Shown here: piece after piece, positions 1 through 64,000 of the stretch | How positions within the stretch are numbered: the stretch's first letter is position 1 | Layout of the letters: every line of letters begins with the position of its first letter | IMG/VR virus record: IMGVR_UViG_3300021964_000012 | Location: 1 to 64,000 of that record | Length of the DNA stretch: 64,000 bases | Direction: 5' to 3' (one strand) | Program-made: the position numbers and the translations under genes | The notes under the pieces: model-generated | Databases searched by the model: none | Told to the model about the DNA's origin: nothing | Seen by the model: the letters and a program-made list of their open reading frames with translations, nothing else

Positions 1-2
1 GA

Positions 3-1079
3 CTCACACTTGAAGCAGGATGTATAAAACTGAATAGTGGATCAGCTCCACCAGTGAGTAAAACTGTTGAGATACCTAAGTTAAGATTAGCAGATACAAA
101 ATTTTCTCCTCAACAAGGTTGGATACCAGAACCAAATGCAATTGAAACTATAGTTACAAGAGCTCCTACACATGAGCCTTATGCAGAAAGAGGCACTGGT
201 GTCAATACTAGTACCAGTTTACAATCACCTGCTGAGCAGGTTCCTTTGGATCCAAAAACCCAAGATGCAGTAACCAAAGCAGAATCAACAGAAATTGATA
301 GTGTTACAGAAGCAGATTATGAAAAACAATCTCAAGCAAAAACCAACGTTGGTAAAATACCACCAGAAAAAGTAACCAGTATGATAGCACAATCAAGCAA
401 ACTTGTGCCACAAGATTTCAATGAAATATCCAATTCCAACGGTGTTGGTAAATTTGGTTTTAGTGCAACTGAATTAGAAAAAGGAGGACTATTGAAACCA
501 GGCACTGCAGAGTTCTTTCTCAAGGATGCTACCTCTGATCTAAGTACAGTACTAGGAAGTGCAAGTGTTTGGACAGGTTCACAAGGTGTTAATGGACTTA
601 GTGATTTTTTAAACAACGAAACATTACAAGATGTAACCAAAACAGATTTATTCAACAAAGGATTAGGCGAGTTGCAGAATGCAGGAATAGTAACCGGCCT
701 AGAAGATGAATCTGCACTAGGCGGTTTGGTTAGTGGTGCAAGTAAATTTGGAGCAGACGCAGTTAAAAAATGGCAAGATGGTGCCGCAACACTAGGAGAA
801 ACATTTAGTGGAAGTAACAGTACAAAAATTACCAGTTCTGAAATGAATAAAGTTGTAAGAGGCGGTCAGTATTCAATACAATTAGCACAACAAAAATTGA
901 GTAACGAAGTACAAGGATTTTCAACTAGCAGTGGAGGCGTAGTGAGTACAACAGTAAGAAGTTCAATTGACACTGCGGTAGCAAGTGTAGTTACAAGTAA
1001 GAAAGTCAATGGAGTGGATGACGAAACTGCGGCATTTGAAGCTGAATTTGATGCACAAAATAATACCACAAATACGTAG
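3..1079 (+). CDS. C-terminal part of gp5-like baseplate hub protein (5' truncated by window), possible lysozyme-like domain
   Basis: Frame open from position 3 (LTLEAGCIKLNSGSAPP..), so the GTG at 54 is probably internal; IVTRAPTHEPY motif; GVGKFGF..LE..G.LKPG and WTG..G..S..FL segments; lies directly before the gp25-like gene. Confidence 0.6.
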   Translation, partial: LTLEAGCIKLNSGSAPPVSKTVEIPKLRLADTKFSPQQGWIPEPNAIETIVTRAPTHEPYAERGTGVNTSTSLQSPAEQVPLDPKTQDAVTKAESTEIDSVTEADYEKQSQAKTNVGKIPPEKVTSMIAQSSKLVPQDFNEISNSNGVGKFGFSATELEKGGLLKPGTAEFFLKDATSDLSTVLGSASVWTGSQGVNGLSDFLNNETLQDVTKTDLFNKGLGELQNAGIVTGLEDESALGGLVSGASKFGADAVKKWQDGAATLGETFSGSNSTKITSSEMNKVVRGGQYSIQLAQQKLSNEVQGFSTSSGGVVSTTVRSSIDTAVASVVTSKKVNGVDDETAAFEAEFDAQNNTTNT

Positions 1080-1080
1080 G

Positions 1081-1086
1081 TAAATA
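1081..1086 (+). promoter_or_regulatory. T4-like late promoter TAAATA, 4 nt before ATG
   Basis: TAAATA-catc-ATG(1091); no Shine-Dalgarno. Confidence 0.6.
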
Positions 1087-1090
1087 CATC

Positions 1091-1471
1091 ATGCCAACAT
1101 TTATCGGATATAGTACCATTGGAAGGTACAAGAACTATACAGTCACAGATTTTGAATTAATCAAGCGTGATTTATTAAATGCTCTTACAATCAGACAAGG
1201 AGAAATGCCTGGCAGACCTAATGTTGGTACAACTATATGGAGTTTGTTGTTCGAACCTCAAGGAGCTCCAACTTCAAAAGCAATTAACAAAGAACTACAA
1301 CGCATAGTTGCACAAGATCCAAGAATCAGTATCTCAGATATCAATGTTTACCCACAAGAGAATGGAATACTTATTGAACTTGAGGTTGATACTGTGAGTG
1401 GCCAACAAGGTGAACTACTTAATATATTTTTCAACAGTGAGACTATGAGAGCCGCTTACGCAGACGTGTAG
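1091..1471 (+). CDS. Baseplate wedge subunit, gp25-like
   Basis: LIKRDLLNALTIRQGEMPGRPNVGTTIWSLLFEP..QDPRI motif; 126 aa; position between hub and gp6-like gene. Confidence 0.85.
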   Translation: MPTFIGYSTIGRYKNYTVTDFELIKRDLLNALTIRQGEMPGRPNVGTTIWSLLFEPQGAPTSKAINKELQRIVAQDPRISISDINVYPQENGILIELEVDTVSGQQGELLNIFFNSETMRAAYADV

Positions 1472-1489
1472 ATAAACTACGTAGTTTAT
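1472..1489. repeat. Perfect 18-bp palindrome ATAAACTAC-GTAGTTTAT
   Basis: Read directly; followed by TAAATA at 1498-1503; 16 bp (1475-1490) recur identically at 50241-50256. Confidence 0.85.
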
Positions 1490-1521
1490 TATTTTCATAA
1501 ATACCATGTAAGGAAACACAC

Positions 1522-4500
1522 ATGGCTAAAACTACAAGACAAACAAGTATATTTGGTGTAGAAGATTGGAAGAGAATCTATCAAACCTATCGTGAAGCGG
1601 ACTTTCAAAGTTATGATTTTGAAACACTCCGGAAAACTTTCATTGATTATATAAGACTGTATTACCCCGAAAGTTTCAATGATTACATAGAGTCTAGCGA
1701 ATTTATTGCTATACTTGATGTTATGGCTTTTATGGGTCAAGCAGGCAGTTTTCGAAATGATCTTAATACACGTGAAAACTTTATTGATACTGCTGAAAGA
1801 AGAGACAGTGTTACTAGACTTGCAGAACTAGTTAGTTATACACCAAAGCGTAATACTGCCGCACAAGGTTTTTTAAAAGTACAAAGCATAAGCACCACTG
1901 AAGGTGTAATTGACTTTACTGGTGTTAACTTGTCCAATATCACAATAAATTGGAACGATACTACTAACCCGAATTGGCTAGAACAATTTACAGTTGTTGT
2001 AAATGCTGCTCTTAGCGGAAGTCAGCGTTTTGGAAAACCAGGAAATAGTCAAACACTTTTGGGAGTTGACACAGAAGAATATACACTCAATCTAATAGCA
2101 GGATTTTTACCTGTTGTACCGTTCAGTCAGACTGTAAATGGCACTAACATGACATTTGAAGCAGTAAATGCAACGTCATTAAATGAAACATACCTGTATG
2201 AGCCGGCACCTGCACCAAGCGGGCCGTTAAACATACTGTATAGAAATGACAAACAAGGATATGCTAGTGCAAACACTGGTTACTTTTTTTATTTTAAACA
2301 AGGCTCTCTACAAGATCAACAATTTAATCTTGGAGAAAGAATCAGCAACAGAATTGTTAACGTCAACATAGAAGGTATAAACAACGAAGATGTTTGGTTA
2401 TACCAACTTAATGCACAGAACTCAATAATTGCAGAATGGGAAAAAGTTGAAAATATCTACACTGGTGCAGTTGAAGAACTTACACCTGAACAACGCAGGT
2501 ATTTTAGTATTACATCAAGAACAAATGATCAAATTGACTTGAATTTTGGAGATGGTGTGTTTAGTAGTATACCAGTAGGAACATTTAGAACCTATGTTAG
2601 AAGTTCAAATGGCCTAAACTATATTATCAATCCAGATGAAATGCAAAATGTAACTTTTAATATAGGTTACGTAAGCAAAACAGGACGAAACGAAACACTA
2701 ACCTTCACTTGTGCGTTAACTGTACCGGTGAGCAATGCAAGCAGTAGAGAAAATATAAACGATATCAAACAAAGAGCCCCAGCAAGATATTATACCCAAG
2801 ATAGAATGGTCAACGGAGAAGACTACAACAATTTTCCATATACACTTTATTCAACTATAATCAAGTCCAAGGCTGTTAACAGAAGCTCAATTGGTACTAG
2901 TAGGTATCTGGACTTAGTAGATATCACTGGAAAATATTCAAGCACAAATGTTTTTGCCTCAGATGGCATGATCTACGAAAATACACAAGTACCCAGCTTT
3001 ACATTCACTTTTGCCGATGCAAACGACATTACCAATGTAATTGTAAACCAAGTTGAACCTCTATTAGCAAGTAGAGGAATGCAAGAATTCTATTACGAGA
3101 ACTTCAATCGACCAAGTTTAACAACGTTAAATCTTGAATGGAATCAAAGCACCACTAGTAATAGCGAGACAACTGGATTTTTTAAATTTGTATCAAACGG
3201 AGCACCTGCACCAGTAGGTCCTCAAGCAAGCGACAATAAAAAATATATCGCACAAGGTGGACTGGTAAAATTTACTCCACCAGCTGGACAGTATTTTACT
3301 GCAACAAATAGACTGGCAGTTGGTTCACCAACACTACCCGGCGATAAGATGGTTTTATGGGCAACTGTAACTGCTTTAGAGCTTGATGGGACAAACTTTG
3401 GAGTTGGAAATAATGCAGACGGAACTGGCCCTGTAACTTTAAATACTTTTATTCCAACAGGTGCAGTACCCACACAGGTAATTATAAATTTTATTACTGA
3501 TTTGCCTACCTCTATTGAAACTACAATGAGGGAAAATATTGAACTCTATCGAGATTTTGGGCTGGGTTACGATAATCTTACGCAGACATGGTATATTATT
3601 ACATCAACAAACATCGATAGCAGTATTACTTTTAGTTTAGCATATGCTCAAGATACGTCAGGCACGGGTTTAGATAATAGCTGGCTTGTTGATTTTCAAA
3701 CTGATGGTGTAACTTATACAGTAAGCTCTAGAAGCTTGGATCGTTTTTGGGCAAGTATCTTAGAAACACGCTTTTTCTATGATGGTACACAAAAAGTTTA
3801 TGACCCCAAAACAGGCAAAGTTGTTAATGATTTTATCAATGTACTAAAAACAAACAACCTACCTGACTCAAGTTCAACACTTAATAGTGATGAGATACTG
3901 GACATAATCGGACAACCAGTTGAAGCAGATGGCTTTATTGATGACTTTAGAGTAAGAGTCAGCTATAGAGATTCAGACAATGATGGCATTCCAGATAATC
4001 CAGATTATTTTGAAACATTGGTTGCACCAGATACAAATCCTGTTACCAAAAGGGTATACCTTCAGCAAACAATTGATTTTGATAATCTTGAAAGATATAC
4101 ACCACTTGCAAGTGGTGTAGTCAACGGCACTTATGCAACAAAAGATGCAATTGAACTAGATAAAAGCGAATATGCTGATGGGCAGGTTTTTTATGCGTAC
4201 ACAGATGAAAAATTCTATAAACTTACTGTAGCCTATGACGGAGTTAGAACTATTAGTGAAGTTAGTGGTTATCAAACCTATGTTGGTAGACAAGATCTTT
4301 ATTTTCAGTATCGACACAATGCTCCACTTAGTCGACGTATTGATCCAGGTACAACTAATATTATTGATATCTATCTTTTAACACAGGCATATTATAATGC
4401 GTATCAAAATTATCTTCGAGACACTACTGGTTCTGTTAAGGAACCAGCAAAACCGACTATCGACGAACTAACTACGTCCTATAATACACTTGATCAATAT

Positions 4501-4929
4501 AAAATGATTTCAGATAATATTATCTTAAACAGTGTAACATTCAAACCATTGTTCGGAACCAAAGCTCCAGAAGAACTTAGAGCAACTATTAAGTGTGTGA
4601 AAAACGCTACAAGCACAGTGAGCATAAGTGAAATTAAAAGTCAGGTTGTAAATGCTATCAATCAATATTTTACAATTGAAAATTGGGACTTTGGCGATAC
4701 CTTTTTCTTTTCAGAGCTAAGTTCATATTTACACGATCAACTTGGTTCAATAATAAGCACGGTTGTACTTGTTCCGACAAATCCTTTGAAATCTTTTGGA
4801 GATTTATACGAAATAAGATCTCAAGCAAATGAAATTTTTGTGAATGCCGCAACAGTGAATGACGTTGAAATTATTGATGCATTGACTAGCAGTCAACTTA
4901 GAACTGCACCAAATAGTGGAGTAGTTTAA
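1522..4929 (+). CDS. Baseplate wedge subunit, gp6-like (1135 aa)
   Basis: DFETLRK..IDY..YYPESFNDY.ESSE, FIDTAERRDSV..LAELVSY.PKR, FGDGVF, RMVNGEDY motifs of the gp6/baseplate J family. Confidence 0.85.
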   Translation: MAKTTRQTSIFGVEDWKRIYQTYREADFQSYDFETLRKTFIDYIRLYYPESFNDYIESSEFIAILDVMAFMGQAGSFRNDLNTRENFIDTAERRDSVTRLAELVSYTPKRNTAAQGFLKVQSISTTEGVIDFTGVNLSNITINWNDTTNPNWLEQFTVVVNAALSGSQRFGKPGNSQTLLGVDTEEYTLNLIAGFLPVVPFSQTVNGTNMTFEAVNATSLNETYLYEPAPAPSGPLNILYRNDKQGYASANTGYFFYFKQGSLQDQQFNLGERISNRIVNVNIEGINNEDVWLYQLNAQNSIIAEWEKVENIYTGAVEELTPEQRRYFSITSRTNDQIDLNFGDGVFSSIPVGTFRTYVRSSNGLNYIINPDEMQNVTFNIGYVSKTGRNETLTFTCALTVPVSNASSRENINDIKQRAPARYYTQDRMVNGEDYNNFPYTLYSTIIKSKAVNRSSIGTSRYLDLVDITGKYSSTNVFASDGMIYENTQVPSFTFTFADANDITNVIVNQVEPLLASRGMQEFYYENFNRPSLTTLNLEWNQSTTSNSETTGFFKFVSNGAPAPVGPQASDNKKYIAQGGLVKFTPPAGQYFTATNRLAVGSPTLPGDKMVLWATVTALELDGTNFGVGNNADGTGPVTLNTFIPTGAVPTQVIINFITDLPTSIETTMRENIELYRDFGLGYDNLTQTWYIITSTNIDSSITFSLAYAQDTSGTGLDNSWLVDFQTDGVTYTVSSRSLDRFWASILETRFFYDGTQKVYDPKTGKVVNDFINVLKTNNLPDSSSTLNSDEILDIIGQPVEADGFIDDFRVRVSYRDSDNDGIPDNPDYFETLVAPDTNPVTKRVYLQQTIDFDNLERYTPLASGVVNGTYATKDAIELDKSEYADGQVFYAYTDEKFYKLTVAYDGVRTISEVSGYQTYVGRQDLYFQYRHNAPLSRRIDPGTTNIIDIYLLTQAYYNAYQNYLRDTTGSVKEPAKPTIDELTTSYNTLDQYKMISDNIILNSVTFKPLFGTKAPEELRATIKCVKNATSTVSISEIKSQVVNAINQYFTIENWDFGDTFFFSELSSYLHDQLGSIISTVVLVPTNPLKSFGDLYEIRSQANEIFVNAATVNDVEIIDALTSSQLRTAPNSGVV

Positions 4930-4932
4930 AAT

Positions 4933-7900
4933 ATGGCTAAGCGTATTCGCTCAGAGGATTTCTTACCTGAAATCTTTCAAACACCAGCTAATAAGCAACT
5001 TCTAAGAAGTACTCTTGATCAGCTTACACAAAATCCTAAACTTAAACCAACAGAAGGTTACATAGGACGTAAAATTGGTCCAGGGGTAACTGCCAGTGAC
5101 AACTATATTCTTGAACCATCTGCAACCAGAACAGATTATCAATTGGAACCAGGGGTAGTTCAACTTCAACCTGATACAAGCACAGTTGATAATGCAATTA
5201 CCTATCCAGGTATAATTGATAGTTTGAAAATGCAAGGAGCAAATACAACAAGACACGATAGGTTATTCAATAGCGAGCATTATAGCTACGATCCAATGAT
5301 TGATTATGACAAATTTGTGAACTTTGGACAGTATTATTGGATACCAGCAGGTCCAAATAGTGTTGATGTATTTGCAAATACTATTCCAACTGCAGACAAC
5401 TTTGATGTAACCTACAGCGAAGTCGGGTACAAGTTTAGTGGTTATAGTGGCACACTGCCCACAATCACACTTGTAAGAGAAGGAAACTATACATTTGATG
5501 TAAACGCAAGTGGACGTAATTTTTGGATACAAAGTGTTCCTGGAACCAGTGGTGTATTACCACAACAAGCCAACCAAAGTTCTCGTGAAGTACTTGGAGT
5601 AACCAACAATGGTGATGATGTTGGAACAGTTTCTTTTAATGTTCCTGCAAAAACTGCACAGAATTTTTTCTTTAATCTTGCTGACATAGGTTCTACTGAC
5701 TTGGTCGAAGATACACTTCAGTTTAATCAAATAAACAATCGATATGTTGATGTTTTCTTAGAAGAACATGGCGGTATTGATGGCATAACTGATTTACAAA
5801 ACCGGACACTTATTTTCAATACAACCACAGACCAAGGTTGGGAAGATGAAGAACCATTTTCTAGTGAAGGGTTTGATACAACTGCATTTAGTGATTCAGG
5901 TGCAATTCCAACAGACGCCGATCGGTATGTCCAATGGCGTATAAATTACAACTACGACGATCCACTTCGTCCGTTTATGGAACTTACAAAAGTACAAAGC
6001 ATTGCAAATCTAAGCAAAACAAAGATAGAATATGGCACAGAATACTCTGGTAGCACTATGTACAAAACTGCTGAAGGTGTATTTGCACGTCAGCCACTGA
6101 TAACTGCTAATCTTGATATCTTGTACTATCAAGACGGTAGCGATGAACTAAATTTTGGTGTAATAAGAGTAGTAGACCAAATAAATTCCTCAGACTTAAA
6201 CATAGAAGATATCCTCGGTGAACCTAATTATACATCACCAAATGGTGTGGTTTTCACCAATGGCTTGAAAGTCAAATTTATTGGAAATGTGGTTCCTGCA
6301 AGTTATGCAAACGTAGAATACTATGTAGAAGGTGTTGGTACTGCGATTGAATTTGTAAAAGTTACCGACTTAATAACCCCTGAAACCTATACAAAGTCAG
6401 AAACAGTGCCTTTTGATAGTACTAGTTTCGACGAAGGTGGATTCGATGCAACTGCTGACGCTCCTATTGTACAAGATTATCTCTTAATTAACAGAGCAAG
6501 CATTAATCTAAATGCTTGGAGTAGAGGTAATAGATGGTTTCATATTGATGTGCTTACTGCAACTGCAAACTACAATAATACAGTATTAACCTTAGATAAT
6601 GATGCAAGAGCAAAACGACCAATTATTGAATTTGTTAAAAATCTAAAATTGTATAACTTTGGTACTCTTGCTACACAACCAGTTGATATTATTGATTTTG
6701 ACGAAACTGATGCGTTTAGTAATATAAATGGAACCTCTGGATATTCAGTAGATGGATATAGCCTAATTGAAGGTTCAAGAATTATATTCAATGCAGACGT
6801 TGATCCCGAAGTTGTAAATAAAATTTATACAGTACAATTTATTAATCTTGGAGCAGGTGATATAATTGACTTACAACCTGCAAGTTTGACCGAACCTGAC
6901 ATTGCAACTAATATAACTGTTGTTGTAAGATCTGGAGTAACTGAACAAGGAAAATCCTACTGGTTTAATGGCATCACTTGGACAGAAGCTCAACAAAAAA
7001 CAGATACAAACCAGGCACCATTATTTGATATCTACGATTCAAGTGGTTATAGTTTAAGCGATACTTTAGTTTACCCTTCTACTACTTTTGCAGGAACTAA
7101 AATTTTTAGCTATGCCGTTGGCACTGGAACTACAGATTCCATTATTGAACAACCTTTGAAATATTTAACCATCAATAATGTTGGTGACATTGTATTTGAT
7201 AATAATTTTTATTCAGATACGTTTACTTACGGCTCATCTAATAATGGTACTACAGCAAACATTTCTCTTGGTACAGTAAGACAGTACAACACAATTGATA
7301 CTTTTATAAAACTTCTTGGATGGCAAACAAGTTTTACAAATTATGTTCAACGACAAAGTTTTAGTTTTGAATTTGATGGGAACTCATTGATTCTTGATGT
7401 TGAAGTGTCAAATGATACAAGTATTGTACCAGTGAAAGTTTTTGTTGAAGGACAATTTATACTGTCTGATACCTATACCTATGCAACAAACAGTGCAGGG
7501 GTCACTGAAATTACATTCAATGCAAATGTGGTTGGACAACCAGCAACTGTTCCTCCAATAGGATCGGTAATAGAAGTGCAGGTCATAAGCAATAGTCCTA
7601 GTAGTGTTGCGTTCTATACTATTCCAGACAATCTAGAATCAAATGCTCTAAACGAAAATAGTTCTACTTTTACTCTAGGAACACTTAGGACACACTATGA
7701 AAGTATCTGTCAAAACCTTGAACACTTCTCAGGTAAGATACACGGAGCAAACAACATACGTGACCTTGGTAATATTATTCCATACGGTGATTTAATTCTA
7801 CAACAAAGTGCACCATTAACACTTACAACTCCTTTTATAAATGAAAGAAGCACTGATTACTTTAGATCATTGGAATTTAATGCTTCTGAGTATAATAAAA

Positions 7901-10900
7901 CCAAGAACAAAATACTTGATTATGTTGCAAACAACGATTGGGAAAACAAAACTGCGGCTGAGATTCTTGACCAAACTCTGCTTGCAATAAACGCTGGAAA
8001 AACTTCATCTTCATCATTTTACTGGACTGATGCGATTCCAACTGGAACAGTTTACGAACAAACAACATACACTGTGACTCCAATCACAACATATGTTTTT
8101 GATACACTCTACAATTATAACTTTACATCAGCAAACTATCAAGGTTTATTGGTTTATTATATTCCAGTTTCAACTGGAGTAGAGACACAACTAGTCGGCG
8201 ACGGGCATGAATATACAGTTGCTACTGATGGTCCAAGAATTACAATTAATTCTTCTGATATTACACTTTCAATTGGCGATAAGATTATTATACGAGAATA
8301 CAAAACAACATATGGAAGTTATGTGCCTGCAACTCCGAGCATGTTAGGCTTATACCAAGTATACATGCCAAGGGAGTTCCTTGACAATACCTATGTGGAA
8401 CCAACAAATGTAATACAAGGACATGATGGCAGCATCACAGTATCATTTCCAGATGGTGATTACAGAAATAGTGTGCTATTAGAGTTTGAAAAAAGATGTT
8501 ATAATAATATCAAACTTACAGCTGATGAAAAATACAATCCTATACTTCAAGCCGTTGATGTTATTCCAGGACAGTTTAGAACAACTGACTATACACTCAC
8601 TGAGATAAACGATATTCTTAATGTAAGTTTTCTTGCTTGGGTTGGTGCACAAAGAGTTCCGTACAAAATTCAAACCTACGATGCTGATAACGGTTTTACT
8701 TGGAATTACAGTCAGAGTGCAAATAGACTAGATGGAAAACCTTTACTTGGCTTCTGGCGTGGTATATATTTTAATCTCTACGACACAGATAGTCCTGATA
8801 CTCGTCCATGGGAAATGGTTGGTTTAAGTGAAAAACCAACCTGGTGGGAAACACGTTATGGTCCTGCTCCTTACACCAGTGGAAACACTGTACTATGGCA
8901 AGACATGGCAGATGGTAAAATTACCTATCCAACTGGTGATGTTATTAAACCAAGATTTGTTCGCCCAGAATTACTAGATTGTTTACCAACAGATTCACAG
9001 GGCAATCTAGTTGATCCAATGGTTTCGATTGTTGGAAGTTACGATATAAACAGTTTTAAAAAATCTTGGGTGGCTGGAGATTATGCTCCTACACAAACTG
9101 CTTGGAGAAGAAGTAGCTATTATCCGTTTGCTATTCAGAGATTGCTTGCTCTTACTATGCCTGCAAAGTATTTTGGTTTGTTTTCTGATGTAGACTTGTA
9201 CAAATACAACACAGATTTCAATCAATACCTTTACAATGATAGATATCGTGTTGATGCTTCAACCGTTGAAGTTTATGGTAATGGAACTGCAAAACACAGT
9301 TTCATAAATTTTGTAGTTGATTACAATAGATTAACAGGAGTTGATAGTACCGCTTTAGTAAAAACAAAACTAGAAAATCTTGACGTACGTTTATGCTATC
9401 GAATGGCAGGTTTCAGTGATAAGAGCTATTTAAAAATATTTTCTGAAAAATCATCTCCGAACAGTCTAAATAGCAGTTTGTTGTTGCCCGACGAAAGCTA
9501 TCAACTATTTTTATATAAAAATCCAAGTTTTTCTGAAGTCCAGTTTTCCAGTGTTATAGTTCAAAGAACAAACACAGGTTGGACAGTTGCTGGTTATTCT
9601 ACTACTAAACCGTATTTCAATATTTTAAAGAGCACTGCCGCAGGAACATTCAGTACCTTCACTGTAAATGGCAACACTTTTAGAGTACCTCAAACATTTA
9701 CGAATCAAGTGACACAAGTGCCTTACGGTTATGAATTTTCAAGCTCTAGTTCAGTAGTAGATTTTTTAGTGAGTTATGGTGAATTATTAAAGCAACAGGG
9801 CATGTCCTTTGACTCAACCGAGAATGAGGTTATTGTAAACTGGACACAAATGGCTCAAGAGTTTATCTACTGGGTTGGACAAAGTTGGACTGTAGGAAGT
9901 GTTATAAATTTAAATCCAGCGGCCAACATTCTAAAGCTAGAAAAAGACTTTAGTGTTGTTGAGAGCCTAGCAAGCGAAAATCTCAATGACGTAATATTGA
10001 ATCAAAATTTTAGACCTTTGTTGTCAGACGACTATGCAGTAGAAAGATTAGACAACGAACTGAAACTTATAGGATTGAATAATAATACTTTTAGTTTTCT
10101 ACAAGGAAGATTTACATCTTATGAACACATCATAGTCTTTGATAATATTAGTATTTTCAATGATCTGATCTATCAACCAGTAACTGGCGCAAGACAAAAT
10201 CGATTATTAGTTAATGGGTATACAGTGTATGACTGGAATGGTACATTAGATGCACAAGGCTTTATACTCAACCAAGATAATATAAAATCATGGGAGCCGA
10301 ATGTAGGCTACACCAAAGGGCAGATTGTAGAATATAAAAACTCTTATTGGAGTGCCACTACAATTTTATCACCAAGCCAAACTTTTGTTTTTGCAGACTG
10401 GATAAAAAGTGATTACGCTAGAATACAAACTGGTTTACTTCCTAACCTTGCAACTAAAGCAGATGAATTGCAAGATAATTATAACATTCACACTGCTAAT
10501 CTTGAAAGCGATTCAACATTACTAGGACTAGGACTAATTGGATTTAGACCAAGACAGTACATGCAAAATCTTAACCTCGACGACATTTCACAGGCTGGTT
10601 TGTACTCACAGTTCTTGGGCACAAAAGGCACTATTCGTGCCGCTGAACAATTTAAAAGTGCAAACCTTGGCAAAGAAGAAGCAGAATACGAAATCAGAGA
10701 AAATTGGGCAATCCAAAGAGCTATATATGGAGCAAATGCTAACCGAAGTTATTTTGAATTACAACTAGAAGAAAGCAAACTGCTTAGTAACCCAAGCACA
10801 ATAGCAGTAGTGGCGCCTGATACTATTTCAACTGCTGAACAAACAGTTTTAATTGATGATATTTACAAATCAAGTTATAAAATTAGCACCACTGATATTT

Positions 10901-13900
10901 TACCAACAATCAATGGTATTCCAGATAATGTTGGATTGCCAAGTGCTGGTTACGTAAATTATGATGATGTTGACATTAAAGTTTTTGATTTTGATGACCT
11001 AACAACTGTGATAAACAACCTTACTACTATTGTCGTTGGAACAAATATTTGGGTCGCAAAAGCAAACACTTTCGATTGGAATATTTACAGAGTTAATCTT
11101 GTAAATTCTACACTTTCAACAGTGATTGACAACCTAAACGGAACTTGCACATTCACTTTTACTAGTAACCATGGTTTAAGTGTTGGACAAAGATTAATTA
11201 TAAAATTTTTCAATAGTGCAGTTGACGGTGCTTATATTATTCAAACTGTACCTGGACTAAAAACATTAACAGTAAATCTCAGTCTGCCAGATGACGTAAC
11301 AACAATTACAAATGGAAATGGTAGAGCCTTTACACTAGAGAGTGTAAGAGTTGCTCAACCAAGTGATATTGCTGGACTTAGTTTTAGTACAAGTTTAGTT
11401 GCTACAAATCAAGTATGGGTCGATAATAACGGTAATGACAATTGGACAGTGTTACAAAAACAAAATCCATTCTCAACCACAGGCGAAATACAAGCCGAAA
11501 CACCAGTTATAAATGATCTACTCGGAACCTCGTTGGCACAAGGATTAAACAATGACGGATTGATTATTGGAGCAACAGGATACGCAAGTGGCATTGGTGG
11601 TGTTTATGCGTATAACAAGTTAGAGGATGGTTCAACAATTAATGGTTCAACCTATGCTCAGCAAACAATTCTTTCTCCTGATGCATCACTCCTGTTCACA
11701 GGTTTTGGATTTAGCACTGATGTAGGTGACACTGAATGGGCTATAGTTGGTGCACCTGATTCAGATTCTAATAAAGGTTATGCAAGTGCCATTGTTAGAA
11801 ATTCCTCAAACGCAACTTATAGTTTCTATCAGCACTTTAACACAGGAACAAATGACGCTGATAAATTTGGTTATAGCGTAGCCATTAGCGATGATGAACG
11901 CTGGATGTATATCAGTGCTCCAGCTGATAACAAAATTTATGCATATAACAAAGTAAATGTGCAAACACAGAGTTTAACATTCACTGGAGACGGAACAACA
12001 TTAAGTTTTGTAATAGAACCAACAATTCAAGTTGATGCCAGTGACGGAACCGCTCAAACACAAATCAAAGTCACAAGAAATACACTTGAACAAACTGCTG
12101 GTGTTGATTATACAGTCCTTACCTCAAATGATATACAATCAGTGATTTTTACCACTGCACCAAATCTTGATGATGTAATTGTTATTAGTAGACGTGAGAG
12201 CCAAAGTTTTAATCCAACTGTGTTAACAACAAACTTTAGTTTTACAACTTTGTTTACGGCCAGTGACATTTATTCAATGACTGTTGTGCAGGACTCAGTT
12301 TTATTGCGTCCATTTTTTGACTACACAGTTGTTGGATCTGACATTGTATTGACTTCAGGAATAAGTTCGGGAACTTTAACAATAAATGCAAAAACGCATT
12401 GGGATTTTGTTAATAGTTTTACTGCAAGTGGTCTTGGAGCCAGCGATCAATTTGGTTACAGTGTATCAACAACCACAGATGGCAGACAAATTTTAATTGG
12501 CACTCCAGATGCAACCATTGAAACAAATACTTTTGCTGGTGAAAGTTATATTGTTGATAGAAGTGTAGAAAGATTTCAAGTTACCAATGCCGCTACAGTT
12601 TCTTATACAACCAGCATTGTTCCTACTGTTCCAGTTACAGTCAAACTTAACGGAACATTCTTAATTCCAACTGGAAATGCAAACAATGCACAATTTAGTG
12701 TTGCTGGAAGTGTAATAACTATCGGAACAACACTTAATCCAGTAACTCTTTCAGTTGGTGATATAATCGAAATTGAAACTAATAGTTTTACTACACTACA
12801 AAATTTTAACAGTGCCTTAAACGGTGAAAACTATTATTTTGGTAGAGCCGTTGACATGTGTTCAACTAATTGTAGTGCATATATCAGTATGCCACACGAT
12901 AGTGCAGTGGCAGTTGAACAAGGTAGTGTAGAGCGTTGGATAAATCAAAGCCGACTTTTTGGAACTATTACCGGTACTGTGTCTAATCCTGTGCTTAGTG
13001 CCGCAGACAGTATCCGTATCAACAACTACTATGTAACACTCACAGGAACAACAGTTGAGAGTTTGGTTACTGATATTACAAATGCAAATATTCCAAATAT
13101 AGTTGGTGCTACAGTAAATGGCGCATTACAAATTACATTGGTTGATATAGAAGCTGGAGAACAGTTTATCAAACTAGAAGTAGCACCGGGTACAGGAACT
13201 GCATTTAGTGATTTAGGATTGAAACCTTGGGTATATGCTCAAACAATTGTTCCACCTGTTGCACAAGCATATGGACATTTTGGCACAAGTATTAACATTA
13301 GTGATGATGCACTTACATTAAGTGTTGGAGCTCCAGATGCAACTGCATTCTTATCTACTACTTTTGATAATTCAACAACAGATTTTGATTCTGGATCAAC
13401 AAACGTGGTAGATCCAATGCCTGAATCAGGCGTTGCATATACATACGATTTTTTAAATTCTGCATCTCCAAGTGCAACAAACTCTGGCAAGTTTGTATAC
13501 GGACAACAAATTTACGATATGAGTATTACCAGCCTTGACAAATTTGGAAGTAGTGTAAGTTATGTAGACGGAATCTTACTTGTTGGTGCACCAAATGATG
13601 ATCTTGGCGATAGCTCTGGTAACTTTGGTCGTGTAACACAGTTCACAAATGCTGATAATGAACCAAGTTGGAAAGCAAGATATACGGAAGCCCCAGTTGT
13701 AGATTCAGCATTGTTAAATAGTGTGTTTATATACAATAAAGTTTCTAATAGTATTACAAGATACTTAGATTTCATAGATCCACTGCAAGGTAGAATACTA
13801 GGAGCCGCAAACGCCAACATTGACTACACAGGCGGAATTGACCCTGCGTTGTATAACACAGGTACAGTGAACAACTTTGGAAGCATGTGGAGAGAAGAAC

Positions 13901-16900
13901 ACCTTGGAGAAATCTGGTGGGACTTATCAACGGTTAGATTTATAGATTATAATCAAGATGACATACAGTTTAGAGCAAGACGGTGGGGTCAGTTATTTGA
14001 TGGTTCTAGTGTAGATATCTATCAATGGACTGAGAACAGAGTACCGCCTGCAAATTATAGTGGACCTGGAACAGTGTATACAACTGATAGTTATACAACT
14101 ATAACGTATCTTGACAGTGCTGGCACCTTTGTAACAAAGTATTTTTATTGGATCAAAGGATTGACTGCTATCAGCCCAAACAAAACACTAAGTTCGAGCG
14201 GTATAGAACAGTACATTTCCAATCCACGTGCCAGTGGTATTAGTTATGCAGCCGCAATTGCAAAAAATGAAATTACACTTTTTAACTCAAGAAACCTTAT
14301 AAGTGCTGATGACTCAATATTGCATGTTGAATTTGATAAAATTGCCAATGATGACAATGTTCATAGTGAATATGATATCATAACCGACGCAGATAAGAAC
14401 AGTTTCTTAGGAACACAATTGTATAGAAAATATCTTGACAGTTTTTGCGGAGCTGATACATCAGGAAATGCAGTTCCAGATACAACACTTAGTCTTGCGA
14501 ATAGATATGGTGTTAGTTTTCGACCAAGACAAAGTATGTTTGTTGATAGATTTCTTGCACTTAAGAACTACATGACCAGAGCAAATGCTATTATGAAGTT
14601 GTATACTATTTCAGAAAGCAAGAGTTTTACATTATTAAACAGCGAAGAACCTGAACCAACTCTAGCAAGTGGATTATGGAACAAGCGAGTTTTAACCTAT
14701 GCTGAGCTTACCTATCAAGACTTAGCACAGGTAGCAATTGGATATCAATATCTAGTGGCAAGCGATGTTAACAACGAAGGGCTATGGTCAATCTATACTG
14801 TACAATCAGATCAAACACTTTTATTAACTCGTGTACAAAGCTATAAAACAAATCTTTATTGGAGTTATGTTGATTGGTTTGGAATTAATGCTGATGGGTC
14901 GTTTTACAATAGTGATAATACTTCTTCTTATGAGGTTGCAGTTTACAGTAATCTTTTAGCTCTCAACAATGTACAAAACGGCGAATGGGCAACTGTTACT
15001 GCAAACAGTAATGGAAAAACAGAAGTTTACCAATATAGCACAACATCAGGTGAATGGACAAGAGTTTATTTAGAAGATGGTACAATTGAAATAGACGCAA
15101 CTATCTGGGATTATACGATTGAAAATCCCATAGCTGGCGAAGAACCAATTACAGAAACAAGACAAATATTACAAGCTCTAAACACTGAAATATTTGTAGG
15201 AGATTTATTAGTAAGACGTAATGAATTATTAATATTGATGTTTGAATTTATAATGAGTACATTGGCCGCGCCAAACTGGTTGTTTAAAACTAGTTTAATT
15301 GATATAAATCATAAAATACGTGACTTAATTGAATATCCAATATTCAGAAGAGATAATCAAGACTTTGTTGAGGATTATATCAAAGAAGTTAAACCATATC
15401 ATGTTCAAATTAGAGAATTCAATTTAAGATACGAAGGTGAAGATACTTACAACGGAAGTGTAACTGATTTTGATTTACCAGCATATTACGATAATACTTT
15501 ACAACAGTTTGTATCGCCAATATTAGATGATAGTACAAATCCAGAATCAAAAAGTGCCGTGCCAAGTACATCATCATTATGGACGACGTTTCCATGGAGT
15601 CAATGGTATCAAAACTATCTATTGGTGGTTTCAACTGCTACAGTAGTTAATGGTGGGTCTGGGTATACAGTGGCACCACAAGTTATTGTTACAGGTGATG
15701 CTACAACACAGGCAACTATGACAGCAACTGTAAACACCGCTGGAGTAGTAACTGCTATCAATGTTATTACTCCTGGTAGTGGATATACCACCACACCGAT
15801 TATTACTATTTCAGGTGGTAACGGTAGTGGAGCAACTGCAATAGCAGTGCTAGGCACACAACAAGTACGTGATTTTACAACTACTATTGCTTATAACAGA
15901 ATTACATACTCAAGCACAGTAATAGATTGGACTGCAAATACTGCATACACTGCTGGACAATTAGTGCGTTATCCAGTGCCAATTGTAGGTGTAGTTAATG
16001 TTGCTGAACCTAAAATTTACAATGTAACTTCGAATTTTACGTCGACTTCTGAGTTTAATCCAGATAATTATACTGTTGTTGATCCTGACACACTAGATGC
16101 CGCTGACAGAACCATTGGATTGTATAATCCAGGTCCAAACGAACCTGGACGCGAGTTAGCACAGGTAATGACTGGTATTGACTATCCTGGTGTGCAGGTC
16201 GATGCTCCGGACTTTAATCAAAATACTGGTTTTGATATTGGAAATTATGATATAAATCCATTTGATAATATCAGTTTTGGCCCAGAAGGGTTACCCACAT
16301 ACGACGATTCTATACTAGATGTGATATATGAAAGCAGTTTTACTGATACCTATTTAGGAACAAGAGCAACAGATATTAACGTAGAGGGCGGCGGATTTAT
16401 CGACACATATAGTTCACATGCTCCTGAAGAACTTGTGCCTGGAAGCGAATTTGACACACTAGATATAAAAGTTTTTACTAGACCCGGCAGTGACTGGAGT
16501 AATAATGGACACGGGTTTGAAATTAAAAGCACTAATAGTTTCTTTGAAGCAACTGGAGTAACAATTAGTTTTCTAAACCTTGTTCAACATCCTGTTAATG
16601 TAAATGTTATAAACATATCAACTGGGCAGGTTCTACCACCATCTGTAATTGCAATCAATTGGGTAACAAAAACTGTGGTTGTGAGTGCTAGTGCAAATGC
16701 AAGTGTTGATGATGTGATTAGAGTTGAAGTATATGGAGTAGGTGGAGGTTCGCAACTTTATAAAGAAAGTTTTGTTGGAAGTTCTATAACAAACCGTACA
16801 CAAATAATACCTGTGGCATTTTCAGAAATCAATGAAATGCTTATTTTCTTAGATGGCAGTGAAACAACTGATTATACTTTTGCAGCCAGCGGTAGTTTTG

Positions 16901-18405
16901 CGACAGAAATCACTTTTGGCAGTCAGCCTACCAGCACACAATGGCTTACAATTATTGCTCTTGGAGAAACTACACCAATACAATATAGTTGGAGCACAGA
17001 GGTAAAAGATTACTTTAACTATGATGGATCTAGCACACAATATCCATTAAGTGCAAGTCTACAAGGAACAAACGTTGCAAACATGATTGTTGATAAAGAT
17101 GGTTTAAGATTGCGTCCACCAGAAGGAATAGAATATACTGGTGATGGATCAAGTCTTGGGCCTTATTATCTAAGTACCACTGCAAAAACAAACCAAGCAT
17201 TAATTAGTTCTGCTGATTTACTGGTGTATGTCGATAATGTGAGACAGAATGTTTCTGTAAACTGGACTCTAAGTCCATGGGATGGCAGTAGTGATAGATA
17301 TATTGAATTTAATACGCAGTCTTTGCCAGCAGCTGGATCAAGAATAGAAATTTATACTACCACTGAAGCTGACTATACAATTGTTAATACCAGTGATATC
17401 AATCTAAGAGTCAGTGCTGCTTTTGATACACTATTTGATGTTACTACATATAACGATACATCTCAACAAAAAATCTTAACCAAGGTGTTTGTTGGACCTA
17501 CAACCGAAGGTGCAATTGAAACAAACAACTTTGCACTAGGAAGACTGGTAACAGATACACAAAGAGTTATTGTTACTTTAAATGGACAATATTTACAACC
17601 AACCGTCGATTTTACAATATCAACAGATGGTACCCAACTTAGTACCTTGGTACTAGATCTAAGTCTTCTGAATGCTTCAGACGTTTTAGCAGTAACAATT
17701 TTTACGAATAGTGTTGTACCAAACAGTCTTAACTTCCGTATCTTCCAAGACATGATTGGTAATCAAAAACTGCTTAGATTTAATAAAACAAACACTACTG
17801 AACTAGCACAGACAGTGGCAATCTCAGATGATACTATTTTTGTTAATGATGTTAGCAAGCTAGGTGAACCTAATCTTACACAAGGTATTTTTGGACAACT
17901 GATTGTAGGTGGCGAAAGAATTACTTATAGATCAAGAAATACAGGAAACAATAGTGTTAGTGGCTTGAGAAGGGGAACTGCTGGTACTGGAATATATCAA
18001 CATGAAGTTGGTGAAACTGTTAGTGATGTTGGTGCAGGACAACAACTGCCTGCCCGTTATCAAGAAAAAACCACCACTGACAAAACAAATGTAGGTGACG
18101 GATCAACTAGAGTTTTTGAAACATCTATTGTGATTCCAACACTTATCGACAGTACAGAAATCACAGATGCAATTAGCGTAATAGTTGGAGGAACAGTATT
18201 GGTACCTGAAACAGATTATTCTGTTACTGAAGTAAATGTAACAACAACTGAAGTAACATTGGTAACTGCACCAGCTGATGGAGTGGAAGTGTACTTTAGC
18301 CAAGTTACTGCAAATGTAATGTATGCTCAGGGTGCAAGTACTGCAAGTAACGGAGTTGCACTACAAGATCAAACCACACCAGCTGCTCTGTTTTTGAAAG
18401 ACTAG
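4933..18405 (+). CDS. Giant baseplate/virion structural protein (gp7-position, 4490 aa)
   Basis: Single ORF following the gp6-like gene; IKEVKPYHVQIREF motif; FG-GAP repeats, GSGY repeats, GDG-type domains. Confidence 0.8.
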   Translation: MAKRIRSEDFLPEIFQTPANKQLLRSTLDQLTQNPKLKPTEGYIGRKIGPGVTASDNYILEPSATRTDYQLEPGVVQLQPDTSTVDNAITYPGIIDSLKMQGANTTRHDRLFNSEHYSYDPMIDYDKFVNFGQYYWIPAGPNSVDVFANTIPTADNFDVTYSEVGYKFSGYSGTLPTITLVREGNYTFDVNASGRNFWIQSVPGTSGVLPQQANQSSREVLGVTNNGDDVGTVSFNVPAKTAQNFFFNLADIGSTDLVEDTLQFNQINNRYVDVFLEEHGGIDGITDLQNRTLIFNTTTDQGWEDEEPFSSEGFDTTAFSDSGAIPTDADRYVQWRINYNYDDPLRPFMELTKVQSIANLSKTKIEYGTEYSGSTMYKTAEGVFARQPLITANLDILYYQDGSDELNFGVIRVVDQINSSDLNIEDILGEPNYTSPNGVVFTNGLKVKFIGNVVPASYANVEYYVEGVGTAIEFVKVTDLITPETYTKSETVPFDSTSFDEGGFDATADAPIVQDYLLINRASINLNAWSRGNRWFHIDVLTATANYNNTVLTLDNDARAKRPIIEFVKNLKLYNFGTLATQPVDIIDFDETDAFSNINGTSGYSVDGYSLIEGSRIIFNADVDPEVVNKIYTVQFINLGAGDIIDLQPASLTEPDIATNITVVVRSGVTEQGKSYWFNGITWTEAQQKTDTNQAPLFDIYDSSGYSLSDTLVYPSTTFAGTKIFSYAVGTGTTDSIIEQPLKYLTINNVGDIVFDNNFYSDTFTYGSSNNGTTANISLGTVRQYNTIDTFIKLLGWQTSFTNYVQRQSFSFEFDGNSLILDVEVSNDTSIVPVKVFVEGQFILSDTYTYATNSAGVTEITFNANVVGQPATVPPIGSVIEVQVISNSPSSVAFYTIPDNLESNALNENSSTFTLGTLRTHYESICQNLEHFSGKIHGANNIRDLGNIIPYGDLILQQSAPLTLTTPFINERSTDYFRSLEFNASEYNKTKNKILDYVANNDWENKTAAEILDQTLLAINAGKTSSSSFYWTDAIPTGTVYEQTTYTVTPITTYVFDTLYNYNFTSANYQGLLVYYIPVSTGVETQLVGDGHEYTVATDGPRITINSSDITLSIGDKIIIREYKTTYGSYVPATPSMLGLYQVYMPREFLDNTYVEPTNVIQGHDGSITVSFPDGDYRNSVLLEFEKRCYNNIKLTADEKYNPILQAVDVIPGQFRTTDYTLTEINDILNVSFLAWVGAQRVPYKIQTYDADNGFTWNYSQSANRLDGKPLLGFWRGIYFNLYDTDSPDTRPWEMVGLSEKPTWWETRYGPAPYTSGNTVLWQDMADGKITYPTGDVIKPRFVRPELLDCLPTDSQGNLVDPMVSIVGSYDINSFKKSWVAGDYAPTQTAWRRSSYYPFAIQRLLALTMPAKYFGLFSDVDLYKYNTDFNQYLYNDRYRVDASTVEVYGNGTAKHSFINFVVDYNRLTGVDSTALVKTKLENLDVRLCYRMAGFSDKSYLKIFSEKSSPNSLNSSLLLPDESYQLFLYKNPSFSEVQFSSVIVQRTNTGWTVAGYSTTKPYFNILKSTAAGTFSTFTVNGNTFRVPQTFTNQVTQVPYGYEFSSSSSVVDFLVSYGELLKQQGMSFDSTENEVIVNWTQMAQEFIYWVGQSWTVGSVINLNPAANILKLEKDFSVVESLASENLNDVILNQNFRPLLSDDYAVERLDNELKLIGLNNNTFSFLQGRFTSYEHIIVFDNISIFNDLIYQPVTGARQNRLLVNGYTVYDWNGTLDAQGFILNQDNIKSWEPNVGYTKGQIVEYKNSYWSATTILSPSQTFVFADWIKSDYARIQTGLLPNLATKADELQDNYNIHTANLESDSTLLGLGLIGFRPRQYMQNLNLDDISQAGLYSQFLGTKGTIRAAEQFKSANLGKEEAEYEIRENWAIQRAIYGANANRSYFELQLEESKLLSNPSTIAVVAPDTISTAEQTVLIDDIYKSSYKISTTDILPTINGIPDNVGLPSAGYVNYDDVDIKVFDFDDLTTVINNLTTIVVGTNIWVAKANTFDWNIYRVNLVNSTLSTVIDNLNGTCTFTFTSNHGLSVGQRLIIKFFNSAVDGAYIIQTVPGLKTLTVNLSLPDDVTTITNGNGRAFTLESVRVAQPSDIAGLSFSTSLVATNQVWVDNNGNDNWTVLQKQNPFSTTGEIQAETPVINDLLGTSLAQGLNNDGLIIGATGYASGIGGVYAYNKLEDGSTINGSTYAQQTILSPDASLLFTGFGFSTDVGDTEWAIVGAPDSDSNKGYASAIVRNSSNATYSFYQHFNTGTNDADKFGYSVAISDDERWMYISAPADNKIYAYNKVNVQTQSLTFTGDGTTLSFVIEPTIQVDASDGTAQTQIKVTRNTLEQTAGVDYTVLTSNDIQSVIFTTAPNLDDVIVISRRESQSFNPTVLTTNFSFTTLFTASDIYSMTVVQDSVLLRPFFDYTVVGSDIVLTSGISSGTLTINAKTHWDFVNSFTASGLGASDQFGYSVSTTTDGRQILIGTPDATIETNTFAGESYIVDRSVERFQVTNAATVSYTTSIVPTVPVTVKLNGTFLIPTGNANNAQFSVAGSVITIGTTLNPVTLSVGDIIEIETNSFTTLQNFNSALNGENYYFGRAVDMCSTNCSAYISMPHDSAVAVEQGSVERWINQSRLFGTITGTVSNPVLSAADSIRINNYYVTLTGTTVESLVTDITNANIPNIVGATVNGALQITLVDIEAGEQFIKLEVAPGTGTAFSDLGLKPWVYAQTIVPPVAQAYGHFGTSINISDDALTLSVGAPDATAFLSTTFDNSTTDFDSGSTNVVDPMPESGVAYTYDFLNSASPSATNSGKFVYGQQIYDMSITSLDKFGSSVSYVDGILLVGAPNDDLGDSSGNFGRVTQFTNADNEPSWKARYTEAPVVDSALLNSVFIYNKVSNSITRYLDFIDPLQGRILGAANANIDYTGGIDPALYNTGTVNNFGSMWREEHLGEIWWDLSTVRFIDYNQDDIQFRARRWGQLFDGSSVDIYQWTENRVPPANYSGPGTVYTTDSYTTITYLDSAGTFVTKYFYWIKGLTAISPNKTLSSSGIEQYISNPRASGISYAAAIAKNEITLFNSRNLISADDSILHVEFDKIANDDNVHSEYDIITDADKNSFLGTQLYRKYLDSFCGADTSGNAVPDTTLSLANRYGVSFRPRQSMFVDRFLALKNYMTRANAIMKLYTISESKSFTLLNSEEPEPTLASGLWNKRVLTYAELTYQDLAQVAIGYQYLVASDVNNEGLWSIYTVQSDQTLLLTRVQSYKTNLYWSYVDWFGINADGSFYNSDNTSSYEVAVYSNLLALNNVQNGEWATVTANSNGKTEVYQYSTTSGEWTRVYLEDGTIEIDATIWDYTIENPIAGEEPITETRQILQALNTEIFVGDLLVRRNELLILMFEFIMSTLAAPNWLFKTSLIDINHKIRDLIEYPIFRRDNQDFVEDYIKEVKPYHVQIREFNLRYEGEDTYNGSVTDFDLPAYYDNTLQQFVSPILDDSTNPESKSAVPSTSSLWTTFPWSQWYQNYLLVVSTATVVNGGSGYTVAPQVIVTGDATTQATMTATVNTAGVVTAINVITPGSGYTTTPIITISGGNGSGATAIAVLGTQQVRDFTTTIAYNRITYSSTVIDWTANTAYTAGQLVRYPVPIVGVVNVAEPKIYNVTSNFTSTSEFNPDNYTVVDPDTLDAADRTIGLYNPGPNEPGRELAQVMTGIDYPGVQVDAPDFNQNTGFDIGNYDINPFDNISFGPEGLPTYDDSILDVIYESSFTDTYLGTRATDINVEGGGFIDTYSSHAPEELVPGSEFDTLDIKVFTRPGSDWSNNGHGFEIKSTNSFFEATGVTISFLNLVQHPVNVNVINISTGQVLPPSVIAINWVTKTVVVSASANASVDDVIRVEVYGVGGGSQLYKESFVGSSITNRTQIIPVAFSEINEMLIFLDGSETTDYTFAASGSFATEITFGSQPTSTQWLTIIALGETTPIQYSWSTEVKDYFNYDGSSTQYPLSASLQGTNVANMIVDKDGLRLRPPEGIEYTGDGSSLGPYYLSTTAKTNQALISSADLLVYVDNVRQNVSVNWTLSPWDGSSDRYIEFNTQSLPAAGSRIEIYTTTEADYTIVNTSDINLRVSAAFDTLFDVTTYNDTSQQKILTKVFVGPTTEGAIETNNFALGRLVTDTQRVIVTLNGQYLQPTVDFTISTDGTQLSTLVLDLSLLNASDVLAVTIFTNSVVPNSLNFRIFQDMIGNQKLLRFNKTNTTELAQTVAISDDTIFVNDVSKLGEPNLTQGIFGQLIVGGERITYRSRNTGNNSVSGLRRGTAGTGIYQHEVGETVSDVGAGQQLPARYQEKTTTDKTNVGDGSTRVFETSIVIPTLIDSTEITDAISVIVGGTVLVPETDYSVTEVNVTTTEVTLVTAPADGVEVYFSQVTANVMYAQGASTASNGVALQDQTTPAALFLKD
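11521..13600 (+). repeat. Seven FG-GAP-like propeller blades within the giant protein
   Basis: LGTSLA (11521), GFGFSTD..VGAPD (11701), KFGYSVAIS (11863), QFGYSVS..IGTPD (12448), YFGRAVD (12835), HFGTSINIS..VGAPD (13276), KFGSSVS..VGAPND (13540). Confidence 0.7.
15646..15846 (+). repeat. Two tandem G(G/S)GYT..P...I.GG..GA.A units
   Basis: VNGGSGYTVAPQVIVTG and TPGSGYTTTPIITISGGNGSGATA. Confidence 0.7.
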
Positions 18406-18419
18406 GTAATTTATTAAGG

Positions 18420-18425
18420 TAAATA
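18420..18425 (+). promoter_or_regulatory. Late promoter TAAATA, 4 nt before ATG
   Basis: TAAATA-cagc-ATG(18430). Confidence 0.6.
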
Positions 18426-18429
18426 CAGC

Positions 18430-19092
18430 ATGGAACAAGAAAATGCAAATGAGGAATCAGTGACAGAATCAGTTGACGAAGTTCGTCCAAATGAAAATGG
18501 TCAAATTGCTATTAGTGGACACATAAAAATATTTGATCCTAATAGCGGTGAAGTCATTGTTGATAAACGCAATGCCATACATTATGAAAATATTAGTGAA
18601 GCATTAGCAAATAGTCTTGCAAATAAAGCAGTTGGACAAATTTACAGTATGGCATTTGGAAATGGAGGTAGTAGTGTTGATACCACTGGTGTTATCACAT
18701 ATTTGCCACCAAATACAACTGGACAAAATGCCAACCTCTACAACCCAACATATTCAAAAGTTGTAGATGATAATAGTGCAAGTAATACTGATACTACAAG
18801 AAATAAACTAACAGTTACACATACAACTGGAAAAGTATACACAGATATACTAGTAAGTTGTTTATTAGATTATGGCGAGCCTTCAGGTCAACAGGCTTTT
18901 GATAATTCAACAGATTTCAATGGTGATTATGTTTTTGATGAGTTAGGTTTAAAAACTTGGAATGGCAGTGCAACCGACTTAAGATTAATAACACATGTGA
19001 TTTTTCATCCAGTGCAAAAAAGTTTAAACAGACAGATACAGATTGATTATACTGTGCGTATACAGACATTAACCAATCTTAGTTCAACATAA
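18430..19092 (+). CDS. Putative baseplate-associated structural protein
   Basis: 220-aa ORF inside the structural operon with a late-promoter motif; function not recognised. Confidence 0.55.
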   Translation: MEQENANEESVTESVDEVRPNENGQIAISGHIKIFDPNSGEVIVDKRNAIHYENISEALANSLANKAVGQIYSMAFGNGGSSVDTTGVITYLPPNTTGQNANLYNPTYSKVVDDNSASNTDTTRNKLTVTHTTGKVYTDILVSCLLDYGEPSGQQAFDNSTDFNGDYVFDELGLKTWNGSATDLRLITHVIFHPVQKSLNRQIQIDYTVRIQTLTNLSST

Positions 19093-19148
19093 ATACAGGT
19101 ATATTATAAAAATAATAAGTACACTTGTAGTAAACGGAGTAAAACAAA

Positions 19149-20705
19149 ATGGCATATACCATTAACCTGACAGATGGTACAATATTTGCAGTAGTTGCAG
19201 ATGGTACTATCAATACAGATTCAAGCCAAACACTAGTTGGAAAAAACTATGCTGGATATGGAGAGTTCTTAGATGAGAACTTTATTAAACTACTTGAAAA
19301 TGCAGCCAACACTAGTGCACCAGGAGCACCATTAACAGGTCAGCTTTGGTATGATAAAACTAACAACATAATAAAAGTTTACAATGGTACAATATTTAAG
19401 TCATTATCAGGTGCCATAGCATCTACAAGTCAGCCAAGTTCAAATGTAGAAGGTGACTTGTGGTTTGATTCAACAAACGACCAGTTAAAAGTTTATAATG
19501 GATCAAGTTTTATCACTATTGGTCCTGCAAGCACAAGTGGACAAGGAACATCAGGTGCAATAGTAGCAACAATTACCGACAATCTTGCAGCAGATCATGT
19601 AATTGTACAAATGTATGTAAACAATGTTATCGTTTCAATATTCTCAAAAGACGCTACTTTTACTCCAGCAGTGGCTATTTCAGGATTTGCAACTATAGGC
19701 CCAGGTCTAAACATGAGTACCACAGTATCTAACGCAGTGTTCAACGGAACCGCAACAAACGCTGATACACTTGATACATTAAACTCAACTTCGTTTATGA
19801 GATCAGATGCTGCCACGAGCAACGACACAAGCATAAGTGTTCTGTCAGATACTGGTTTGTACATTGGTGCAGACAGTGACGGTCATATAAGTGTAAGCGG
19901 AACAGATGTAAGATTTGACAACGACACACAAGACGGTGATTTAATTTTCCGTGTCAATGATGGTGGTGTGGTAACCACTGCAATGACCATTGATGGTGCA
20001 ACATCAGTTGTAAACATTAACACAAGTGCAGTAGCAACTGGGAATATCACTGCCAATAATTTTGACACTGTTGGCCTTGTATCAGCTGGTAATATAACCG
20101 CAACAGGAGACGTGTTTGGAGCCACAGTGACCGCGAGTGGTAATGTAACTGGTGGCGCCTTAACTACAACTGGAAATGTAACTGCGTCGAATATGACAGT
20201 GGCTACTGGTGATGTAGCAGTTGGTAGTATTACAAACAACAATGCATCAGGAGTCGGAAACATTGGAAGTGCAAGTGTTGCATTTAACACAGTCCATGCT
20301 CTTGCAACATCAGCACAATATGCTGATATGGCAGAACGTTTCCATGCAGACGCAGAGTATTCACCAGGCACAGTGGTTGAAATAGGTGGGGTAAATGAAG
20401 TTACAATATGTGACACAGAATTAAGCGATAAAGTATTTGGAGTAGTATCTGAACAACCAGCATATTTAATGAATGGTGGTGCAGGAACAAATGCTACACA
20501 TCCACCAATTGCAATGAGTGGACGAGTACCAGTCAATGTTATAGGTTTTGTCACAAAAGGTGACAGATTAGTCAGTGCAGGTAACGGATTAGCCAGAGCT
20601 GGAAACTTGGACGAGCTTTCAAGTTTCAATGTAATTGGACGTGCATTAGAGAACAAAACAAAAGGAGAAATTGGCACTGTAGAGGCTATTGTAAAGATAG
20701 TGTAA
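19149..20705 (+). CDS. Tail fibre/spike-like protein with C-terminal intramolecular chaperone (peptidase G2-like)
   Basis: GQLWYD/GDLWFD repeats at the N-terminus, G/T/N/A-rich shaft, ADMAERF..PGTVV..KVFGVVS..PAYLMN..GRVPV C-terminus; SD GGAG; TAAATA and TAAGTA upstream. Confidence 0.75.
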   Translation: MAYTINLTDGTIFAVVADGTINTDSSQTLVGKNYAGYGEFLDENFIKLLENAANTSAPGAPLTGQLWYDKTNNIIKVYNGTIFKSLSGAIASTSQPSSNVEGDLWFDSTNDQLKVYNGSSFITIGPASTSGQGTSGAIVATITDNLAADHVIVQMYVNNVIVSIFSKDATFTPAVAISGFATIGPGLNMSTTVSNAVFNGTATNADTLDTLNSTSFMRSDAATSNDTSISVLSDTGLYIGADSDGHISVSGTDVRFDNDTQDGDLIFRVNDGGVVTTAMTIDGATSVVNINTSAVATGNITANNFDTVGLVSAGNITATGDVFGATVTASGNVTGGALTTTGNVTASNMTVATGDVAVGSITNNNASGVGNIGSASVAFNTVHALATSAQYADMAERFHADAEYSPGTVVEIGGVNEVTICDTELSDKVFGVVSEQPAYLMNGGAGTNATHPPIAMSGRVPVNVIGFVTKGDRLVSAGNGLARAGNLDELSSFNVIGRALENKTKGEIGTVEAIVKIV

Positions 20706-20854
20706 AAATAATAAATATATTGATATCCAGCTATAGCAAAAAAAAATTTATGACGTGGATGAAAATCTAAACTAATAAAACTGCAAAGATATATAACGCA
20801 GGACGCCATAAGCAATAGCGTATAATAAAATACTAATACAAAGGAAAAAACAAA

Positions 20855-21766
20855 ATGACATATAGCTCAGGAAATACCATCTTAGATGATGACTATAATG
20901 GATTCAAAGATGATATAAACACAATCTGGAGCACCGGATCAGGCGATTCTGGATATGGTCAAAGTGCAGTATCAGCAGTAAGTGCAGGATCAACTATAAC
21001 TGCAACACAATGGGGCAGTTTGTTAACACCAATGACAAGTGCTGGTGCACATCAAAACACAAGTTTATCACCCATAGGAAATCCAAGTGCGGGAGATACA
21101 ATACAGGCTTACACAACACTAGCAAGTAATATTACGGCTATTACAAATGGTCGTTTGGATGCCAACGCTAGTGGCACAGACGCCAGTGCAACTACTACAA
21201 CAACCAGTGCATGGAGTGCTTCTGCAACTACATCAAAAACCATAACATTTGCCAGTGCAAACCAACTGCGTTATTTTTTCAACGCTGGTGGTATGATAAG
21301 AATGAGTTTTTCACGCTCAGGTGGTTCTAGTAACACACAAAACACCAGTTGGACAAACCTACTTACTGCAACAGGTACTATTGTTGCAACAGGATCAGCT
21401 GCTAGTAGAAATGTTGCTGGAGTAATCTACACAGGCACTACAAAAATTGGCGGATCAGGCACAGAGGACACTCTAAATACTGCTTACGGTGCAGTAACAA
21501 ACTATACCGGAACAGCAACAACAATTTTGAAAAAATTTACAACTACCTATCTATACACCAGTAACTTTATTGAAATAAAGGCAAGTGTATCAGGATCTGT
21601 CATCACATTTGCAGTTACCTTAGATGATAACGATAGCACAATTGGAACTGATCAGGTAGACGGTACACTAACAATGACAACAGTTGTACGTCCACCATCA
21701 ACAGCCAATCTAAGTGACAGTTGGGGAACAGTAAGTCAGAACAGTGCAACGTGGTCATTAACATAA
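20855..21766 (+). CDS. Virion structural protein (S/T/G-rich)
   Basis: 303-aa ORF, SD AAGGA, low-complexity fibre-like composition, follows the tail fibre. Confidence 0.6.
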   Translation: MTYSSGNTILDDDYNGFKDDINTIWSTGSGDSGYGQSAVSAVSAGSTITATQWGSLLTPMTSAGAHQNTSLSPIGNPSAGDTIQAYTTLASNITAITNGRLDANASGTDASATTTTTSAWSASATTSKTITFASANQLRYFFNAGGMIRMSFSRSGGSSNTQNTSWTNLLTATGTIVATGSAASRNVAGVIYTGTTKIGGSGTEDTLNTAYGAVTNYTGTATTILKKFTTTYLYTSNFIEIKASVSGSVITFAVTLDDNDSTIGTDQVDGTLTMTTVVRPPSTANLSDSWGTVSQNSATWSLT

Positions 21767-21812
21767 AATTTAAAAATTAAACCATACAATAGTTTGCATA
21801 CTAATTAACAGT

Positions 21813-22115
21813 ATGCAAACAGATCAACTTTCCCAAAATATTAAAACAAGATTTAACCATCAACAAGCAAGGACTATTTTGCGTGAAACCTATCAGGCCA
21901 AGATGGTTTTTGCACACAATGGCGGCATGTGGCGTGCATCACCTGAACTGATTGTGTTGTGCAATTCGTGCGAAGGCACTGTTGTGCTAGAAGACATATA
22001 CAATACTCCAGTTAGTGTCGATAGCAATGAATTATGTGACTTAGCAAAACAACGCTGGCAAGAACAAATGAATGCTTGGCAAGCAGAATACAAAGAAATC
22101 TCAAAAAATCGATGA
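21813..22115 (+). CDS. Hypothetical protein (possible fibre-assembly factor)
   Basis: 100 aa; TAATTA 5 nt before ATG; stop overlaps the next start. Confidence 0.55.
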   Translation: MQTDQLSQNIKTRFNHQQARTILRETYQAKMVFAHNGGMWRASPELIVLCNSCEGTVVLEDIYNTPVSVDSNELCDLAKQRWQEQMNAWQAEYKEISKNR

Positions 22116-22906
22116 CAGTTGGTGCTTTGATTTTTGCTTTTGATAGCGAGATATCTTACACTAGATTGGCAATGGAATGTGCAAGTCGTGTAATCAAATA
22201 TCTTGATATTCCTGTCACGCTTGTAACGGACAAACACATTGACACAGACGTGTTTGAAAAACAAATCATTGTTGACAGAGGTGCTGATACCAATCGTCGA
22301 TTTTTTGTTGATAGACAATCATCTACAACTTGGTATAATTTTGGAAGATATCGTGCTTTAGAATTGTCGCCATACACCAGAACACTGCTCATTGACAGTG
22401 ACTATATGATCAACAATGATGCACTGCTACCATTTTTTACAAGCTCACAACCTTTTTTGTGTCATAGATCAGTACAGAGTATACATCATGCTAAATCAAG
22501 AATAGAAAAGTTTGGTACCAAAAACACAAACATGTGGTGGGCCACTGTGGTTATATTTGAAAAAAGCAATAGTTTCACAGAAGATGTGTTTACAGTTTGG
22601 AAAATGGTCCAAGAAAATTATAAACACTATGCTGAACTTTTTGGTTTTAGTACAAAACAGTTTAGAAATGACTATGCACTAAGCATTGCTCTTTTATTGT
22701 GCAACGGAAATCTACATCCAACACAGTGTGAAATTCCGTGGCCTTTGTTAAATGTTGATACTGATGTAAAAGTAAGTTATATGGACAACACCTGGTGGAT
22801 CGAGTACCAAGAAAAAAATAACAATAAAAAAATATGTGTGAAAAACAATGATTTACACGTGATGTGTAAAACTTATCTAGAAGAATTATATGCAATACCA
22901 AGCTGA
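22112..22906 (+). CDS. Glycosyltransferase, GT8-like (GT-A fold)
   Basis: ALELSPYTRTLLIDSDY (DxD), FRNDYALSIA, LHVMCK; start reassigned to MTVG at 22112 (ATGA overlap). Confidence 0.7.
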   Translation: MTVGALIFAFDSEISYTRLAMECASRVIKYLDIPVTLVTDKHIDTDVFEKQIIVDRGADTNRRFFVDRQSSTTWYNFGRYRALELSPYTRTLLIDSDYMINNDALLPFFTSSQPFLCHRSVQSIHHAKSRIEKFGTKNTNMWWATVVIFEKSNSFTEDVFTVWKMVQENYKHYAELFGFSTKQFRNDYALSIALLLCNGNLHPTQCEIPWPLLNVDTDVKVSYMDNTWWIEYQEKNNNKKICVKNNDLHVMCKTYLEELYAIPS

Positions 22907-23669
22907 AAAAGGATACATGATAGTTGCTGGTCTCGACGAGCAAGTAGACTATTTGACATGTGCTATCACTCTGGCACGAAGTATAAAATACTGGCACAAA
23001 GATGCAAAGGTATGTTTACTTACAGATGTTGAAAACTATCAAAACAGTGTATTTGACTATGTGGTAAATTTTCCTTATGGAAATACTGGCGGCTGGACCA
23101 CAGATTGGCAAGTGTTTGATGCAAGCCCTTTCCATGAAACTGTCAAACTAGAGGCAGATATGCTGGTAAGTGGTCCAATTGATCACTGGTGGACACTGTT
23201 CAGGAACAAACCTGTCTGGATTTCCTCAGGCTGCAGAGACTTTCATGGTCAAACTGCAAAAAATCGACACTATCGCAAAATCTTTGATCAGAATAACCTT
23301 CCAGATGTTTATAATGCCATAACATATTGGAGAGTGAGCAGAGAAGCACAAAACTTTTTTTATCAGACAAGGCAAATCTTTGAACAATGGGATTCAGTAA
23401 AAACTATGATACAGGGTGCTCAAGACGAAATAGCCAGCACAGATCTAGTTTATGCTTTGGGTGCAGATGAATTTGTTACACCTGGTGTAGGTCCGCAGAT
23501 TGTTCATATGAAGTCGCACATAATTGGAACCAGTGCAGAAGATTGGAGTAAAGAACTAGTTTGGGAAGTGATTGATGGAGTGTTACGTATCAACGGACAT
23601 AATCAAACTGGAATCGTACACTATAATCAAAAACACCTAGCCAAAAATTTTGGAGACTATTATGGATGA
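22890..23669 (+). CDS. Glycosyltransferase, GT8-like paralog
   Basis: KGYMIVA..DYLTCAITLARSIK, ASPFHETVKLEADM, STDLVYALG, VHY. Confidence 0.7.
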   Translation: MQYQAEKGYMIVAGLDEQVDYLTCAITLARSIKYWHKDAKVCLLTDVENYQNSVFDYVVNFPYGNTGGWTTDWQVFDASPFHETVKLEADMLVSGPIDHWWTLFRNKPVWISSGCRDFHGQTAKNRHYRKIFDQNNLPDVYNAITYWRVSREAQNFFYQTRQIFEQWDSVKTMIQGAQDEIASTDLVYALGADEFVTPGVGPQIVHMKSHIIGTSAEDWSKELVWEVIDGVLRINGHNQTGIVHYNQKHLAKNFGDYYG

Positions 23670-24009
23670 AGATGTATTTGCAATTTTTAATCGTTTGATA
23701 GCCGATATAGAAAAAAATAAGGTTGACTATGAGTACAGATTATACTATAATAAAGAAACATGTGAGCCTCTTTTTTATACCATGGATGATAAATCTCAAG
23801 GTGATTATATTGTAGTCTCGAAAGAACAATATACCGAAGGACGTTATGATGTCAGGATACGTAACGGCATTATTGAAAAATTAGTGGATGCCGAAGTTTG
23901 GACCAAACTTGTACCAAGCAATGAAGGAACAACTACTAGAGCAGACAACGTGATGATTATAGATCAAAATGGTTCATTTAAATGGAAAATTAAAAGCTAC
24001 TATCAATAA
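23650..24009 (+). CDS. Hypothetical protein
   Basis: 119-aa ORF coupled to the upstream gene. Confidence 0.6.
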   Translation: METIMDEDVFAIFNRLIADIEKNKVDYEYRLYYNKETCEPLFYTMDDKSQGDYIVVSKEQYTEGRYDVRIRNGIIEKLVDAEVWTKLVPSNEGTTTRADNVMIIDQNGSFKWKIKSYYQ

Positions 24010-24036
24010 TTAAGGTGCAGGGGAAAAGTAAAAACA

Positions 24037-24966
24037 ATGAACAAAACTGTTGACGTGGCTGATATAGATTGTGTATATTTAAGCTACGATGAACCCAAGA
24101 AAGAAGAATTTTGGGTAAAAATCCGCAACATAGTGCCATGGGCAAAACGTGTTGATGGAGTAAAAGGTTCAGACGCCGCACACAAAGCTGCCGCTGAAGC
24201 CAGTGATACAGAACGTTTTATATTGATTGATGGTGACAATCTACCTGAAGAAAATTTTTTCAACGAAACCTTAGAATACAAAACTGAACAATATGAACAT
24301 GCCGTATATAGATGGCGTGCCCGTAACGATATCAATGGATTGATGTACGGCAATGGTGGTATAAGCTCGTGGACAAAAACATTTGTACGTAACATGCGTA
24401 CACACGAAGCCTCAGAAGGTGCAGATGACACTGACGTTGAGTTTTGCTTTGATGATCTATATTGGCCAATGTACAACTGTTACTCAACTACATACCCCGG
24501 AGAAAGTGCAAAGCATGCTTTTCGTGCGGGCTTTAGAGAAGGCGTAAAAATGTGCCTTGATAGAGGTACAAAGCCTAGTGCAAGTGAATTCAAAGAACGT
24601 GTACACAACAGGAACTTGGACCATTTAACCATCTGGCACAATGTAGGCGCAGATACTGAACATGGATTGTGGGCAATTGCAGGATCAAGGTTAGGCACAT
24701 GGAAAACCATGCTCAGTGATTGGGATTACAAACAGGTGCAAGACTTTGCTTTACTTGAAGATATGTGGAATGATGTTAAACATATACCTCCTGGAGAACT
24801 TGTTACTATAAAGGCAGAAGATCTAGCAAGACAATTAGCACTTCCTATGAACATATATACTCCGATACAAAGTAAGTTTTTTAAACACCATTATAGAAGT
24901 AATTGGCACAACAAAACAATTATGACTCGCGAAATAGACATAATTAAACAACAAGAGGGTTGGTAA
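24037..24966 (+). CDS. GT-A-like glycosyltransferase
   Basis: DCVYLSYDEP..RVDGVKGSDAAHKAAA..FILIDGD; homologous to the C-terminal domain of 44248..46236. Confidence 0.65.
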   Translation: MNKTVDVADIDCVYLSYDEPKKEEFWVKIRNIVPWAKRVDGVKGSDAAHKAAAEASDTERFILIDGDNLPEENFFNETLEYKTEQYEHAVYRWRARNDINGLMYGNGGISSWTKTFVRNMRTHEASEGADDTDVEFCFDDLYWPMYNCYSTTYPGESAKHAFRAGFREGVKMCLDRGTKPSASEFKERVHNRNLDHLTIWHNVGADTEHGLWAIAGSRLGTWKTMLSDWDYKQVQDFALLEDMWNDVKHIPPGELVTIKAEDLARQLALPMNIYTPIQSKFFKHHYRSNWHNKTIMTREIDIIKQQEGW

Positions 24967-25503
24967 ATGCTAGAAGCAGTTAAATTAAATTATGATATAG
25001 ACATATTCACACGTGCAGATTATCAAGTACATAGTGGTAGCTGTATTAGTCATCAGGTACATGAATTGAAAGATATACACGAAAAATTTGGAGGCTTTCC
25101 AGATAGTTATGATATGGGTAATACTCTTATTAGACAACTATGGTGGACTAGAGAACAAGTAGACTTTGAAGAAATAGGAAAGCAATTGGGAATAGAGGTT
25201 GTAACGATAAGCAGTATTTTACAACCCCCAGGCAACATTATACCAGTACACCGAGATACATTCTTTCAAATTAAAAAAGCACATCCTGATGATACTAGAT
25301 TAAAAATAAGAGCAAATATATACTTGCAAGACTGGTCCATTGGTGAGTTTCTGCAATACGAAAAAGATAACGAATGGCATAATTCAACACATTGGAAAGC
25401 AGGCGAAGGTTGGATTTGGGATAGCGACCATTTACATCTAAGTGCTAATGCCGGAATGAGAGACAAATATACACTACAGGTAAGCGGTTTTTATATCAGA
25501 TGA
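24967..25503 (+). CDS. 2OG-Fe(II) oxygenase / cupin (Asp/Asn beta-hydroxylase-like)
   Basis: QPPGNIIPVHRD (HxD) ... WKAGEGWIWDSDHLHLSANAG (distal His). Confidence 0.7.
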   Translation: MLEAVKLNYDIDIFTRADYQVHSGSCISHQVHELKDIHEKFGGFPDSYDMGNTLIRQLWWTREQVDFEEIGKQLGIEVVTISSILQPPGNIIPVHRDTFFQIKKAHPDDTRLKIRANIYLQDWSIGEFLQYEKDNEWHNSTHWKAGEGWIWDSDHLHLSANAGMRDKYTLQVSGFYIR

Positions 25504-26510
25504 ATATTATTGTAAAAAGCAGTAATAACCATATCTGGAATCTTAATGAAATATATTCTAATATTGATACTGCTATGCTTCATAATCAAGATATTACTCT
25601 CGACTTAAACTACGAAGGTCCTGATATTTCGAATACTGAGCTCGAAAATTATATTATGCACTGTGCAAATTTACACAATTATAATCCATCAAGGATATCG
25701 GTACAAACTTCAAATCAAGTACAGAAACATGACGTTTTTAAAATTGATATACACTCGCCAATTTATATAAAAGAAATTGCAAAAGAATACGAACACACTT
25801 ATGACAAAGATATTATTAAACATTTTGGTATGTTTATAGGAAGAAGTAATGCACCAAGACTTGACTTAGCAAGTTACTTATATTATGCTGGATTTCGTGA
25901 TCAAAGTTATCTTACATACCATTATAATGTGCAAAGCCAATATCATAGAGAAAATATAGGTATTGAAGAATTGTTAATTGACTTTAACCACACAGATTTA
26001 GATATTCCGGCACTTTTTTTAAACAAATGTCCAATTGCAAGTGCTATAGTTGAGCCACAAACAAACATAGATTTATGTCATTGTCAACAGTTATTACAAA
26101 ACGATAATAAAAATTTCTTACAAAATTATCATAACTTTTTTGTTGAAATTGTTTGCGAAACCTGTTATACTGGTAATACGTTTTTCCCAACAGAAAAAAC
26201 TTGGCGACCAATATTACTTAAAACTCCTTTTATTATACAAGGACCACAATGGTACTTGCACAGATTAAAAGATATGGGTTTTAAAACATTCAGTGATTGG
26301 TGGGACGAAGGTTACAGCGAAGATCCTGCTTCTTGGCAACCTACAGAAATTAAAAAAGTTATAAGTTCTATTAGTGAACTAGGGATTACTAACTTACAAG
26401 AAATGTATAGAGAAATGCAGCCAGTACTTGAACATAATAAAAAAAGGTTTTTAGAACTTACGAGCAACGATTTTGACATATTTAAAAATGACAAATATCA
26501 AACAAAATAA
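25500..26510 (+). CDS. TEK-motif (GT10-like) putative glycosyltransferase 1
   Basis: VEIVCET..FPTEKTWRPI..PFIIQG..LKDMGFKTF..WWDEGY. Confidence 0.55.
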   Translation: MNIIVKSSNNHIWNLNEIYSNIDTAMLHNQDITLDLNYEGPDISNTELENYIMHCANLHNYNPSRISVQTSNQVQKHDVFKIDIHSPIYIKEIAKEYEHTYDKDIIKHFGMFIGRSNAPRLDLASYLYYAGFRDQSYLTYHYNVQSQYHRENIGIEELLIDFNHTDLDIPALFLNKCPIASAIVEPQTNIDLCHCQQLLQNDNKNFLQNYHNFFVEIVCETCYTGNTFFPTEKTWRPILLKTPFIIQGPQWYLHRLKDMGFKTFSDWWDEGYSEDPASWQPTEIKKVISSISELGITNLQEMYREMQPVLEHNKKRFLELTSNDFDIFKNDKYQTK

Positions 26511-27927
26511 AGGTGATGGTGTTGATGAGAACTTCAAAAGTGATTTCTTATCAGATGCAGAACGTGCTGAACAAAAGTTAAATACTGTATCACCAAGTTT
26601 TTGTTTAGCTAAATGGAAGCAACTTAGTTTGCATTTAACAACTGGTATGAATAATAGTTGTTATCATCCTCCATTGCATAGGGCAGATGCAAACGCAATC
26701 AGAGACAATCCTAGTGCATTGCATAACACAGAACACAAAAAACAACAACGTAAATTGATGTTGGAAGGTACGCGACCCACTGAGTGTAGTTACTGCTGGG
26801 CTATGGAAGACAATGGTAAACTCAGTGACAGACACTATCGTTCAGGTGAGCCTTGGGCAATTAAAGACTTTGAAACTATAAAAAATTCTTCATGGGATCA
26901 AGATATTACTCCTAGTTATGTTGAAGTAGATTTTAATAGTGCATGTAATCTCAGTTGCAGTTATTGTTCTCCCCAGTATAGTTCAACATGGATGAAAGAA
27001 ACACAACGTGAAGGTGCATGGCCAACATCAACACCACACAATGATCCTAGTCACTTTGTAGGAGAACGCAGGCCCATACCTGCAAGAGAACACAATCCAT
27101 ATGTAGAAGCATTTTGGGAGTGGTGGCCTACACTTTATCCAGAACTTGAACATTTTAGAATGACCGGTGGCGAACCAATGATGGATAAAAACACATATCG
27201 TGTTTTTGATTACGTGCTACAAAATCCTTCGCAAAAGTTACATTTAAGTACAACTTCAAATTTCAGTGTAGAAGAAAAACTTTGGCAACGTTACAAAGCA
27301 TATGTCACTATGCTTTGCGAAAGTCCAGGTACAGTTGAACATTTTATGCAATATGTGAGTCTGGACGGTATGTTTAAGCCAGCAGAATACATGCGTCATG
27401 GTTTAGATTTTAATTTGCTCTGGGATCGAGTAAATCAATTTTTGAACGACATACCAGAACGCAGTAGTATCACTTTTATAATTACTATGAATAATCTTAG
27501 TGTAACCACACTGAAGAATCTGTTTGCTGGTATACTTGGACTTAGGCAAATATACAGTAACACCTATCAACGTGTATGGTTTGATACACCTGTACTACGT
27601 ACACCTACCTGGCAGAGTTTGCAGTTATTGCCAGAAAGTTATGTATATGAACTTGAGCTTTGCAAGACGTGGATGAATGATCAATTAGAAAAACCTGAAA
27701 CACGTTTTAAAGGATTTAAAGATTACGAAGTTAACAGGCTAGACAGAGACATTGCTTGGATGCGTAACGGACAACATCTCGATCCTGTCTATATTAACAA
27801 AAACAAAGCAGACTTCTACAGGTTTTTTAACGAACACGATAGACGTAGAGGCACAGACTTTTTAAAAACTTTTCCTGAAATGTCATCTTGGTGGGAAGAG
27901 TGCAAATATTTGGCTAGTAAACAATAA
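26488..27927 (+). CDS. Radical SAM enzyme with N-terminal SPASM/twitch-like module (subfamily A)
   Basis: CLAKW..SCYHP..CSYCW; CNLSCSYC (CxxxCxxC); TGGEP; start at 26488 or 26473. Confidence 0.85.
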   Translation: MTNIKQNKGDGVDENFKSDFLSDAERAEQKLNTVSPSFCLAKWKQLSLHLTTGMNNSCYHPPLHRADANAIRDNPSALHNTEHKKQQRKLMLEGTRPTECSYCWAMEDNGKLSDRHYRSGEPWAIKDFETIKNSSWDQDITPSYVEVDFNSACNLSCSYCSPQYSSTWMKETQREGAWPTSTPHNDPSHFVGERRPIPAREHNPYVEAFWEWWPTLYPELEHFRMTGGEPMMDKNTYRVFDYVLQNPSQKLHLSTTSNFSVEEKLWQRYKAYVTMLCESPGTVEHFMQYVSLDGMFKPAEYMRHGLDFNLLWDRVNQFLNDIPERSSITFIITMNNLSVTTLKNLFAGILGLRQIYSNTYQRVWFDTPVLRTPTWQSLQLLPESYVYELELCKTWMNDQLEKPETRFKGFKDYEVNRLDRDIAWMRNGQHLDPVYINKNKADFYRFFNEHDRRRGTDFLKTFPEMSSWWEECKYLASKQ

Positions 27928-27942
27928 GCGATAACTACATTT

Positions 27943-28776
27943 ATGAAAGTTATAGTTACAGGATCCGGTGGTTTCTTAGGAAGCCACACAGTAAAATATT
28001 TCCGCAATAAAGGTCACGAAGTCACTGCATTTACACAAGATGTACGTCGTAACCTGCCTTACGAAAACTTTGATTGTTTGTGTCATTTTGCTGCCTATGT
28101 TGGTGGACGTAAAGGTATTGATAATAATAAATGGCTTATTACTGAAAATATAGAAATTGATAGAATTACATTTAGATGGGCTGAAGAATGGTGTAAGAAA
28201 ATAATCTATCCTAGCAGTTGTGCGGCCTATCCTCTGCACCTACAAGAAATGCCTGACACACCGATGCAAGAAGAACAGTTTGGAAGTAGTAAAACTTTTG
28301 ACATATACGGGCTTGCTAAAGTTGTTGCAGAAAGTATGCTTAAAACATTACACATTCCTGTACACGTCATGCGACCTTTTAGCATATACGGCCCTGGACA
28401 AGACTTGGATTATCCGATACCTGCAATAATACAAAGAGCAAAGAAAGGTGAGTGTAGTGTGTGGGGAAGTGGTACACAAACAAGAGACTGGGTTTACATA
28501 GATGATGCACTGAAAATATTTGAATACCTACTACACAAACAAGAATCTACTACAGTAAATATTGCAACAGGCAAAGCAATAACATTCAAAGAAATAGCAG
28601 AAACAGTATATAAGTTAATGCATGGTGTAAAAATTCCTGTGAAGACACAAACAGACCAACCCGAAGGTGCTGGACATAGGGTTGGTAGCACTGAGCGTAT
28701 GAGCAGTCTTGGGCTGAGATGTGATATACCAATTGAATACGGAATTAGAAAGATGATCGAATGGTCACAAGAATAG
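27943..28776 (+). CDS. NAD-dependent epimerase/dehydratase
   Basis: TGSGGFLG, YGLAK (YxxxK), YGPGQ, TRDWVYIDD; TAACTA 5 nt before ATG. Confidence 0.9.
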   Translation: MKVIVTGSGGFLGSHTVKYFRNKGHEVTAFTQDVRRNLPYENFDCLCHFAAYVGGRKGIDNNKWLITENIEIDRITFRWAEEWCKKIIYPSSCAAYPLHLQEMPDTPMQEEQFGSSKTFDIYGLAKVVAESMLKTLHIPVHVMRPFSIYGPGQDLDYPIPAIIQRAKKGECSVWGSGTQTRDWVYIDDALKIFEYLLHKQESTTVNIATGKAITFKEIAETVYKLMHGVKIPVKTQTDQPEGAGHRVGSTERMSSLGLRCDIPIEYGIRKMIEWSQE

Positions 28777-29819
28777 GCACACACTTTCCTTTAGATTGGG
28801 CTTATGGAAAAGATGAATTATATATCTTTGATAAAACGCACAGTCAAATTGATAAAAAGTTTCCAAATCAGCGTAACTTGTTAATTAATACCACATGGTT
28901 TGGCAGTCAATTTGGTGATAATAACGACTGCTGGACAGAAGCGATGAATTTAGAAGGTAAATTTACTAATCTATTTTTATTATGTATTATTGATCCAATA
29001 TATCTTTTTGAAGAAGATCTAGAAAAAATAATAAACAAGTACAATATTAAAAACATATATCGAATCGGAATGTTCGAAGGTGAAGCAATGGAATGGAACT
29101 TTCATGCACTTATTGCCAACGACCGCATGCCTGAATATAAGGAAGAAGAGGTATTAATGCAAAGTGCAGACTTTGCGTATATGCTATATCAAAGAAAACC
29201 AAGACTGCATCGAGTTGAAATTACCAATATTTTAAGAGAACAACCGCATCTGTTAGAACGTGGTATTGTTACATTAGGTGGAGTAGCAAAAGATGGAACA
29301 GATTGGCACCAAGGTCTTGAAGTTATTCCAATGACAATAGATGATCTACCGTCGGCATACAAGCAGACAGACGGAGATGATGACGATCATGCTGGAGTTC
29401 CAAATGATCTTGTAACAATTGGACGCCTTGATTTGTGGCAAAACCATTTTTTAAATGTGGTAAGCGAAACAGAATTTGACGAATGGAAACCTGTGTTTAT
29501 GACAGAAAAAATTTGGAAGCCAATGATAGGACTACGTCCGTTTCATGTGCATGGTAATCCAAGATCTTATCAATGGTTAAGAGACAGAGGATTTCGAACA
29601 TTTAATCATTATTGGAAACATTTGCCGGTTGAGACAATTACAGAAGAATACGGTCAACATAATGCACTAATGGATGTAATAAATTATCTAGTGGATATGC
29701 CAAGATTAGAAATAGAACAAATGTACCTTGACATGTTACCAGATTTGCGTTATAATAAAGCTCGCCTTAAAGAATTTAGTAAAGAACAAAAATATAAAAT
29801 GGAGAACTTGTTTGCCTAA
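28761..29819 (+). CDS. TEK-motif putative glycosyltransferase 2
   Basis: FLNVVSET..MTEKIWKPMIGLRPF..LRDRGFRTF. Confidence 0.55.
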   Translation: MVTRIGTHFPLDWAYGKDELYIFDKTHSQIDKKFPNQRNLLINTTWFGSQFGDNNDCWTEAMNLEGKFTNLFLLCIIDPIYLFEEDLEKIINKYNIKNIYRIGMFEGEAMEWNFHALIANDRMPEYKEEEVLMQSADFAYMLYQRKPRLHRVEITNILREQPHLLERGIVTLGGVAKDGTDWHQGLEVIPMTIDDLPSAYKQTDGDDDDHAGVPNDLVTIGRLDLWQNHFLNVVSETEFDEWKPVFMTEKIWKPMIGLRPFHVHGNPRSYQWLRDRGFRTFNHYWKHLPVETITEEYGQHNALMDVINYLVDMPRLEIEQMYLDMLPDLRYNKARLKEFSKEQKYKMENLFA

Positions 29820-31170
29820 GCAACCAAACGAGACTGATCTAGCATATAAAGAACGTGTACTTAATCCACTTAGTGATAGCATGTGTGGAGCCAAATGGTA
29901 TAATGCAACTATATGGTTAGGCTCAGGCATGACAACTAGTTGCCATCATCCACTTCCACATCATGTAAGTGTAGAGAATGTTATTGCTAATCCTAAGGCA
30001 CTACACAACACGCCACATAAAAAACATGAGCGTTTGCAGATGCAATATGGCGAGCGTCCAAAGGGTTGCGAGTATTGTTGGAAAGTAGAAGACATAGGCA
30101 GAGACAACATCAGTGATAGGGTTTACAAGAGTGTAATCTACGATGATGAAGCACTCAAACATGCCCATGAAACCGACCACAATGAGGACATAGACTTAAA
30201 AACACTAGAAATAGCATTTGATCGTACTTGTAACCTAGCATGCAGTTATTGTAATCCTGCTTTTAGCACCACATGGGTAAAAGATATAAAGAAGAACGGT
30301 GCATATCAAGGCCTCGTAAGCGATGGCCGCAATCATTTTACACATCCACATGATAGCTCGCAGTTGTATAGGTTCAACGAAACTAATCCTTACATCGAAG
30401 CGTTCTTTAAATGGTGGGAATCAGATCTGCACAGAACTTTACAAGAATTACGCATAACAGGTGGAGAACCAATGATGAGCGGACACCTGTGGAAACTATT
30501 AGACTGGTTCAAAGAAAACAAAGGCGCAAGTAAAACACGCATTGCTATCAACAGTAATCTACAGTGTAGCACAGATGATATAGAAAAACTACTTGATCGG
30601 GCTGATAGTGCTCCGCTGGACATTTATACAAGTAACGAAAGCATAGTAGATCAAGCAGAATACATACGTGATGGACTTGACTGGAACACATGGCAGACAA
30701 ACTTTGAAATGTTGGCCTCAAGCAATAAGTTACGTGGTTTGCACAACATGTGTACAATTAATGCATTGTGTTTGGAGTCATTGCCAGAATTTTTAGATTA
30801 TTTACTGAATATAAAAGCAAAATATGGCAGAGACTTTCCTAGTTTTACACTTAATATACTTCGATTTCCTAGTTTTCAAAGTGCATTAGCATTACCTGAC
30901 CAAATACGCTCGGCATACAAAGATCGATTACAACATTGGTTTGATCTCAATGTAGACAACAAACTATTTCATGAACATGAACTTAATCAAACACAACGTT
31001 TATTAGATTACTTAGATGTAGTTAAAACTCCGCACAGTGAAGCATTTGAGACACCAAAACTACACAACGACTTTGTAAAATTTTATACACAGTATGATAT
31101 CAGACGTAATAAAAATTTTAATAAAGTATTTCCAAGTATGAAAGAATGGTTTAATGAGTTACAACTATAA
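29812..31170 (+). CDS. Radical SAM enzyme, N-terminal SPASM/twitch (subfamily A)
   Basis: CGAKW..SCHHP..CEYCW; CNLACSYC; TGGEP; likely TTG start at 29812 with GGAG at 29801. Confidence 0.85.
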   Translation: MPKQPNETDLAYKERVLNPLSDSMCGAKWYNATIWLGSGMTTSCHHPLPHHVSVENVIANPKALHNTPHKKHERLQMQYGERPKGCEYCWKVEDIGRDNISDRVYKSVIYDDEALKHAHETDHNEDIDLKTLEIAFDRTCNLACSYCNPAFSTTWVKDIKKNGAYQGLVSDGRNHFTHPHDSSQLYRFNETNPYIEAFFKWWESDLHRTLQELRITGGEPMMSGHLWKLLDWFKENKGASKTRIAINSNLQCSTDDIEKLLDRADSAPLDIYTSNESIVDQAEYIRDGLDWNTWQTNFEMLASSNKLRGLHNMCTINALCLESLPEFLDYLLNIKAKYGRDFPSFTLNILRFPSFQSALALPDQIRSAYKDRLQHWFDLNVDNKLFHEHELNQTQRLLDYLDVVKTPHSEAFETPKLHNDFVKFYTQYDIRRNKNFNKVFPSMKEWFNELQL

Positions 31171-32437
31171 CAGTAGCGATCCAATAAAAATAAAACTAAG
31201 TGACTTAGAAGAACGTGAACGTTTCTTATTAAGTGAAAGCAAGACTTTTTGCATGTATCCATGGATACACTTACATGCATATCCAACTGGTGAAGCATAT
31301 CCTTGTTGTCATGCTGAAATGGGTGTAGGACAGGTAGGCAACTGCAAAACAAATACAATGTTAGAAATTTGGAATAGCCCTGAACAAAAGAAACTACGTC
31401 AAGATATGTTAACTGAAACCAAAAATGACGCATGCGGAAGATGCTATGAACAAGAAGCATCAGGATTCTTTTCAGGTAGACAAAGTGCAAACAAGCATCA
31501 TGGACACCACATACACAGAACACAAGACACAACTGTCGAGGGTGAGTATAAAGATTTTGAAATGACCTATTGGGATATACGTTTTTCAAACTTGTGTAAT
31601 CTAAGTTGTCGGAGTTGTGGACATATATTTTCTAGTAGTTGGCATAAAGACCAGACTGCTCTTGCTGGCCCCGAATGGGCAAAAAATAACAAGGTGTTAA
31701 ACTATGCAGGACGGTTTAAAACTGATATGATGGAACAGTTAATGGAGCATCTTGACTATGTAGAACAAATATACTTTGCTGGTGGTGAACCACTGATGAT
31801 GGATGAACACTATGTGATACTTGAAGAGCTTGAACGTAGAGGCCGTTTTGATGTGCGACTCATTTACAATACAAATTTTACGCATGTTCAACTTAAAGAA
31901 AGATTGGTTTTTGATTATTGGAAAAAGTTTGACAGTGTAGCAGTTGGTGCAAGTTTGGATGCAATGGGTCCTCGTGCTGAGTACATACGTAAAGGCGCCA
32001 AATGGGACATAGTTGAACAAAACAGACATAAAATGATGGAAATATGTCCAAAGGTTGACTTTTATATTTCACCAACACTTAGTATCATGAATGCCTTGCA
32101 CATACCAGACTTTCACAGAGACTGGGTAAACAAAGGATTGCTTCAAGCACAGGATCTAAACATCAATATATTACAAGATCCTAATTACTATAGAATTGAC
32201 ATTGCACCACAAGCGTACAAAGATCAAATCGTTGATGCGTATGAGAAACATCTTGTTTGGTTACGCCCACAAGATAAACTAAACAGAGCAACTGTTGGTT
32301 TTGAAAGTGCATTACAGTATTTAAAAACAGACAACACGCACTTGTTGGAAAAATTTTGGCAAAAGACTCAACAACTTGATGGCATTCGCAATGAAAATAT
32401 TCTTGACATTATACCAGAATTGGATGCATTAAAGTGA
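31154..32437 (+). CDS. Radical SAM enzyme, N-terminal SPASM/twitch (subfamily B)
   Basis: CMYPW..PCC..CGRC; CNLSCRSC; AGGEP. Confidence 0.9.
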   Translation: MSYNYNSSDPIKIKLSDLEERERFLLSESKTFCMYPWIHLHAYPTGEAYPCCHAEMGVGQVGNCKTNTMLEIWNSPEQKKLRQDMLTETKNDACGRCYEQEASGFFSGRQSANKHHGHHIHRTQDTTVEGEYKDFEMTYWDIRFSNLCNLSCRSCGHIFSSSWHKDQTALAGPEWAKNNKVLNYAGRFKTDMMEQLMEHLDYVEQIYFAGGEPLMMDEHYVILEELERRGRFDVRLIYNTNFTHVQLKERLVFDYWKKFDSVAVGASLDAMGPRAEYIRKGAKWDIVEQNRHKMMEICPKVDFYISPTLSIMNALHIPDFHRDWVNKGLLQAQDLNINILQDPNYYRIDIAPQAYKDQIVDAYEKHLVWLRPQDKLNRATVGFESALQYLKTDNTHLLEKFWQKTQQLDGIRNENILDIIPELDALK

Positions 32438-33639
32438 AGTTACCACATGAAAAGTTTTGTGTGTTGCCATGGGTAAGTTTAGAAACATCACCAATTGGAA
32501 CAGTCCGACCTTGTTGTCTAGCAGAAGATGAAATAACAGACAATAACGGCAAAAAATATAGTTTGCTTAATACCGACCTAAATAAAATACACAATAGTGA
32601 TTATATGCAAACATTGCGTAAAGAGTTTTTAGATGGCATTCAACCTGAAACTTGTCGTAAATGTTGGAACGAAGAACGCTCAGGTCGTACCTCAAAACGG
32701 ATGCACACACTTAACAGATTAGAACATATTGTTACAGACACCGAATGGACTGTTGATGCAAAACCCTTGGTGTTTATAGATTTTAAACTTGGCAACATAT
32801 GTAATTTAAAATGTAGAATATGTGGATCGTGGAGCTCGAGTACGTTTGCTGCTGAAGAAGTTAAATTTGAGGGTAAAGACAGCTTTCATTATCAAATGCT
32901 TAAAGATGGAGCATGGCCAAGACGCAATCAAAAGTTTTGGACAGAGATTGATAAACTAATGGAGCAAGTACAATACTTGGAGTTTACTGGTGGCGAACCA
33001 TTTATGATACAAGAACATTTTGATTTACTACAAAGAATGGTTGATCAAGGCATTGCATCAAATGTAGAAATACATTACAATACAAACGGAACACACTTTC
33101 CAGACCATGCAGAATCAATTTGGAAAAATTTTAAATTGGTTGAGATTGCTTTTAGCATAGACGATGTTGGTCCACGTTTTGAATATCAACGTGCAAATGC
33201 CGTATGGGATGAAGTAAATGCAAACATGGATAGATTTGAGGCTCTGCGTGATCGCAACACAAACATACAATTGCAAGTGTGTTCAACTGTGAATATTTTT
33301 AACGTTATGTACTTGGAAGGCTTGGCAAATTGGATTGACCAACGTAATTTTGATTTTATATACTGGAACATGCTACACGAAGCACGGCATCACAGTGTTG
33401 GTACTCTGCCTGACCGTGCAAAAGAGCTTGTATCTAATAAATTAATGTCTGCTAAGGTATCTAATTTTCATATGAAAGAGTTTGTCAAGATAGTAGATTT
33501 TATAGAAGCAGGTATCAGTTTAGATGGCACAGAACTACGTAGAAGTGTGCAACAGGTAGACCGTCGAAGATCACAGGATTTGCGTATACACCATCCAGAA
33601 CTCGCAGATGCAATAGATTACGAAGGACCAAACACATGA
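32434..33639 (+). CDS. Radical SAM enzyme, N-terminal SPASM/twitch (subfamily B)
   Basis: CVLPW..PCC..CRKC; CNLKCRIC; TGGEP; GTGA overlap start. Confidence 0.9.
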   Translation: MKLPHEKFCVLPWVSLETSPIGTVRPCCLAEDEITDNNGKKYSLLNTDLNKIHNSDYMQTLRKEFLDGIQPETCRKCWNEERSGRTSKRMHTLNRLEHIVTDTEWTVDAKPLVFIDFKLGNICNLKCRICGSWSSSTFAAEEVKFEGKDSFHYQMLKDGAWPRRNQKFWTEIDKLMEQVQYLEFTGGEPFMIQEHFDLLQRMVDQGIASNVEIHYNTNGTHFPDHAESIWKNFKLVEIAFSIDDVGPRFEYQRANAVWDEVNANMDRFEALRDRNTNIQLQVCSTVNIFNVMYLEGLANWIDQRNFDFIYWNMLHEARHHSVGTLPDRAKELVSNKLMSAKVSNFHMKEFVKIVDFIEAGISLDGTELRRSVQQVDRRRSQDLRIHHPELADAIDYEGPNT

Positions 33640-34202
33640 TATTAGTTGTCATAGCACTAGAAGAAGAATTACCAGGATCGTTACCAAGCGGATATAAAAA
33701 ATTAATCACAGGCGTAGGGAAAGTAAATGCAAGTATCGCACTTACTGCTGAGTTATGCCATAACAATCATTATACAAAAATTATAAACTACGGTTCAGCA
33801 GGCGGCAGTAAAGAAATTAAAGGCGAACTTGTAGGAGTAAGTGCAGTTATTGAACGTGATATGGATTGCACTCCTCTTGGCTTGCCATTGTATGTTTCAC
33901 CTGGCGATGAAGAACAAATGATAGTGTGTCAGACCAAACACGACAGTCTGTTTGTGTGCGGAACAGGAGACAGTTTTAGCGTGCCGCACATTAACTATCA
34001 AATATGCGAAATGGAAGCATACGCACTCGCAAAAGTTTGTCATAAATTCAATATTCCTTTTGACTGTTACAAGTACATTTCAGACAGTGACGCAGACGGT
34101 GAAGATCAAGGCCGTGAATGGGAAGCAAATGTTCACAAGGGTGCAGAACTGTTTAGAAGAACAATACTCACTGAACAAGAACAGATAGCATTTGAATGGT
34201 AG
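33636..34202 (+). CDS. mtnN: 5'-methylthioadenosine/S-adenosylhomocysteine nucleosidase
   Basis: ITGVGKVNA, INYGSAG, TGDSF, EMEAYALAKVC, KYISD motifs. Confidence 0.8.
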   Translation: MILVVIALEEELPGSLPSGYKKLITGVGKVNASIALTAELCHNNHYTKIINYGSAGGSKEIKGELVGVSAVIERDMDCTPLGLPLYVSPGDEEQMIVCQTKHDSLFVCGTGDSFSVPHINYQICEMEAYALAKVCHKFNIPFDCYKYISDSDADGEDQGREWEANVHKGAELFRRTILTEQEQIAFEW

Positions 34203-35506
34203 ACAGGCCTGAACAAAAGCCTGAAACCTTATGCATGGCTCCGTGGACACACACCTATCTATCTCCGCAGACCGAACGCAGAATGTGTTGTGCTAGTCGT
34301 GAATCAGCACAGAGCTTTAAACAGTATATTGATACTGGATCGGGCACAGGAACATACAATCCGCAAACACTAGAAGAACATTGGAACGGCGATCATATGC
34401 GTAGTGTAAGAAGGCGTATGATGGCTGGTGAAAAACTAAGCGAGTGCGAAGTTTGTACAGATAAACTTCTTAATACTGATGTGTATAGAACTTACTTTTG
34501 GCACTTGTTTCAACACCGTTATGATGAGCTATGGACCAGTACCGACGACACTGGTTGGACCTCAATGAAGCCAATCAGTTGGGACTATAGATTTTCAAAC
34601 TTGTGTAACTTTAAATGTCGTACCTGTGGTGATATGCTTAGTTCAAGTTGGGAAACAGAACAACGTAAACACAACATGGTTAATTTAGACAACCCAAAAA
34701 ACAACTGGATGCGGCCAGAGGTTCGTAAAGAAATAAGCAAATTTCAGGATACACAAATTGAAAAAGAGTTTTCAGATGCAGTTGAAGAACATAGAATTGA
34801 AGAAATCTATTGGGTAGGTGGCGAACCACTGATGTATGAACAACACTGGCGATACATGAAACGCATAGTCGAACTTGGCGATGGGCCTGGATTGTATGCA
34901 CGTTATAATAGCAATCTTAGTAGAGTGAATTATAAAGGTCAAAATCTCTATAAAGATATACTTGCTAATATACGTGATTGGCAGATATGTGCCAGTATTG
35001 ATGGCACAGGTGCTATTGGTGAATATATAAGAACTGGACTAAACTATGATCAATTTGTAGATAATTTTAAACAAGGTTGTGATATCGCAACGCACAGACG
35101 GCAAATGCGTTTAGACTTTACTCTTACACTACCTGGATTGTTTGAAGTTGTACACATGCAACAATTAGCCGATAGATTAGGTGTTGACATCCTTGCTAAA
35201 GTTATTTTTACATTTACGCCAGATATTATTATGTCACCACTTGCATTGCCTCGTAAATTATTAGATCGCATGGTCAACCAACTAATTAACAATAATGTAT
35301 TAGGAACTGCATTGCAAGACGTGCTTGTCCAACTTAAAAATAGACCAACGATGGAAGAACAGTTTCCTGATTACATACAAGGTATGCAAGAAGGAAAAAG
35401 GCGTGTACTCAAATTAGAAGAGATTAGAAATGATAAGTTTACTATGAAAGATATACTCAGCAAAGATCAAGAAGTGTTAGATTGGTGGAATAGCATTGAT
35501 GCTTGA
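34196..35506 (+). CDS. Radical SAM enzyme, N-terminal SPASM/twitch (subfamily B)
   Basis: CMAPW..MCC..CEVC; CNFKCRTC; VGGEP. Confidence 0.9.
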   Translation: MVDRPEQKPETLCMAPWTHTYLSPQTERRMCCASRESAQSFKQYIDTGSGTGTYNPQTLEEHWNGDHMRSVRRRMMAGEKLSECEVCTDKLLNTDVYRTYFWHLFQHRYDELWTSTDDTGWTSMKPISWDYRFSNLCNFKCRTCGDMLSSSWETEQRKHNMVNLDNPKNNWMRPEVRKEISKFQDTQIEKEFSDAVEEHRIEEIYWVGGEPLMYEQHWRYMKRIVELGDGPGLYARYNSNLSRVNYKGQNLYKDILANIRDWQICASIDGTGAIGEYIRTGLNYDQFVDNFKQGCDIATHRRQMRLDFTLTLPGLFEVVHMQQLADRLGVDILAKVIFTFTPDIIMSPLALPRKLLDRMVNQLINNNVLGTALQDVLVQLKNRPTMEEQFPDYIQGMQEGKRRVLKLEEIRNDKFTMKDILSKDQEVLDWWNSIDA

Positions 35507-36554
35507 TCGGGTTGAAATGCAATTGCGTGGGCCAAATGGTTTGTTGCCTGTATTCTTTGATGTGTATGATAATAGTTTAAGTCGTAAATGGTTAACTGCA
35601 TTTAATAATTTACTGGATAATAAATTACATCTTGAAAAAAACTATTGCTTTTTTGGATTTCCTGACAATGAACGTAACTTAGACTTTTTAGCCAGTGAAA
35701 TCAATAGAACTATTGCAGGGATAAATGGCAGCAACATTGACTATGTTATAAAAGATTATTTTTCTGCTGAAAATATGGTTGAAAAAAATTGGAGTGAACT
35801 TAACCAAGCAGTGAAAATTGATATAAATCATACAAAATTCAACCAGTTGCATTTATACTTTGAGGAAACACAAGGTGTGAGTGGTGCAATGAGCGAACAT
35901 TATACTAATGCTGATGCAGAAACACGTTGGTATATCAGGCAACTTAATTTATTATGTCATGAAGCAGAATGTCTTATAATAAGTTTAGGAAGAAAAGATG
36001 CGGCTCCGGAATGGATACGTCCTAGTAATGTTATGTGTTGGTTGCATGCTCCAAGATTTGTACTAGATGCTGAAGATTATAATCAATTTGGAGTTGACAC
36101 AATAGCAAGAGATCACGGTGGTGTATACGTTGGTGTTAACAAAGCAGTAGGAAAACATCATTATGAGGTTTTTAGCGACGAAGGCAGAGACAGTAGAATT
36201 GACGAGCTTACAACCACCACACTTAAACCACAAACAGAAGCTGCAGGTGATTTTGACATAGAATGGGGTAAAGCAACTTCTGACCAAAGTTTTATGCAAA
36301 CAAAACTAAATGATTTTAGAACATGGCTCAAGGCAAACAATTTTGATCCAGATGACCCTAGTTTGACAATAGGTCATCCAAAAATTGGACAGGTTGATTT
36401 AAAACACAGTTTTGGCACAGAGGATTTTTTGCAAGTGTTAGCAAAATTATCACAATATCTTGATGTATACAGTATCAAAACCAGTAAAAGTTATTGCGAA
36501 TACGATTACACATGGCATCAAAGTAAAGAACTACAAATACCTTTAATTGATTGA
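35496..36554 (+). CDS. Hypothetical protein (HLYFE / LCHEAE possible metal ligands)
   Basis: 352-aa ORF coupled to the rSAM gene; no family recognised. Confidence 0.6.
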   Translation: MMLDRVEMQLRGPNGLLPVFFDVYDNSLSRKWLTAFNNLLDNKLHLEKNYCFFGFPDNERNLDFLASEINRTIAGINGSNIDYVIKDYFSAENMVEKNWSELNQAVKIDINHTKFNQLHLYFEETQGVSGAMSEHYTNADAETRWYIRQLNLLCHEAECLIISLGRKDAAPEWIRPSNVMCWLHAPRFVLDAEDYNQFGVDTIARDHGGVYVGVNKAVGKHHYEVFSDEGRDSRIDELTTTTLKPQTEAAGDFDIEWGKATSDQSFMQTKLNDFRTWLKANNFDPDDPSLTIGHPKIGQVDLKHSFGTEDFLQVLAKLSQYLDVYSIKTSKSYCEYDYTWHQSKELQIPLID

Positions 36555-36579
36555 CAACTACACTAAAGGAGTGTATAAT
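36551..36579 (+). promoter_or_regulatory. Consensus sigma70 promoter TTGACA-17-TATAAT upstream of metK
   Basis: TTGACA 36551-36556, TATAAT 36574-36579; overlaps a stop and a start codon. Confidence 0.55.
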
Positions 36580-36682
36580 GATAAAATGGTTCAAGAATCT
36601 TATCAGCAAAATAAAACTAGAAATAAGATATCGTAAAAAATTAAAAGAACTGAGGAAAAGGGATCCTTTTATATACAAATGA
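36578..36682 (+). CDS. Small basic protein, 34 aa (MIKWFK..RYRKKLKELRKRDPFIYK)
   Basis: AAGGAG SD; ATGA overlap with metK; below the ORF-track cutoff. Confidence 0.7.
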   Translation: MIKWFKNLISKIKLEIRYRKKLKELRKRDPFIYK

Positions 36683-37779
36683 GTTATATTTTCACATCAG
36701 AGTCAGTGAGCAAAGGCCATCCTGACAAAATAGCAGACCAAATATCAGATGCATTAGTCGATGCTGGTTTGCAAGCCGGTGACGAAACAACACGTGTTGC
36801 AGTTGAAACAATGGTAACAACAAATTATGTTGTACTAGCAGGAGAAGTAAAAAACTTCAACGTCACTGATGAACAAGTTGAGCAGATTATTAGAGACAAA
36901 GTTAAAGAGATCGGCTATGAGCAAGAAGGCTTTCATTGGGATAAACTTAAAGTTGATAACAAAACAATCAACAACCAGTTGCACTCTCAAAGTTCAGACA
37001 TTGCTCTAGGTACAGATGATTTTGGTGCAGGTGATCAAGGTATTATGTTTGGATATGCTTGCAATGACAATGAAGCAATGATGCCAGCACCTATCTATTA
37101 TTCACACGAACTACTAAAAGAACTAAATGACATGCGAGCAGATGGTTATCATTTTTTGCTACCAGATGCAAAGAGTCAAGTTAGTGTTGAATATGAAGGC
37201 GGAAAAGTAAAACGTATTGATCAAGTTGTTATAAGTCATCAACACAAAGAAGGTTTTCAACATAGTGTTATAGCACCTTTCAAAACCGCAGTAGAAAAAG
37301 TACTAGGCAATTTAATAGATGACAATACAGTATTTCATTTTAATCCTACTGGCAAATTTGTTATTGGTGGACCCGATGGTGACACTGGACTTACTGGTCG
37401 TAAAATTATTGTTGATACCTATGGTGGTTTTGCTCCTCACGGTGGTGGGGCATTTAGTGGAAAAGATCCTACTAAGGTAGACCGTAGTGCGGCCTATATG
37501 GCTCGTTGGTTGGCAAAGAATGTAGTTGCAGACGATATGGCTGACTGGTGTCAAATACAATTAAGTTATGCTATTGGCGTAAAAGAACCTACCAGCATCT
37601 ATGTAGATTCAAATGGACACAACAGAAGTATACAAAAGTTTATCAGAGACAATATTGATCTTACGCCAAAAGGTATAATTGATAGATTTGATCTTTTTAA
37701 ATTTTATGAATACAGTGCAAATTGCACATACGGACACTTTGGCAACAAAGATGTTCCTTGGGAAAAGGTAGGCTGGTAA
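36679..37779 (+). CDS. metK: S-adenosylmethionine synthetase
   Basis: FTSESVSKGHPDKIADQISD, GAGDQGIMFGYA, GGGAFSGKDPTKVDRSAAY. Confidence 0.97.
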   Translation: MSYIFTSESVSKGHPDKIADQISDALVDAGLQAGDETTRVAVETMVTTNYVVLAGEVKNFNVTDEQVEQIIRDKVKEIGYEQEGFHWDKLKVDNKTINNQLHSQSSDIALGTDDFGAGDQGIMFGYACNDNEAMMPAPIYYSHELLKELNDMRADGYHFLLPDAKSQVSVEYEGGKVKRIDQVVISHQHKEGFQHSVIAPFKTAVEKVLGNLIDDNTVFHFNPTGKFVIGGPDGDTGLTGRKIIVDTYGGFAPHGGGAFSGKDPTKVDRSAAYMARWLAKNVVADDMADWCQIQLSYAIGVKEPTSIYVDSNGHNRSIQKFIRDNIDLTPKGIIDRFDLFKFYEYSANCTYGHFGNKDVPWEKVGW

Positions 37780-37889
37780 TGTTTCCACTTAATGATTATG
37801 ATCCAAATTTTTGGGTTAAATGGGCAGCAAATATTATAATTATATTACTTGTATTTTTTGTTGGCATGTCATTATTAGGATTTTTCTAA
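37779..37889 (+). CDS. Small membrane protein, 36 aa
   Basis: MFPLNDYDPNFWVKWAANIIIILLVFFVGMSLLGFF; fills the gap exactly with TAATG and TAA-ATG junctions. Confidence 0.6.
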   Translation: MFPLNDYDPNFWVKWAANIIIILLVFFVGMSLLGFF

Positions 37890-39395
37890 ATGAGAATACT
37901 AGGAGTTAGTGCAGGATTCCACGATGCCGCTCTTACTGTGGTACACAATCACAGAATACTGTTTGCAGGTCATGCTGAACGATATAGCAAAAAGAAAAAC
38001 GATCCTACTATTCCTCAAAGTCTTCAAGAACACGTTCTTAAATATGGACCTTTTGACATGATAGTCTACTATGAAAAGCCATATCTAAGACAACTGCGTA
38101 AAATTAAAAGTGGCGAAAATTGGGGAGGTGCTTGGCGTACACGTACCGAACTCGTACGTACAATTCCTTATATAATGGAAAACACCAAAGCAGAAATAAG
38201 CAGTGTTGGACATCATCTATCGCATGCGGCCGCAGGCTTTCAAACATCACCATTCGATGATGCAACAGTAGTTGTTATTGATGCAATAGGTGAGTCGGAT
38301 ACTATAAGCATATACCACGCCTACTACAATGGTGCATGTTTAGCAGGTGAACATGCTAAGGCAAATTACAAACTATTATACAAACAAACCTATCCACACA
38401 GTATTGGTATGTTCTACAGTGCAGTTACACAACGTTGTGGACTGAAGCCAATGGACGAAGAGTACATCACAATGGGCATGGCCGCATATGGGGATGCCGA
38501 CAAGGCATACAAAACATTAAAACGTGCAACTGTACAATTCGCAGATATTCCACTGTTTAAAGAAAACCTACACATAGGTATTGATGATGTTGAGTTTGCA
38601 CCTGATGTTACTGCTGAAGACATAGCTGCCGCAGGACAACAGTTATGCGAAGAAATGGTTATGGCTGTAATGCGTAGGGCAAAGGCCATTGGCACTAGTA
38701 AAAATCTAGTGTACATGGGAGGAGTTGCACTTAACTGTGTGATCAATCGTCGATTGGGTGAACTGTTTAACAAAATATGGATAATGCCCAACCCAGGAGA
38801 TGCAGGAAGCAGTTTGGGAGCCGCGGCCTACACATATGGTAGAGACATAAACTTTACAACACCATACTTGGGCTCAAATATAGCAGGTGAATATCCAGTG
38901 GATGAACTGTTAAAAGAATTAGAAACAAATCAAATTGTTGGAGTCGCAAATGGACGTGCAGAATTTGGTCCAAGAGCGTTAGGTAACAGAAGTTTACTAG
39001 CCGATCCGCGTGGACGAAATATCAAGGATCGAGTGAATGAGATAAAACGTAGACAAAAGTTTAGACCGTTTGCTCCTGTGATACTTGAAGAACATGTGCA
39101 TGACTATTTTGTAATGCCTCTTTATCAACCCACAAGTCGCTACATGCAGGTAGTAGCACGTTGCACAAAGCCAGATAAGTTTCCTGCTATTATACACGTA
39201 GATGGCACATCAAGAGTACAAACAGTTCCTGACAATGATAGTGGTATAAGACGGTTGTTGAGTGCGTGGTATAAAAAAACCGGTTGTCCTATGTTGTTGA
39301 ATACCAGTTTAAACATAAGAGGCGAGCCAATGGTTGATGATAGATTTGATGCTAATCGCTTTCAAAAAGAGTATGGAGTAACTGTATGCAGTTAG
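37890..39395 (+). CDS. O-carbamoyltransferase, NodU/CmcH family
   Basis: GFHDAA..ERYSKKKND, HHLSHAAAGF, GGVALNC, PGDAGSSLG, RAEFGPRALGNRS, FRPFAP, LLNTSLN. Confidence 0.92.
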   Translation: MRILGVSAGFHDAALTVVHNHRILFAGHAERYSKKKNDPTIPQSLQEHVLKYGPFDMIVYYEKPYLRQLRKIKSGENWGGAWRTRTELVRTIPYIMENTKAEISSVGHHLSHAAAGFQTSPFDDATVVVIDAIGESDTISIYHAYYNGACLAGEHAKANYKLLYKQTYPHSIGMFYSAVTQRCGLKPMDEEYITMGMAAYGDADKAYKTLKRATVQFADIPLFKENLHIGIDDVEFAPDVTAEDIAAAGQQLCEEMVMAVMRRAKAIGTSKNLVYMGGVALNCVINRRLGELFNKIWIMPNPGDAGSSLGAAAYTYGRDINFTTPYLGSNIAGEYPVDELLKELETNQIVGVANGRAEFGPRALGNRSLLADPRGRNIKDRVNEIKRRQKFRPFAPVILEEHVHDYFVMPLYQPTSRYMQVVARCTKPDKFPAIIHVDGTSRVQTVPDNDSGIRRLLSAWYKKTGCPMLLNTSLNIRGEPMVDDRFDANRFQKEYGVTVCS

Positions 39396-40228
39396 AACAC
39401 ACACGAACAAGATATCATCGAAACTTTGCCTATTGGAAAAATGACGAAGTTATTGGAAAAAATCTTAGAGAGTATGGCGAATATCAGCAAAAAGAAATTG
39501 ATCTATTAGTTGGTTTATTAAACAGTGTAAATAGCAAACAAAAAGTGGTTTGGGACATTGGTGCCAACATAGGAGTTCATACTATGGCATTTTCTAAACA
39601 TAGTACTTTTGTTTGCAGTTGGGAAGCAAATCCACAAAACTTCAAACTACTACAAATGAATACACAAGGAAAACTTGCTCCAAATGTAAAAGTACACAAT
39701 GTTGCTATTAGCAATGGTAAAAAAGACACAATACAAATACAAGACTTTGATCAGTCTAAGTCTAGTAACAAAGGTGAATTATCAATTGTAGAAAAAGGTG
39801 GAGTAGAAATTTCAGCAAGAAGCATCGACAGTTATATGATGAATTATCCTCTTCCTAGTTTGATAAAAATTGATGTAGAAGGTCATGAACTTGAAGTACT
39901 GCAAGGTGCACTTGTAATGCTAAAAACAGTAAAACCAATATTGTATTTTGAAACTGCTGATAAAGTGAGTTATGCAGAACATATAACATTTCTTAAAGAT
40001 CTTGAATATCGCATGTGGTGGTTTGCATGTCCTAATTTTAATAAAAATAATTATAATAAAAATGACAATAATACCTGGGGTAGAAGTGTTATCTGTAGTA
40101 TACTCGCAATACACAAGGATGTGGTTGGATTAAATACTATAGAATTGCAAGAAGTAATTGATGCCGACGATCATTGGTTAAAGATGGATTGGGATTACGA
40201 TACAGGACTTACAAGAGCAATAGAATGA
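39386..40228 (+). CDS. FkbM-family SAM-dependent methyltransferase
   Basis: WDIGANIGVHT, LIKIDVEGHELEVLQGA. Confidence 0.88.
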   Translation: MQLEHTRTRYHRNFAYWKNDEVIGKNLREYGEYQQKEIDLLVGLLNSVNSKQKVVWDIGANIGVHTMAFSKHSTFVCSWEANPQNFKLLQMNTQGKLAPNVKVHNVAISNGKKDTIQIQDFDQSKSSNKGELSIVEKGGVEISARSIDSYMMNYPLPSLIKIDVEGHELEVLQGALVMLKTVKPILYFETADKVSYAEHITFLKDLEYRMWWFACPNFNKNNYNKNDNNTWGRSVICSILAIHKDVVGLNTIELQEVIDADDHWLKMDWDYDTGLTRAIE

Positions 40229-40539
40229 CCAAAGAAAACGATTTAAGACAACGTGTAATAGAATCACTTCAAACAGTATTTGATCCTGAGATGCCCAGTA
40301 TAAGTGTTTACGATTTAGGTTTAATCTATAAGATAGAGATCAAAGGTGACTGGGTTGGCATAGAACATACACTAACTAGTATGGCATGTCCTTTTGCAGA
40401 TCAAATTTGTGCCGATATAGAACATGCAGTTATTAGTACACCTGGCGTGCGTGCTATTGATAGACAATTGGTATTTGAACCTATTTTTACAATAGAAATG
40501 GTTCCTGAAGAAACCAAACTAATAATGGGCTGGTACTAA
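40225..40539 (+). CDS. SufT/DUF59-type Fe-S cluster assembly protein
   Basis: LQTVFDPEM..VYDLGLIY..TLTSMACP; start reassigned to 40225 (ATGA overlap). Confidence 0.85.
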   Translation: MTKENDLRQRVIESLQTVFDPEMPSISVYDLGLIYKIEIKGDWVGIEHTLTSMACPFADQICADIEHAVISTPGVRAIDRQLVFEPIFTIEMVPEETKLIMGWY

Positions 40540-40655
40540 TGGATACAAGAATGATTTTTGCCTTACTTGCATTGCCGTTATTATCATACATTGGTTACTA
40601 TGTTGGTTTAGAACTTTGGTGCTATGTTTACGGGATTATCTATCCAATTGTATAA
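40539..40655 (+). CDS. Small membrane protein, 38 aa
   Basis: MDTRMIFALLALPLLSYIGYYVGLELWCYVYGIIYPIV; TAATG coupling; overlaps the convergent gene. Confidence 0.45.
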   Translation: MDTRMIFALLALPLLSYIGYYVGLELWCYVYGIIYPIV

Positions 40656-41297
40656 TTCTTCCGCTATCTTTTCATGACCAAGTTCACTTGGATGACCATC
40701 ACCTGAAATAAAGTTGTCATTTGTATAGCTTATTTGTGTAAGGTTTCCAATGGTACCGGGGACTAATTCTCCTGATTTTCCATTGGCAGCAAGTAGCTCC
40801 ATTGCATTTTCTTTAGCATTTTTGTAAAAACGCGATTTGTCAATTTCTGGCACCAGTGTCGGATGCTGCCAACCAAGCAGATAGGTGTCTCGAATATGGT
40901 ATTTGGTGCAAAGATTTTGTAAAATATACAAGGTGTTGTTAAGGTGCCATTCACCTAGTTTATTTGTGTATACCAATCTATAATAGAGTTTATCTCTATC
41001 GTTTTGTGGATGCATTTCGATTGCCTTACCACTTTCATCAAGTGCTATTTGTCTTTCTAAAGCAGTGATAAAAAATATTGCACTATAGGTATGGTCTTTT
41101 TGATAGTCATTCTCAAGGAATTTTCTTAATTGAAATAGCATATGATGTACACTGCTTGAACCTTGACTAAGATCAATTAATTCGCAATTGAGTCTTCTTG
41201 CTAGTATACCTGCATATATTTTTTCTGGCGGATATAGTCCTCCAATTGCCTGACCAGTGGCCCAACTGTCGCCAAAGTTTAGTAGATAGTGTGTCAA
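40608..41297 (-). CDS. SGNH/GDSL-like hydrolase or acyl-transfer protein
   Basis: FGDSW near the N-terminus and DGHPSELGH..IA near the C-terminus. Confidence 0.6.
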   Translation of the reverse strand: MTHYLLNFGDSWATGQAIGGLYPPEKIYAGILARRLNCELIDLSQGSSSVHHMLFQLRKFLENDYQKDHTYSAIFFITALERQIALDESGKAIEMHPQNDRDKLYYRLVYTNKLGEWHLNNTLYILQNLCTKYHIRDTYLLGWQHPTLVPEIDKSRFYKNAKENAMELLAANGKSGELVPGTIGNLTQISYTNDNFISGDGHPSELGHEKIAEELYNWIDNPVNIAPKF

Positions 41298-42325
41298 AGA
41301 TAGGTTTCCAATTCACCTTTACGTCTAATGTCTTGTGTACAACAACTAACGCCACCGTCCCAAAAGTAGCTGTGTCTAAGTTCTGAAATAATTGGGTTTA
41401 TACGATGCTTTTCACAGAAATCAAATACCTGTTTATTGTAGGCACTGAATATAACATTCTCTTCGTCTAGTACTAAGCAGTTTACATCAAATACAGTATC
41501 GCTTACATACCCAACCCATTCTTTGAGATAGGTATCAACAAATTTTGTAAACTCAGGTGTAGGAGTTTGTCCTTGTACATACCAAGCACCATTGAAGTTT
41601 TCTTCTTTGAATTTACCTACTGCCATTGCATGCCATATTGTGCTAGATTCAAGTTTACTAACTTCCCAACCTGGAAAGTCTGAGTCTAGGTCCAATTGGT
41701 CGTCCCATTTACTACTCAATATCACACCAGGCTTTAGAATTGCAAATACTGCATCGCCATGTCCATCTGTGATTGCTTCATGAAAACGATATCGACTGTC
41801 TAAACAATTTTCTTGTATCCAACGACTTTGATCTGGTTTAAGATAATCACTATTATCAAAGAATATATCGGTCCCACAACGTACTATACAACTTGCACTT
41901 GCACCGGCTACAACACAATCTGGATCATGTGCTAAAAACTCGCCATGAGGATTAATCACTGCATCACCATATTCAGCACAAATATCATCTAATTCAAGTA
42001 CTCTGAGAACACGTAACAGTTTGTCACCTAAGGTGATTTGCCAATCTCTTGGCGTTAAAGGCGGCAACGGTGCACCATTGTCTTTTATATTGAAATATTG
42101 AAAATCTTCTTTGCTAATCAGACCAGGACGTTTAACAAGTGCACCATATTGCTCGCAGGTCTTTTGTAAATTATCTAAGTCTTCATTTGTTTCATCTAAT
42201 ATCTGCCCTAATTGATCTCGTACTGTAGAGTTGTTAATAAAATCAAAATAATCTGGAGTGTATGCTCTACCTACTATAACTTCTTCTAGAGGTTGCCAAC
42301 TGGTGTAACTATTTACTTTGGACAT
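41294..42325 (-). CDS. Amidinotransferase (AGAT/StrB1-like)
   Basis: VNSYTSWQPLEEVIVG, PRD, GHGD, C-terminal GGVSCCTQDIRR. Confidence 0.85.
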   Translation of the reverse strand: MSKVNSYTSWQPLEEVIVGRAYTPDYFDFINNSTVRDQLGQILDETNEDLDNLQKTCEQYGALVKRPGLISKEDFQYFNIKDNGAPLPPLTPRDWQITLGDKLLRVLRVLELDDICAEYGDAVINPHGEFLAHDPDCVVAGASASCIVRCGTDIFFDNSDYLKPDQSRWIQENCLDSRYRFHEAITDGHGDAVFAILKPGVILSSKWDDQLDLDSDFPGWEVSKLESSTIWHAMAVGKFKEENFNGAWYVQGQTPTPEFTKFVDTYLKEWVGYVSDTVFDVNCLVLDEENVIFSAYNKQVFDFCEKHRINPIISELRHSYFWDGGVSCCTQDIRRKGELETYL

Positions 42326-43200
42326 ATTAATATATCATTGCTTTCTTTGTTTAAGAACAATTGTTGATTATGTATGAGATCATCTTTGCAATCCACATAC
42401 ATACTGTGCGTCTTTTTTGATTTTGCAATTCTACACATTTCTGTACATACTGCCTTCCAACGTTCAGTTGCATCTTCAATCTCATCATATGAATGATCAA
42501 CTACATGATCAAATGTTTTATATCCCATTTCACGTAATTGAGTTACTGACCCCATTGCCCCTGCTAAGACAAATGGTTGACAGTTTTTAATTGCTCTAAA
42601 AACTTTTTCAGTTAATCTGACAGGACCGTTGAGATCACTTTCTATAACAAAATTAAAGTAAGCATCACTGTGATGCAGTCCTACTGTGTATTTCATGTCT
42701 GCATGTTCGTCTGGTGTCAATAAGTCACAATGAAAAGGAGCCATTTTTAAAAAAAATTCTGTATGATGTTTTAGACTTCCTAAGTTGCTAGTATCAATTG
42801 GGTTTATATCATCTTCCACAGTGATTCGATTGTTATATCCAAAGTATCCTTTCTTGTGTAAACCTTTACTCCATAATCTTGCCATTGTGTATGCACGCCA
42901 TTGTCTGTGTGTGCGGACAAGTGCAGTAAAATTCTTGCTCCGTTCTTGAGTATGAAATACAGTAGGCATACTTCTATTACGATGGCGGTAAAGCAGTTCA
43001 TCGCTACACGTATAGGTAATACCTGCGAGATCACGACTTTTAGTGGATTTTTCGATAAAATGTAAATTTTCTGCCTTAAAACCTGCTCGTACAGCATCAG
43101 CACTAACATTTTTTACTAATAAATTTTCTGGTAATAAAAAATAAAGATTTGTAATGTTTTTAAACATAATAGTTTCAGCTAGATCTGTTATCAAATCCAT
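42313..43200 (-). CDS. TEK-motif putative glycosyltransferase 3
   Basis: YFNFVIES..LTEKVFRAI..PFV..LREMGYKTF..DHSYD. Confidence 0.55.
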   Translation of the reverse strand: MDLITDLAETIMFKNITNLYFLLPENLLVKNVSADAVRAGFKAENLHFIEKSTKSRDLAGITYTCSDELLYRHRNRSMPTVFHTQERSKNFTALVRTHRQWRAYTMARLWSKGLHKKGYFGYNNRITVEDDINPIDTSNLGSLKHHTEFFLKMAPFHCDLLTPDEHADMKYTVGLHHSDAYFNFVIESDLNGPVRLTEKVFRAIKNCQPFVLAGAMGSVTQLREMGYKTFDHVVDHSYDEIEDATERWKAVCTEMCRIAKSKKTHSMYVDCKDDLIHNQQLFLNKESNDILICPK

Positions 43201-44249
43201 TTTGCCATCATTCCTTGTAGTTCATTCCATAAGAGTTTTTCAAAATCTGCACTGTAAAACCAATTGTAGTTGTGCTCTACAATGCTATTTACTGCGGTTT
43301 GCAAGGTGGTCTTTTCTTTTTGACTCATATTATTAATGTCTTGTAACAGTTTGCCTATCTCATATGTGCGAACTGAATCATCTGCTTCATCGTATGATTC
43401 GTCCCAAAATTCACTAAATGTTTTAAAACCATATCTACGCAAATACTCTAAGCTACCTTTGCAACTCTGTATTATAAAAGGTTGTTGCATTACAATTGGT
43501 TTGAAAGATTTTTCTGTTAGATGATTTTTACGTCCTCGATATACTGTTTCAGTAACTATGTGTATCAGACTATTGTTTGCTTGTTCCCATAAATCAATTT
43601 GATGGCTCTTTGCCGCATAACCTGACCCGTTATCTATCATTAAGGGTAGTCGAACCTGAGGACAATCTAAATCATACTTTACACATAATAATTGTAAACT
43701 TTGTCCTTCGTATGGACATACGTCTGGAAATGATATTAAATTTTTATCAAGTAAATCTCGCCCAACAAACTGTTGAAGCATTTCAATACGATGTTTACGT
43801 TCTCCACCAATTATGTTGTTAGGACAAAGAAAAGTATTATAAGGCTTGCGTTCTGAAAATTTTTGTGCTATACTAGTTCTATTATAACCTCGATACCAAT
43901 CAAGTGCAGCCCAGCCATGAAAGAAATAGTAGTCCATTTCAAGACCATAAGTATCTTTGGCCCAAGAAGCATCTTCGCTGTTGTATTCGCTCGTAACAAG
44001 TCTACATTTGTTTGTATGCAAATAAAGTGGTTTGAACTGGTCAATAAATGGTATAAATCTATTACGATAAATTGGTTCTTGATCCCACATTATAATTCTA
44101 TTATTAGGAACGCCATGTACTGCCGGCTTGTTACAAATATCCTTAAAATCTGTACTACCAAATGGGTCAAACCAATGGAGTCCTGTACTGGGTATGTTTT
44201 TAACAACTGGTACAAAAACACCATCGTAAATTTCATCAATTCTAATCAT
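43191..44249 (-). CDS. TEK-motif putative glycosyltransferase 4
   Basis: IHIVTET..LTEKSFKPI..PFII..LRRYGFKTF..WDESYD. Confidence 0.55.
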   Translation of the reverse strand: MIRIDEIYDGVFVPVVKNIPSTGLHWFDPFGSTDFKDICNKPAVHGVPNNRIIMWDQEPIYRNRFIPFIDQFKPLYLHTNKCRLVTSEYNSEDASWAKDTYGLEMDYYFFHGWAALDWYRGYNRTSIAQKFSERKPYNTFLCPNNIIGGERKHRIEMLQQFVGRDLLDKNLISFPDVCPYEGQSLQLLCVKYDLDCPQVRLPLMIDNGSGYAAKSHQIDLWEQANNSLIHIVTETVYRGRKNHLTEKSFKPIVMQQPFIIQSCKGSLEYLRRYGFKTFSEFWDESYDEADDSVRTYEIGKLLQDINNMSQKEKTTLQTAVNSIVEHNYNWFYSADFEKLLWNELQGMMAKWI

Positions 44250-46236
44250 GTTTGATAAATGTTACTCATACAATAAAGATTCTCTTGCACAGTGCAAGAC
44301 TAGGTACTTATGGGTACTAAATAAGCACTGTGATTATTCTAATTTTGACTTTGCCTGGGAGCCGGCTCCCTGGGAAAAAGATTTTAGACATGCTTTTGGA
44401 TCACAGTGGCAAAAGGATTCTGGTACATATCTTGTTCCAAAACATGGGTATACCGAAACAAAATACAATCAAGAACAAACAGTGACACGATTACCTACAC
44501 AGGATAATTGGGATAGCACAGAATTTGAATTTGACTATTCATGGCACCCTGATCCAACAGAGCCAGATTTTATCTATCAATTTGGCACACAATGGCAAAA
44601 AACAGGCGGCCCAAGGTACGTGATTCCTGGTGCTACAAACATAAAATATGTAGATAGTCCTCGCATTAATAAAACATCAGTTGATTTACATTGGGTTGTA
44701 CCTGAAGCAAATATCGAAAACTTTGATTATACATGGCATCCTGACAACACTGAGAAACCTTTCATTTATCAATTTGGCACACAACATCAAAAAACAGGTG
44801 GGCCACGATATGAGGTACCAGGAGCAATCGAAGTCAAGTATGTAGGAGATATTACCACAAAAGTAAAAGCTGTTGCTTCAGGCGTAGTGCTTATTAAACA
44901 TCTTAACAAAGACTTTGTTTATCAAGGTACAATTCCTATTTTAAGTACTACTAGATTTATATCAAACTATCTTGACACACTAATACGTGTTTTGAAAAAG
45001 CTAAATGGTCATGAGTATGTTTGGATAATAAGCGACCTATGCGATTATGAAAACTTTGACTTTAGTTGGCATCCTGAACTATGGCAACACAGCATGTTAC
45101 ATGTATTTCCTAGTAACGAACAAGAGTTTGGTGATACGTTTTTTATTAATGTAGAAAGTTTTTTGGAAAATGCAAAAAACATCAAATTGTTGGAATGGTA
45201 CAATCCTTTAAATTTTGTTCCTTATACAGTAAAACGTAAGGATTGTCCTCAGATAAAGTATGATTCAGACAGTGTAGTTGATGCAGTCTGGAGTCATAAT
45301 TTTCAAGAGCCAGTGGTACAATTTTACAGGTATAAACCAGAGAAACAAGTTACCATTAGTTTATGGCAAGAAAGACTCAGAACAGTTGTTCCTTTAGCAA
45401 AAGGAAGTGAGTGTGTGTTAGTACCTAAAGATGCAAAAAATTATATTAATACACAAGTATATGATTATAAATGGATAGATAAAAAACACAAACCTAAACA
45501 AGCTAGACCACTTGATATTGTTTTTATTAGCAATGATGAAAGCAATGCCGAAAAAAATTGGGAACATCTAATTAAAGTACATAAAGGTCAAAATCGTATT
45601 GTCAGAGTAGATGGAGTAAAAGGCAGAGCAGAAGCATATCGTGCTAGTTTAGAAGCAAGTAACACCGACTGGGCATTTTGTGTGTTCGCTAAACTTGAAG
45701 TGAACGCAGATTTTGATTGGACGTGGCAACCAGATAGGTTACAACAAGCAAAGCACTATATATTTCATGCTAAAAATCCTGTAAATGGATTGGTATATGG
45801 ACACATGGCAATGATTGCATATAATAAAAAACTTGTTGCAGTGAACCAATCTCAAGGGTTAGACTTTACACTTGATCAAGAACATGAAGTTGTGCCACTT
45901 CTCAGTGGTATTGCTCGTTATGCTGATGACCCATGGATTGCCTGGCGTAGTGCGTTTCGTGAATGTTTAAAGCTCAAAAATAGTTTGCCCAACATAGAAT
46001 CCAACTACCGTCTTAAACAGTGGTTAAAAGCAGATACAACGTCTGCTGTAGCTGGTTGGAGTGCAATTGGTGCACAAGATGCAGTTGATTACTATGACGC
46101 AGTTGAAGGCAATTTTGCAAAACTGCGTCTAACATACGAATGGGATTGGCTGGCAGAATACCTATTCAAGCAACACAATCTAACACCTGATCAATTATGT
46201 ACTCAACTTCAAGATCAGTCAATTCAGGGTATATAG
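44248..46236 (+). CDS. Multidomain protein: WHP repeats plus C-terminal GT-A-like domain
   Basis: 64-aa tandem repeat FDY.WHPD..FIYQFGTQ.QKTGGPRY; LDIVFISNDE..RVDGVKG..AY. Confidence 0.7.
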   Translation: MFDKCYSYNKDSLAQCKTRYLWVLNKHCDYSNFDFAWEPAPWEKDFRHAFGSQWQKDSGTYLVPKHGYTETKYNQEQTVTRLPTQDNWDSTEFEFDYSWHPDPTEPDFIYQFGTQWQKTGGPRYVIPGATNIKYVDSPRINKTSVDLHWVVPEANIENFDYTWHPDNTEKPFIYQFGTQHQKTGGPRYEVPGAIEVKYVGDITTKVKAVASGVVLIKHLNKDFVYQGTIPILSTTRFISNYLDTLIRVLKKLNGHEYVWIISDLCDYENFDFSWHPELWQHSMLHVFPSNEQEFGDTFFINVESFLENAKNIKLLEWYNPLNFVPYTVKRKDCPQIKYDSDSVVDAVWSHNFQEPVVQFYRYKPEKQVTISLWQERLRTVVPLAKGSECVLVPKDAKNYINTQVYDYKWIDKKHKPKQARPLDIVFISNDESNAEKNWEHLIKVHKGQNRIVRVDGVKGRAEAYRASLEASNTDWAFCVFAKLEVNADFDWTWQPDRLQQAKHYIFHAKNPVNGLVYGHMAMIAYNKKLVAVNQSQGLDFTLDQEHEVVPLLSGIARYADDPWIAWRSAFRECLKLKNSLPNIESNYRLKQWLKADTTSAVAGWSAIGAQDAVDYYDAVEGNFAKLRLTYEWDWLAEYLFKQHNLTPDQLCTQLQDQSIQGI

Positions 46237-47260
46237 GTAAACTAAGCACACGTCGTGAAAGGCTTGTACTGCTGGCAAGCAATGGTTTTACACCATGAAA
46301 TGATCCTATTTCGTTAATACCATATTCATAGTGTACTTTGGAATCTATACCTGCTTGTTGTAAATACTCTTTTATTTTATTTCTATCTGTATTGCAATCA
46401 ATGACAAATTTATGAAAACAATGTTCCTGTAAATTAGAACTATCAATTAAGCATCTAATATCTGACTTTTCGTTTAATCTTTCTATCCAATAAAGACCAA
46501 TTGTTTGTCTGCGTTCTTGCCATTCGTCTATGTATTTGGTTTTAACAAGCATTGTTGCACAGTCTATTTCACTCATACGACTGTTTGTTCCACCAGTAAC
46601 ATGGGCCGACCCATTGGCTCTGTACCATCTTACAAATCTATCTATACTTACAGTGTTGGTAAGCACGGCTCCGCCGTTGGCATAGTTTGCAAGATTCTTT
46701 GTAGGATCAAAACTTATTGCACTGGTGGAGATTCTTTTACAATCCCAACTGAGCCAATGCTGAGCCGCATCTTCTACCAAGATCCAATCGTGTTCTGCAA
46801 CCAAATCTCTAAAACGTTGTGTTTGATAATTCTTTAGACTGTTGCCATACAATCCTACCAAACACACTGCCATTGTGTTGTAGTGATGTGGTTGTATACT
46901 GTCAATATCCAGCATGCCATATGAGTCAGTATCAGCTACCACAACTTCCCATCCTGCTGAAATCCATGAGTTTGCAGTTGCACGATAGGTTAAGTTCGGA
47001 ACGATAACCTGTGGCTTATTGAGATTAAGTTGTTTGTAATGATAACGTGCTATTGCTTCAAGTGCAACTGTACCTGAACCAATTGTAATGGCATGATCAA
47101 CGTTGTTTCGTTTTGCTAACCATGATTCAAATTCTTGTGTGTAGTTGCCATTCATCAGTTGGCCACTACGCAATACTATATCAATGGTATCGAGAACTTC
47201 TGATCTAAGGTTATTATACTGTTTTTTTAGTCCAGTAAACGGAATTTCTAAGCCACTCAT
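46166..47260 (-). CDS. DegT/DnrJ/EryC1/StrS PLP-dependent sugar aminotransferase
   Basis: SGTVAL, EDAAQ, SFDPTKNL (PLP Lys), GGA, NSRMSE, LSLPIYPEL. Confidence 0.92.
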   Translation of the reverse strand: MSGLEIPFTGLKKQYNNLRSEVLDTIDIVLRSGQLMNGNYTQEFESWLAKRNNVDHAITIGSGTVALEAIARYHYKQLNLNKPQVIVPNLTYRATANSWISAGWEVVVADTDSYGMLDIDSIQPHHYNTMAVCLVGLYGNSLKNYQTQRFRDLVAEHDWILVEDAAQHWLSWDCKRISTSAISFDPTKNLANYANGGAVLTNTVSIDRFVRWYRANGSAHVTGGTNSRMSEIDCATMLVKTKYIDEWQERRQTIGLYWIERLNEKSDIRCLIDSSNLQEHCFHKFVIDCNTDRNKIKEYLQQAGIDSKVHYEYGINEIGSFHGVKPLLASSTSLSRRVLSLPIYPELTDLEVEYIIDQVLDCVA

Positions 47261-48251
47261 GGTATAGTTTGATGCCTTCTTCTAAGTTGATTTTTGGATC
47301 AAAGTTCAAATCCGTTTTTGCTTTATCAATGTTTAATGTGCCTCTACTAGGCATATTTGCATCTCGATCATTGATCTCAACTGTGCCTTTGCCTACAATT
47401 TTAACAACTGCGTCTGCGGCTTCTTTTATTGTTTTAGCATCACCTTTAGTTAGATGATAGATGCCAGTTTTACCCTTCAGCAATGCTAAAATCATTCCTT
47501 CGGCTAGATCATCAACATAGGTAAAATCCAATCTCTCATCTTCACCATTTACTGATAGTGTTCTATCTGCTTTAGCATTTAGAATAAATTTTCCTATAAC
47601 TCTATCACAGTTATCCAATGGGCCATAAACTGCACTTGGTCGAACTGTTACATAATCAAGGTTGTGTTGTTTATTAAAGTTTTCTACCAATTTTTCACCA
47701 GCATGTTTCCATATAGCATAACTGCCTTTTGGATCTGGAGTGTGTGTTTCATCAGCAGGAAACGAAAAGTCGCCAAGTACCATGCTTGAACTTACATACA
47801 ATAACCTTTTGATGTTGTGTCTTGCACTGTTTTCCAATATGTTAGCAAGTCCCTGACACATTGTATGTGCAGCTTCTACTGGGTTTTCACTTGCCAACTT
47901 TTCATTTGGAAAACTAGCAAGATGTACAACATAGTCTGGTTTCAATTTTAAGAAAATATCATTTACCAATTCAATTTCAGCAACATCAATTTTGTGAATC
48001 ATTGTGTCATCATCAAATTTTGCCAGTCTTTCATTGTATAGATATTCTAATTCACTTTTGTCTAATAGTCCGTAAGTGGTTAGTGCATCAATTACTTCGA
48101 CTCGATGATTTTGTTTTTGCAACTGTTCAACAACCTTGTGCCCAATGAAGCCAAGACCTCCTGTCACAAGTATTCTTTTTTGTTCAACCTTTACTGCGGT
48201 TTGTTTAGGTTGTCTTGTGATTGATTTTTTCTTTTTTCTATTCTTTGCCAT
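47214..48251 (-). CDS. NAD-dependent epimerase/dehydratase with basic N-terminal extension
   Basis: VTGGLGFIG, YAIWK, VYGP, LDFTYVDD. Confidence 0.9.
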   Translation of the reverse strand: MAKNRKKKKSITRQPKQTAVKVEQKRILVTGGLGFIGHKVVEQLQKQNHRVEVIDALTTYGLLDKSELEYLYNERLAKFDDDTMIHKIDVAEIELVNDIFLKLKPDYVVHLASFPNEKLASENPVEAAHTMCQGLANILENSARHNIKRLLYVSSSMVLGDFSFPADETHTPDPKGSYAIWKHAGEKLVENFNKQHNLDYVTVRPSAVYGPLDNCDRVIGKFILNAKADRTLSVNGEDERLDFTYVDDLAEGMILALLKGKTGIYHLTKGDAKTIKEAADAVVKIVGKGTVEINDRDANMPSRGTLNIDKAKTDLNFDPKINLEEGIKLYHEWLRNSVYWTKKTV

Positions 48252-48921
48252 GAGCATACGCCTTTATGTTAGGAAATATTTTTGCTATTGCATCAGCACA
48301 GGCATGAGCAATTTGCATATGCTCTAGTTGTGTGCCGTTAGCACCACGCAGATCAATATAGTGTATCCAACTACGTATTGTACCATTCATGTAAAGTCTT
48401 GTTTTTGTTAATCCTTCAGGAAGAATCTTTCTAGCTTGTTCTTTTGCTATGTTGTTTTCAATTGCCCATTCGTATGCTTCTTTGCATGCTTCTATTACTT
48501 TGTCCTGCATTTCAGTCCACTCTTGGTGCAACATAACATTTTCAGTTTGAATACTGTTCTGTCTGTTTTTTGTATCCTGCAATCTGCATTCAGCATACTC
48601 AAACATGTCTCCCATTTCTTGTGGATTCGCATAACGTTGTGAAAATTCTTGAAAACTAAAACTACGATGACGTACTATTTGATGTGCAATATCACGTGTT
48701 GTATCTACTTCTAAGCAGGCACTGGCCATTTCAAATGGTGACCAATGTTTGTGTTTTACCAAATAGTTTAGTAGACGTTCGTGTGTTTCTGTGTTGATTT
48801 GATGATTTGGATTTGAAACTTTTGCACAATAGGCAATTAAATCCTGTATATCTAATAACCCGCCTTCTTCGTAGGTTTCGAATTCACTTGCTTTACTATA
48901 TGATACTAATCTTACGTTCAT
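48238..48921 (-). CDS. thyX: Flavin-dependent thymidylate synthase
   Basis: HWSPFE, RHRSFSFQEFSQRY, KEQARKILP, RSWIHYIDLR. Confidence 0.95.
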   Translation of the reverse strand: MNVRLVSYSKASEFETYEEGGLLDIQDLIAYCAKVSNPNHQINTETHERLLNYLVKHKHWSPFEMASACLEVDTTRDIAHQIVRHRSFSFQEFSQRYANPQEMGDMFEYAECRLQDTKNRQNSIQTENVMLHQEWTEMQDKVIEACKEAYEWAIENNIAKEQARKILPEGLTKTRLYMNGTIRSWIHYIDLRGANGTQLEHMQIAHACADAIAKIFPNIKAYAHGKE

Positions 48922-49220
48922 AGTTTCTCTAAATACCTTTCAGTGAGTGGTTTAATTTTTTTTGCAATGCTTTCAACATCTAGTACAAAATGCAAACGAT
49001 TTACCTGGTTAGAAAATGATGTAAGATGACGATTTACAACTACTTCGATATCTTCAATGTGCAATCCTTGTTTTTTTAACTTTTCTAAATTGATGGTTTT
49101 TTGTTTGCCATCTTGTAATTTGAAAACGACCTTTTTAATATGATCCACCGGAACCATTTCTTGATCAATTTCATTTAGAACCAATCGAAATTTTTCAACA
49201 TCATCTACTGCTATTTGCAT
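48918..49220 (-). CDS. Hypothetical protein
   Basis: Likely start MQIAVDDVEKF at 49220, just after the upstream stop. Confidence 0.6.
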   Translation of the reverse strand: MQIAVDDVEKFRLVLNEIDQEMVPVDHIKKVVFKLQDGKQKTINLEKLKKQGLHIEDIEVVVNRHLTSFSNQVNRLHFVLDVESIAKKIKPLTERYLEKL

Positions 49221-49221
49221 T

Positions 49222-49965
49222 TTATACTTTTGCTTTAGCAGGTCTTCCACGTTTCTTTTTAGCAGGTGCTTCTTGTACACCCATCATGGCATTGGCTTCT
49301 GCTTGCATACGTTGTGATTCTGCTAACAAACTCTGTGCTTCAGCAGCCATTCTTTCTGCTTGAGTTTTCATATTAGATGCTATTGCTTCATCACTGAGTG
49401 CTCCTGTAGTAGGTGCCTGTATTGGTGCGGCAGACTGAGCTCTTTGTGTATTTGCCGCAGCCAATGCAGCCTTGTTACTCTGTTCCATTAGACTTCCTGG
49501 AGCAGGAACATTCACACCTGGACCACCAACATCACGTCCGTAGTCATCTCTGCGTCTGGCTTTACCAGTATAACCCGCGTCAGCATCAAGTTCTGCTAAA
49601 CGTTGTACTGCTTCTTCACCTTTTGCCATCTCATTAACAATACGGTTCATCTCATTGAGGTAAACACTTGAAGTTGGAGTAGGTGTAACAATTATTTGTT
49701 CAGTTTGAACTTTTTTCATCATGCCTTCGACATGTATTCTTTCTAGTATCGAGGTACCATCATTGAATCTTTTGCTCATAAGAGCATTACCTAAGTCAGT
49801 GGCGGCTTGTCCTTCTGTGCTTTCGATAGCCTGCATTAGACTGTCATGCATGCTCTGTTGCATTGTTTCTGGGTATACTACCAAGCACATATGCTCTTCA
49901 CCGGGAACTTCTCTAAATATTATAGCAACCTTTCGATCGCCGTGTTTACCAACATGTTTAATCAT
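49222..49965 (-). CDS. Hypothetical protein with Ala/Gln-rich coiled C-terminus
   Basis: MIKHVGKHGDRKVAIIFREVPGEEHMCLVVY; SD AGGAG. Confidence 0.7.
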   Translation of the reverse strand: MIKHVGKHGDRKVAIIFREVPGEEHMCLVVYPETMQQSMHDSLMQAIESTEGQAATDLGNALMSKRFNDGTSILERIHVEGMMKKVQTEQIIVTPTPTSSVYLNEMNRIVNEMAKGEEAVQRLAELDADAGYTGKARRRDDYGRDVGGPGVNVPAPGSLMEQSNKAALAAANTQRAQSAAPIQAPTTGALSDEAIASNMKTQAERMAAEAQSLLAESQRMQAEANAMMGVQEAPAKKKRGRPAKAKV

Positions 49966-50215
49966 TTTTTGTTTCTCCTTGCTCTTCGGACGTCTCCTCA
50001 GATGCTGTTTCTACCTTAGGTTCCTGTTGTTGTAACCATACGGTAATCTTATTATAGACAAAACCAACTGTGGCTAGCTCATCTGCTTTCCAAGCATTTC
50101 TGTCTGTAGCAGTTTCAATAATGGTTTTACAGAACTTGATATCTGTCAGTGTTAATTGTACTGGTTCCTCACTTGAACCTGATTCCAATTTAATTTCTTT
50201 GTTTTCTTCTGACAT
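49958..50215 (-). CDS. Small hypothetical protein
   Basis: LTLTDI..IIE.A..R.AWKA.EL..VG.VYNK; SD AAGGAG; TAAATA upstream. Confidence 0.7.
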   Translation of the reverse strand: MSEENKEIKLESGSSEEPVQLTLTDIKFCKTIIETATDRNAWKADELATVGFVYNKITVWLQQQEPKVETASEETSEEQGETKND

Positions 50216-50240
50216 TATATTAGTTATCTCCTTTATCGTT

Positions 50241-50258
50241 AACTACGTAGTTTATTTA
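50241..50258 (-). promoter_or_regulatory. Second copy of AACTACGTAGTT palindrome fused to a TAAATA late motif
   Basis: 50241-50256 identical to 1475-1490; TAAATA on - at 50253-50258. Confidence 0.7.
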
Positions 50259-50279
50259 ATAGTTTAATACATCCAGGTA

Positions 50280-50453
50280 TTATTTTTCCATAAAGCAGGC
50301 AGTTTCTGGATCATTCCATTCTAATTCATACTTGCTACGTATAAACCAATCTCTTGGACATGCCCATTCTGGTGCATCACTATAGTCATGATTGGTTACT
50401 TCTTCTAAACAAGTGATTTCTTCGAGATCTAAATGGTCAGGATCATGAATCAT
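50280..50453 (-). CDS. Small acidic protein, 57 aa
   Basis: MIHDPDHLDLEEI..; the longer 131-aa call overlaps the VWA gene, so the start was moved to 50453. Confidence 0.5.
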   Translation of the reverse strand: MIHDPDHLDLEEITCLEEVTNHDYSDAPEWACPRDWFIRSKYELEWNDPETACFMEK

Positions 50454-51705
50454 CTTCGTATAGTGCCCATGTACCAAAGGGCGGATTAGGATTCTTATCG
50501 CCATGTATAATAAAAACTGTATCACAGTAGTTAGGATCGCCCCATGAATCAAATGGATAACCATCTGTAAACATAACCAATCTTTTAGGATCAATACCTT
50601 CTTCTTTAAGGTAGTCAAACACACAATCAAAGTCAGTACCACCACCACCTTTGATCTCGTACTCGTCGATAGCATCTATGTTATCGTCAGTAAATGTTTG
50701 TACATTATAAACACTAGTATCAAAACAACATATAGTAACACGGAACTGCCCATACTCTTCCATAATTCCTTTGACTTCACTCATAAAGTCTCTACCTTGC
50801 TCTGCGCCAATTGAACCACTCATGTCTAATGCACAAAAGATATCAACATATTCGTCGTTGTCCATACCTGGAAGTATAGCATCCATGTGCCAGCCCTTAC
50901 GATGCATACGTTTAAATGTGTAGTCAGACTTGATAGTTGACTGCATCTGCATACGTAACAGTTCTCTCCAGTTTAATTTAGGCTCGGTGAGTTGTGCAAC
51001 AATACGTTTTACCCCTGCTGGTACGTTGCCAGGATCTGATGCCTGTGCGGCACTCAGCATGGCTTCTTTTATTTCTTCTTTAATCTTTTCACGTTCTTCT
51101 TTTGAATATTTTGTAGGTCCTTTACCTTCTTCGTCATTGTCGCCATCACCTTCTTTACCATCCAAGTGCTGATCAATCAACTGTTTTACAAGCTCATCCA
51201 TATCGATCTTATCAGCATTCTCATAAAGGTCGTCATATACTTCTTCTGAACTCCAACCTTCATACTTAACATCATACAAACATGGAACAGTCTTAATAAA
51301 CTCGCCTACTCTGTGTTTTTGTAGATCAGCATTTACACAATAGTCAGCAGCTATGTTGTGCAACTGAGGATCTCTGTCACCACGTCTACCAAAATGATCA
51401 TATACACAATGCAATACTTCATGTCCAAAAAGAAATTCAACTTCTTTAGGACGTAGCATTTTAATAAACTTTGAATTGTAGTAGAAGTTTCTACCATCAG
51501 TTGCGGCAGTTGCACACCATTCATCAGCATTGACTAGTTTCAATCTAGTAGCAAGGTTACCAAAAAAACTAGCACGTAACAACATACCAACACGGGCAGT
51601 AATTAATATTTCACGTACTTCTCTATCACGTGCAGGATCCATTGGACCTAGTATATCTTTAAATTTGTCTGCTAAGTCTTTGTTTACTGTTGTATCTTGC
51701 GACAT
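50443..51705 (-). CDS. HExxH metallopeptidase-like + VWA domain protein (DUF2201-type)
   Basis: TAATDG, HEVLH, DMSGS (MIDAS), GGGGTDF, FTDG. Confidence 0.88.
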   Translation of the reverse strand: MSQDTTVNKDLADKFKDILGPMDPARDREVREILITARVGMLLRASFFGNLATRLKLVNADEWCATAATDGRNFYYNSKFIKMLRPKEVEFLFGHEVLHCVYDHFGRRGDRDPQLHNIAADYCVNADLQKHRVGEFIKTVPCLYDVKYEGWSSEEVYDDLYENADKIDMDELVKQLIDQHLDGKEGDGDNDEEGKGPTKYSKEEREKIKEEIKEAMLSAAQASDPGNVPAGVKRIVAQLTEPKLNWRELLRMQMQSTIKSDYTFKRMHRKGWHMDAILPGMDNDEYVDIFCALDMSGSIGAEQGRDFMSEVKGIMEEYGQFRVTICCFDTSVYNVQTFTDDNIDAIDEYEIKGGGGTDFDCVFDYLKEEGIDPKRLVMFTDGYPFDSWGDPNYCDTVFIIHGDKNPNPPFGTWALYEDDS

Positions 51706-51735
51706 GTGCTACTCCTAATTTCTAACTGTATATAC

Positions 51736-51765
51736 ATTGTAACACATATTGTGAAAGTGTCAACC
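51736..51765 (-). promoter_or_regulatory. Early sigma70-type promoter GGTTGACA-16-TACAAT (TGn extended)
   Basis: -35 at 51758-51763, -10 at 51736-51741, followed by GTATATACAGTTAGAAA and AGGAG. Confidence 0.8.
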
Positions 51766-51948
51766 TAATTTGCCATTTAGAGGCACGATTGTTATTAATA
51801 TATTCCAATTATCAGGATCACTAAATTCAAGACTTTCTTCACCGCCGGCATCTGCAAGTTCTTTGTTTTCATACACACCAACTAACTGTCTATAGTCTGA
51901 ATGTCTTTTCTGTTTTTCAACAACATACATACTAGTTCCAGTATTCAT
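51760..51948 (-). CDS. Hypothetical protein
   Basis: 62-aa ORF coupled to the Smr gene. Confidence 0.5.
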   Translation of the reverse strand: MNTGTSMYVVEKQKRHSDYRQLVGVYENKELADAGGEESLEFSDPDNWNILITIVPLNGKLG

Positions 51949-52169
51949 CTAAGTCTCACTTTCCAACTGCCACGATTATATGGTTCAGTTTCCCATTTAC
52001 GGACATGGTTAGAGGCCTCGCACCAGCTGGGGAATTCTTTTTGTATGGCGCCGTGACCGGTGATAACTCGTATTTCTTTTTCTTTGTCTAGCCATTTTTC
52101 ATATGCAAATGCTATGAATAACTTCCATGCATCATGTACGGTTCTACCATGTAGATCAATTGTTTTCAT
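51945..52169 (-). CDS. Stand-alone Smr-domain nuclease
   Basis: IDLHG..A...F....IRVITGHG..; 74 aa. Confidence 0.8.
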   Translation of the reverse strand: MKTIDLHGRTVHDAWKLFIAFAYEKWLDKEKEIRVITGHGAIQKEFPSWCEASNHVRKWETEPYNRGSWKVRLR

Positions 52170-52518
52170 CTTTCGCCCATTTAAGTTTAAAGAAGCTAAC
52201 TTCTTTTTCGCTTTTCATGTATAAACGTAAATTTTCACTTCCGTTTGTCCAACTCCACTGCTGATTAACAAAATGTGGTGCATCACTGTTAGGAACATTA
52301 AACTGTTGGCGTTTTAGCAACATTCCTCTAATGTACATGAAGTCACGTACTTCAGCACTATACCCATAGGTTTCTATCATCCAGCCCATACAAGTATGAA
52401 AATCAAATGGTCCAAATGTGCTGCGTTGAAACTCTATACAATATTCAAAGTAATTATTATATGCATAACGTCCGTCAAGTTTTTTAACAGTGTATTTCAT
52501 GCTAGTATTTAAGTCCAA
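52156..52518 (-). CDS. Hypothetical protein (F..E.D/E..F.LKW family)
   Basis: C-terminus LRLYMKSEKEVSFFKLKW. Confidence 0.6.
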   Translation of the reverse strand: MDLNTSMKYTVKKLDGRYAYNNYFEYCIEFQRSTFGPFDFHTCMGWMIETYGYSAEVRDFMYIRGMLLKRQQFNVPNSDAPHFVNQQWSWTNGSENLRLYMKSEKEVSFFKLKWAKDENN

Positions 52519-52813
52519 ACATCACTGCGTCTGATTCTTTTTTAAAGTAGAATATCACATGCCATTCGTTCACTGCCACACCACGCCATTCTGGATCTTC
52601 CATCATTTTACGTTGCCATTCATGATCTAGCATCCAAGCCCAACGTTCACTAGGACGTCCAAAATCTTGATGTACCTGTTTAAGTAGGTTGGTCCATTCT
52701 CGAGGATCATAAGGTGTATAACGACGAGGCACTTGAACATAATCTTTCAAGTGCCTCTGAAGTATAGTGTCTATGTCATCCATAGCACCTGTAATTTGGT
52801 TGAGGGCCTGCAT
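52502..52813 (-). CDS. Hypothetical protein (F..E.D/E..F.LKW family)
   Basis: C-terminus IFYFKKESDAVMFGLKY. Confidence 0.6.
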   Translation of the reverse strand: MQALNQITGAMDDIDTILQRHLKDYVQVPRRYTPYDPREWTNLLKQVHQDFGRPSERWAWMLDHEWQRKMMEDPEWRGVAVNEWHVIFYFKKESDAVMFGLKY

Positions 52814-52862
52814 AGTTATGCCTTAGGTGTTACAGTTAGAAAATGGCCCTCAACCAATTCTG

Positions 52863-53957
52863 TTATCCTTGACTAGCAAGTATGTACTTGCCATAACGTT
52901 GATGAAACTCATCAAAGTTTTTAAGTTTAGTAGGTTGAAACGGAATAGCATATGTTGTCAATGCAATCCTTGCACCCATAACAACCAACTCAGTTTCAAA
53001 GTTATCCATCATAAACCTAAAGAAGTTATCACTCATCTTGTGAAACTCAGCATCTTTAACAGTTGCTAATGCTTCTTTAAGCTCATAACACATACTAATA
53101 GTAAGTGAATACATTGCACTAACTTCTTGCACATCCAGTTTGCTAACCTTACCAGCAAGCACATCTGTTGGATTAGGAAGTTTACCAGCAATCTTTCTGT
53201 GTGCTTGAAACTTAACTGCAAGACCTTCACCAATGGTACCAGCAATCAGATCAGTTGCAGTGGTTTCCGTCATGTCCTCTTCAATAAGTTCGCTTACAAA
53301 ACTCCATGATCTTGGAGTAGCAAAAGCTCTACTTGCACTCTTTGCATCAAAATCATACAAGTCCTGTTTAGCAAAACTCAAGTAACCTACTACATCAGGA
53401 TGTATACCATTTTCAACGGCCCAATCAAACCATGCTTCATAGTCTGCACGTATCTCTACGTGTACAAATCTATTTGCAAGTGGAGTAGGCATTCTAAAGG
53501 TAACACCTTTGTCTGACTCTCTGTTACCAGCGGCAATAATAACCACATTGTCCGGCAATACATACTTGCCTAATCTTCTGTTAAGCACCAACTGGTAAGC
53601 GGCGGCTTGTACACTAGCAGGTGCACTATTCATTTCATCCAAGAATACTGTGATCATTGGATAGTCTTTGGCAAATTCTGGTGATGGAAGATCAATAGGC
53701 GGAGCCCAATCCATTACGCCTAGTTCTTTGTTGAAGTAGGGCATACCTCTAAGGTCTGTTGGATCCATTTGACCTAAACGTAAATCAAACATATAACCTC
53801 CAGCATCATTGGTAATCTGCTGAACTATATCTGACTTACCAACACCTGGAGGTCCCCATAAAAATATTGGTCTTTGTTTTTTGAATGCTACTTTAATTGC
53901 ACTTTTTGCACCAGCAGTAGTAACTGTTCTGTATTCAATTTGACTTGAACTTGACAT
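52863..53957 (-). CDS. MoxR-like AAA+ ATPase
   Basis: GPPGVGKS (Walker A), VFLDEMN (Walker B), AAGNR, LANRF, TPRSW. Confidence 0.9.
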   Translation of the reverse strand: MSSSSQIEYRTVTTAGAKSAIKVAFKKQRPIFLWGPPGVGKSDIVQQITNDAGGYMFDLRLGQMDPTDLRGMPYFNKELGVMDWAPPIDLPSPEFAKDYPMITVFLDEMNSAPASVQAAAYQLVLNRRLGKYVLPDNVVIIAAGNRESDKGVTFRMPTPLANRFVHVEIRADYEAWFDWAVENGIHPDVVGYLSFAKQDLYDFDAKSASRAFATPRSWSFVSELIEEDMTETTATDLIAGTIGEGLAVKFQAHRKIAGKLPNPTDVLAGKVSKLDVQEVSAMYSLTISMCYELKEALATVKDAEFHKMSDNFFRFMMDNFETELVVMGARIALTTYAIPFQPTKLKNFDEFHQRYGKYILASQG

Positions 53958-53988
53958 AAGCTATCTCCTTGTTTCTAACTGTATATAC

Positions 53989-54018
53989 ATAGTAACACAG
54001 GATTATATTATGTCAACC
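53989..54018 (-). promoter_or_regulatory. Early promoter GGTTGACA-16-TACTAT
   Basis: -35 at 54011-54016, -10 at 53989-53994; 27/28 nt shared with the VWA promoter-leader. Confidence 0.8.
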
Positions 54019-54024
54019 AGTTTT

Positions 54025-55110
54025 TTACGGAAGATAGTTATTTTTATATACAGAAATACTTTCTAAATTTTTTGGATTGAGCTTTTTAATTACAGCCTTG
54101 CTTAATCCACCATGCATTACTTGATCAAGGACAACATCTGGTTCGGCATACAAACATTCAATTGCAATATCAAGATTTCTCAAAGGTGTAAAAGTAATAG
54201 CATTATCAAGATGCCACATTTGAAAATCGTTTAAGGCAACATTGGCAGTATGATTAAATCCTTCATCTTGGTCGTAAAATATTTCATTACGTTTTAATAT
54301 CTTATTTCGATACTTTTCATTGAAGAATCCCTTCATATAACAGCTATCAATGTTGTCAAATTCTTGGCATAAATCAATTCCGTGACAATCTAGAAGCCAT
54401 TGAACAAACATGGGATTTCTTAAAAGTAATTCATCGCCAGAAAACCCTGTAAGTTGCATATGTGGAGTGTCGATAACGTGCATTTGATCGTAACCCCAAC
54501 CTAAATTAGATAAGTCTTGTTTGGTCGAAGATTGGTTACCAGTAGAATATTCTATGTTACAATAATCAAATGCACTTTTAACCATAGCAACATCAACACC
54601 TGGGCTATCTGCCGCTATTAGCGGAATGGTAGTTTCAAGTTGTTGTGTTACTGTAATCAAATAATTGCACACTACATCAACTAGTTCAGTCTTATTGTAA
54701 ATTTTGTGATCAGAATCAAAACTAATTGAATATTTTTCATCAGCCTGTTTCCATCTCCATTCATCATTCACGTTGATTGCAGTGCCATTGAAATAAATTG
54801 TTTCTAATAGGTTATCATTGATATTTGTTAATATATCTTTGTTTAAAAATAATGGAAAGCCTCGAGAATCGTCGTAGTAGATAGCAGGTGTGTGAGAAAA
54901 ATCCAAAATTACATAGTTGCCTCTGGTAGTACTAAAGTTATAAGATTGTACTTTGCTTTCTAAATTTTCACCAATGGTATAGCCTTTATAAAAGATATTA
55001 TTGAATCTTTGCCAGCCTTTGTCTAGTTGTATATAATAGTCTTTTACTTTGTATGTCGTGCTTAGGGGTTTTTTGTACTCTGATTCAGTACGAGAAATAT
55101 AGAAAAACAT
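54025..55110 (-). CDS. Degenerate asparagine-synthetase-like (adenylating) protein
   Basis: DDSRGFPLF, DSPGVD in place of SGGxDS, LTGFSGDEL. Confidence 0.5.
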   Translation of the reverse strand: MFFYISRTESEYKKPLSTTYKVKDYYIQLDKGWQRFNNIFYKGYTIGENLESKVQSYNFSTTRGNYVILDFSHTPAIYYDDSRGFPLFLNKDILTNINDNLLETIYFNGTAINVNDEWRWKQADEKYSISFDSDHKIYNKTELVDVVCNYLITVTQQLETTIPLIAADSPGVDVAMVKSAFDYCNIEYSTGNQSSTKQDLSNLGWGYDQMHVIDTPHMQLTGFSGDELLLRNPMFVQWLLDCHGIDLCQEFDNIDSCYMKGFFNEKYRNKILKRNEIFYDQDEGFNHTANVALNDFQMWHLDNAITFTPLRNLDIAIECLYAEPDVVLDQVMHGGLSKAVIKKLNPKNLESISVYKNNYLP

Positions 55111-55125
55111 AAAGACCTTTTTAGT

Positions 55126-55383
55126 TTATTTTCTTTTTTCTTTTCCGCCACCTGTCCAAACATCACGTGCATTTACACGTATGTAACGTTTGTTGGTTTC
55201 GTTGGTGTTTGGGTTAGGGATAGTAATCATAACACGTCTACCTCTTTTAAATGCCGCAAGTTGATTGTTTAATCTTTCAACACTCTGCATATATTCTTTT
55301 CTCAGTGCTTTTGATGCATGCTTGTATGAATTGCCTACCATGCCTTTTGAGGTTTGACTGGTTCTTGATTTCTTTTTACCCAT
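55126..55383 (-). CDS. Small basic hypothetical protein
   Basis: MGKKKSRTSQTSKG..ITIPNPNTNETNKRYIRV; start moved to 55383. Confidence 0.7.
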   Translation of the reverse strand: MGKKKSRTSQTSKGMVGNSYKHASKALRKEYMQSVERLNNQLAAFKRGRRVMITIPNPNTNETNKRYIRVNARDVWTGGGKEKRK

Positions 55384-55567
55384 TTGCTTTTTCCCATTCT
55401 TTTTCAAATCTATCTAGTGTACAAGGCAGTCTTTCGCAGTTGCCCCATAGCCTTTTGATGTATGCTCGTTCCATACGTTCAATGTCTGACACATTCCATG
55501 AATCTGGAATTAATTGTCCTTTTACTGCAAACATTAATTCATTTTGAAACCGATTACCGTTTGGCAT
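55376..55567 (-). CDS. Hypothetical protein
   Basis: Likely start MPNGNRF at 55567, coupled to neighbours. Confidence 0.5.
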   Translation of the reverse strand: MPNGNRFQNELMFAVKGQLIPDSWNVSDIERMERAYIKRLWGNCERLPCTLDRFEKEWEKANG

Positions 55568-55766
55568 ATAAATTCTCCCAATATTTAAGTCTATCTGCCC
55601 AAGGTGTGCGATTTTTATCGTGTTCAATTAACTTTTTCATGTAGTGTGCATGGCCACCGTCCCATGGTGTTTTAGTACCAAATCCACATTTCAGCTGATA
55701 TATCTGCAAGCCGTCATCATCATATTCCCACAATCGAAGATCAGGATCTAGTTCAATTTCATTCAT
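55554..55766 (-). CDS. Hypothetical protein
   Basis: 70-aa ORF with ATGA coupling. Confidence 0.55.
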   Translation of the reverse strand: MNEIELDPDLRLWEYDDDGLQIYQLKCGFGTKTPWDGGHAHYMKKLIEHDKNRTPWADRLKYWENLYAKR

Positions 55767-55870
55767 AGTTGATCCTTAAAAATAACAAACACTCCAATGA
55801 TTTGTAGCATTAGAAACACAAACGTGAAAAGCAGTTGTCCTAGTAATTCACGAAGTTCATCTCTTTTCAT
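55763..55870 (-). CDS. Small membrane protein, 35 aa
   Basis: MKRDELRELLGQLLFTFVFLMLQIIGVFVIFKDQL fills the gap. Confidence 0.5.
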   Translation of the reverse strand: MKRDELRELLGQLLFTFVFLMLQIIGVFVIFKDQL

Positions 55871-55878
55871 TGTGATAT

Positions 55879-56478
55879 TTATTTCTTCTGTTGTGACCGT
55901 TCAAACATTTGACTAACCAATGGCAAACTTACTGGATGTTCACTACAACGTTGTGTACCTTCAATGGTGCTTTCAATCAAGAATGCAGTCTCTGGTGGTT
56001 CTTGCCCCATTGGGCAACTACATACAGCCAATCCGTTTTTGTCTATTTTGCAGTTCCAACTGAAGCAATTACTTGCTCGATGTCCTTGTTTGAGGCTGGC
56101 TGGACATTCAACAATGTTTCCTCTCATTTTTTCTGTGTTATGAGAAAAATCATTTTGTTGTCTTGGATAATCAGCTCTTGGCCAAAACGTACTCCATACT
56201 GAATTTTCGCCTGTTGGTTCACAACTTGTCATGTTTCCTGCACTTAGATCAGCTATGTTATCACCAAATAATATAGGACAAGTACATTTCACTTCTGGAA
56301 ATGATTCTCCAGATTGATTGGTAATTGTTCCACCTGTTGGTTTGCATGCACTAGCGGCACACAATGCAAATTGTCCATGACATATGGTAATACCTTTATC
56401 TGCAAATGCAGAAGCACTCCAAAGAAGTGCAAGCAGTGTAACTAAGAATATTCTAATGTTAAATTTATGTATTTTCAT
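55879..56478 (-). CDS. Secreted cysteine-rich protein
   Basis: Signal peptide ending SASAFA; 12 Cys in the mature part. Confidence 0.7.
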   Translation of the reverse strand: MKIHKFNIRIFLVTLLALLWSASAFADKGITICHGQFALCAASACKPTGGTITNQSGESFPEVKCTCPILFGDNIADLSAGNMTSCEPTGENSVWSTFWPRADYPRQQNDFSHNTEKMRGNIVECPASLKQGHRASNCFSWNCKIDKNGLAVCSCPMGQEPPETAFLIESTIEGTQRCSEHPVSLPLVSQMFERSQQKK

Positions 56479-56972
56479 TCATGTTCTCCCCCGGGATCAT
56501 TTTTATCTAACTTGATTTTTTCACCGTTCACCCACATATAGCCTCTACTTCTGCTTGGTGTGTGATATCCATTGTTTAAAAAGAAACTGGGCTTACGTTT
56601 TGCAGTCTCAAATATCACAACTGTTGCAACAATACCTGCAATTAACAATGTGTGTGCTACTGCGGTATAGGCAAATACTGTTAAACTGCCCAAGCCCATG
56701 CTAAAAATAATACACCACATCCATGCTAATACCTGCATGACCATGTGTCTTACATTTGTGTCTGGAATAGCACTAAGAGGATTTCGTCGATCATCCATTA
56801 TACTATTCCAACAACTAACAATCCATTCTTTCATCGGATAAACTCCTTTTTCAAATGTCACTTTTATTGGATAATTTGCATCGACAACATCTTTGAAATC
56901 AATTGCATCATATCTTGAATTAAAATATTGCACAATTTTTGTTTCACGCCAATAGCCTGTGACTCTATACAT
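56475..56972 (-). CDS. Membrane protein
   Basis: NPLSAIPD..RHMVMQVLAWMWC, two hydrophobic segments. Confidence 0.65.
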   Translation of the reverse strand: MYRVTGYWRETKIVQYFNSRYDAIDFKDVVDANYPIKVTFEKGVYPMKEWIVSCWNSIMDDRRNPLSAIPDTNVRHMVMQVLAWMWCIIFSMGLGSLTVFAYTAVAHTLLIAGIVATVVIFETAKRKPSFFLNNGYHTPSRSRGYMWVNGEKIKLDKNDPGGEHE

Positions 56973-57230
56973 TTAGTTATCAAGGATGGGGTCTGTTTCT
57001 TTAGGAAAATGCTGTCGATATTTGTTTACCATCAACTCTCTATTTTCTTCAATTGATATCAGCCCTGCTTCAATTTCCCTAAGAGCAGTCATTCCTCTTT
57101 TGTTAAAATGCGGAGTCAATGGCTGATTGTCAGCACTGTAACTTCTTGCTCTTGTGGATGCAGCCATAATTAAATCATATCTACTTCCGCCTACGTTTTT
57201 TGTGCCTTTGGTATTACTGATTCTTGCCAT
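56973..57230 (-). CDS. RNA polymerase omega-subunit-like protein
   Basis: SRYDLIMAASTRAR...MTALREIEAGLI resembles RpoZ helices 1-3. Confidence 0.7.
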   Translation of the reverse strand: MARISNTKGTKNVGGSRYDLIMAASTRARSYSADNQPLTPHFNKRGMTALREIEAGLISIEENRELMVNKYRQHFPKETDPILDN

Positions 57231-57420
57231 TGATATTGTACCTTTTTATTGTTTCAGTTGTCATAATTCCACTGCGGAAGTTTTCCACTGCGTCTTCAAC
57301 ATAATGCATACTATGGTCACTGTAATCAATTAAACCTAGTAATCTGTTGTCTTCATAAAACTCGACATAGTGCTTGTTGCCGACTTTTTTAAACTTTGTA
57401 TCTCGATTTTCTAAATACAT
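57214..57420 (-). CDS. Hypothetical protein, 68 aa
   Basis: GGAGGT SD before MYLENRDTK; start moved to 57420. Confidence 0.65.
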   Translation of the reverse strand: MYLENRDTKFKKVGNKHYVEFYEDNRLLGLIDYSDHSMHYVEDAVENFRSGIMTTETIKRYNINGKNQ

Positions 57421-57433
57421 ATTACCTCCAATA

Positions 57434-57619
57434 CAATGCAGAGTGTTGCACATGTTTAAGGACCCTCTCATGATCTAAACGGGAGGTGCTGTGTGTCACC
57501 TCCGACCAGGTCCGCCTGATATTCTAACAAGAGATCTAGGCTCCCGTACCTCTTTGCAACTAGGGGGCTGGGGACATAAGTTTTACCTTCTTGCCCACCT
57601 CTTTCCAAACCCTGCACTG
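57434..57619 (-). ncRNA. Candidate structured RNA, about 186 nt, multibranch
   Basis: GC-rich intergenic; closing helix CAGUGCAGGG/CUCUGCAUUG, helix GUUGCA/UGCAAC, hairpins GGAGGUG/CACCUCC and CAGG-CGGA-CCUG. Confidence 0.6.
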
Positions 57620-57625
57620 TAAACC

Positions 57626-57850
57626 TTAGTCTTTTCTAATGTTTTTTAACTTGTTTAGTTCGTAACTTTCACTGAGCCACCAAACCAACATTCCAAAACA
57701 TGCCGCAATGCCAAAACCTGTTACAACCTGTTGTGCTTCAAACCCATATGTATTCGCTATGTATATTAAACCACGTACGGCGGCTAAAACTACAGCAGTT
57801 GCAATTGCAATTATGGCTAGTCTTGACACAATATATTTTGTTTTTTCCAT
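57626..57850 (-). CDS. Small membrane protein
   Basis: 74 aa, two hydrophobic helices, AAGGA SD. Confidence 0.65.
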   Translation of the reverse strand: MEKTKYIVSRLAIIAIATAVVLAAVRGLIYIANTYGFEAQQVVTGFGIAACFGMLVWWLSESYELNKLKNIRKD

Positions 57851-57886
57851 TTTAAGTTCCTTTTCTGTTTTCTAACTTTATAATGT

Positions 57887-57917
57887 ATATTAACACTATA
57901 TATTGTGTCTGTCAACC
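57887..57917 (-). promoter_or_regulatory. Early promoter GGTTGACA-17-TAATAT
   Basis: -35 at 57910-57915, -10 at 57887-57892, downstream GTTAGAAA. Confidence 0.7.
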
Positions 57918-57929
57918 ACTATTTGCATA

Positions 57930-58367
57930 TTATTTGCGAAATTTTAATGTGTGTTGCTTTCCATTTCCATCAGTAAAAGTAATTGTACTGTGTGAATAAA
58001 TATCATTCTGCTGAACTTCGTTGTATCTGGTTTGATAACTACACTGTCTTTGTACACCACCTCTAGCATCACTGTTCATGTTGCCCAATAACCCACCTAG
58101 TATAGCACCAGCAGTGCCACCATCAGGCATGTTTTTGGTTACATTGTTACCAATGATACCACCAATGATTGCACCTCTTAGTGTGTCGTGTGTTCTATCA
58201 CCACCAATTGAAACATCTTGACATACTTCAACCTGATATGGTTGTTGTTTGATTATGCTTTTGTAATGGTCTCTAATTACACCATTTGTATTAGAATCAA
58301 ATGCTTGTACTGGTAATGCGACTAGTGCTAAAGCAGTACTTGCAATGGCAATGTTTAATAGTTTCAT
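57930..58367 (-). CDS. Secreted glycine-zipper 2TM protein (YcfJ-like)
   Basis: Signal peptide; GAIIGGIIGN..GAILGGLLGN. Confidence 0.75.
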   Translation of the reverse strand: MKLLNIAIASTALALVALPVQAFDSNTNGVIRDHYKSIIKQQPYQVEVCQDVSIGGDRTHDTLRGAIIGGIIGNNVTKNMPDGGTAGAILGGLLGNMNSDARGGVQRQCSYQTRYNEVQQNDIYSHSTITFTDGNGKQHTLKFRK

Positions 58368-58397
58368 GTAAATAACTCCTTATCAATTAATATACTT

Positions 58398-58427
58398 ATA
58401 ATAGCATCTATTTACAGTATGTCAACC
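58398..58427 (-). promoter_or_regulatory. Early promoter GGTTGACA-16-TATTAT
   Basis: -35 at 58420-58425, -10 at 58398-58403 with TGn. Confidence 0.75.
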
Positions 58428-58440
58428 TTTTTTTATAAAA

Positions 58441-58593
58441 TGGTAGCCGCCACCTAACCTCGCCAACTACCTTGTGCAACACAGAACGTTACACCCCGAC
58501 TCTCAGTATACCTCTCCTGAGACTTGTCAAGGCGAAAGACATAGTCGGTTCACAGCGAGGGTAACGCAATAATTGAATATACTATGTCTTTAC
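58441..58593 (-). ncRNA. Candidate structured RNA, about 150 nt, rod-like, ending ..GGCUACCA
   Basis: GC-rich intergenic; helices CCUCGCUG/UGGCGAGG, CCUUG/CAAGG, UCUCAG/CUGAGA; alternative 11-bp AAAGACAUAGU/ACUAUGUCUUU; TAAGTA at 58599-58604. Confidence 0.5.
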
Positions 58594-58604
58594 AAATTTA
58601 CTTA

Positions 58605-60473
58605 TCACCAGGTAATCTGGACACCTGCAGAAATGACATTAGTATTACCTAAGTCTGTCATTGATCTGTTTGCTTCGACTCTAAAAGTTATATTTTCATT
58701 AACTTTCTCAAGTCCGACTGCAATATCATTTACACCATCTGTGTGATGCAATACTGTGAAATCAACTGGACCTAGATCTCCTTTTAGACCTACAGTTGCA
58801 TAGCCATAGTTATCAGTATCATTTGCTACTGTTCTAAGACTTTGTACTGAACCTGTTTCTGTGTATCCACTTACTTTTTTCTTACCTTTTGTTAATCCAA
58901 CAATAGGACGAAACTTTTCATTTGTTGGGCTAAAACTTACACTGATTGAAGTATCTGTTCCATTAGTATCCGCAGTGTTTGAGAAATCACCAATAATACG
59001 TGACACATCATAGTCTGTCATTGCGTGTTTCAGGCCTATTGTAACATCACCCTGTGTGACTTTTTTGCCTACATTTACACCCAGTACATTTGTTTTAGCA
59101 GTAACAGTATCATCATTGCCTTTTAGACTAGTGCTAAATTTTGCAGCACCTAATGCTATAGCATAACCTGTGTCATTGTTTATTTTACTAGCACCCAATA
59201 CTGCACCTTTTGTAGTACCAGTTAGTCCACCACTCATTTTACTATCCATAGCAATTGCTTTTGGACCATCAAAAGTTAGGTTGCGTATTGCAGTACTTGT
59301 AACATCTTGTGCTGATGCAACCTGATCTATACGTCCTGTAAAAGGAGTAAGAGTTTCTACTGTTGTACCTGTTAGTGTGTTTGTACCATCATCATAAACA
59401 TCAAATGTACTGGTAGTTTTTTCTCTAGCAATAGTTTGTATCTTAGCAGTTTCTGATGCAGTGTGACTTGTAACACTTGATGTTGCAGTTCCTATTTTAG
59501 TTGGGCCACTTGCAGCATCTGTTGCTGATCCTTCATCATTGACATCACCCCAGTCACTAGGTGTTTCGCCTGCAGTTCCACCACCTGCACCGCCTTCGAT
59601 AGCAGTATCAGCGGCACCAAAAGCACTAGGACCAAAAATGTAAGCATATTCGGCAGTTAAAATATCACCTGCACTTACGCCTGTCCAATGCCAAGTTAAA
59701 CCAATAGTATGATCACCATTGCCATAATTTACACTATTACCATCACTATCTGTGTAAGGTGATCCTGTGTAACCGTCTGCTTCTGTTGTCCAACCATTGC
59801 TAATACCAGCATCAACATTAGAGTTTGTTGAATATAAACCTAATGCATAACGACTTGTTGTTGCCTCACTAAATGCAACGTTGCTATCAGGGATACCTGA
59901 ATAACCTAGCACGTTATCTGTAGCACTTGTATCACCTGCTTCTGGCATAGCATCTGGATCTATGAATCGTCCAAAATAAACGTCATCTGCTGCACCACCT
60001 GCAGTAATATTTGTTGTGATATCAACATATTCACTTGTAGTACCTAAACTATAGATGTTTTCTATTTCCCAACCTGTGTGTGCAGTGTTTGTACCGTTCC
60101 AAGTAAATGTATTAGTACCGTCTGTAAGTCCATCACTGTCTGTCCATGCGTTGGAACCCGAATTGTTGTTTGTGCTATTTGTTCCGTCAATTTTTAAAGC
60201 AAAGCCATCAAACGGTGATCCTGGTGTTAAGTAGTCGCCCTGCTCACTGTCTCCAGGAAATGTTCCTGAACCTGTTGAATCATACTGTAGTCCTGGTCTT
60301 GTGCCACCGCCAGAACCAAATGTACCACTAGTACCATTTACGCCTGCACGTACATAATCATTTTCAAGTATACCCATGCCTGTTACACTGGTATTCATAC
60401 TTGATGTATCCGACAACGCCGTTGTTGTCATCAATGCAGTCAAGACTGCACCGACTAATAAAGTTCTTTTCAT
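58605..60473 (-). CDS. Autotransporter/outer-membrane beta-barrel-like protein
   Basis: Signal peptide, G/T/D/S-rich passenger, alternating beta-strand C-terminal region ending in Trp. Confidence 0.6.
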   Translation of the reverse strand: MKRTLLVGAVLTALMTTTALSDTSSMNTSVTGMGILENDYVRAGVNGTSGTFGSGGGTRPGLQYDSTGSGTFPGDSEQGDYLTPGSPFDGFALKIDGTNSTNNNSGSNAWTDSDGLTDGTNTFTWNGTNTAHTGWEIENIYSLGTTSEYVDITTNITAGGAADDVYFGRFIDPDAMPEAGDTSATDNVLGYSGIPDSNVAFSEATTSRYALGLYSTNSNVDAGISNGWTTEADGYTGSPYTDSDGNSVNYGNGDHTIGLTWHWTGVSAGDILTAEYAYIFGPSAFGAADTAIEGGAGGGTAGETPSDWGDVNDEGSATDAASGPTKIGTATSSVTSHTASETAKIQTIAREKTTSTFDVYDDGTNTLTGTTVETLTPFTGRIDQVASAQDVTSTAIRNLTFDGPKAIAMDSKMSGGLTGTTKGAVLGASKINNDTGYAIALGAAKFSTSLKGNDDTVTAKTNVLGVNVGKKVTQGDVTIGLKHAMTDYDVSRIIGDFSNTADTNGTDTSISVSFSPTNEKFRPIVGLTKGKKKVSGYTETGSVQSLRTVANDTDNYGYATVGLKGDLGPVDFTVLHHTDGVNDIAVGLEKVNENITFRVEANRSMTDLGNTNVISAGVQITW

Positions 60474-60561
60474 TATTTGTTACCCTCTCTGCGAACACGA
60501 ATGCTCACATATATTTAACAGGTTAACAATTTTTTAATATTGTAATAAAATAAATATTTTT

Positions 60562-60906
60562 ATGCTAGAAAAGATAAAAAAACGTTGGCGTGAATGGCGT
60601 GATAAGTGGACTGTTGATCATACCATTGATGTAATAGTTGACATTACACTATTGCTTATAGATGTAATAATGTCACCTGTATTAATAATTGTTAGACTTG
60701 TTAGATATGTAATCGGAGATTGGATTGCAGATAAACTTAAATGGATTATTAAGGCTATAGTGCATTGGTATCAAAAACAACACCCTTTAGTGAAAAGACT
60801 AATAGTTGTATTTTTCCTTTTAGCACTTCCGTTTTTATTAATTATACTGTGGAGTTTCAGTAGTATATGGACCATGTATTGGGAAATTATTTGGGGAGAC
60901 AAATAA
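60562..60906 (+). CDS. Small membrane protein
   Basis: 114 aa, hydrophobic segments; TAAATA 5 nt before ATG. Confidence 0.65.
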   Translation: MLEKIKKRWREWRDKWTVDHTIDVIVDITLLLIDVIMSPVLIIVRLVRYVIGDWIADKLKWIIKAIVHWYQKQHPLVKRLIVVFFLLALPFLLIILWSFSSIWTMYWEIIWGDK

Positions 60907-60927
60907 GCAATCTCAAAGTGTATTTCT

Positions 60928-61884
60928 TTAATCAGGAAAGCTACTAATAGAATCTTTTTTCTTATTTGTTGCACTGATTTTTTCATTTGTATTATCTGTC
61001 GTGTGTGCTGGACAAAACTTACACTGTGGAATCACATCATCAATACCATCAATGAACTCTTTTCCTCTTTGTGCAAATTCGTGTACACTAAGTGGATGAT
61101 AGTTGTGCAGTAACTGTCTGTCTTCTTCGGTTATATCAAAATTATGTTGTAAATCAAATTCTGGAAACAACCCAACCGGACCGCATTTGTAGAGTTTTGC
61201 TCTAATAAAATGATGACATTGAAACTGTACAAAGCCACATGCATTATGTGCTTGCTGAGGATCACTTTGGAATAGTGTGAATTTTCCGTTTTCGTTTTTT
61301 TGTACGGCACTTGTATAAAACTCATCCTGTAACCAATAATGAATTTTTACATGATTGTTATCTGTTAGTGCATAGTGACTTTCGTTTGTGATTTCTCCAT
61401 TGGAGAGTTGTCTTACTCCTGAACCTTGAAGAAACTTTTTGCCTTCTTCTAAGTGTCGGTCTAGATCATTCTCGTTATGAACACTTACGCCAATCCAGTT
61501 CTTTTCCTCGTTATGGGTACCAGTGTAATTATTCAGCACATCATACAAGCCTGAAACATGATTTATTCTCACACCATTGGTGAGTATCTGTACTGGTTTA
61601 TTCCACAACCTGTTAATGCCATTTACCCAATCACATATAGTTGGATTAAGCAATGGTTCACCTCCAAGAATAGTCACTTTTTGTAGGCGTATCTTTCCTG
61701 CCCATGCGGTGTACTCTGCTTCATAGTCAGTCCATTTTTGATAACCACTAAAAGCATGATTGTTGAATCGGTTACAGTTTGAGCACGTTAAATTGCACAC
61801 ATTGGTAATATAAAATTCAATGTTAGGTACATATGTGCGAGGATCATCAGGATGTTCATCTGGAAAGTGTTTTGGGTATCTCAT
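60928..61884 (-). CDS. Radical SAM enzyme with C-terminal Cys cluster
   Basis: CNLTCSNC, ILGGEP, C..C..KC..CKFC; start MRYPK at 61884 with TAAGTA 4 nt upstream. Confidence 0.85.
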   Translation of the reverse strand: MRYPKHFPDEHPDDPRTYVPNIEFYITNVCNLTCSNCNRFNNHAFSGYQKWTDYEAEYTAWAGKIRLQKVTILGGEPLLNPTICDWVNGINRLWNKPVQILTNGVRINHVSGLYDVLNNYTGTHNEEKNWIGVSVHNENDLDRHLEEGKKFLQGSGVRQLSNGEITNESHYALTDNNHVKIHYWLQDEFYTSAVQKNENGKFTLFQSDPQQAHNACGFVQFQCHHFIRAKLYKCGPVGLFPEFDLQHNFDITEEDRQLLHNYHPLSVHEFAQRGKEFIDGIDDVIPQCKFCPAHTTDNTNEKISATNKKKDSISSFPD

Positions 61885-61902
61885 AGTGTACTTAGTAAAA
61901 AA

Positions 61903-61978
<76 letters not shown>

Positions 61979-61998
61979 ACGATTCACCTTTTTACTTA

Positions 61999-63066
61999 TT
62001 AATCGTTATTTGGATAAACTCTTTCTAAGAGTTTTGAATAAGCATTTGCAATAGTTTTTTCATTTATAGCAGGTCCTATTGTTTTATTATCAATTATACA
62101 TGTCCATACGTATGCTAGATAATTCAGTACAATTGAAGGATTTTGTCCGTACCCAATATCATATGGTAAAGCATTATGTGTGCCAACAGGATTATAAACA
62201 TTTGCCTCACATAAACGATCAACTTCTTTACCACTGAAAGTTGTAATATCATAATCTTTAAGTTGGAAGTTTGCCAGTTCTTCTACAATTGCAATCCAGC
62301 GATCAGAACAATCCATGGCCTTTCCTGCTAACATTGCTATACCAGAGCATACCTGCACATGAAAGTGTCCGCGTCCAGGTGCATCTAGTTTATCCATATA
62401 AGATAATTCATCTGCAACCATTGCAACTTGATCAAATATATCATGGACTCCTGGTGTCTGAAAGTAACTTTTGCCTCCATAAGGAGCAGAAACATTAAGT
62501 GCACCACCTATTTGTCCTTTTTTAACTTTGAAGTTAGTAAAACGATTTAACAGGTTATTGGCACGAAATGCACTTGTGATCTTATCTGCTTTGGTTTCAA
62601 CTGCATCCATACTATCAATAATACCATATAATTTACATGCTTCGTATGCATCATCTACTTCGTATACTCTAACTGATACTTGTTCTGGTATAGGAAGTGT
62701 TTTGACATTGTTATTAACCACTTGATTTTCAATGTAGTGTTTCTTCCATGCATATTGTCTAGTATTACCGTCTAGTACATATGTTGTATCTTTTCTAAAA
62801 AATGCTGGCTTACTTGTGGTTTCACCGGTATAATGAAGTAGGTCAACTTCAGCATGTTTATACATTGGAGTTACAAAACGTGTGGCGGCCCTTTTGGCAC
62901 GACGTTCAACGTCTCGGTTAGCTGGAAATGTTGGAATTTTTAAAAAATCATCAAGTTTCATAATACTAGCAAGGTCTTTAGACATTGGAAACTTTTTTAT
63001 TTCATAAGTTTTTTCTTCGTTAACGTCAAATAGGTCGTTAGTGACCAGCTCTAGATTTTTGTTCAT
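61999..63066 (-). CDS. Hypothetical protein, possible ParB/Srx-like N-terminus
   Basis: NRD..R and VLDGNTR motif; likely start MNKNLE with AAGGA SD. Confidence 0.55.
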   Translation of the reverse strand: MNKNLELVTNDLFDVNEEKTYEIKKFPMSKDLASIMKLDDFLKIPTFPANRDVERRAKRAATRFVTPMYKHAEVDLLHYTGETTSKPAFFRKDTTYVLDGNTRQYAWKKHYIENQVVNNNVKTLPIPEQVSVRVYEVDDAYEACKLYGIIDSMDAVETKADKITSAFRANNLLNRFTNFKVKKGQIGGALNVSAPYGGKSYFQTPGVHDIFDQVAMVADELSYMDKLDAPGRGHFHVQVCSGIAMLAGKAMDCSDRWIAIVEELANFQLKDYDITTFSGKEVDRLCEANVYNPVGTHNALPYDIGYGQNPSIVLNYLAYVWTCIIDNKTIGPAINEKTIANAYSKLLERVYPNND

Positions 63067-63102
63067 AGTTTTTTCCTTGTTCTCAAACAATGTTAATGTA
63101 TC

Positions 63103-63180
63103 GTTAACCGCAGTTAACTTACACTTTAGTTATTCAACCAAGATTGTCTTGGTTAAAATTCTATACACAACGTATAGAAT
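63103..63180. repeat. Three adjacent inverted repeats
   Basis: GTTAAC-cgca-GTTAAC; AACCAAGA-ttg-TCTTGGTT; ATTCTATAC-acaac-GTATAGAAT. Confidence 0.8.
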
Positions 63181-63183
63181 ACT

Positions 63184-63257
63184 TGGCAGAGGACCAAGGA
63201 GTCGAACCCTGGCTTAGTGGGTTGGAGCCACTCGTGCTACCGTAACACTTGTCCTCT
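63184..63257 (-). tRNA. tRNA-Trp(CCA)
   Basis: AGAGGAC/GTCCTCT acceptor, AGTGG-CTCCAAC-CCACT anticodon arm, GTTCGACTC, encoded CCA. Confidence 0.9.
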
Positions 63258-63263
63258 ATAATT

Positions 63264-63340
<77 letters not shown>

Positions 63341-63348
63341 GTAATTCT

Positions 63349-63432
63349 TTATACGTTTATCGCAACGTACACTAATAATGCAAAAATTCCAATGTTAATT
63401 AACATATTCACATAATGTGGATTTGGTGCCAT
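63349..63432 (-). CDS. Micro membrane protein, 27 aa
   Basis: MAPNPHYVNMLINIGIFALLVYVAINV with AGGAG SD, directly after the early promoter. Confidence 0.55.
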   Translation of the reverse strand: MAPNPHYVNMLINIGIFALLVYVAINV

Positions 63433-63454
63433 TGTATTCTCCTAATAAAAATAC

Positions 63455-63484
63455 ATTATAGCATCTTTAGAATAAAAGTCAACC
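63455..63484 (-). promoter_or_regulatory. Early promoter GGTTGACT-16-TATAAT driving the tRNA cluster
   Basis: -35 at 63477-63482, TGc-TATAAT at 63455-63460. Confidence 0.8.
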
Positions 63485-63571
63485 AAAATATATATTATAA
63501 AGTATGCCTATTGTGACTGCACATATCACACAGTTCAACAGATGAAGTGCAATGTAATCTTGTGGCTTCAT
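63479..63571 (-). CDS. Micro membrane protein, 30 aa
   Basis: MKPQDYIALHLLNCVICAVTIGILYNIYFG; GGAG upstream. Confidence 0.45.
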   Translation of the reverse strand: MKPQDYIALHLLNCVICAVTIGILYNIYFG

Positions 63572-63756
63572 AAACGTTCTCCAAGATTAGGAGTATCTTC
63601 AATACAAACATAGCCAACACCAGGCTTGGCTTTTATCTCTGCTTGAAGTGCATCCGCATAACACTCCTCCAAAGTGATATAATAATTAAGTGTTTTTCCT
63701 TCAACATTTCCTTGCAAAGAAATATACACCATTGTCAAAATGTATCCTAGTATCAT
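63568..63756 (-). CDS. Small hypothetical protein
   Basis: 62 aa, Y.T.EEC...VC pattern; ATGA coupling. Confidence 0.6.
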   Translation of the reverse strand: MILGYILTMVYISLQGNVEGKTLNYYITLEECYADALQAEIKAKPGVGYVCIEDTPNLGERL

Positions 63757-63890
63757 TTTCTATATGTCCCATCTCTGTTGAAAAATAATGCATTGAATGC
63801 ACAATAGTATATGCTGGCAAAACGTCCATACACAGGTGCTTGTTGTTTGTACCACCAAATAAAATCTTCACAAAATGTTTTATAATGCAT
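63753..63890 (-). CDS. Small hypothetical protein, 45 aa
   Basis: MHYKTFCEDFIWWY..; coupled on both sides. Confidence 0.5.
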   Translation of the reverse strand: MHYKTFCEDFIWWYKQQAPVYGRFASIYYCAFNALFFNRDGTYRK

Positions 63891-64000
63891 TAGCCAAGTA
63901 TTGTTTTTTGTTCTTTAAGATTTTTTTGCAACTTTTCTTTAAAAAGTTGATTTCTAAAATTTGGTGTGATTGTAAGCAGAGCTTGTTTTAAATTAGGTTC
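63890..64000 (-). CDS. 3' end of an ORF entering from beyond the window
   Basis: Open frame EPNLKQ..KTILG-stop. Confidence 0.45.
   Translation of the reverse strand, partial: EPNLKQALLTITPNFRNQLFKEKLQKNLKEQKTILG

What the first reader, a model, noticed from the sequence alone, without database searches (positions are those of the whole stretch)
22112..48251. 26-kb phage-encoded glycan-tailoring factory attached to the tail genes (top candidate system)
Seen: about 25 tightly coupled genes starting right after the fibre genes: 2 GT8-like, 2 GT-A-like, 4 TEK-motif transferases, 2 epimerases, DegT aminotransferase, amidinotransferase, carbamoyltransferase, FkbM methylase, 2OG oxygenase, SGNH-like protein, 5 SPASM radical SAM enzymes, MetK, MtnN and SufT. 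No Wzx/Wzy/ABC exporter is visible, and late-type promoter motifs head the locus. Inference: a cytoplasmic pathway building a heavily modified oligosaccharide on virion proteins (glycan shield or adhesion), or on DNA. I know of no characterised phage pathway with this radical-SAM-rich composition.
Basis: partly seen in the sequence, partly recalled or inferred. Interest (0 to 1): 0.92.

Follow-up and report, generated by a model that had tools for sequence, protein, structure and literature searches.

The report
Jumbo-phage radical-SAM sugar-tailoring gene cluster
An uncultivated 328-kb aquatic phage carries, next to its baseplate and fibre genes, a 26-kb block of soluble sugar-modifying and radical-SAM enzymes; related phages share its core, its chemistry and target are unknown, and it most likely builds an unusual glycan on a virion fibre protein.

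Summary
The gene block is real. All five radical SAM proteins belong to NCBIfam NF033640 (N-terminal twitch domain). MetK, an MtnN-like nucleosidase, a SufT-like protein, a NodU/TobZ-type carbamoyltransferase, FkbM, DegT, two SDR sugar enzymes and an amidinotransferase are confirmed by profiles. The GT8-like, GT-A-like, 2OG-oxygenase and SGNH calls rest on sub-threshold hits and motifs. The four TEK proteins are a real, Pfam-less family of unproven function. No locus protein has a membrane segment.

The T4 late motif is absent, and the window's only two perfect sigma-70 consensus promoters lie inside the locus.

Across 77 related viral contigs one syntenic core recurs: Ser/Thr-rich fibre-like protein, s100, GTa, GTb, DxD309, R1-R5, U352. 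U352 gives a confident model with no match among solved structures. The other enzymes are accessory. Ralstonia jumbo phage RsoM2USA carries a reduced version (s100-GTa-GTb-DxD309-R1) at the same place after its virion genes.

In two of three bacterial genomes examined, relatives of these radical SAM enzymes sit among glycan genes.

Best reading: a cytoplasmic glycan pathway, probably acting on a fibre protein. Host-surface, peptide and DNA targets remain open. A conserved 34-codon gene tied to the carbamoyltransferase is new.

The parts
19149..20705 (+). fib2: tail-fibre-like virion protein upstream of the locus
   Evidence: Hits PHROGs for virion structural and tail fibre proteins (E 1e-10 to 4e-5). 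Syntenic in relatives.
20855..21766 (+). fib3: Ser/Thr-rich fibre-like protein directly before the core; candidate acceptor (inference)
   Evidence: 33% Ser+Thr against a median of 11% for window proteins; orthologues have 23-34%. Conserved N-terminal and RYFFNAGG motifs. Found in 54 of 80 loci. No family hit.
21813..22115 (+). s100: conserved 100-aa protein that heads the core; function unknown
   Evidence: Found in 57 loci. Has a homologue, RsoM2USA_354, at the same position.
22112..22906 (+). GTa: probable GT-A/GT8-like transferase (weak)
   Evidence: Paralogue of GTb (hhalign 98.7%). D95 and D97 are invariant. Homologue in RsoM2USA. No Pfam or PDB hit.
22890..23669 (+). GTb: probable GT8-like transferase (weak)
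   Evidence: The profile aligns with glycogenin from the N-terminus through the DxD position, at E 0.07-0.25. Hits phrog_1903. Homologue in RsoM2USA.
23650..24009 (+). s119: small conserved protein, function unknown
   Evidence: Found in 47 loci. No family hit.
24037..24966 (+). DxD309: the most conserved core protein. Rossmann-like N-terminal half with an invariant DGD, plus a helical C-terminal half. Putative GT-A-like transferase.
   Evidence: Found in 72 loci. 77% mean column identity, with D65-G66-D67 invariant. Model pLDDT 72, beta-alpha-beta pattern, no significant PDB fold hit. Glycos_transf_2 at E 0.14. 35% identical homologue in RsoM2USA.
24967..25503 (+). Cupin/2OG-oxygenase-like protein (accessory, weak)
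   Evidence: Asp_Arg_Hydrox at E 0.11. HxD...H residues are visible. Found in only about 7 loci.
25500..26510 (+). TEK1: member of a Pfam-less family with an invariant E-K motif (accessory)
26473..27927 (+). R1: N-terminal-twitch radical SAM enzyme
   Evidence: NF033640 at 299 bits. Found in all 80 loci. 32% identical full-length homologue RsoM2USA_349.
27943..28776 (+). SDR, GDP-fucose-synthase-like epimerase/reductase (accessory)
   Evidence: Pfam Epimerase at E 2e-31. NCBIfam best hit is GDP-L-fucose synthase, E 3e-22.
28761..29819 (+). TEK2 (accessory)
29728..29756 (+). Perfect sigma-70 consensus promoter inside the 3' end of TEK2, ahead of R2
   Evidence: Perfect sites occur 27 times on the coding strand against 4 on the other strand in 77 related loci.
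29806..31170 (+). R2: N-twitch radical SAM enzyme. The true start is uncertain, because the ORF's listed TTG at 29728 is the promoter's -35 hexamer.
   Evidence: NF033640 at 296 bits.
31154..32437 (+). R3: N-twitch radical SAM enzyme
   Evidence: NF033640 at 405 bits. More than 7500 metagenomic homologues.
32434..33639 (+). R4: N-twitch radical SAM enzyme
   Evidence: NF033640 at 342 bits.
33636..34202 (+). MtnN-like nucleosidase (accessory); would remove 5'-deoxyadenosine, MTA or SAH
   Evidence: PNP_UDP_1 at E 2e-13. NCBIfam nucleosidase at E 9e-23, below the equivalog cut-off.
34196..35506 (+). R5: N-twitch radical SAM enzyme
   Evidence: NF033640 at 283 bits.
35496..36554 (+). U352: conserved partner of the radical SAM block; its fold has no match among solved structures
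   Evidence: Found in 63 loci. Model pLDDT 87 and pTM 0.86. No PDB fold match, TM below 0.25. Only uncharacterised phage proteins match in BFVD. 676 clusters at 50% identity. A distant homologue again lies beside three radical SAM genes.
36551..36579 (+). Second perfect sigma-70 consensus promoter; it overlaps the U352 stop codon and the s34 start codon
   Evidence: The same arrangement is conserved in L005-L008, L013 and L014.
36578..36682 (+). s34: 34-codon gene for a very basic peptide ending ...RKRDPFIYK. It has an AAGGAG Shine-Dalgarno sequence, and its stop codon overlaps the next gene's ATG.
   Evidence: Found in 52 loci, with the last 21 residues nearly invariant. Entropy by codon position is 0.52/0.29/1.23, against 1.65-1.77 in the flanks. 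Co-occurs with the carbamoyltransferase: both 41, neither 10, s34 alone 1, CarbT alone 0.
36679..37779 (+). MetK, S-adenosylmethionine synthetase (accessory)
   Evidence: All three Pfam domains, E 4e-31 to 6e-58.
37890..39395 (+). NodU/CmcH/TobZ-type carbamoyltransferase
   Evidence: Carbam_trans_N and Carbam_trans_C at E 4e-35 and 1e-50. Found in 45 loci.
39386..40228 (+). FkbM-family methyltransferase (accessory)
   Evidence: TIGR01444 at 88 bits, cut-off 37.7.
40174..40539 (+). SufT/PaaD-like Fe-S assembly protein (accessory)
   Evidence: FeS_assembly_P at E 1e-15. SUF_assoc at E 2e-25.
40608..41297 (-). SGNH/GDSL-like protein (accessory, weak)
   Evidence: GDS and DxxH motifs. Lipase_GDSL at E 0.06.
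41294..42325 (-). Amidinotransferase
   Evidence: The profile hits AGAT, SxtG, HsvA and StrB1 at E 2e-27 to 5e-18, and the C-terminal catalytic Cys is conserved.
42313..44249 (-). TEK3 and TEK4
   Evidence: TEK3 is 295 aa here, against 366-393 aa in orthologues.
44248..46236 (+). Big662: five FDxxWxPD-type repeats plus a DxD309-like domain that lacks the DGD motif
   Evidence: hhalign 97.6%, E 4e-12. Follows U352 in the divergent subclade.
46166..47260 (-). DegT/PseC-type sugar aminotransferase
   Evidence: Pfam at E 1e-53.
47214..48257 (-). NDP-hexose 4,6-dehydratase-like SDR
   Evidence: Pfam at E 4e-45. Best NCBIfam hit is dTDP-glucose 4,6-dehydratase at E 2e-39.

Best explanation
The locus is a phage-encoded, fully cytoplasmic glycan-building and glycan-editing pathway embedded in the baseplate and fibre module of an uncultivated relative of the Rak2- and RsoM2USA-type jumbo myophages.

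Shown:
- A conserved core of s100, two paralogous GT8-like proteins, DxD309, five distinct N-terminal-twitch radical SAM enzymes and U352.
- Swappable cassettes around it. Some make and decorate NDP-sugars: a 4,6-dehydratase, a DegT aminotransferase, an SDR epimerase/reductase, an amidinotransferase, a carbamoyltransferase, FkbM and the TEK family.
- Other cassettes sustain radical SAM turnover: MetK for SAM supply, the nucleosidase for removal of 5'-deoxyadenosine, and SufT for Fe-S cluster assembly.

Inferred:
- Host NDP-hexoses are converted to amino-dideoxy sugars carrying guanidino, carbamoyl or methyl groups.
- The GT-like proteins transfer sugars directly onto a soluble acceptor. The most likely acceptor is the Ser/Thr-rich fibre-like protein encoded immediately upstream, or the neighbouring fibre proteins.
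- The five radical SAM enzymes, together with U352, carry out redox-neutral or oxidative edits of the sugars (for example epimerisation, dehydrogenation, deoxygenation or C-C/C-methyl chemistry). These edits would give the virion a glycan that host enzymes cannot make or cleave.
For: Enzyme identities.

No transmembrane segment, flippase, polymerase or lipid-carrier transferase is present.

The core is co-conserved and syntenic directly after fib2 and fib3 in 77 related contigs. R3 identity falls to 57% and fib3 identity to 28% across them.

The five radical SAM paralogues are only 20-27% identical to each other, yet each has its own orthologue at 45-89% identity in every locus. They are therefore five separate, retained functions.

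The same module, s100-GTa-GTb-DxD309-R1, lies after the baseplate hub, wedge, giant protein and MS-confirmed virion proteins in cultured phage RsoM2USA (PMC8504454).

The 4,6-dehydratase, DegT and Big662 follow U352 even in the most divergent subclade.

Cellular N_Twi_rSAM genes sit among GT4, GT2 and GT9 genes in an Acidobacteriota genome. In an Alphaproteobacteria genome one sits beside an AT3-SGNH O-acyltransferase and an NDP-hexose C-methyltransferase.

fib3 is 33% Ser+Thr, and this richness is conserved.

In many relatives fib2, fib3, s100 and GTa are separated by only a few bases.
Against: No glycosyltransferase assignment reaches significance. The TEK family is unassigned.

No radical SAM enzyme of this family has a known reaction. 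No relevant paper was found.

Adjacency to fibre genes is also what pelagimyophage authors read as host O-antigen modification.

Ser/Thr richness is common in fibres without glycosylation.

Perfect sigma-70 promoters inside the locus suggest that at least part of it can be expressed independently of late structural transcription.

One bacterial N_Twi context was uninformative (L087).

A conserved small peptide gene within the block leaves room for a peptide substrate.
Confidence: 0.5

Rival explanations
1. Remodelling of the host surface. The soluble enzymes make unusual NDP-sugars and peripheral transferases that feed the host's own O-antigen, capsule or S-layer glycan machinery during infection. 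This would change receptors, either to exclude other phages or to help release.
For: This is the interpretation published for tail-fibre-adjacent clusters of GT8 enzymes, LPS genes and radical SAM cassettes in pelagimyophages and cyanomyophages (PMC7029224). Bacterial homologues of the radical SAM enzymes lie in polysaccharide-type clusters. Sigma-70 consensus promoters fit expression by host RNA polymerase before late genes. Many LPS transferases have no membrane segment.
Against: The locus has no priming transferase, flippase, polymerase, ligase or any membrane protein. The core keeps a fixed position inside the virion structural module from RsoM2USA to this clade. A lytic jumbo phage has little time to benefit from changing new surface polymer.
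Confidence: 0.2
2. A peptide-based or small-molecule product. The radical SAM enzymes mature a ribosomal peptide, or the locus builds an aminoglycoside-like or cofactor-like compound on a peptide scaffold. The sugars would then be added as in mycofactocin or the glycocins.
For: A 34-codon gene under strong purifying selection lies inside the block, with a nearly invariant C-terminal 21 residues. Twitch/SPASM radical SAM enzymes often act on peptides, and there are weak hits to WgkB, YhhB, StsB and PapB maturases. The set of a DegT-type aminotransferase, an amidinotransferase, a TobZ-type carbamoyltransferase and a twitch radical SAM enzyme mirrors aminoglycoside pathways. A cyanophage trio of this kind was annotated as 'antibiotic synthesis' genes (PMC12801897).
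Against: s34 tracks the carbamoyltransferase, not the radical SAM enzymes. Ten loci keep R1-R5 and U352 without s34, and in L076 s34 and CarbT move together. RsoM2USA has GTa, GTb, DxD309 and R1 but no s34. No RRE/PqqD-like domain or peptidase was detected. The bacterial contexts point to glycans. The pattern of a conserved C-terminus with a stop/start overlap fits a regulatory arrest peptide equally well.
Confidence: 0.15
3. DNA hypermodification. The transferases and tailoring enzymes decorate a modified base in the phage genome with a complex sugar to evade restriction or CRISPR.
For: Phage transferases can build di- and trisaccharides on DNA (Pyle et al. 2024, as cited in PMC12619734). ThyX lies next to the locus. 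A distant U352 and radical SAM cluster has a ThyA-family gene three genes upstream (L096). High SAM demand would fit stoichiometric modification.
Against: The window contains no hydroxymethylase, DpdA/TGT, base-kinase or dNTP-exclusion enzyme. Eight or more putative transferases plus O-carbamoyl, O-methyl and guanidino tailoring far exceed any known DNA glycan. The locus is anchored in the structural module, not the replication module. Only 64 of 328 kb could be inspected.
Confidence: 0.08

Closest known systems
Mycobacteriophage virion O-glycosylation (Freeman et al. 2023, as cited in PMC12619734)
   Same: Phage-encoded soluble glycosyltransferases lie next to the structural genes whose products they modify. 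The glycan ends up on the virion.
   Different: Those systems have two to four transferases, no radical SAM enzymes, no sugar-nucleotide tailoring and no SAM or Fe-S support genes. Here glycosylation itself is not demonstrated.
Giant-virus cytoplasmic glycosylation (chlorovirus PBCV-1 capsid glycans; Mimivirus fibril glycans with viosamine and bacillosamine clusters). From my own knowledge.
   Same: A virus-encoded, exporter-free pathway with 4,6-dehydratase and aminotransferase steps, methyltransferases and several soluble transferases decorates virion surface proteins.
   Different: The hosts are eukaryotic. No radical SAM enzymes are involved. There is no sequence relationship to the GT-like proteins here.
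'Host recognition clusters' of pelagimyophages and cyanomyophages (PMC7029224); a T4-like environmental genome with 12 radical SAM genes (PMC5332604)
   Same: Tail fibre genes are mixed with GT8-type transferases, LPS-type sugar genes and radical SAM cassettes in aquatic myophages. The function is uncharacterised.
   Different: Those are hypervariable regions in T4-like phages of about 140-250 kb. Here a fixed, ordered core of five orthologous radical SAM enzymes, U352 and DxD309 is conserved across a jumbo-phage clade and partly in RsoM2USA. R1, R3, GTb and DxD309 each found only one to three GenBank phage records by tblastn.
Bacterial polysaccharide clusters containing NF033640 radical SAM genes (Acidobacteriota L086, Alphaproteobacteria L089)
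   Same: The radical SAM family is the same (32-39% identity) and lies beside GT2, GT4 and GT9 transferases, a sugar C-methyltransferase and an O-acyltransferase.
   Different: They have one to three copies. U352, DxD309, the TEK family and s34 are absent. These loci are uncharacterised too.
Aminoglycoside and aminocyclitol pathways (BtrN twitch radical SAM dehydrogenase, StrB1 amidinotransferase, TobZ carbamoyltransferase, StsC/BtrS DegT-type aminotransferases). From my own knowledge.
   Same: The same four enzyme classes act on amino sugars or cyclitols. BtrN shows that a twitch radical SAM enzyme can oxidise a sugar-like secondary alcohol.
   Different: The twitch domain is C-terminal in BtrN and N-terminal here. 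There is no inositol or 2-deoxy-scyllo-inosose synthase. The amidinotransferase is only 62-81% conserved among clade orthologues and is accessory.
Mycofactocin pathway (MftA peptide, MftC radical SAM/SPASM enzyme, MftF GT2). From my own knowledge.
   Same: It combines a small invariant peptide, a radical SAM enzyme and a glycosyltransferase that adds methylated oligoglucose.
   Different: s34 co-varies with the carbamoyltransferase, not with the radical SAM enzymes. No RRE or peptidase is present. TIGR03962 gives only a weak hit (E 5e-5, against a 265-bit cut-off).

Membership tests
NCBIfam NF033640 N_Twi_rSAM (twitch domain-containing radical SAM protein) | Whole-protein score above the curated cut-off of 170 bits | tested here: met
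   R1 299, R2 296, R3 405, R4 342 and R5 283 bits.
NCBIfam NF033640 N_Twi_rSAM | CX3CX2C radical SAM cluster motif, plus Cys ligands for an auxiliary cluster N-terminal to the core | tested here: met
   C148/C152/C155 and C33/C52/C94/C97 (R3 numbering) are invariant in the five paralogues and in three Vibrio phage homologues. The Pfam SPASM hit lies at residues 9-98, before the Radical_SAM hit.
Glycosyltransferase family 8 (glycogenin/LgtC type) | Significant match to a GT8 profile or structure, including the DxD motif | tested here: inconclusive
   The GTb profile matches glycogenin at E 0.07-0.25, aligned through the DxD position. GTa has no hit. There is no Pfam hit at E below 0.01. GTa and GTb are paralogues.
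GT-A fold glycosyltransferase (DxD309 and the Big662 C-terminal domain) | Rossmann-like nucleotide-sugar domain with a DxD motif, recognisable by fold | tested here: inconclusive
   DGD is invariant and follows a beta-alpha-beta-alpha-beta stretch. Foldseek gives nothing significant; the best GT-A-like hits have TM about 0.2. Glycos_transf_2 is at E 0.14. The Big662 domain is homologous but lacks DGD.
GT10-type fucosyltransferase-like (the four 'TEK' proteins) | Match to Glyco_transf_10 or a related profile or structure | tested here: not met
   None of 23 members has a Pfam hit. No PDB sequence matches. 2815 relatives all lack Pfam domains. The resemblance of the ...TEK...P(F)...G motif to the fucosyltransferase motif is from memory only.
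Amidinotransferase (AGAT/StrB1/SxtG) | Full-length profile match and a C-terminal catalytic Cys | tested here: met
   E 2e-27 to 5e-18 over three stretches that span the protein. C328 is invariant.
NodU/CmcH/TobZ carbamoyltransferase | Both Carbam_trans_N and Carbam_trans_C domains score above gathering cut-offs | tested here: met
   122 and 172 bits, against cut-offs of 24 and 27. The match to the NodU equivalog is below its cut-off.
MTA/SAH (5'-deoxyadenosine) nucleosidase MtnN | Score above an equivalog cut-off | tested here: not met
   Superfamily membership is clear (PNP_UDP_1 at 50.8 bits, above its 25.1 cut-off). The best NCBIfam nucleosidase hit is 81 bits against a 129-bit cut-off. 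The protein is nucleosidase-like and its substrate is unproven.
Wzx/Wzy- or ABC-dependent surface polysaccharide locus | Membrane priming transferase, flippase or ABC exporter, and polymerase | tested here: not met
   No hydrophobic segment occurs in any of 38 window proteins, and there are no such Pfam hits.
RiPP radical SAM maturation cluster | A precursor peptide gene that co-occurs with the maturase(s), plus an RRE or a peptidase | tested here: not met
   s34 exists but co-varies with the carbamoyltransferase. Ten loci have all five radical SAM enzymes without it. No RRE or peptidase domain was found.
Phage DNA hypermodification locus | A base-modifying entry enzyme (dNMP hydroxymethylase, DpdA/TGT) with transferases acting on DNA | tested here: inconclusive
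   None occurs in the 64-kb window; only ThyX is present. The other 264 kb of the contig were not examined.
Phage virion glycosylation system | Glycan demonstrated on a virion protein and dependent on the phage transferases | not testable with these tools
   Only the genomic criterion is met: transferase-like genes lie next to structural genes.

The most novel reading that the evidence does not exclude
The conserved block of five N-terminal-twitch radical SAM enzymes plus U352 is a new kind of glycan-editing machine. It would perform several successive radical reactions on sugars, possibly after they are attached to a phage fibre protein, and so give the virion a glycan chemistry with no cellular counterpart. 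Alongside it, the s34 peptide would be a new arrest or scaffold peptide that controls or serves a carbamoyltransferase.
Probability: 0.25. Interest if true: 0.9.

Novelty: new variant of a known kind. Interest (0 to 1): 0.72.

Why it matters
Virus-encoded glycosylation of virions is established for a few mycobacteriophages and for giant viruses. No phage pathway that combines it with radical SAM chemistry has been characterised.

This locus is not a curiosity of one contig. R3 alone has more than 7500 homologues in public metagenomes, many on contigs of 230-350 kb. The ordered core is retained while the proteins diverge to 30-60% identity.

It gathers several families with no known function:
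- NF033640 radical SAM enzymes, five of them.
- U352, a confident structural model with no match among solved structures.
- DxD309.
- The TEK family, about 2800 relatives with no Pfam domain.
- A 34-residue peptide that is nearly invariant over its last 21 residues.

Working out the product would assign reactions to a curated but uncharacterised radical SAM family that also occurs in bacterial polysaccharide loci. It would also test whether aquatic jumbo phages coat their host-recognition apparatus with exotic glycans. That bears on adsorption, resistance to host or environmental glycosidases and proteases, and the meaning of 'LPS genes' reported in marine phage genomes. RsoM2USA offers a cultured entry point to the ancestral part of the module.

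Tried and rejected
DNA and family searches that found nothing:
- Megablast of the locus against GenBank phages gave no match.
- Pfam, PHROGs and NCBIfam found nothing significant for GTa, GTb, s119, DxD309, the cupin-like protein, TEK1-4, U352, the SGNH-like protein or Big662.
- Profile searches against PDB sequences found nothing for DxD309, U352, GTa or TEK.
- Foldseek against PDB found nothing significant for DxD309 or U352.
- A profile of the radical SAM paralogues was too divergent to scan genomes.

Ideas tested and dropped:
- That the 712-775-aa U352 fusions join a radical SAM domain to U352. They do not. Their contigs were too short to be informative.
- T4-type late promoters. The motif is absent.
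- A conserved promoter motif ahead of fib3, s100 or DxD309. None exists.
- That s34 is the RiPP precursor of the five radical SAM enzymes. The co-occurrence data weaken this.
- That the 'moraphage' lineage (PMC12619734) is this clade. Nothing links them: no radical SAM is mentioned, and that lineage has a different phylogenetic neighbourhood.
- Haliscomenobacter as host, suggested by a 'Haliscomenobacter MAG' holding two contigs of this phage clade (L082, L083). Proteobacterial-type sigma-70 promoters argue against a Bacteroidota host, so the binning is not trusted.

Searches for s34:
- The protein database refuses queries under 40 residues.
- GenBank phages gave no match.
- No paper contains the motif.

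Full report
WHAT THE WINDOW IS.
The window is the first 64 kb of IMG/VR contig IMGVR_UViG_3300021964_000012, which is 328,292 bp long. GC content is 35-40% throughout, with no compositional break at the locus. The left part encodes the following:
- a baseplate hub-like protein;
- a gp25-like wedge protein;
- an 1135-aa baseplate wedge protein, 33-35% identical to those of Atu_ph07, GAP32, CBB, 121Q and other Rak2-type jumbo myophages;
- a 4490-aa protein with FG-GAP and CBM5/12 signatures;
- a tail-fibre-like protein at 19149-20705.
No GenBank phage matches the locus at the DNA level.

CHECK OF THE OBSERVATION.
From 22076 to 48257 there are 26 large ORFs, most with overlapping or abutting ends. 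Orientation is plus to 40539, minus to 44249, plus to 46236 and minus to 48257.

- The five radical SAM proteins all pass the curated cut-off of NCBIfam NF033640, 'twitch domain-containing radical SAM protein', at 283-405 bits against 170.
- The SPASM/twitch-type cluster domain lies N-terminal to the radical SAM core.
- Seven cysteines (four plus CX3CX2C) are invariant.
- MetK, a NodU/TobZ-type carbamoyltransferase, an FkbM methyltransferase, a SufT/PaaD-like DUF59 protein, a PNP_UDP_1 nucleosidase, a DegT aminotransferase and two extended SDRs are confirmed. One SDR is closest to dTDP-glucose 4,6-dehydratase and the other to GDP-fucose synthase.
- A profile of orthologues establishes the amidinotransferase. 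It hits AGAT, SxtG, HsvA and StrB1 at E 2e-27 to 5e-18.

The transferase calls are much weaker:
- GTa and GTb are paralogues. GTb reaches glycogenin only at E 0.07, although it aligns through the DxD position.
- DxD309 has an invariant DGD after a Rossmann-like stretch, but no significant fold or family match.
- The C-terminal domain of Big662 is homologous to DxD309 but has lost the DGD.
- The four TEK proteins form a genuine family with an invariant E-K. Neither they nor 2815 relatives have a Pfam domain or a PDB relative.
- The cupin and SGNH calls are sub-threshold.

No protein of the locus has a membrane-spanning segment. The statement 'no exporter' therefore holds.

The promoter statement does not hold. 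The T4 late motif TATAAATA is absent from the whole window, against 7.3 copies expected. No motif recurs upstream of fib3, s100 or DxD309 in relatives. The only two perfect TTGACA-N17-TATAAT sites in the 64 kb are inside the locus on the coding strand, at 29728 before R2 and at 36551 after U352. The expectation is 0.15, and 2 of 100 shuffles reach two sites. In 77 related loci, perfect sites number 27 on the coding strand and 4 on the other.

CONSERVATION.
A scan of IMG/VR with R3 returned at least 100 loci, of which 80 were kept, at 57-100% identity. The protein database holds more than 7500 homologues, many on contigs of 230-350 kb.

Mapping all window proteins onto the loci shows one ordered core in nearly every locus with enough flank: fib2, fib3, s100, GTa, GTb, (s119), DxD309, R1, R2, R3, R4, R5, U352. 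The five radical SAM paralogues are only 20-27% identical to one another. Each nevertheless has its own orthologue at 45-89% in every locus, so these are five retained functions and not recent duplicates.

The remaining genes come and go: the cupin-like protein, TEK1-4, the SDR at 27943, the nucleosidase, MetK, FkbM, SufT, the SGNH-like protein and the amidinotransferase. The carbamoyltransferase is present in most loci. In the most divergent subclade, Big662, DegT and the 4,6-dehydratase follow U352 directly. The amino-dideoxy-sugar branch is therefore old as well.

A CULTURED RELATIVE.
Among 50,697 GenBank phage records, only Ralstonia jumbo phage RsoM2USA has homologues of DxD309 (35%), GTb (25%) and R1 (32%, full length). 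In RsoM2USA they lie in the order s100 (ORF354), GTa (353), GTb (352), ORF351, DxD309 (350), R1 (349), then a DxD309-like gene (348). An SDR sits at ORF358.

This run lies directly after the baseplate hub, gp25-like wedge, wedge, giant ORF361, ORF359 and ORF356. Three of these were found in virions by mass spectrometry (PMC8504454). The gene order is the same as in the window. The ancestral unit is therefore s100-GTa-GTb-DxD309-R1 inside the structural module. R2-R5, U352 and the cassettes are an elaboration in the aquatic clade.

WHAT THE UNKNOWNS LOOK LIKE.
U352 gives a confident model (pLDDT 87, pTM 0.86). It has no match among solved structures, with TM below 0.25. It matches only uncharacterised phage proteins in BFVD, including one from Atu_ph07. 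The family has 676 clusters at 50% identity. A distant member (E 3e-28) again sits beside three radical SAM/SPASM genes in unrelated contigs. The link between U352 and radical SAM enzymes therefore extends beyond this clade.

DxD309 is the most conserved protein of the locus, at 77% mean column identity.

WHICH SUBSTRATE CLASS?
Bacterial genomes provide independent evidence.
- In an Acidobacteriota contig of 513 kb, three NF033640 genes are interleaved with GT4, double-GT2 and GT9-methyltransferase genes.
- In an Alphaproteobacteria contig, the gene lies between an AT3-SGNH O-acyltransferase and a TylC3-type NDP-hexose C-methyltransferase.
- A third context, in Cytophagales, was uninformative.

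The dehydratase, aminotransferase, reductase, carbamoyl, methyl and amidino enzymes in the phage locus point the same way. Together this evidence favours sugars as the substrates of the radical SAM enzymes. MetK, the nucleosidase and SufT fit a pathway that consumes SAM stoichiometrically and needs many Fe-S clusters. That reading is an inference from the known roles of these families.

WHICH ACCEPTOR?
This is not shown. Three things favour a virion protein:
- the fixed position in the structural module from RsoM2USA to this clade;
- the lack of any lipid-carrier or export function;
- fib3, the gene directly upstream, which is 33% Ser+Thr (three times the window median), a richness kept in orthologues at 23-34%.
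In many relatives fib2, fib3 and s100 are separated by a handful of bases.

Three things count against it. Authors of the pelagimyophage study read similar clusters of fibres, GT8 enzymes and radical SAM cassettes as host O-antigen modification (PMC7029224). Fibres are often Ser/Thr-rich anyway. Internal sigma-70 promoters suggest expression that is not tied to late transcription.

A DNA target is the least likely. The window has no entry enzyme for base modification (only ThyX), and the tailoring repertoire is far richer than any known DNA glycan. Only a fifth of the genome was visible, however.

A NEW SMALL GENE.
Between U352 and MetK lies a 34-codon ORF (36578-36682). An AAGGAG sequence sits six bases before its ATG, and its stop codon overlaps the next gene's start (ATGA).

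It is present in 52 related loci, and its last 21 residues (ending RKRDPFIYK) are almost invariant. Entropy by codon position over those codons is 0.52, 0.29 and 1.23, while the flanks are unconserved at 1.65-1.77. It is therefore a protein-coding gene under strong purifying selection.

It does not track the radical SAM enzymes. It co-occurs with the carbamoyltransferase: both in 41 loci, neither in 10, s34 alone in 1, CarbT alone in 0. The pair moves together in L076. RsoM2USA and the other radical SAM clusters lack it. This weakens a RiPP reading of the five radical SAM enzymes.

Three readings remain for s34: a substrate or scaffold of the carbamoyltransferase, a small subunit, or a leader peptide. 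The conserved C-terminal stretch is about the length of the ribosome exit tunnel and the stop/start overlap is preserved, so a leader peptide that stalls ribosomes to control the downstream gene is plausible. No literature or GenBank phage match exists.

COMPARISON AND NOVELTY.
The locus works most like the virus-encoded cytoplasmic glycosylation systems of mycobacteriophages, chloroviruses and mimiviruses. It resembles in composition the uncharacterised 'host recognition clusters' of marine T4-like phages.

It differs from all of these in several ways:
- a fixed five-member radical SAM core from one curated but uncharacterised family;
- a partner protein whose fold has no match among solved structures;
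- dedicated SAM and Fe-S support genes;
- the s34-carbamoyltransferase pair.

Literature searches found no characterised phage pathway of this kind.

I rate it a new variant of a known kind (viral glycan-tailoring loci), with a real chance that the radical SAM core represents new chemistry.

Confidence that this is a soluble sugar-tailoring and glycosylation locus of the structural module is about 0.8. Confidence in the full explanation, with a virion fibre protein as acceptor, is 0.5.

Noticed in passing
window 36578-36682 (+): A 34-codon gene for a very basic peptide whose last 21 residues are nearly invariant in 52 related loci. It has a strong Shine-Dalgarno sequence, and its stop codon overlaps the next ATG. 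It co-occurs almost perfectly with the carbamoyltransferase (41 both, 10 neither). It may be an arrest/leader peptide or a substrate of that enzyme.
   Followed up: yes
window 29728-29756 and 36551-36579 (+): These are the only two perfect TTGACA-N17-TATAAT sites in the 64 kb, and both lie inside the locus on the coding strand. Related loci have 27 such sites on the coding strand and 4 on the other. They imply a host with a canonical sigma-70, which argues against a Bacteroidota host.
   Followed up: partly
whole window: The octamer TATAAATA (the T4 late promoter) is absent on both strands, against 7.3 copies expected. The reason for this avoidance is unexplained.
   Followed up: no
window 29728-29830: The listed TTG start of the R2 ORF is the -35 hexamer of the promoter and overlaps the end of TEK2. 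The real R2 start is probably about 80 bases downstream.
   Followed up: partly
window 21792-21820: A perfect 12-bp inverted repeat (GTTTGCATACT...AGTATGCAAAC) encloses the start codon of s100. It could be a translational or terminator-like hairpin between fib3 and the core.
   Followed up: no
window 60928-61917 (-): A sixth radical SAM gene (329 aa, generic MoaA/viperin/QueE-like, not NF033640) lies between tRNA-Thr and the tRNA-Trp/tRNA-Arg pair, outside the locus.
   Followed up: no
window 4933-18405 (+): A 4490-aa ORF with FG-GAP and CBM5/12 signatures follows the baseplate wedge gene. RsoM2USA has a 2541-aa, virion-confirmed protein at the same position.
   Followed up: partly
window 37779-37889 and 40539-40655 (+): Two small ORFs encode hydrophobic peptides of 36 and 38 aa, in the gaps before the carbamoyltransferase and after SufT. 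They are found only in the near-identical contigs, so they may not be genes.
   Followed up: partly
window 42313-43200 (-): TEK3 is 295 aa here, while its orthologues are 366-393 aa. It may be N-terminally truncated or a shortened variant.
   Followed up: no
window 44247-44250: The start codons of TEK4 (minus strand) and Big662 (plus strand) overlap by two bases back to back. This leaves no intergenic space for divergent promoters.
   Followed up: no
L082 and L083 (NZ_JBBAKG010000001.1, NZ_JBBAKG010000003.1): Two contigs of 183 kb and 148 kb filed under a 'Haliscomenobacter sp.' MAG each carry the full phage core. They are phage genomes binned into a bacterial MAG.
   Followed up: partly
L085 (DIVA01000093.1, Bacteriovoracaceae MAG) 6040-18036: An array of eight NF033640-type radical SAM genes in a row, without GTa, GTb, DxD309 or U352. 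The context was not annotated.
   Followed up: no
P0324, P0335, P0337, P0338, P0342, P0348, P0369; L091-L093: U352-like domains occur fused to an unrelated N-terminal region of about 400 residues, giving proteins of 712-775 aa. That region is not a radical SAM domain.
   Followed up: partly
L081 (Vibrio phage K566) 14965-21701: Cultured Vibrio phages K566 and K567 carry four distant NF033640-like genes in one block (about 21-25% identity). None of the other core proteins is present.
   Followed up: partly
window 50443-53957 (-): A DUF2201 metallopeptidase/VWA protein (50443-51705) and a MoxR-type AAA ATPase (52863-53957) lie close together to the right of the locus.
   Followed up: no

What the first reader, a model, noticed from the sequence alone, without database searches (positions are those of the whole stretch)
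26488..35506. Five near-tandem radical SAM enzymes with a permuted, N-terminal SPASM/twitch module
Seen: each has a Cys module (C..PW..G...CC..C..C in three; C.AKW..SC.HP..C.YCW in two) before the CxxxCxxC core and GGEP. Known: SPASM/twitch modules normally follow the rSAM barrel (anSME, MoaA, BtrN). The two subfamilies differ by CC versus SCxH, a possible His ligand. No precursor peptide with clear RiPP features was seen. Inference: sequential radical chemistry (oxidation, epimerisation, deoxygenation or C-C coupling) on sugars.
Basis: partly seen in the sequence, partly recalled or inferred. Interest (0 to 1): 0.82.

Follow-up and report, generated by a model that had tools for sequence, protein, structure and literature searches.

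The report
Phage array of N-terminal-twitch radical SAM enzymes
A marine giant phage carries five old, individually conserved copies of a radical SAM enzyme family whose extra iron-sulfur domain sits in front of the catalytic barrel; databases already name the family, but nobody knows what it does, and here it lies among probable sugar-modifying genes.

Summary
Five genes (R1 26488-27927, R2 29812-31170, R3 31154-32437, R4 32434-33639, R5 34196-35506) encode radical SAM proteins. In each, a four-Cys module precedes the CxxxCxxC motif and GGEP.

The architecture is not new. All five score 283-405 bits against NCBIfam NF033640, "N_Twi_rSAM, twitch domain-containing radical SAM protein" (cutoff 170). 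The only solved-structure match of the N-terminal module is the BtrN twitch domain, Cys for Cys. It is therefore a one-cluster twitch domain, not a SPASM domain, and no His ligand is needed.

The window is a marine/estuarine jumbo myovirus. The five genes are ancient paralogs: each has its own orthologs in related phage contigs, with dN/dS of 0.04-0.13. Arrays of 2-8 copies occur in all 80 IMG/VR loci examined.

Recurrent partners are a NodU-type carbamoyltransferase, a possibly GT-B-like protein family and two families of unknown function. This lineage adds MetK, an MTA/5'-dA-nucleosidase-like gene, a DUF59 Fe-S assembly protein, an FkbM methyltransferase, two SDR enzymes and a DegT aminotransferase.

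Glycan tailoring is the best reading, but it rests on context only (about 0.5). No member of the family has a known function. Verdict: new members of a known, uncharacterised family; interest 0.5.

The parts
24037..24966 (+). 309-aa protein of an unnamed viral family (o24037 family). It is the commonest partner of these rSAM arrays. It contains an IDGDN (DxD-like) motif. Function unknown.
   Evidence: Homologs precede the array in L003, L007 and L009 and occur in 63 of 80 IMG/VR array loci. More than 8000 homologs exist, all 'hypothetical', none with a Pfam domain. No Pfam, NCBIfam or PDB hit.
25500..26510 (+). Possible GT-B-like glycosyltransferase, paralog 1 of 4 (TEK...P motif).
   Evidence: Paralogous to 28761-29819, 42313-43200(-) and 43191-44249(-). 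AF2 model has pLDDT 66. Top PDB fold hits are GT-B enzymes (MshA, OtsA, POGLUT1) but weak, E 4e-3 and above. An hhalign comparison with GT4 was negative. The family occurs in 56 of 80 viral array loci.
26488..27927 (+). R1, N-terminal-twitch radical SAM enzyme (SC.H subfamily).
   Evidence: NF033640: 299 bits, E 4.9e-89. Orthologs in L003 (93%), L007, L008 and L009 form a clade with 100/100 support. dN/dS 0.04.
27943..28776 (+). NAD-dependent sugar epimerase/reductase (short-chain dehydrogenase/reductase, SDR).
   Evidence: PF01370, E 2.2e-31. phrog_540 'nucleotide-sugar epimerase', E 1.5e-49.
28761..29819 (+). Possible GT-B-like protein, paralog 2.
29728..29756 (+). Perfect sigma-70 consensus promoter (TTGACA-17-TATAAT) upstream of R2.
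   Evidence: One of only two perfect matches in the 64-kb window; 0.15 expected by chance.
29812..31170 (+). R2, N-terminal-twitch radical SAM enzyme (SC.H subfamily). The start is revised to the TTG at 29812.
   Evidence: NF033640: 296.5 bits. Start inferred from the L003 ortholog. 51% identical to a protein of Ralstonia phage RsoM2USA that lies two genes from a carbamoyltransferase.
31154..32437 (+). R3, N-terminal-twitch radical SAM enzyme (CC subfamily). It is the best match to the family model.
   Evidence: NF033640: 405 bits, E 3.2e-121. SPASM Pfam match at residues 33-98. AF2 model: pLDDT 95, pTM 0.92. No close solved structure; TMq 0.37 or lower.
32434..33639 (+). R4, N-terminal-twitch radical SAM enzyme (CC subfamily).
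   Evidence: NF033640: 342 bits. PF04055: 42 bits, above the Pfam cutoff.
33636..34202 (+). Short nucleosidase of the MTA/SAH (5'-deoxyadenosine) nucleosidase type. Its inferred role is removal of the 5'-dA by-product.
   Evidence: PF01048: 50.8 bits. NF004168 'nucleosidase': E 9e-23, but 81 bits against a cutoff of 129. Conserved in L003 at 86% identity.
34196..35506 (+). R5, N-terminal-twitch radical SAM enzyme (CC subfamily, long branch).
   Evidence: NF033640: 283 bits. The orthogroup has 100/100 support.
35496..36554 (+). 352-aa protein of unknown function (o35496 family). It always directly follows the last rSAM gene.
   Evidence: Orthologs in L003, L007, L008 and L009 and in 39 of 80 viral loci. 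dN/dS 0.06. No Pfam, NCBIfam, PHROG, PDB or Atlas lead.
36551..36579 (+). Perfect sigma-70 consensus promoter upstream of metK.
   Evidence: Both hexamers are conserved in L003, L004 and L005 while the spacer differs.
36679..37779 (+). S-adenosylmethionine synthetase (MetK).
   Evidence: PF00438, PF02772 and PF02773, E 4e-31 to 6e-58. 94% identical to the L003 ortholog.
37890..39395 (+). NodU/CmcH-type O-carbamoyltransferase.
   Evidence: PF02543 and PF16861. NodU model E 3.6e-43, below its cutoff. It co-occurs with N-twitch rSAMs in 11 of the first 85 loci, including Ralstonia phage and Bacteroidota operons, and in 41 of 80 viral loci.
39386..40228 (+). FkbM-family methyltransferase.
   Evidence: PF05050, E 3.6e-17.
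40174..40539 (+). DUF59 / PaaD-like Fe-S cluster assembly protein.
   Evidence: PF01883, E 9.8e-16. Also present at the end of the cassette in L003 and L009.
42313..44249 (-). Two further paralogs of the possible GT-B-like family (42313-43200 and 43191-44249).
46166..48257 (-). DegT-type sugar aminotransferase (46166-47260) and an NDP-sugar 4,6-dehydratase/epimerase-like SDR (47214-48257).
   Evidence: PF01041, E 1e-53; PF01370 and PF16363, E 4e-45 and 2e-38.

Best explanation
The five genes are functional, non-redundant paralogs of the N-terminal-twitch radical SAM family (NCBIfam NF033640).

Inferred mechanism. Each protein binds the SAM-cleaving [4Fe-4S] cluster at CxxxCxxC. It binds one auxiliary [4Fe-4S] cluster in an N-terminal, BtrN-like twitch domain through four conserved Cys. 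Because that cluster would be fully Cys-ligated, it most likely relays an electron, as in BtrN, and does not bind substrate, as the MoaA cluster does. Each enzyme would make a 5'-deoxyadenosyl radical, abstract a hydrogen atom from a C-H bond, and resolve the substrate radical by oxidation, epimerisation, deoxygenation or C-C bond formation.

Context. The five genes form the core of a gene cassette widespread in marine jumbo phages. In this phage the cassette also holds four possible GT-B-like transferases, two SDR sugar enzymes, a DegT aminotransferase, a NodU-type O-carbamoyltransferase and an FkbM methyltransferase. The most likely job is therefore stepwise radical tailoring of sugars in a phage-specified glycoconjugate.

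Support genes. This lineage adds its own MetK (SAM supply), an MTA/5'-dA-type nucleosidase (by-product removal) and a DUF59 Fe-S assembly protein (cluster loading).

Shown versus inferred. Shown: family membership, domain order, Cys conservation, paralog age, purifying selection and gene linkage. Inferred: cluster stoichiometry, the electron-relay role, a sugar substrate, and the roles of the support genes.
For: Family and domain architecture:
- NF033640 hits for all five genes, 283-405 bits against a cutoff of 170.
- A SPASM Pfam match lies N-terminal to the Radical_SAM match.
- A profile of the N-terminal module hits only the BtrN twitch domain in the PDB (E 3e-4), aligned with C169, C187, C232 and C235 (weaker version).
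- The Cys are invariant across paralogs and across 60 homologs.
- The AF2 model is confident: pLDDT 95.

Ancient, retained paralogs:
- Each of R1-R5 has its own orthogroup with 100% support in the window, L003, L007, L008 and L009.
- Orthologs are 77-93% identical; paralogs are 21-32% identical.
- dN/dS is 0.04-0.13.

Cassette:
- All 80 IMG/VR loci carry 2-8 copies.
- Partner families in those loci: o24037 family 63/80, GT-like family 56/80, carbamoyltransferase 41/80, o35496 family 39/80.

Glycan link:
- Neighbouring SDR, DegT, carbamoyltransferase and FkbM genes.
- A natural GT2-rSAM fusion protein, P0238.
- GT2 is the commonest Pfam family among 99 neighbours in 18 bacterial loci.
- A Bacteroidota operon reads rSAM, carbamoyltransferase, a weak GDSL-like match (below the Pfam cutoff), UbiA, GT4, epimerase.
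- The GT-like model's best fold hits are GT-B enzymes.

Support genes; all are conserved in L003.

Expression and occurrence:
- A perfect sigma-70 promoter lies upstream of metK and is conserved in L003.
- Short contigs identical to the window occur in two metatranscriptome runs (weak).
Against: - No member of NF033640 has a known substrate, and nothing was found in the literature searched.
- The glycosyltransferase assignment of the partner family is weak: pLDDT 66, fold-search E 4e-3 or worse, no profile hit to the PDB or to GT4.
- Three conserved partners (o24037, o35496, GT-like) have no demonstrated function.
- Six of ten fusion proteins examined carry TPR or Sel1 repeats, which fits protein substrates at least as well.
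- In bacteria only a minority of neighbours are glycan genes: GT2 is 7 of 99.
- MetK, the nucleosidase and the Fe-S protein are within 10 kb of the array in at most 1 of 80 other viral loci. The support module is therefore lineage-specific, not part of the core.
- The nucleosidase scores below its NCBIfam cutoff.
- Cluster content and activity are untested.
Confidence: 0.5

Rival explanations
1. The enzymes modify proteins rather than sugars. Targets could be virion proteins such as the adjacent 4490-aa fibre-like protein, or host proteins. The chemistry could be epimerisation, cross-linking or C-H functionalisation of residues. The sugar genes would then act on the same glycoprotein or be unrelated neighbours.
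For: - Relatives are often fused to TPR or Sel1 protein-interaction repeats: 6 of 10 fusions. An Elusimicrobia MAG holds many such fusions.
- The cassette lies on the same strand directly downstream of baseplate and fibre genes.
- The closest structural neighbours include anSME, SkfB, CteB and SuiB, which act on peptides or proteins.
- POGLUT1, a protein O-glucosyltransferase, is the most probable fold hit of the GT-like partner.
Against: - No RRE/PqqD domain and no adjacent precursor gene; the genes overlap or abut.
- There is no Sulfatase or peptidase/exporter signal among the 25 commonest Pfam families of the bacterial neighbours.
- TPR domains are also common on glycosyltransferases (general knowledge).
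- Structural similarity to the peptide enzymes is confined to the generic barrel, TMq 0.31-0.37.
- The array is linked to a carbamoyltransferase and to sugar enzymes in independent lineages.
Confidence: 0.2
2. The cassette makes or tailors a small molecule or lipid-linked compound rather than a surface or virion glycan. Examples would be an aminoglycoside- or nucleoside-like secondary metabolite, or a glycolipid. Each rSAM would perform one tailoring step.
For: - Characterised sugar-acting twitch rSAMs such as BtrN and BlsE work in antibiotic pathways. BlsE and BtrN are among the PDB sequence hits.
- NodU/CmcH-type carbamoyltransferases are typical of such pathways (established knowledge of TobZ, NovN and CmcH).
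- A UbiA prenyltransferase and a weak GDSL-like match lie next to the bacterial rSAM-carbamoyltransferase pair.
- PhyH dioxygenases and ketosynthases occur among bacterial neighbours.
Against: - No core scaffold-forming enzyme (cyclase, NRPS or PKS) was found among the cassette genes that have a family match; several cassette genes remain unassigned.
- Up to four transferase-like paralogs suggest oligomer assembly.
- This would be unusual for a lytic jumbo phage.
Confidence: 0.12
3. The enzymes act on nucleotides or on phage DNA, either for viperin-like nucleotide chemistry or for DNA hypermodification. The transferase-like proteins would then decorate bases.
For: - Weak matches to viperin models and structures.
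- ThyX lies at the edge of the island.
- The DNA glucosyltransferases of T-even phages are GT-B enzymes (general knowledge).
Against: - Viperin model scores are 18-37 bits against a cutoff of 180 and cover only the generic core.
- No hydroxymethylase, kinase or other known DNA-hypermodification gene was seen in the window.
- Bacterial relatives sit with envelope-glycan genes.
Confidence: 0.06

Closest known systems
NCBIfam NF033640, N_Twi_rSAM (twitch domain-containing radical SAM protein)
   Same: All five proteins match full length, well above the curated cutoff. They share the domain order (twitch, then barrel, then a helical C-terminal region) and the same conserved Cys.
   Different: Nothing structural differs. 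The family is only a 'subfamily' model without an assigned function. What is added here is the viral setting: 5-6 ancient paralogs per genome and their fixed partners.
BtrN (2-deoxy-scyllo-inosamine dehydrogenase), the prototype twitch-domain rSAM
   Same: The N-terminal module aligns with BtrN residues 163-239, including the positions of C169, C187, C232 and C235, with similar spacing. It is a one-cluster, four-Cys auxiliary site. BtrN acts on a carbohydrate-type substrate.
   Different: In BtrN the twitch domain follows the barrel; here it precedes it. These proteins are about 150 residues longer, with a family-specific helical C-terminal domain. Overall fold similarity to solved rSAMs is low, TMq 0.37 or less. 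The substrate is unknown.
SPASM-domain rSAMs (anSME, PqqE, sactipeptide synthases)
   Same: The Pfam SPASM model (PF13186) matches the module end to end in R3-R5. The barrels are the closest solved folds.
   Different: Only four conserved Cys and no CX2CX5CX3C seven-Cys motif, so one auxiliary cluster rather than two. The module is N-terminal. There is no RRE domain, no precursor peptide and no sulfatase neighbour.
Marine T4-like environmental viral genomes rich in rSAM and Fe-S helper genes (Nishimura et al. 2017, PMC5332604)
   Same: A marine T4-like phage genome was reported with 12 radical SAM genes plus an A-type Fe-S carrier (ATC), grx and paaD (DUF59-type) Fe-S helper genes. The authors suggested that the helper genes serve the virus's own Fe-S proteins. 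The window shows the same theme: six rSAMs and a DUF59 protein.
   Different: In the passages read here, that paper treats the rSAMs only as superfamily members. The N-terminal twitch family, the array structure, the orthogroups, the carbamoyltransferase and other partners, and the MetK plus nucleosidase genes are described here.

Membership tests
NF033640 N_Twi_rSAM | Whole-protein score above the curated cutoff of 170 bits, with a full-length match | tested here: met
   Scores for R1-R5 are 299, 296.5, 405, 342 and 283 bits. Model coverage is about 1-398 of 398 positions.
NF033640 N_Twi_rSAM | A twitch-type Cys module lies N-terminal to the CxxxCxxC core | tested here: met
   PF13186 matches at residues 33-98, 9-78 and 13-88, ahead of PF04055. 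Four module Cys are invariant.
Radical SAM superfamily | CxxxCxxC cluster motif and GGE-type SAM-binding motif | tested here: met
   C158, C162, C165 and G232-G-E-P235 are invariant. PF04055 hits all five, but only R4 exceeds the gathering score of 29.5 bits.
Radical SAM superfamily | Reductive cleavage of SAM to the 5'-deoxyadenosyl radical | not testable with these tools
   Requires anaerobic reconstitution and a 5'-dA assay.
Twitch domain (BtrN type) | One auxiliary [4Fe-4S] site formed by C...C...CxxC, homologous to the BtrN twitch domain | tested here: met
   The profile of the N-terminal module hits only BtrN in the PDB (E 3e-4), with the Cys columns aligned to C169, C187 (one column off the invariant Cys), C232 and C235. 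Actual cluster binding was not tested.
Twitch domain (BtrN type) | The domain follows the partial TIM barrel | tested here: not met
   The domain precedes the barrel in all five proteins and in 60 homologs. This is the feature that defines the separate N_Twi family.
SPASM domain | A seven-Cys motif (CX9-15GX4C ... CX2CX5CX3C ... C) binding two auxiliary clusters | tested here: not met
   Only four Cys are conserved, and no Cys follows the CxxC at +5 or +3.
anSME-like sulfatase maturases | A C-terminal SPASM domain and association with sulfatase genes | tested here: not met
   The domain order is opposite. No sulfatase is seen in the window, and none is among the top 25 Pfam families of the bacterial neighbours.
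RiPP rSAM maturases | An RRE/PqqD domain and an adjacent precursor-peptide gene | tested here: not met
   No PqqD/RRE hit. Gaps inside the array run from -23 to +15 nt once the R2 start is corrected, and the only larger gaps (110-124 nt) flank metK. Remote precursor genes cannot be excluded.
Viperin / MoaA / QueE | Score above the equivalog cutoff | tested here: not met
   Scores are 18-37 bits against cutoffs of 180-284 bits.

The most novel reading that the evidence does not exclude
The array and its fixed partners form a self-contained viral pathway of five to six different radical reactions. The partners are the o24037 family, the o35496 family, the GT-like family and the carbamoyltransferase. 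The pathway would build a so-far-undescribed, heavily tailored sugar or glycoprotein modification, possibly on the virion fibres of marine jumbo phages. It would use a structurally new rSAM class (twitch domain first), kept running in oxic seawater hosts by phage-supplied SAM synthesis, 5'-dA removal and Fe-S loading. If so, NF033640 would hold several new rSAM reaction types.
Probability: 0.25. Interest if true: 0.8.

Novelty: new member of a known kind. Interest (0 to 1): 0.5.

Why it matters
NF033640 is large. A phmmer search with R3 found 10,108 clusters at 50% identity with E of 0.001 or better, and 1,454 with E of 1e-30 or better. No biochemical or structural study of the family turned up in the literature searched.

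Marine and estuarine jumbo phages keep 2-8 diverged copies side by side under strong purifying selection. This suggests a multi-step radical pathway that matters to the virus.

This phage also brings its own SAM synthetase, a by-product nucleosidase and an Fe-S helper protein. That makes it a compact, clonable test bed:
- for assigning the first functions in the family;
- for asking why the auxiliary domain can sit on either side of the barrel;
- for finding what glycan or other product abundant ocean phages make.

Near-identical sequence is present in metagenomes from at least 14 studies.

Tried and rejected
- Megablast of the 10-kb region against GenBank phages found no match. tblastn found only distant relatives: Vibrio phages K566/K567 and Ralstonia phage RsoM2USA.
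- Searches for 'N-terminal twitch', 'N-terminal SPASM' and 'twitch domain-containing radical SAM', plus phage, carbamoyltransferase and polysaccharide combinations, found no functional study.
- PDB fold search with the R3 model gave only generic barrel similarity. The BFVD search gave unannotated phage rSAMs, including a phage KVP40 protein.
- The search for related loci with the five-paralog alignment failed because no conserved stretch was found. It was redone with a 60-sequence alignment.
- For the o35496 family, Pfam, NCBIfam, PHROGs, the ESM Atlas (best score 0.61, which is noise) and a PDB profile search gave nothing.
- For the o24037 family, nothing was found.
- For the GT-like family, PDB profile searches returned only chance RpoD hits or nothing. 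hhalign against GT4 was negative. The Atlas lead to GT10 scored 0.80, which is a lead only. The GT-B reading rests on weak fold hits and on a TEK motif that I recall from alpha-1,3-fucosyltransferases; that recollection was not tested.
- The contexts of fusion proteins P0238 and P0202 were on contigs too short to inform.
- The His-ligand hypothesis is rejected, because four Cys are invariant.
- The SPASM (two-cluster) reading is rejected.
- The idea of a universal MetK, nucleosidase and Fe-S support module is rejected. These genes are near the array in at most 1 of 80 other viral loci.
- The T4 late-promoter motif TATAAATA is absent from the window, so timing of expression could not be read from it.

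Full report
**1. What is there**

Between 24 kb and 40.5 kb the + strand carries a tightly packed gene block. Gaps run from -23 to +15 nt, apart from two gaps of 110-124 nt around metK.

Five ORFs encode radical SAM proteins:
- R1, 26488-27927
- R2, 29812-31170 (the mechanical ORF starts at 29728)
- R3, 31154-32437
- R4, 32434-33639
- R5, 34196-35506

All five have CxxxCxxC and GGEP. All have an upstream module with four invariant Cys, at C44, C63, C105 and C108 in R1 numbering.

**2. The domain order is already a named family**

All five match NCBIfam NF033640, "N_Twi_rSAM, twitch domain-containing radical SAM protein". They match end to end at 283-405 bits against a cutoff of 170.

Pfam places its SPASM model (positions 1-67 of 67) at the N-terminus of R3, R4 and R5, before the Radical_SAM match.

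I built a profile from 25 N-terminal modules. In the whole PDB it hits only the BtrN twitch domain (E 3e-4). The alignment pairs the module's C, C and CxxC with BtrN C169, C187 and C232/C235 (a weaker version appears).

Only four Cys are conserved, and the CX5CX3C part of a SPASM domain is missing. I therefore read the module as a single-cluster twitch domain. The second Cys of the CC / SC pair is invariant in both subfamilies, so a His ligand is not needed.

**3. Structure**

AlphaFold2 on a 60-sequence alignment gives a confident model of R3 (pLDDT 95, pTM 0.92).

The best solved-structure matches share only the barrel, at TMq 0.31-0.37. They are anSME, SkfB, GDGT-MAS, viperin and MoaA. No member of this family appears to have a solved structure.

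In BFVD the close matches are unannotated phage rSAMs.

**4. Origin**

The window is a jumbo myovirus.
- It has a gp25-like baseplate protein and a 1135-aa baseplate wedge protein. The wedge protein is 33-35% identical to those of Atu_ph07, Rak2-like and related 350-490-kb phages.
- It has a 4490-aa ORF and three tRNAs.
- Near-identical DNA occurs in estuary, marine and sediment metagenomes from many studies.
- Syntenic Tara contigs (L003-L005) conserve the whole block.

**5. Paralogs are old and individually kept**

Paralogs are 21-32% identical to one another. Orthologs in L003 are 77-93% identical.

In a maximum-likelihood tree, each of R1-R5 forms its own orthogroup across the window, L003, L007, L008 and L009, with 100/97 to 100/100 support. 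R1, R2 and a sixth type present in L003 and L009 form a deep clade with 100/100 support.

dN/dS between the window and L003 is 0.04-0.13. dS is saturated, so these values are approximate. Five different functions, or five different steps, is the simplest reading.

**6. Family size and distribution**

- A phmmer search with R3 finds 10,108 clusters at 50% identity with E of 0.001 or better, and 1,454 with E of 1e-30 or better.
- Relatives occur in Bacteroidota, Bdellovibrionota, Elusimicrobiota, Myxococcota, Paenibacillus and others, often as a single copy.
- In IMG/VR at least 582 loci encode relatives. All 80 of the best loci have arrays of 2-8 copies, most often 5-6.
- Natural fusions include rSAM-rSAM tandems, TPR or Sel1 repeats (6 of the 10 examined) and one GT2 glycosyltransferase.

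**7. Partners**

In the 80 viral loci the arrays co-occur with:
- the o24037 family (63/80);
- the o25500-type "GT-like" family (56/80);
- a NodU/CmcH carbamoyltransferase (41/80);
- the o35496 family (39/80).

The carbamoyltransferase link recurs in independent lineages:
- In Ralstonia phage RsoM2USA an R2 ortholog (51% identical) lies two genes away from one.
- In two Bacteroidota MAGs the rSAM stop codon overlaps the carbamoyltransferase start. A weak GDSL-like match (below the Pfam cutoff), a UbiA prenyltransferase, a GT4 glycosyltransferase and an epimerase follow.

Among 99 neighbours in 18 single-copy bacterial loci, GT2 is the commonest Pfam family (7). PhyH (5) and TPR (4) come next.

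The GT-like family gives a mediocre model (pLDDT 66). Its best fold hits are all GT-B transferases, but they are weak. Profile searches do not confirm the assignment.

**8. This lineage's extras**

- An MTA/SAH-nucleosidase-like gene lies inside the array at 33636-34202.
- MetK lies at 36679-37779.
- An FkbM methyltransferase and a DUF59/PaaD-type Fe-S assembly protein follow.
- On the other strand lie a DegT aminotransferase and a 4,6-dehydratase-like SDR.

From established enzymology (my own knowledge, not tested here), MtnN-type nucleosidases hydrolyse 5'-deoxyadenosine and relieve product inhibition of rSAM enzymes. MetK regenerates SAM.

These genes are conserved in L003. They are within 10 kb of the array in at most 1 of 80 other viral loci. 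They are therefore a lineage-specific add-on.

Nishimura et al. 2017 had already noted a marine T4-like genome with 12 rSAM genes plus ATC, grx and paaD. They proposed that viral Fe-S helper genes serve viral Fe-S proteins (PMC5332604).

**9. Expression hints**

The only two perfect TTGACA-N17-TATAAT sites in the 64-kb window lie on the coding strand, one upstream of R2 and one upstream of metK. Chance expectation is 0.15, and 2 of 100 shuffles reach two matches.

The site upstream of metK keeps both hexamers in L003 while its spacer differs.

Two metatranscriptome runs hold short contigs identical to R3, R4 and the R5/o35496 junction. DNA carry-over cannot be excluded.

**10. Interpretation**

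Family membership and the architecture are secure.

The mechanism is inferred: radical initiation at the CxxxCxxC cluster, and electron relay through a fully Cys-ligated twitch cluster as in BtrN.

A sugar or glycoconjugate substrate is the best-supported class, at about 0.5. The support is gene context in the phage, the GT2 fusion, the bacterial neighbourhoods and the carbamoyltransferase link.

A protein substrate remains a serious rival, at about 0.2. It is favoured by the TPR fusions and by the position next to fibre genes.

Small-molecule or lipid products (about 0.12) and nucleotide or DNA chemistry (about 0.06) are less likely.

**11. Verdict**

The permuted order defines a curated family, and rSAM-rich marine T4-like phages are already on record.

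What remains interesting is that the family is large and wholly uncharacterised. It is organised in conserved multi-paralog viral cassettes with fixed unknown partners. This phage offers a compact, self-supporting version to work on.

Noticed in passing
window 60928-61917 (-): A sixth radical SAM gene (329 aa) has the ordinary domain order. CxxxCxxC lies near the N-terminus and a Cys-rich C...C...C...CxxC stretch lies at the C-terminus. It is not an NF033640 member (20 bits) and no specific family could be assigned. A phage KVP40 rSAM of the same length appears among the structural relatives of R3.
   Followed up: partly
window 4933-18405 (+): A 4490-aa ORF directly follows the baseplate wedge gene. 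The ortholog in L003 is 4524 aa, with a faint FG-GAP hit. It is presumably a giant fibre or baseplate-attached protein.
   Followed up: no
whole window: The T4 late-promoter core TATAAATA is entirely absent from both strands, against 7.3 +/- 2.7 expected from shuffles. The only two perfect sigma-70 consensus promoters both lie inside the rSAM cassette.
   Followed up: partly
window 50443-51705 (-) and 52863-53957 (-): A DUF2201 metallopeptidase/VWA-like protein lies near a MoxR-like AAA ATPase, a recurrent pairing. PHROGs labels the first 'HNH endonuclease', which Pfam does not support.
   Followed up: no
L007, L008 (NZ_JBBAKG01, 'Haliscomenobacter' MAG) and L009 (PBLX01, 'Legionellales' MAG): These MAG contigs (183, 148 and 43 kb) carry the same rSAM cassette, in synteny with the window, including the upstream phage genes. 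They look like jumbo-phage contigs binned into bacterial MAGs. Their taxon labels should not be read as hosts.
   Followed up: partly
L020-L051 (CAIRTQ01, Elusimicrobia MAG MJ-2014_bin-0981): One MAG supplies 13 of the 79 best bacterial loci. Many hold tandem genes of 650-1050 aa that fuse TPR repeats to the N-twitch rSAM domain. This is a striking lineage-specific expansion.
   Followed up: no
L003 10001-11659 and many representatives (P0121, P0126-P0146): The R3 ortholog in many relatives has an extra N-terminal domain of about 125-140 aa with no Pfam match. That domain is missing in the window's R3.
   Followed up: no
L001 (Vibrio phage K566) 14959-21701: A cultured 255-kb Vibrio phage has four very divergent N-twitch rSAM genes. 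They are interleaved with hypothetical proteins and lie close to a PagP-annotated lipid A acyltransferase gene and NAD-salvage genes.
   Followed up: no
window 44248-46236 (+): The C-terminal half of this 662-aa protein is a paralog of the o24037 family protein that heads the array (25% identity, E 1e-9).
   Followed up: no

What the first reader, a model, noticed from the sequence alone, without database searches (positions are those of the whole stretch)
33636..40539. Dedicated SAM/Fe-S logistics: MetK, MTA/SAH nucleosidase and SufT embedded among the consumers
Seen: mtnN sits between rSAM genes 4 and 5; metK and a sufT-like gene follow in the same operon with the FkbM methylase. Known: MetK makes SAM; MtnN hydrolyses 5'-deoxyadenosine and SAH, the inhibitory products of rSAM enzymes and methylases; SufT/DUF59 supports Fe-S maturation under high demand. 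Inference: supply, waste removal and cofactor loading are co-encoded, implying very high (stoichiometric, virion-scale) flux. This is the opposite strategy to SAM-lyase phages such as T3.
Basis: partly seen in the sequence, partly recalled or inferred. Interest (0 to 1): 0.8.

Follow-up and report, generated by a model that had tools for sequence, protein, structure and literature searches.

The report
Phage radical-SAM array with SAM/Fe-S helpers
A marine jumbo phage packs a SAM synthetase, an MTA/SAH-type nucleosidase and a small Fe-S maturation factor into an array of five radical-SAM enzymes, which looks like a built-in support kit for those enzymes, although each helper gene on its own is already known from viruses.

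Summary
On the + strand, 26473-40539 carries five N-terminal-twitch radical-SAM (rSAM) genes. A 188-aa nucleosidase sits between the fourth and fifth with overlapping start and stop codons.

MetK is a full equivalog. The nucleosidase has the MTAN fold and catalytic residues but scores below every curated MTAN cut-off. The DUF59 protein is SufT-like, also below cut-off.

About 15 distinct IMG/VR contigs of a marine/estuarine jumbo-phage clade keep the layout, and all three genes are under strong purifying selection.

The three links to the rSAM genes differ in strength:
- **DUF59:** sits beside such arrays in several independent arrangements.
- **Nucleosidase:** embedded only in this clade; its relatives elsewhere mostly stand alone.
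- **MetK:** a family-wide backbone gene with its own conserved consensus promoter. In relatives it is flanked by adenine phosphoribosyltransferase, a QueE-like rSAM or SufE.

My best reading is a cis-encoded support module: SAM resynthesis, 5'-deoxyadenosine/SAH removal and cluster loading. "Stoichiometric, virion-scale flux" is unsupported. Viral metK/mtnN and DUF59-plus-rSAM phages were already published, so this is a new variant of a known kind.

The parts
26473..27927 (+). rSAM0, N-terminal-twitch radical SAM enzyme (start codon uncertain)
   Evidence: NF033640 at 299 bits against cut-off 170. CNLSCSYC motif.
27943..28776 (+). NAD-dependent sugar epimerase/dehydratase
   Evidence: PF01370, 2e-31. 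Weak GDP-fucose synthase and LegB-like hits.
28761..29819 (+). Conserved protein of unknown function
   Evidence: No Pfam hit. Present in some relatives.
29728..29756 (+). Exact sigma-70 consensus promoter (TTGACA-17-TATAAT) upstream of rSAM1
   Evidence: One of only 2 exact matches in the 64 kb window, where 0.06 are expected. Conserved in close relatives.
29812..31170 (+). rSAM1, N-twitch radical SAM (probable start TTG 29812, GGAG 8 nt upstream)
   Evidence: NF033640 at 296 bits. Relatives are 450-452 aa. Sequence read.
31154..32437 (+). rSAM2, N-twitch radical SAM
   Evidence: NF033640 at 405 bits. The family is almost entirely viral in the ESM Atlas.
32434..33639 (+). rSAM3, N-twitch radical SAM
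   Evidence: NF033640 at 342 bits. AF2 pLDDT 86. Nearest solved folds are viperin, SkfB, CteB, anSME, BlsE and MoaA.
33636..34202 (+). Short (188 aa) MTAN-like purine nucleosidase
   Evidence: PF01048. AF2 pLDDT 88 with top Foldseek hits all MTANs, best 4pr3. E11, M126-E127 and D150 are invariant, matching E. coli E12, M173-E174 and D197. ATGA overlap with rSAM3 and 7-nt overlap with rSAM4.
34196..35506 (+). rSAM4, N-twitch radical SAM
   Evidence: NF033640 at 283 bits. CNFKCRTC motif.
35499..36554 (+). Conserved unknown protein that always follows rSAM4
   Evidence: No family hit. Conserved at 67-80% in all clade members. Start ATG 35499.
36551..36579 (+). Exact sigma-70 consensus promoter about 100 nt upstream of metK
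   Evidence: Conserved at the same distance from metK in the clade and in the distant L040/L042 lineage.
36578..36682 (+). Conserved 34-aa basic small ORF; its stop overlaps the metK start (ATGA)
   Evidence: AAGGAG Shine-Dalgarno sequence. The peptide is conserved with synonymous changes in L003, L096 and L119, and is kept in L098, where metK is missing.
36679..37779 (+). MetK, methionine adenosyltransferase (366 aa, compact form)
   Evidence: TIGR01034 at 434 bits against cut-off 309. Three Pfam domains. Substrate and metal motifs are intact against solved bacterial MetK chains (alignment shown: 5t8s; 1fug E. coli also listed).
37779..37889 (+). 36-aa hydrophobic small ORF, not conserved in relatives
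   Evidence: Sequence read. Absent in L119/L120 and L004, where carbT directly follows metK.
37890..39395 (+). NodU/CmcH-type carbamoyltransferase
   Evidence: PF16861 at 1e-50 and PF02543 at 4e-35.
39386..40228 (+). FkbM-family SAM-dependent methyltransferase (absent in many relatives)
   Evidence: TIGR01444 at 88 bits against cut-off 37.7. Missing in L004-L006, L085, L096 and L119.
40225..40539 (+). DUF59 / SufT-like protein, 104 aa
   Evidence: PF01883 at 58 bits against cut-off 23.5. TIGR02945 at 90 bits, below cut-off 143. Conserved HTLTSxxCP cysteine. ATGA overlap with fkbM.
60928..61917 (-). Sixth radical-SAM gene in the window, outside the array and of another subfamily
   Evidence: PF04055 at 35.7 bits. 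CNLTCSNC motif.

Best explanation
The three genes form a cis-encoded support set for the phage's own radical-SAM array.

Proposed cycle (inferred, not measured):
1. Each N-twitch rSAM enzyme probably holds two [4Fe-4S] clusters. Per turnover it splits SAM into methionine and 5'-deoxyadenosine.
2. MetK re-adenylates the released methionine with ATP. It is driven by its own strong host-type promoter.
3. The MTAN-like nucleosidase is translated in step with rSAM3 and rSAM4. It hydrolyses the inhibitory 5'-deoxyadenosine, and SAH from the FkbM methyltransferase, to adenine plus the sugar.
4. The DUF59 protein helps host Fe-S machinery load about ten extra cluster sites.

Shown here: gene identities at family level, intact catalytic motifs, coupled gene junctions, conserved synteny and purifying selection.

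Inferred: substrate range of the nucleosidase, the Fe-S role of the DUF59 protein, and the functional coupling itself.

The links are unequal. DUF59 is tied to such arrays repeatedly. The nucleosidase is tied in this clade only. MetK is a backbone gene of the wider phage family that the array abuts.
For: Gene calls and scores.

- **Nucleosidase:** MTAN fold and invariant catalytic Glu/Glu/Asp.
- **MetK:** motifs intact.
- **DUF59:** conserved Cys.
- **Junctions:** overlapping start and stop codons.
- **Synteny:** the order rSAM0-3 / nucleosidase / rSAM4 / unknown / MetK / carbT / (fkbM) / DUF59 is kept at 52-93% amino-acid identity in about 15 distinct IMG/VR contigs and in ENA contigs.
- **Selection:** dN/dS is 0.02-0.17 for nucleosidase and MetK and 0.05-0.22 for most DUF59 comparisons (one outlier 0.41, vs L098). 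The nucleosidase is more conserved than its rSAM neighbours.
- **DUF59 next to N-twitch rSAMs in other arrangements:** L327 (heads a six-rSAM array), L338-341, L108, and L103/L278/L279.
- **Cellular homologues of the nucleosidase:** 0 of 80 loci have an rSAM-motif ORF within 6 kb, so the embedding is a phage innovation.
- **Cluster demand:** the rSAMs carry an extra N-terminal Cys4 site. Their nearest solved folds are 5'-dAdo-releasing enzymes.
- **MetK neighbours in relatives:** QueE-like rSAM, adenine phosphoribosyltransferase, or SufE.
- **Promoter:** a consensus promoter in front of metK is conserved.
- **Established knowledge:** 5'-dAdo inhibits rSAM enzymes and MTAN-type nucleosidases dispose of it (PMC8102628, PMC10986504). 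SufT/DUF59 supports Fe-S maturation under high demand (PMC4982691, PMC9045647).
Against: - MetK occurs across the phage family regardless of N-twitch arrays. Only 21 of 66 informative loci have one within 10 kb.
- MetK similarities do not track the array. The L096 MetK is 75% identical to the window's but 86-88% identical to MetKs on other IMG/VR contigs, at least some of which show no N-twitch array in the held flanks.
- Outside this clade, only about 8 of 69 viral nucleosidase loci have a true rSAM within 10 kb.
- In another lineage MetK and the nucleosidase are adjacent without any rSAM (L232, L241).
- L098 keeps the array but lacks MetK there. L103, L278 and L279 have four rSAMs plus carbT and DUF59 but no nucleosidase or MetK nearby.
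- 55 of 70 DUF59 loci show no rSAM in the (often short) flanks.
- The nucleosidase and the DUF59 protein score below all curated equivalog cut-offs.
- No biochemical data exist. Transcription in nature is not proven.
Confidence: 0.58

Rival explanations
1. These are general SAM-cycle auxiliary genes, not rSAM helpers. MetK and the nucleosidase raise SAM supply and remove SAH/MTA for methyltransferases (DNA or sugar methylation) or for general host takeover. Their position beside the rSAM array would then be an accident of a variable genomic island.
For: - MetK is a backbone gene next to a 5'-3' exonuclease, PMM, an AAA ATPase and ThyX in most relatives.
- MetK and the nucleosidase are adjacent without rSAMs in L232/L241.
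- An FkbM methyltransferase lies in the same operon.
- Viral metK and mtnN are already catalogued as methionine/organosulfur AMGs (bioRxiv 10.1101/2021.01.05.425418).
- 137 phage records carry metK.
Against: - The nucleosidase is wedged between two rSAM genes with overlapping codons in every clade member, not next to the methyltransferase.
- fkbM is often lost while the nucleosidase, MetK and DUF59 stay.
- 42 of 66 informative MetK loci have some rSAM (QueE-like or N-twitch) within 10 kb upstream.
Confidence: 0.2
2. The nucleosidase is a pathway enzyme, as HpnG is with HpnH or MqnB/MTAN with MqnE. One rSAM would add the 5'-deoxyadenosyl radical to a substrate, and the nucleosidase would then strip adenine. 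The result is a C-C-linked deoxyribosyl unit in the final sugar or virion modification.
For: - Strict placement between rSAM3 and rSAM4, with higher conservation than either neighbour.
- Weak similarity to futalosine hydrolase (TIGR03664, 38 bits).
- The cluster is rich in sugar-modifying enzymes.
- Known precedents, from my own knowledge: HpnH/HpnG in hopanoid synthesis and MqnE/MqnB in the futalosine pathway.
Against: - It is 50-57% identical to stand-alone cellular and viral homologues with no rSAM nearby.
- It falls below the futalosine-hydrolase cut-off and has no HpnG hit.
- Related arrays (L103, L278, L279) work without it nearby.
- The nearest solved folds of rSAM3 are hydrogen-abstracting enzymes. 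That comparison is weak: TM 0.3-0.47.
Confidence: 0.1
3. The genes compensate for the host rather than serve high flux. The host, probably a streamlined marine bacterium, may lack or poorly express an MTAN, SufT or enough MetK. The phage then supplies the minimum needed for any rSAM chemistry at all.
For: - The phage is marine/estuarine.
- The helper genes are single-copy and small.
- The short nucleosidase family is patchily spread among marine lineages: SAR86, SAR116, SAR202, Marinimicrobia.
Against: The host is unknown, so this cannot be tested here. It is a refinement of the best explanation (same activities, different reason) rather than an exclusive alternative.
Confidence: 0.1

Closest known systems
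Bacterial MTA/SAH nucleosidase (Pfs/MtnN), including its role in clearing 5'-deoxyadenosine for radical-SAM enzymes
   Same: Same fold (top 50 Foldseek hits are all MTANs or futalosine hydrolases). Same catalytic Glu/Glu/Asp and GSAGG motif. The proposed role is the one established in bacteria (PMC8102628, PMC10986504).
   Different: It is 188 aa against about 230 aa. It belongs to an uncharacterised short subfamily; the nearest solved structure is Brucella 4pr3. Every member tested, viral or cellular, scores below all curated MTAN equivalog cut-offs. It is phage-encoded and embedded in an rSAM array, whereas 0 of 80 cellular homologue loci have an rSAM motif nearby.
Marine T4-like environmental viral genomes with many rSAM genes plus Fe-S genes (Nishimura et al. 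2017, PMC5332604)
   Same: Marine phages that combine up to 12 rSAM genes with Fe-S-related genes, including paaD (a DUF59 protein). The authors interpreted these as serving virally encoded Fe-S proteins.
   Different: Those genomes carry scaffold genes (A-type carrier, IscU) and are about 183 kb and T4-like. MetK and a nucleosidase were not reported as part of the set. Here the DUF59 gene is in the same operon as the rSAMs, in a 328-kb jumbo phage, and no scaffold gene was found in the window.
Viral organosulfur/methionine-cycle AMGs metK and mtnN (Kieft et al., bioRxiv 10.1101/2021.01.05.425418)
   Same: Virus-encoded metK and mtnN with conserved motifs and dN/dS below 1. The same holds here.
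   Different: That work reads them as methionine-degradation or sulfur AMGs and found no universal gene organisation. Here they sit inside an rSAM array, which suggests cofactor supply and by-product removal for phage enzymes.
SufT (DUF59-only protein) of Staphylococcus aureus and Mycobacterium tuberculosis
   Same: A single DUF59 domain of about 100 aa with the conserved Cys. SufT is needed when Fe-S demand is high (PMC4982691, PMC9045647).
   Different: It scores below the TIGR02945 and TIGR03406 cut-offs. It is not next to sufBCD. It scores similarly against PaaD models.
HpnH/HpnG and MqnE/MqnB (rSAM adenosylation followed by a PNP-family nucleosidase)
   Same: A PNP_UDP_1 nucleosidase encoded next to rSAM enzymes.
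   Different: It does not meet the futalosine-hydrolase cut-off and has no HpnG hit. The adjacent rSAMs are of another family. This is kept as a rival explanation, not a membership.
Phage T3 SAM lyase
   Same: A phage gene that acts on the host SAM pool.
   Different: Opposite direction: it destroys SAM rather than making it, and the protein is unrelated. This contrast is comment only.

Membership tests
MetK (methionine adenosyltransferase, TIGR01034) | Three S-AdoMet synthetase domains in order (N, central, C) | tested here: met
   PF00438, PF02772 and PF02773 all above cut-off.
MetK (methionine adenosyltransferase, TIGR01034) | Score above the curated equivalog cut-off | tested here: met
   433.9 bits against 309.4.
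MetK (methionine adenosyltransferase, TIGR01034) | Substrate and metal-binding motifs (GHPDK, GAGDQG, DAK, GLTGRK, GGGAFSGKD..KVDRS) | tested here: met
   All are present in the alignment to 5t8s.
MetK (methionine adenosyltransferase, TIGR01034) | SAM synthesis activity | not testable with these tools
   Needs an enzyme assay.
MTA/SAH nucleosidase (MtnN/Pfs) | PNP_UDP_1 fold closest to solved MTANs | tested here: met
   PF01048 at 50.8 bits. AF2 pLDDT 88. Foldseek top hits are MTANs, E about 1e-12, TM 0.7-0.8.
MTA/SAH nucleosidase (MtnN/Pfs) | Catalytic residues equivalent to E. coli Glu12, Glu174 and Asp197 | tested here: met
   E11, E127 and D150 are invariant in 38 homologues. They align to the EME and SD motifs of solved MTANs. 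The Glu12 equivalence rests on motif position, not on a superposition.
MTA/SAH nucleosidase (MtnN/Pfs) | Score above a curated MTAN equivalog cut-off | tested here: not met
   Best MTAN model 58.8 bits against 169. TIGR01704 43 against 73.8. Best overall is PRK05634 'nucleosidase', 81 against 129. Cellular relatives behave the same way.
MTA/SAH nucleosidase (MtnN/Pfs) | Hydrolysis of MTA, SAH and 5'-deoxyadenosine | not testable with these tools
   Needs an enzyme assay. The 5'-substituent pocket was not analysed.
SufT / DUF59 Fe-S assembly factor | DUF59 (PF01883) domain | tested here: met
   58.2 bits against 23.5. Nearest solved structures are DUF59 proteins TTHB138 and TM0487.
SufT / DUF59 Fe-S assembly factor | Conserved cysteine of the T-x-x-x-C-P motif | tested here: met
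   HTLTSMACP is invariant in viral relatives and aligns to TTPGCP.
SufT / DUF59 Fe-S assembly factor | Score above the SUF_assoc or long-SufT equivalog cut-offs | tested here: not met
   TIGR02945 89.9 against 143.4. TIGR03406 69 against 202.6. PaaD models score similarly.
SufT / DUF59 Fe-S assembly factor | Genomic association with sufBCD | tested here: not met
   No suf, isc or A-type carrier gene was found among the window ORFs scanned. The rest of the 328-kb genome was not seen.
SufT / DUF59 Fe-S assembly factor | Role in Fe-S protein maturation | not testable with these tools
   Needs co-expression or a genetic test.
N-terminal-twitch radical SAM (NF033640), the presumed consumers | CxxxCxxC cluster motif and a score above 170 bits | tested here: met
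   All five array genes score 283-405 bits. Motifs are listed.
N-terminal-twitch radical SAM (NF033640), the presumed consumers | N-terminal auxiliary-cluster cysteines | tested here: met
   Two of the four N-terminal Cys are invariant and two nearly so across paralogues.
Futalosine hydrolase / HpnG-type biosynthetic nucleosidase | Score above the curated cut-off (TIGR03664), or any HpnG match | tested here: not met
   38.2 bits against 124.7. No HpnG model is listed at E<=0.01.
Futalosine hydrolase / HpnG-type biosynthetic nucleosidase | Partner rSAM that adenosylates its substrate | tested here: inconclusive
   Neighbouring rSAMs are N-twitch family. The nearest solved folds are hydrogen-abstracting enzymes, but only at TM 0.3-0.47.

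The most novel reading that the evidence does not exclude
The nucleosidase is not a waste remover but a biosynthetic step. One of the flanking N-twitch rSAMs would attach the 5'-deoxyadenosyl radical to a sugar or protein substrate, as HpnH and MqnE do. The nucleosidase would then remove adenine. The phage would thus build a C-C-linked deoxyribosyl (higher-carbon sugar) modification, with MetK supplying SAM as a stoichiometric building block.
Probability: 0.1. Interest if true: 0.8.

Novelty: new variant of a known kind. Interest (0 to 1): 0.5.

Why it matters
If the reading is right, an abundant clade of marine and estuarine jumbo phages carries a self-contained kit for running oxygen-sensitive, product-inhibited radical chemistry inside the host. 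The kit covers cofactor resynthesis, inhibitor removal and cluster loading.

This would recast viral metK and mtnN, so far filed as sulfur or methionine AMGs, as cofactor logistics for phage enzymes. It would also give a practical handle for reconstituting the uncharacterised, almost purely viral N-terminal-twitch rSAM family in vitro: co-express the phage's own helpers.

The related finding that relatives place adenine phosphoribosyltransferase, a QueE-like rSAM or SufE directly beside MetK suggests a wider, modular SAM/adenine/Fe-S hotspot in this phage family.

Tried and rejected
1. **L117 versus L118.** They have identical MetK, one with and one without SufE and a small rSAM. It looked like a natural co-loss experiment, but L117 has runs of N at both places, so this is an assembly artefact.
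2. **Cultured phages are uninformative.** There is no DNA match. N-twitch rSAMs occur only in Vibrio phages K566/K567 at 22% identity. The DUF59 hits are unannotated, mostly short records (2-45 kb; one of 209 kb) attributed to Gram-positive phages or unnamed fecal phages, which I suspect include host DNA.
3. **GTDB genomes.** The scan with rSAM2 found nothing. The paralogue alignment A2 was too divergent to search with.
4. **False rSAM counts.** The CxxxCxxC motif count gave false rSAMs in nucleosidase loci. Six were the DUF5522 Cys-rich extension of the nucleosidase itself. The motif count also missed QueE-like rSAMs, which were recovered by family search.
5. **ESM Atlas.** It gave no lead for the unknown protein 35499-36554.
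6. **RNA evidence.** Two metatranscriptome runs hold short near-identical contigs in rSAM4, the unknown gene, carbT and fkbM. DNA carry-over cannot be excluded, and the depth peak in metK comes from other organisms.
7. **L098 genome.** Whether it has MetK elsewhere was not resolved; its contig is not among the top 80 hits.
8. **Apt, QueE-like, SufE, exonuclease and PMM homologues.** All are absent from this window. The other 264 kb of the genome were not available.

Full report
**What the window is.** The window is the first 64 kb of a 328,292-bp IMG/VR contig; the contig coordinates returned match window coordinates. It is a jumbo myovirus. A baseplate wedge protein is 33-35% identical to those of Atu_ph07, CBB and GAP32-like jumbo phages. 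There is a 4490-aa ORF, ThyX and three tRNAs. G+C is about 36%. No cultured phage matches at DNA level. Near-identical DNA occurs in estuary and marine metagenomes released from 2018 to 2025.

**Checking the observation.** From 26473 to 40539 all genes lie on the + strand. Five encode radical-SAM proteins that pass the NCBIfam model for N-terminal-twitch rSAMs (NF033640, 283-405 bits, cut-off 170) and carry CxxxCxxC.
- The 188-aa ORF at 33636-34202 is a PNP_UDP_1 protein.
- Its start overlaps the rSAM3 stop (ATGA), and its stop overlaps the rSAM4 start by 7 nt.
- After rSAM4 comes a conserved unknown gene (start ATG 35499), then a 34-aa small ORF.
- MetK follows (TIGR01034, 434 bits, cut-off 309), then a 36-aa small ORF.
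- The DUF59 gene starts at ATG 40225, sharing ATGA with the fkbM stop, not at TTG 40174. Relatives align only from that point, and their called genes are 104 aa.

**Are the three proteins what they were called?**
- **MetK: yes.** It has all three domains, exceeds the equivalog score, and keeps every substrate and metal motif when aligned to solved bacterial MetK.
- **The nucleosidase: MTAN-like but unclassified.**
  - An AlphaFold model (pLDDT 88) has MTANs and futalosine hydrolases as its 50 best PDB matches. The best is the short Brucella enzyme 4pr3.
  - In an alignment of 38 homologues, the residues matching E. coli Glu12, Met173-Glu174 and Asp197 are invariant.
  - It nevertheless scores below every curated MTAN, futalosine-hydrolase and 'nucleosidase' cut-off. 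So do its viral and cellular relatives.
  - It belongs to an uncharacterised short subfamily that is widespread in cells: more than 540 loci in GTDB genomes, including SAR86, SAR116, SAR202, Oceanospirillaceae and Chryseobacterium.
- **The DUF59 protein: family member only.** It is a clear PF01883 member with the conserved Cys. It scores below the SufT and SUF-associated cut-offs and about equally against PaaD models. 'SufT-like' is fair; 'SufT' is not shown.

**Conservation.** About 15 distinct IMG/VR contigs, plus ENA contigs of 101 and 215 kb, keep the order rSAM0-rSAM1-rSAM2-rSAM3-nucleosidase-(extra rSAM)-rSAM4-unknown-MetK-carbT-(fkbM)-DUF59. Amino-acid identity is 52-93%. Pairwise dN/dS is 0.02-0.09 for the nucleosidase, 0.04-0.17 for MetK and mostly 0.05-0.22 for DUF59. 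dS is near saturation, so these ratios are rough. The nucleosidase is more conserved than either flanking rSAM.

I could run it only on +/-10 kb flanks.
- **MetK.**
  - It has 488 relatives in IMG/VR. Among 66 of the best 80 loci with enough upstream DNA, MetK is a backbone gene followed by a 5'-3' exonuclease, PMM, an AAA ATPase and ThyX.
  - Directly upstream lies an adenine phosphoribosyltransferase in 30 loci (NF002636, 173 bits, cut-off 125), or a QueE-like rSAM in 22. An N-twitch rSAM lies within 10 kb in 21, and 8 loci have none of these.
  - In a 330-kb relative, SufE precedes MetK.
  - MetK similarities also do not follow the array.
  - MetK is therefore not dedicated to the array, but it sits in a hotspot for SAM users and adenine salvage.
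- **Nucleosidase.** It has 573 viral relatives. Outside the clade, only about 8 of 69 loci have a true rSAM nearby. None of 80 cellular loci has an rSAM-motif ORF within 6 kb. In one lineage MetK and the nucleosidase are adjacent without rSAMs (L232, L241). The embedding is thus an innovation of this clade.
- **DUF59.** It has 254 viral relatives. It lies directly beside N-twitch rSAMs in several different layouts: at the head of a six-rSAM array (L327), immediately before an rSAM (L338-341), between two rSAMs (L108), and after four rSAMs plus carbT (L103, L278, L279). Still, 55 of 70 loci, many of them short, show no rSAM.
- **Exceptions within arrays.** L098 lacks MetK in the array. L103, L278 and L279 lack both MetK and the nucleosidase nearby.

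**The consumers.** Each array rSAM has four conserved N-terminal cysteines in addition to CxxxCxxC, so two clusters per protein are likely. The family is almost wholly viral in the ESM Atlas. A model of rSAM3 (pLDDT 86) is nearest to viperin, SkfB, CteB, anSME, BlsE and MoaA. All of these release 5'-deoxyadenosine, but the matches are weak (TM 0.3-0.47). The surrounding genes are two SDR epimerase/dehydratases, a DegT aminotransferase, a carbamoyltransferase and a methyltransferase. These point to a modified sugar, and the cluster follows tail-fibre-like genes. The product is unknown.

**Expression signals.** The only two exact TTGACA-17-TATAAT matches in the window, against 0.06 expected, lie on the + strand. 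One is about 55 nt before rSAM1 and the other about 100 nt before metK. The second is kept at the same distance from metK across the clade and in the distant L040/L042 lineage. This suggests strong transcription by host RNA polymerase; that is an inference. Two metatranscriptome runs hold short near-identical contigs from the operon, but DNA carry-over cannot be excluded.

**Mechanism proposed.**
1. rSAM turnover yields methionine and 5'-deoxyadenosine.
2. MetK rebuilds SAM from the methionine and ATP.
3. The nucleosidase removes the inhibitory 5'-deoxyadenosine (PMC8102628, PMC10986504), and also SAH from FkbM.
4. DUF59 aids loading of about ten cluster sites, as SufT does under high demand (PMC4982691, PMC9045647).

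Relatives that add an adenine phosphoribosyltransferase next to MetK would also recover the adenine. Every activity here is inferred.

**Rivals.** These are general methionine-cycle AMGs, a biosynthetic HpnG/MqnB-like role for the nucleosidase, and host compensation rather than high flux. They are weighed in the Rival explanations section of this report.

**Novelty.** Viral metK and mtnN are already catalogued. Marine phages that combine many rSAM genes with Fe-S genes, including a DUF59 'paaD', were described in 2017. What is new here:
- the three helpers sit inside one rSAM operon in an abundant jumbo-phage clade;
- the three links have graded specificity;
- MetK has Apt, QueE-like rSAM or SufE as its neighbours in relatives.

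I rate this a new variant of a known kind. The claim of stoichiometric, virion-scale flux has no support in the sequence.

Noticed in passing
window 36578-36682 (+); also L003, L096, L098, L119: A 34-aa basic small ORF ending ...KLEIRYRKKLKELRKRDPFIYK has a strong Shine-Dalgarno sequence, and its stop overlaps the metK start. The peptide is conserved with synonymous changes. It is retained in L098, where metK itself is missing, so it is probably an independent small gene of unknown role.
   Followed up: partly
window 29728-29756 and 36551-36579 (+): These are the only two exact sigma-70 consensus promoters in 64 kb (expected 0.06), and both lie inside the cluster. The -10 box of the second overlaps the small ORF's start codon, so a transcript from it would not encode that ORF. 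How metK is then translated is unclear.
   Followed up: partly
L015, L017-L019, L022-L031, L037-L038, L051-L055, L058-L061, L063, L065-L066, L073-L074, L076 (upstream of metK): In 30 related phage loci an adenine phosphoribosyltransferase lies directly upstream of MetK. In 22 loci a QueE-like radical-SAM enzyme does, and in L118 a SufE does. None of these is present in this window.
   Followed up: partly
P0108, P0115; L241:1460-2242; L221, L225, L229, L238, L242, L257: Some marine homologues of the nucleosidase carry an N-terminal Cys-rich DUF5522 extension (CGHGCLMC). In L241 a DUF5522-like ORF sits between MetK and the nucleosidase. Its function is unknown. It mimics an rSAM motif in simple pattern scans.
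   Followed up: partly
window 4933-18405 (+): A single 4490-aa ORF follows the baseplate wedge gene. It is presumably a giant fibre or structural protein. It was not analysed.
   Followed up: no
L103 versus the window (DUF59 and carbT): The DUF59 protein is 89% identical between the window and L103, while the adjacent carbamoyltransferase is only 53% and rSAM4 62%. This suggests recent exchange of the DUF59 gene or very uneven constraint.
   Followed up: no
P0005 and P0310 (longest contig 539,231 bp): Close relatives of the nucleosidase (87%) and of rSAM3 (83%) each list a longest contig of the same length, 539,231 bp — probably one contig. If so, the cluster may also occur in an even larger phage genome.
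   Followed up: no
L327:377-9000: In a relative, three tail-fibre-like genes (similar to window 19149-20705) directly precede the DUF59-plus-six-rSAM array. The same fibre-then-array order is seen in the window, which hints that the array's product is tied to the fibres.
   Followed up: no
window 60928-61917 (-), next to tRNA-Thr at 61903-61978: A sixth radical-SAM gene of a different subfamily (weak MoaA and viperin-like hits) lies far from the array. Its 5' end overlaps the tRNA-Thr coordinates, so the start codon is probably further in.
   Followed up: no
L117:5100-5210 and about 7800-7900: This ENA scaffold has runs of N exactly where its sister contig L118 has an rSAM and SufE. Gene absence on such scaffolds should not be read as loss.
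   Followed up: yes
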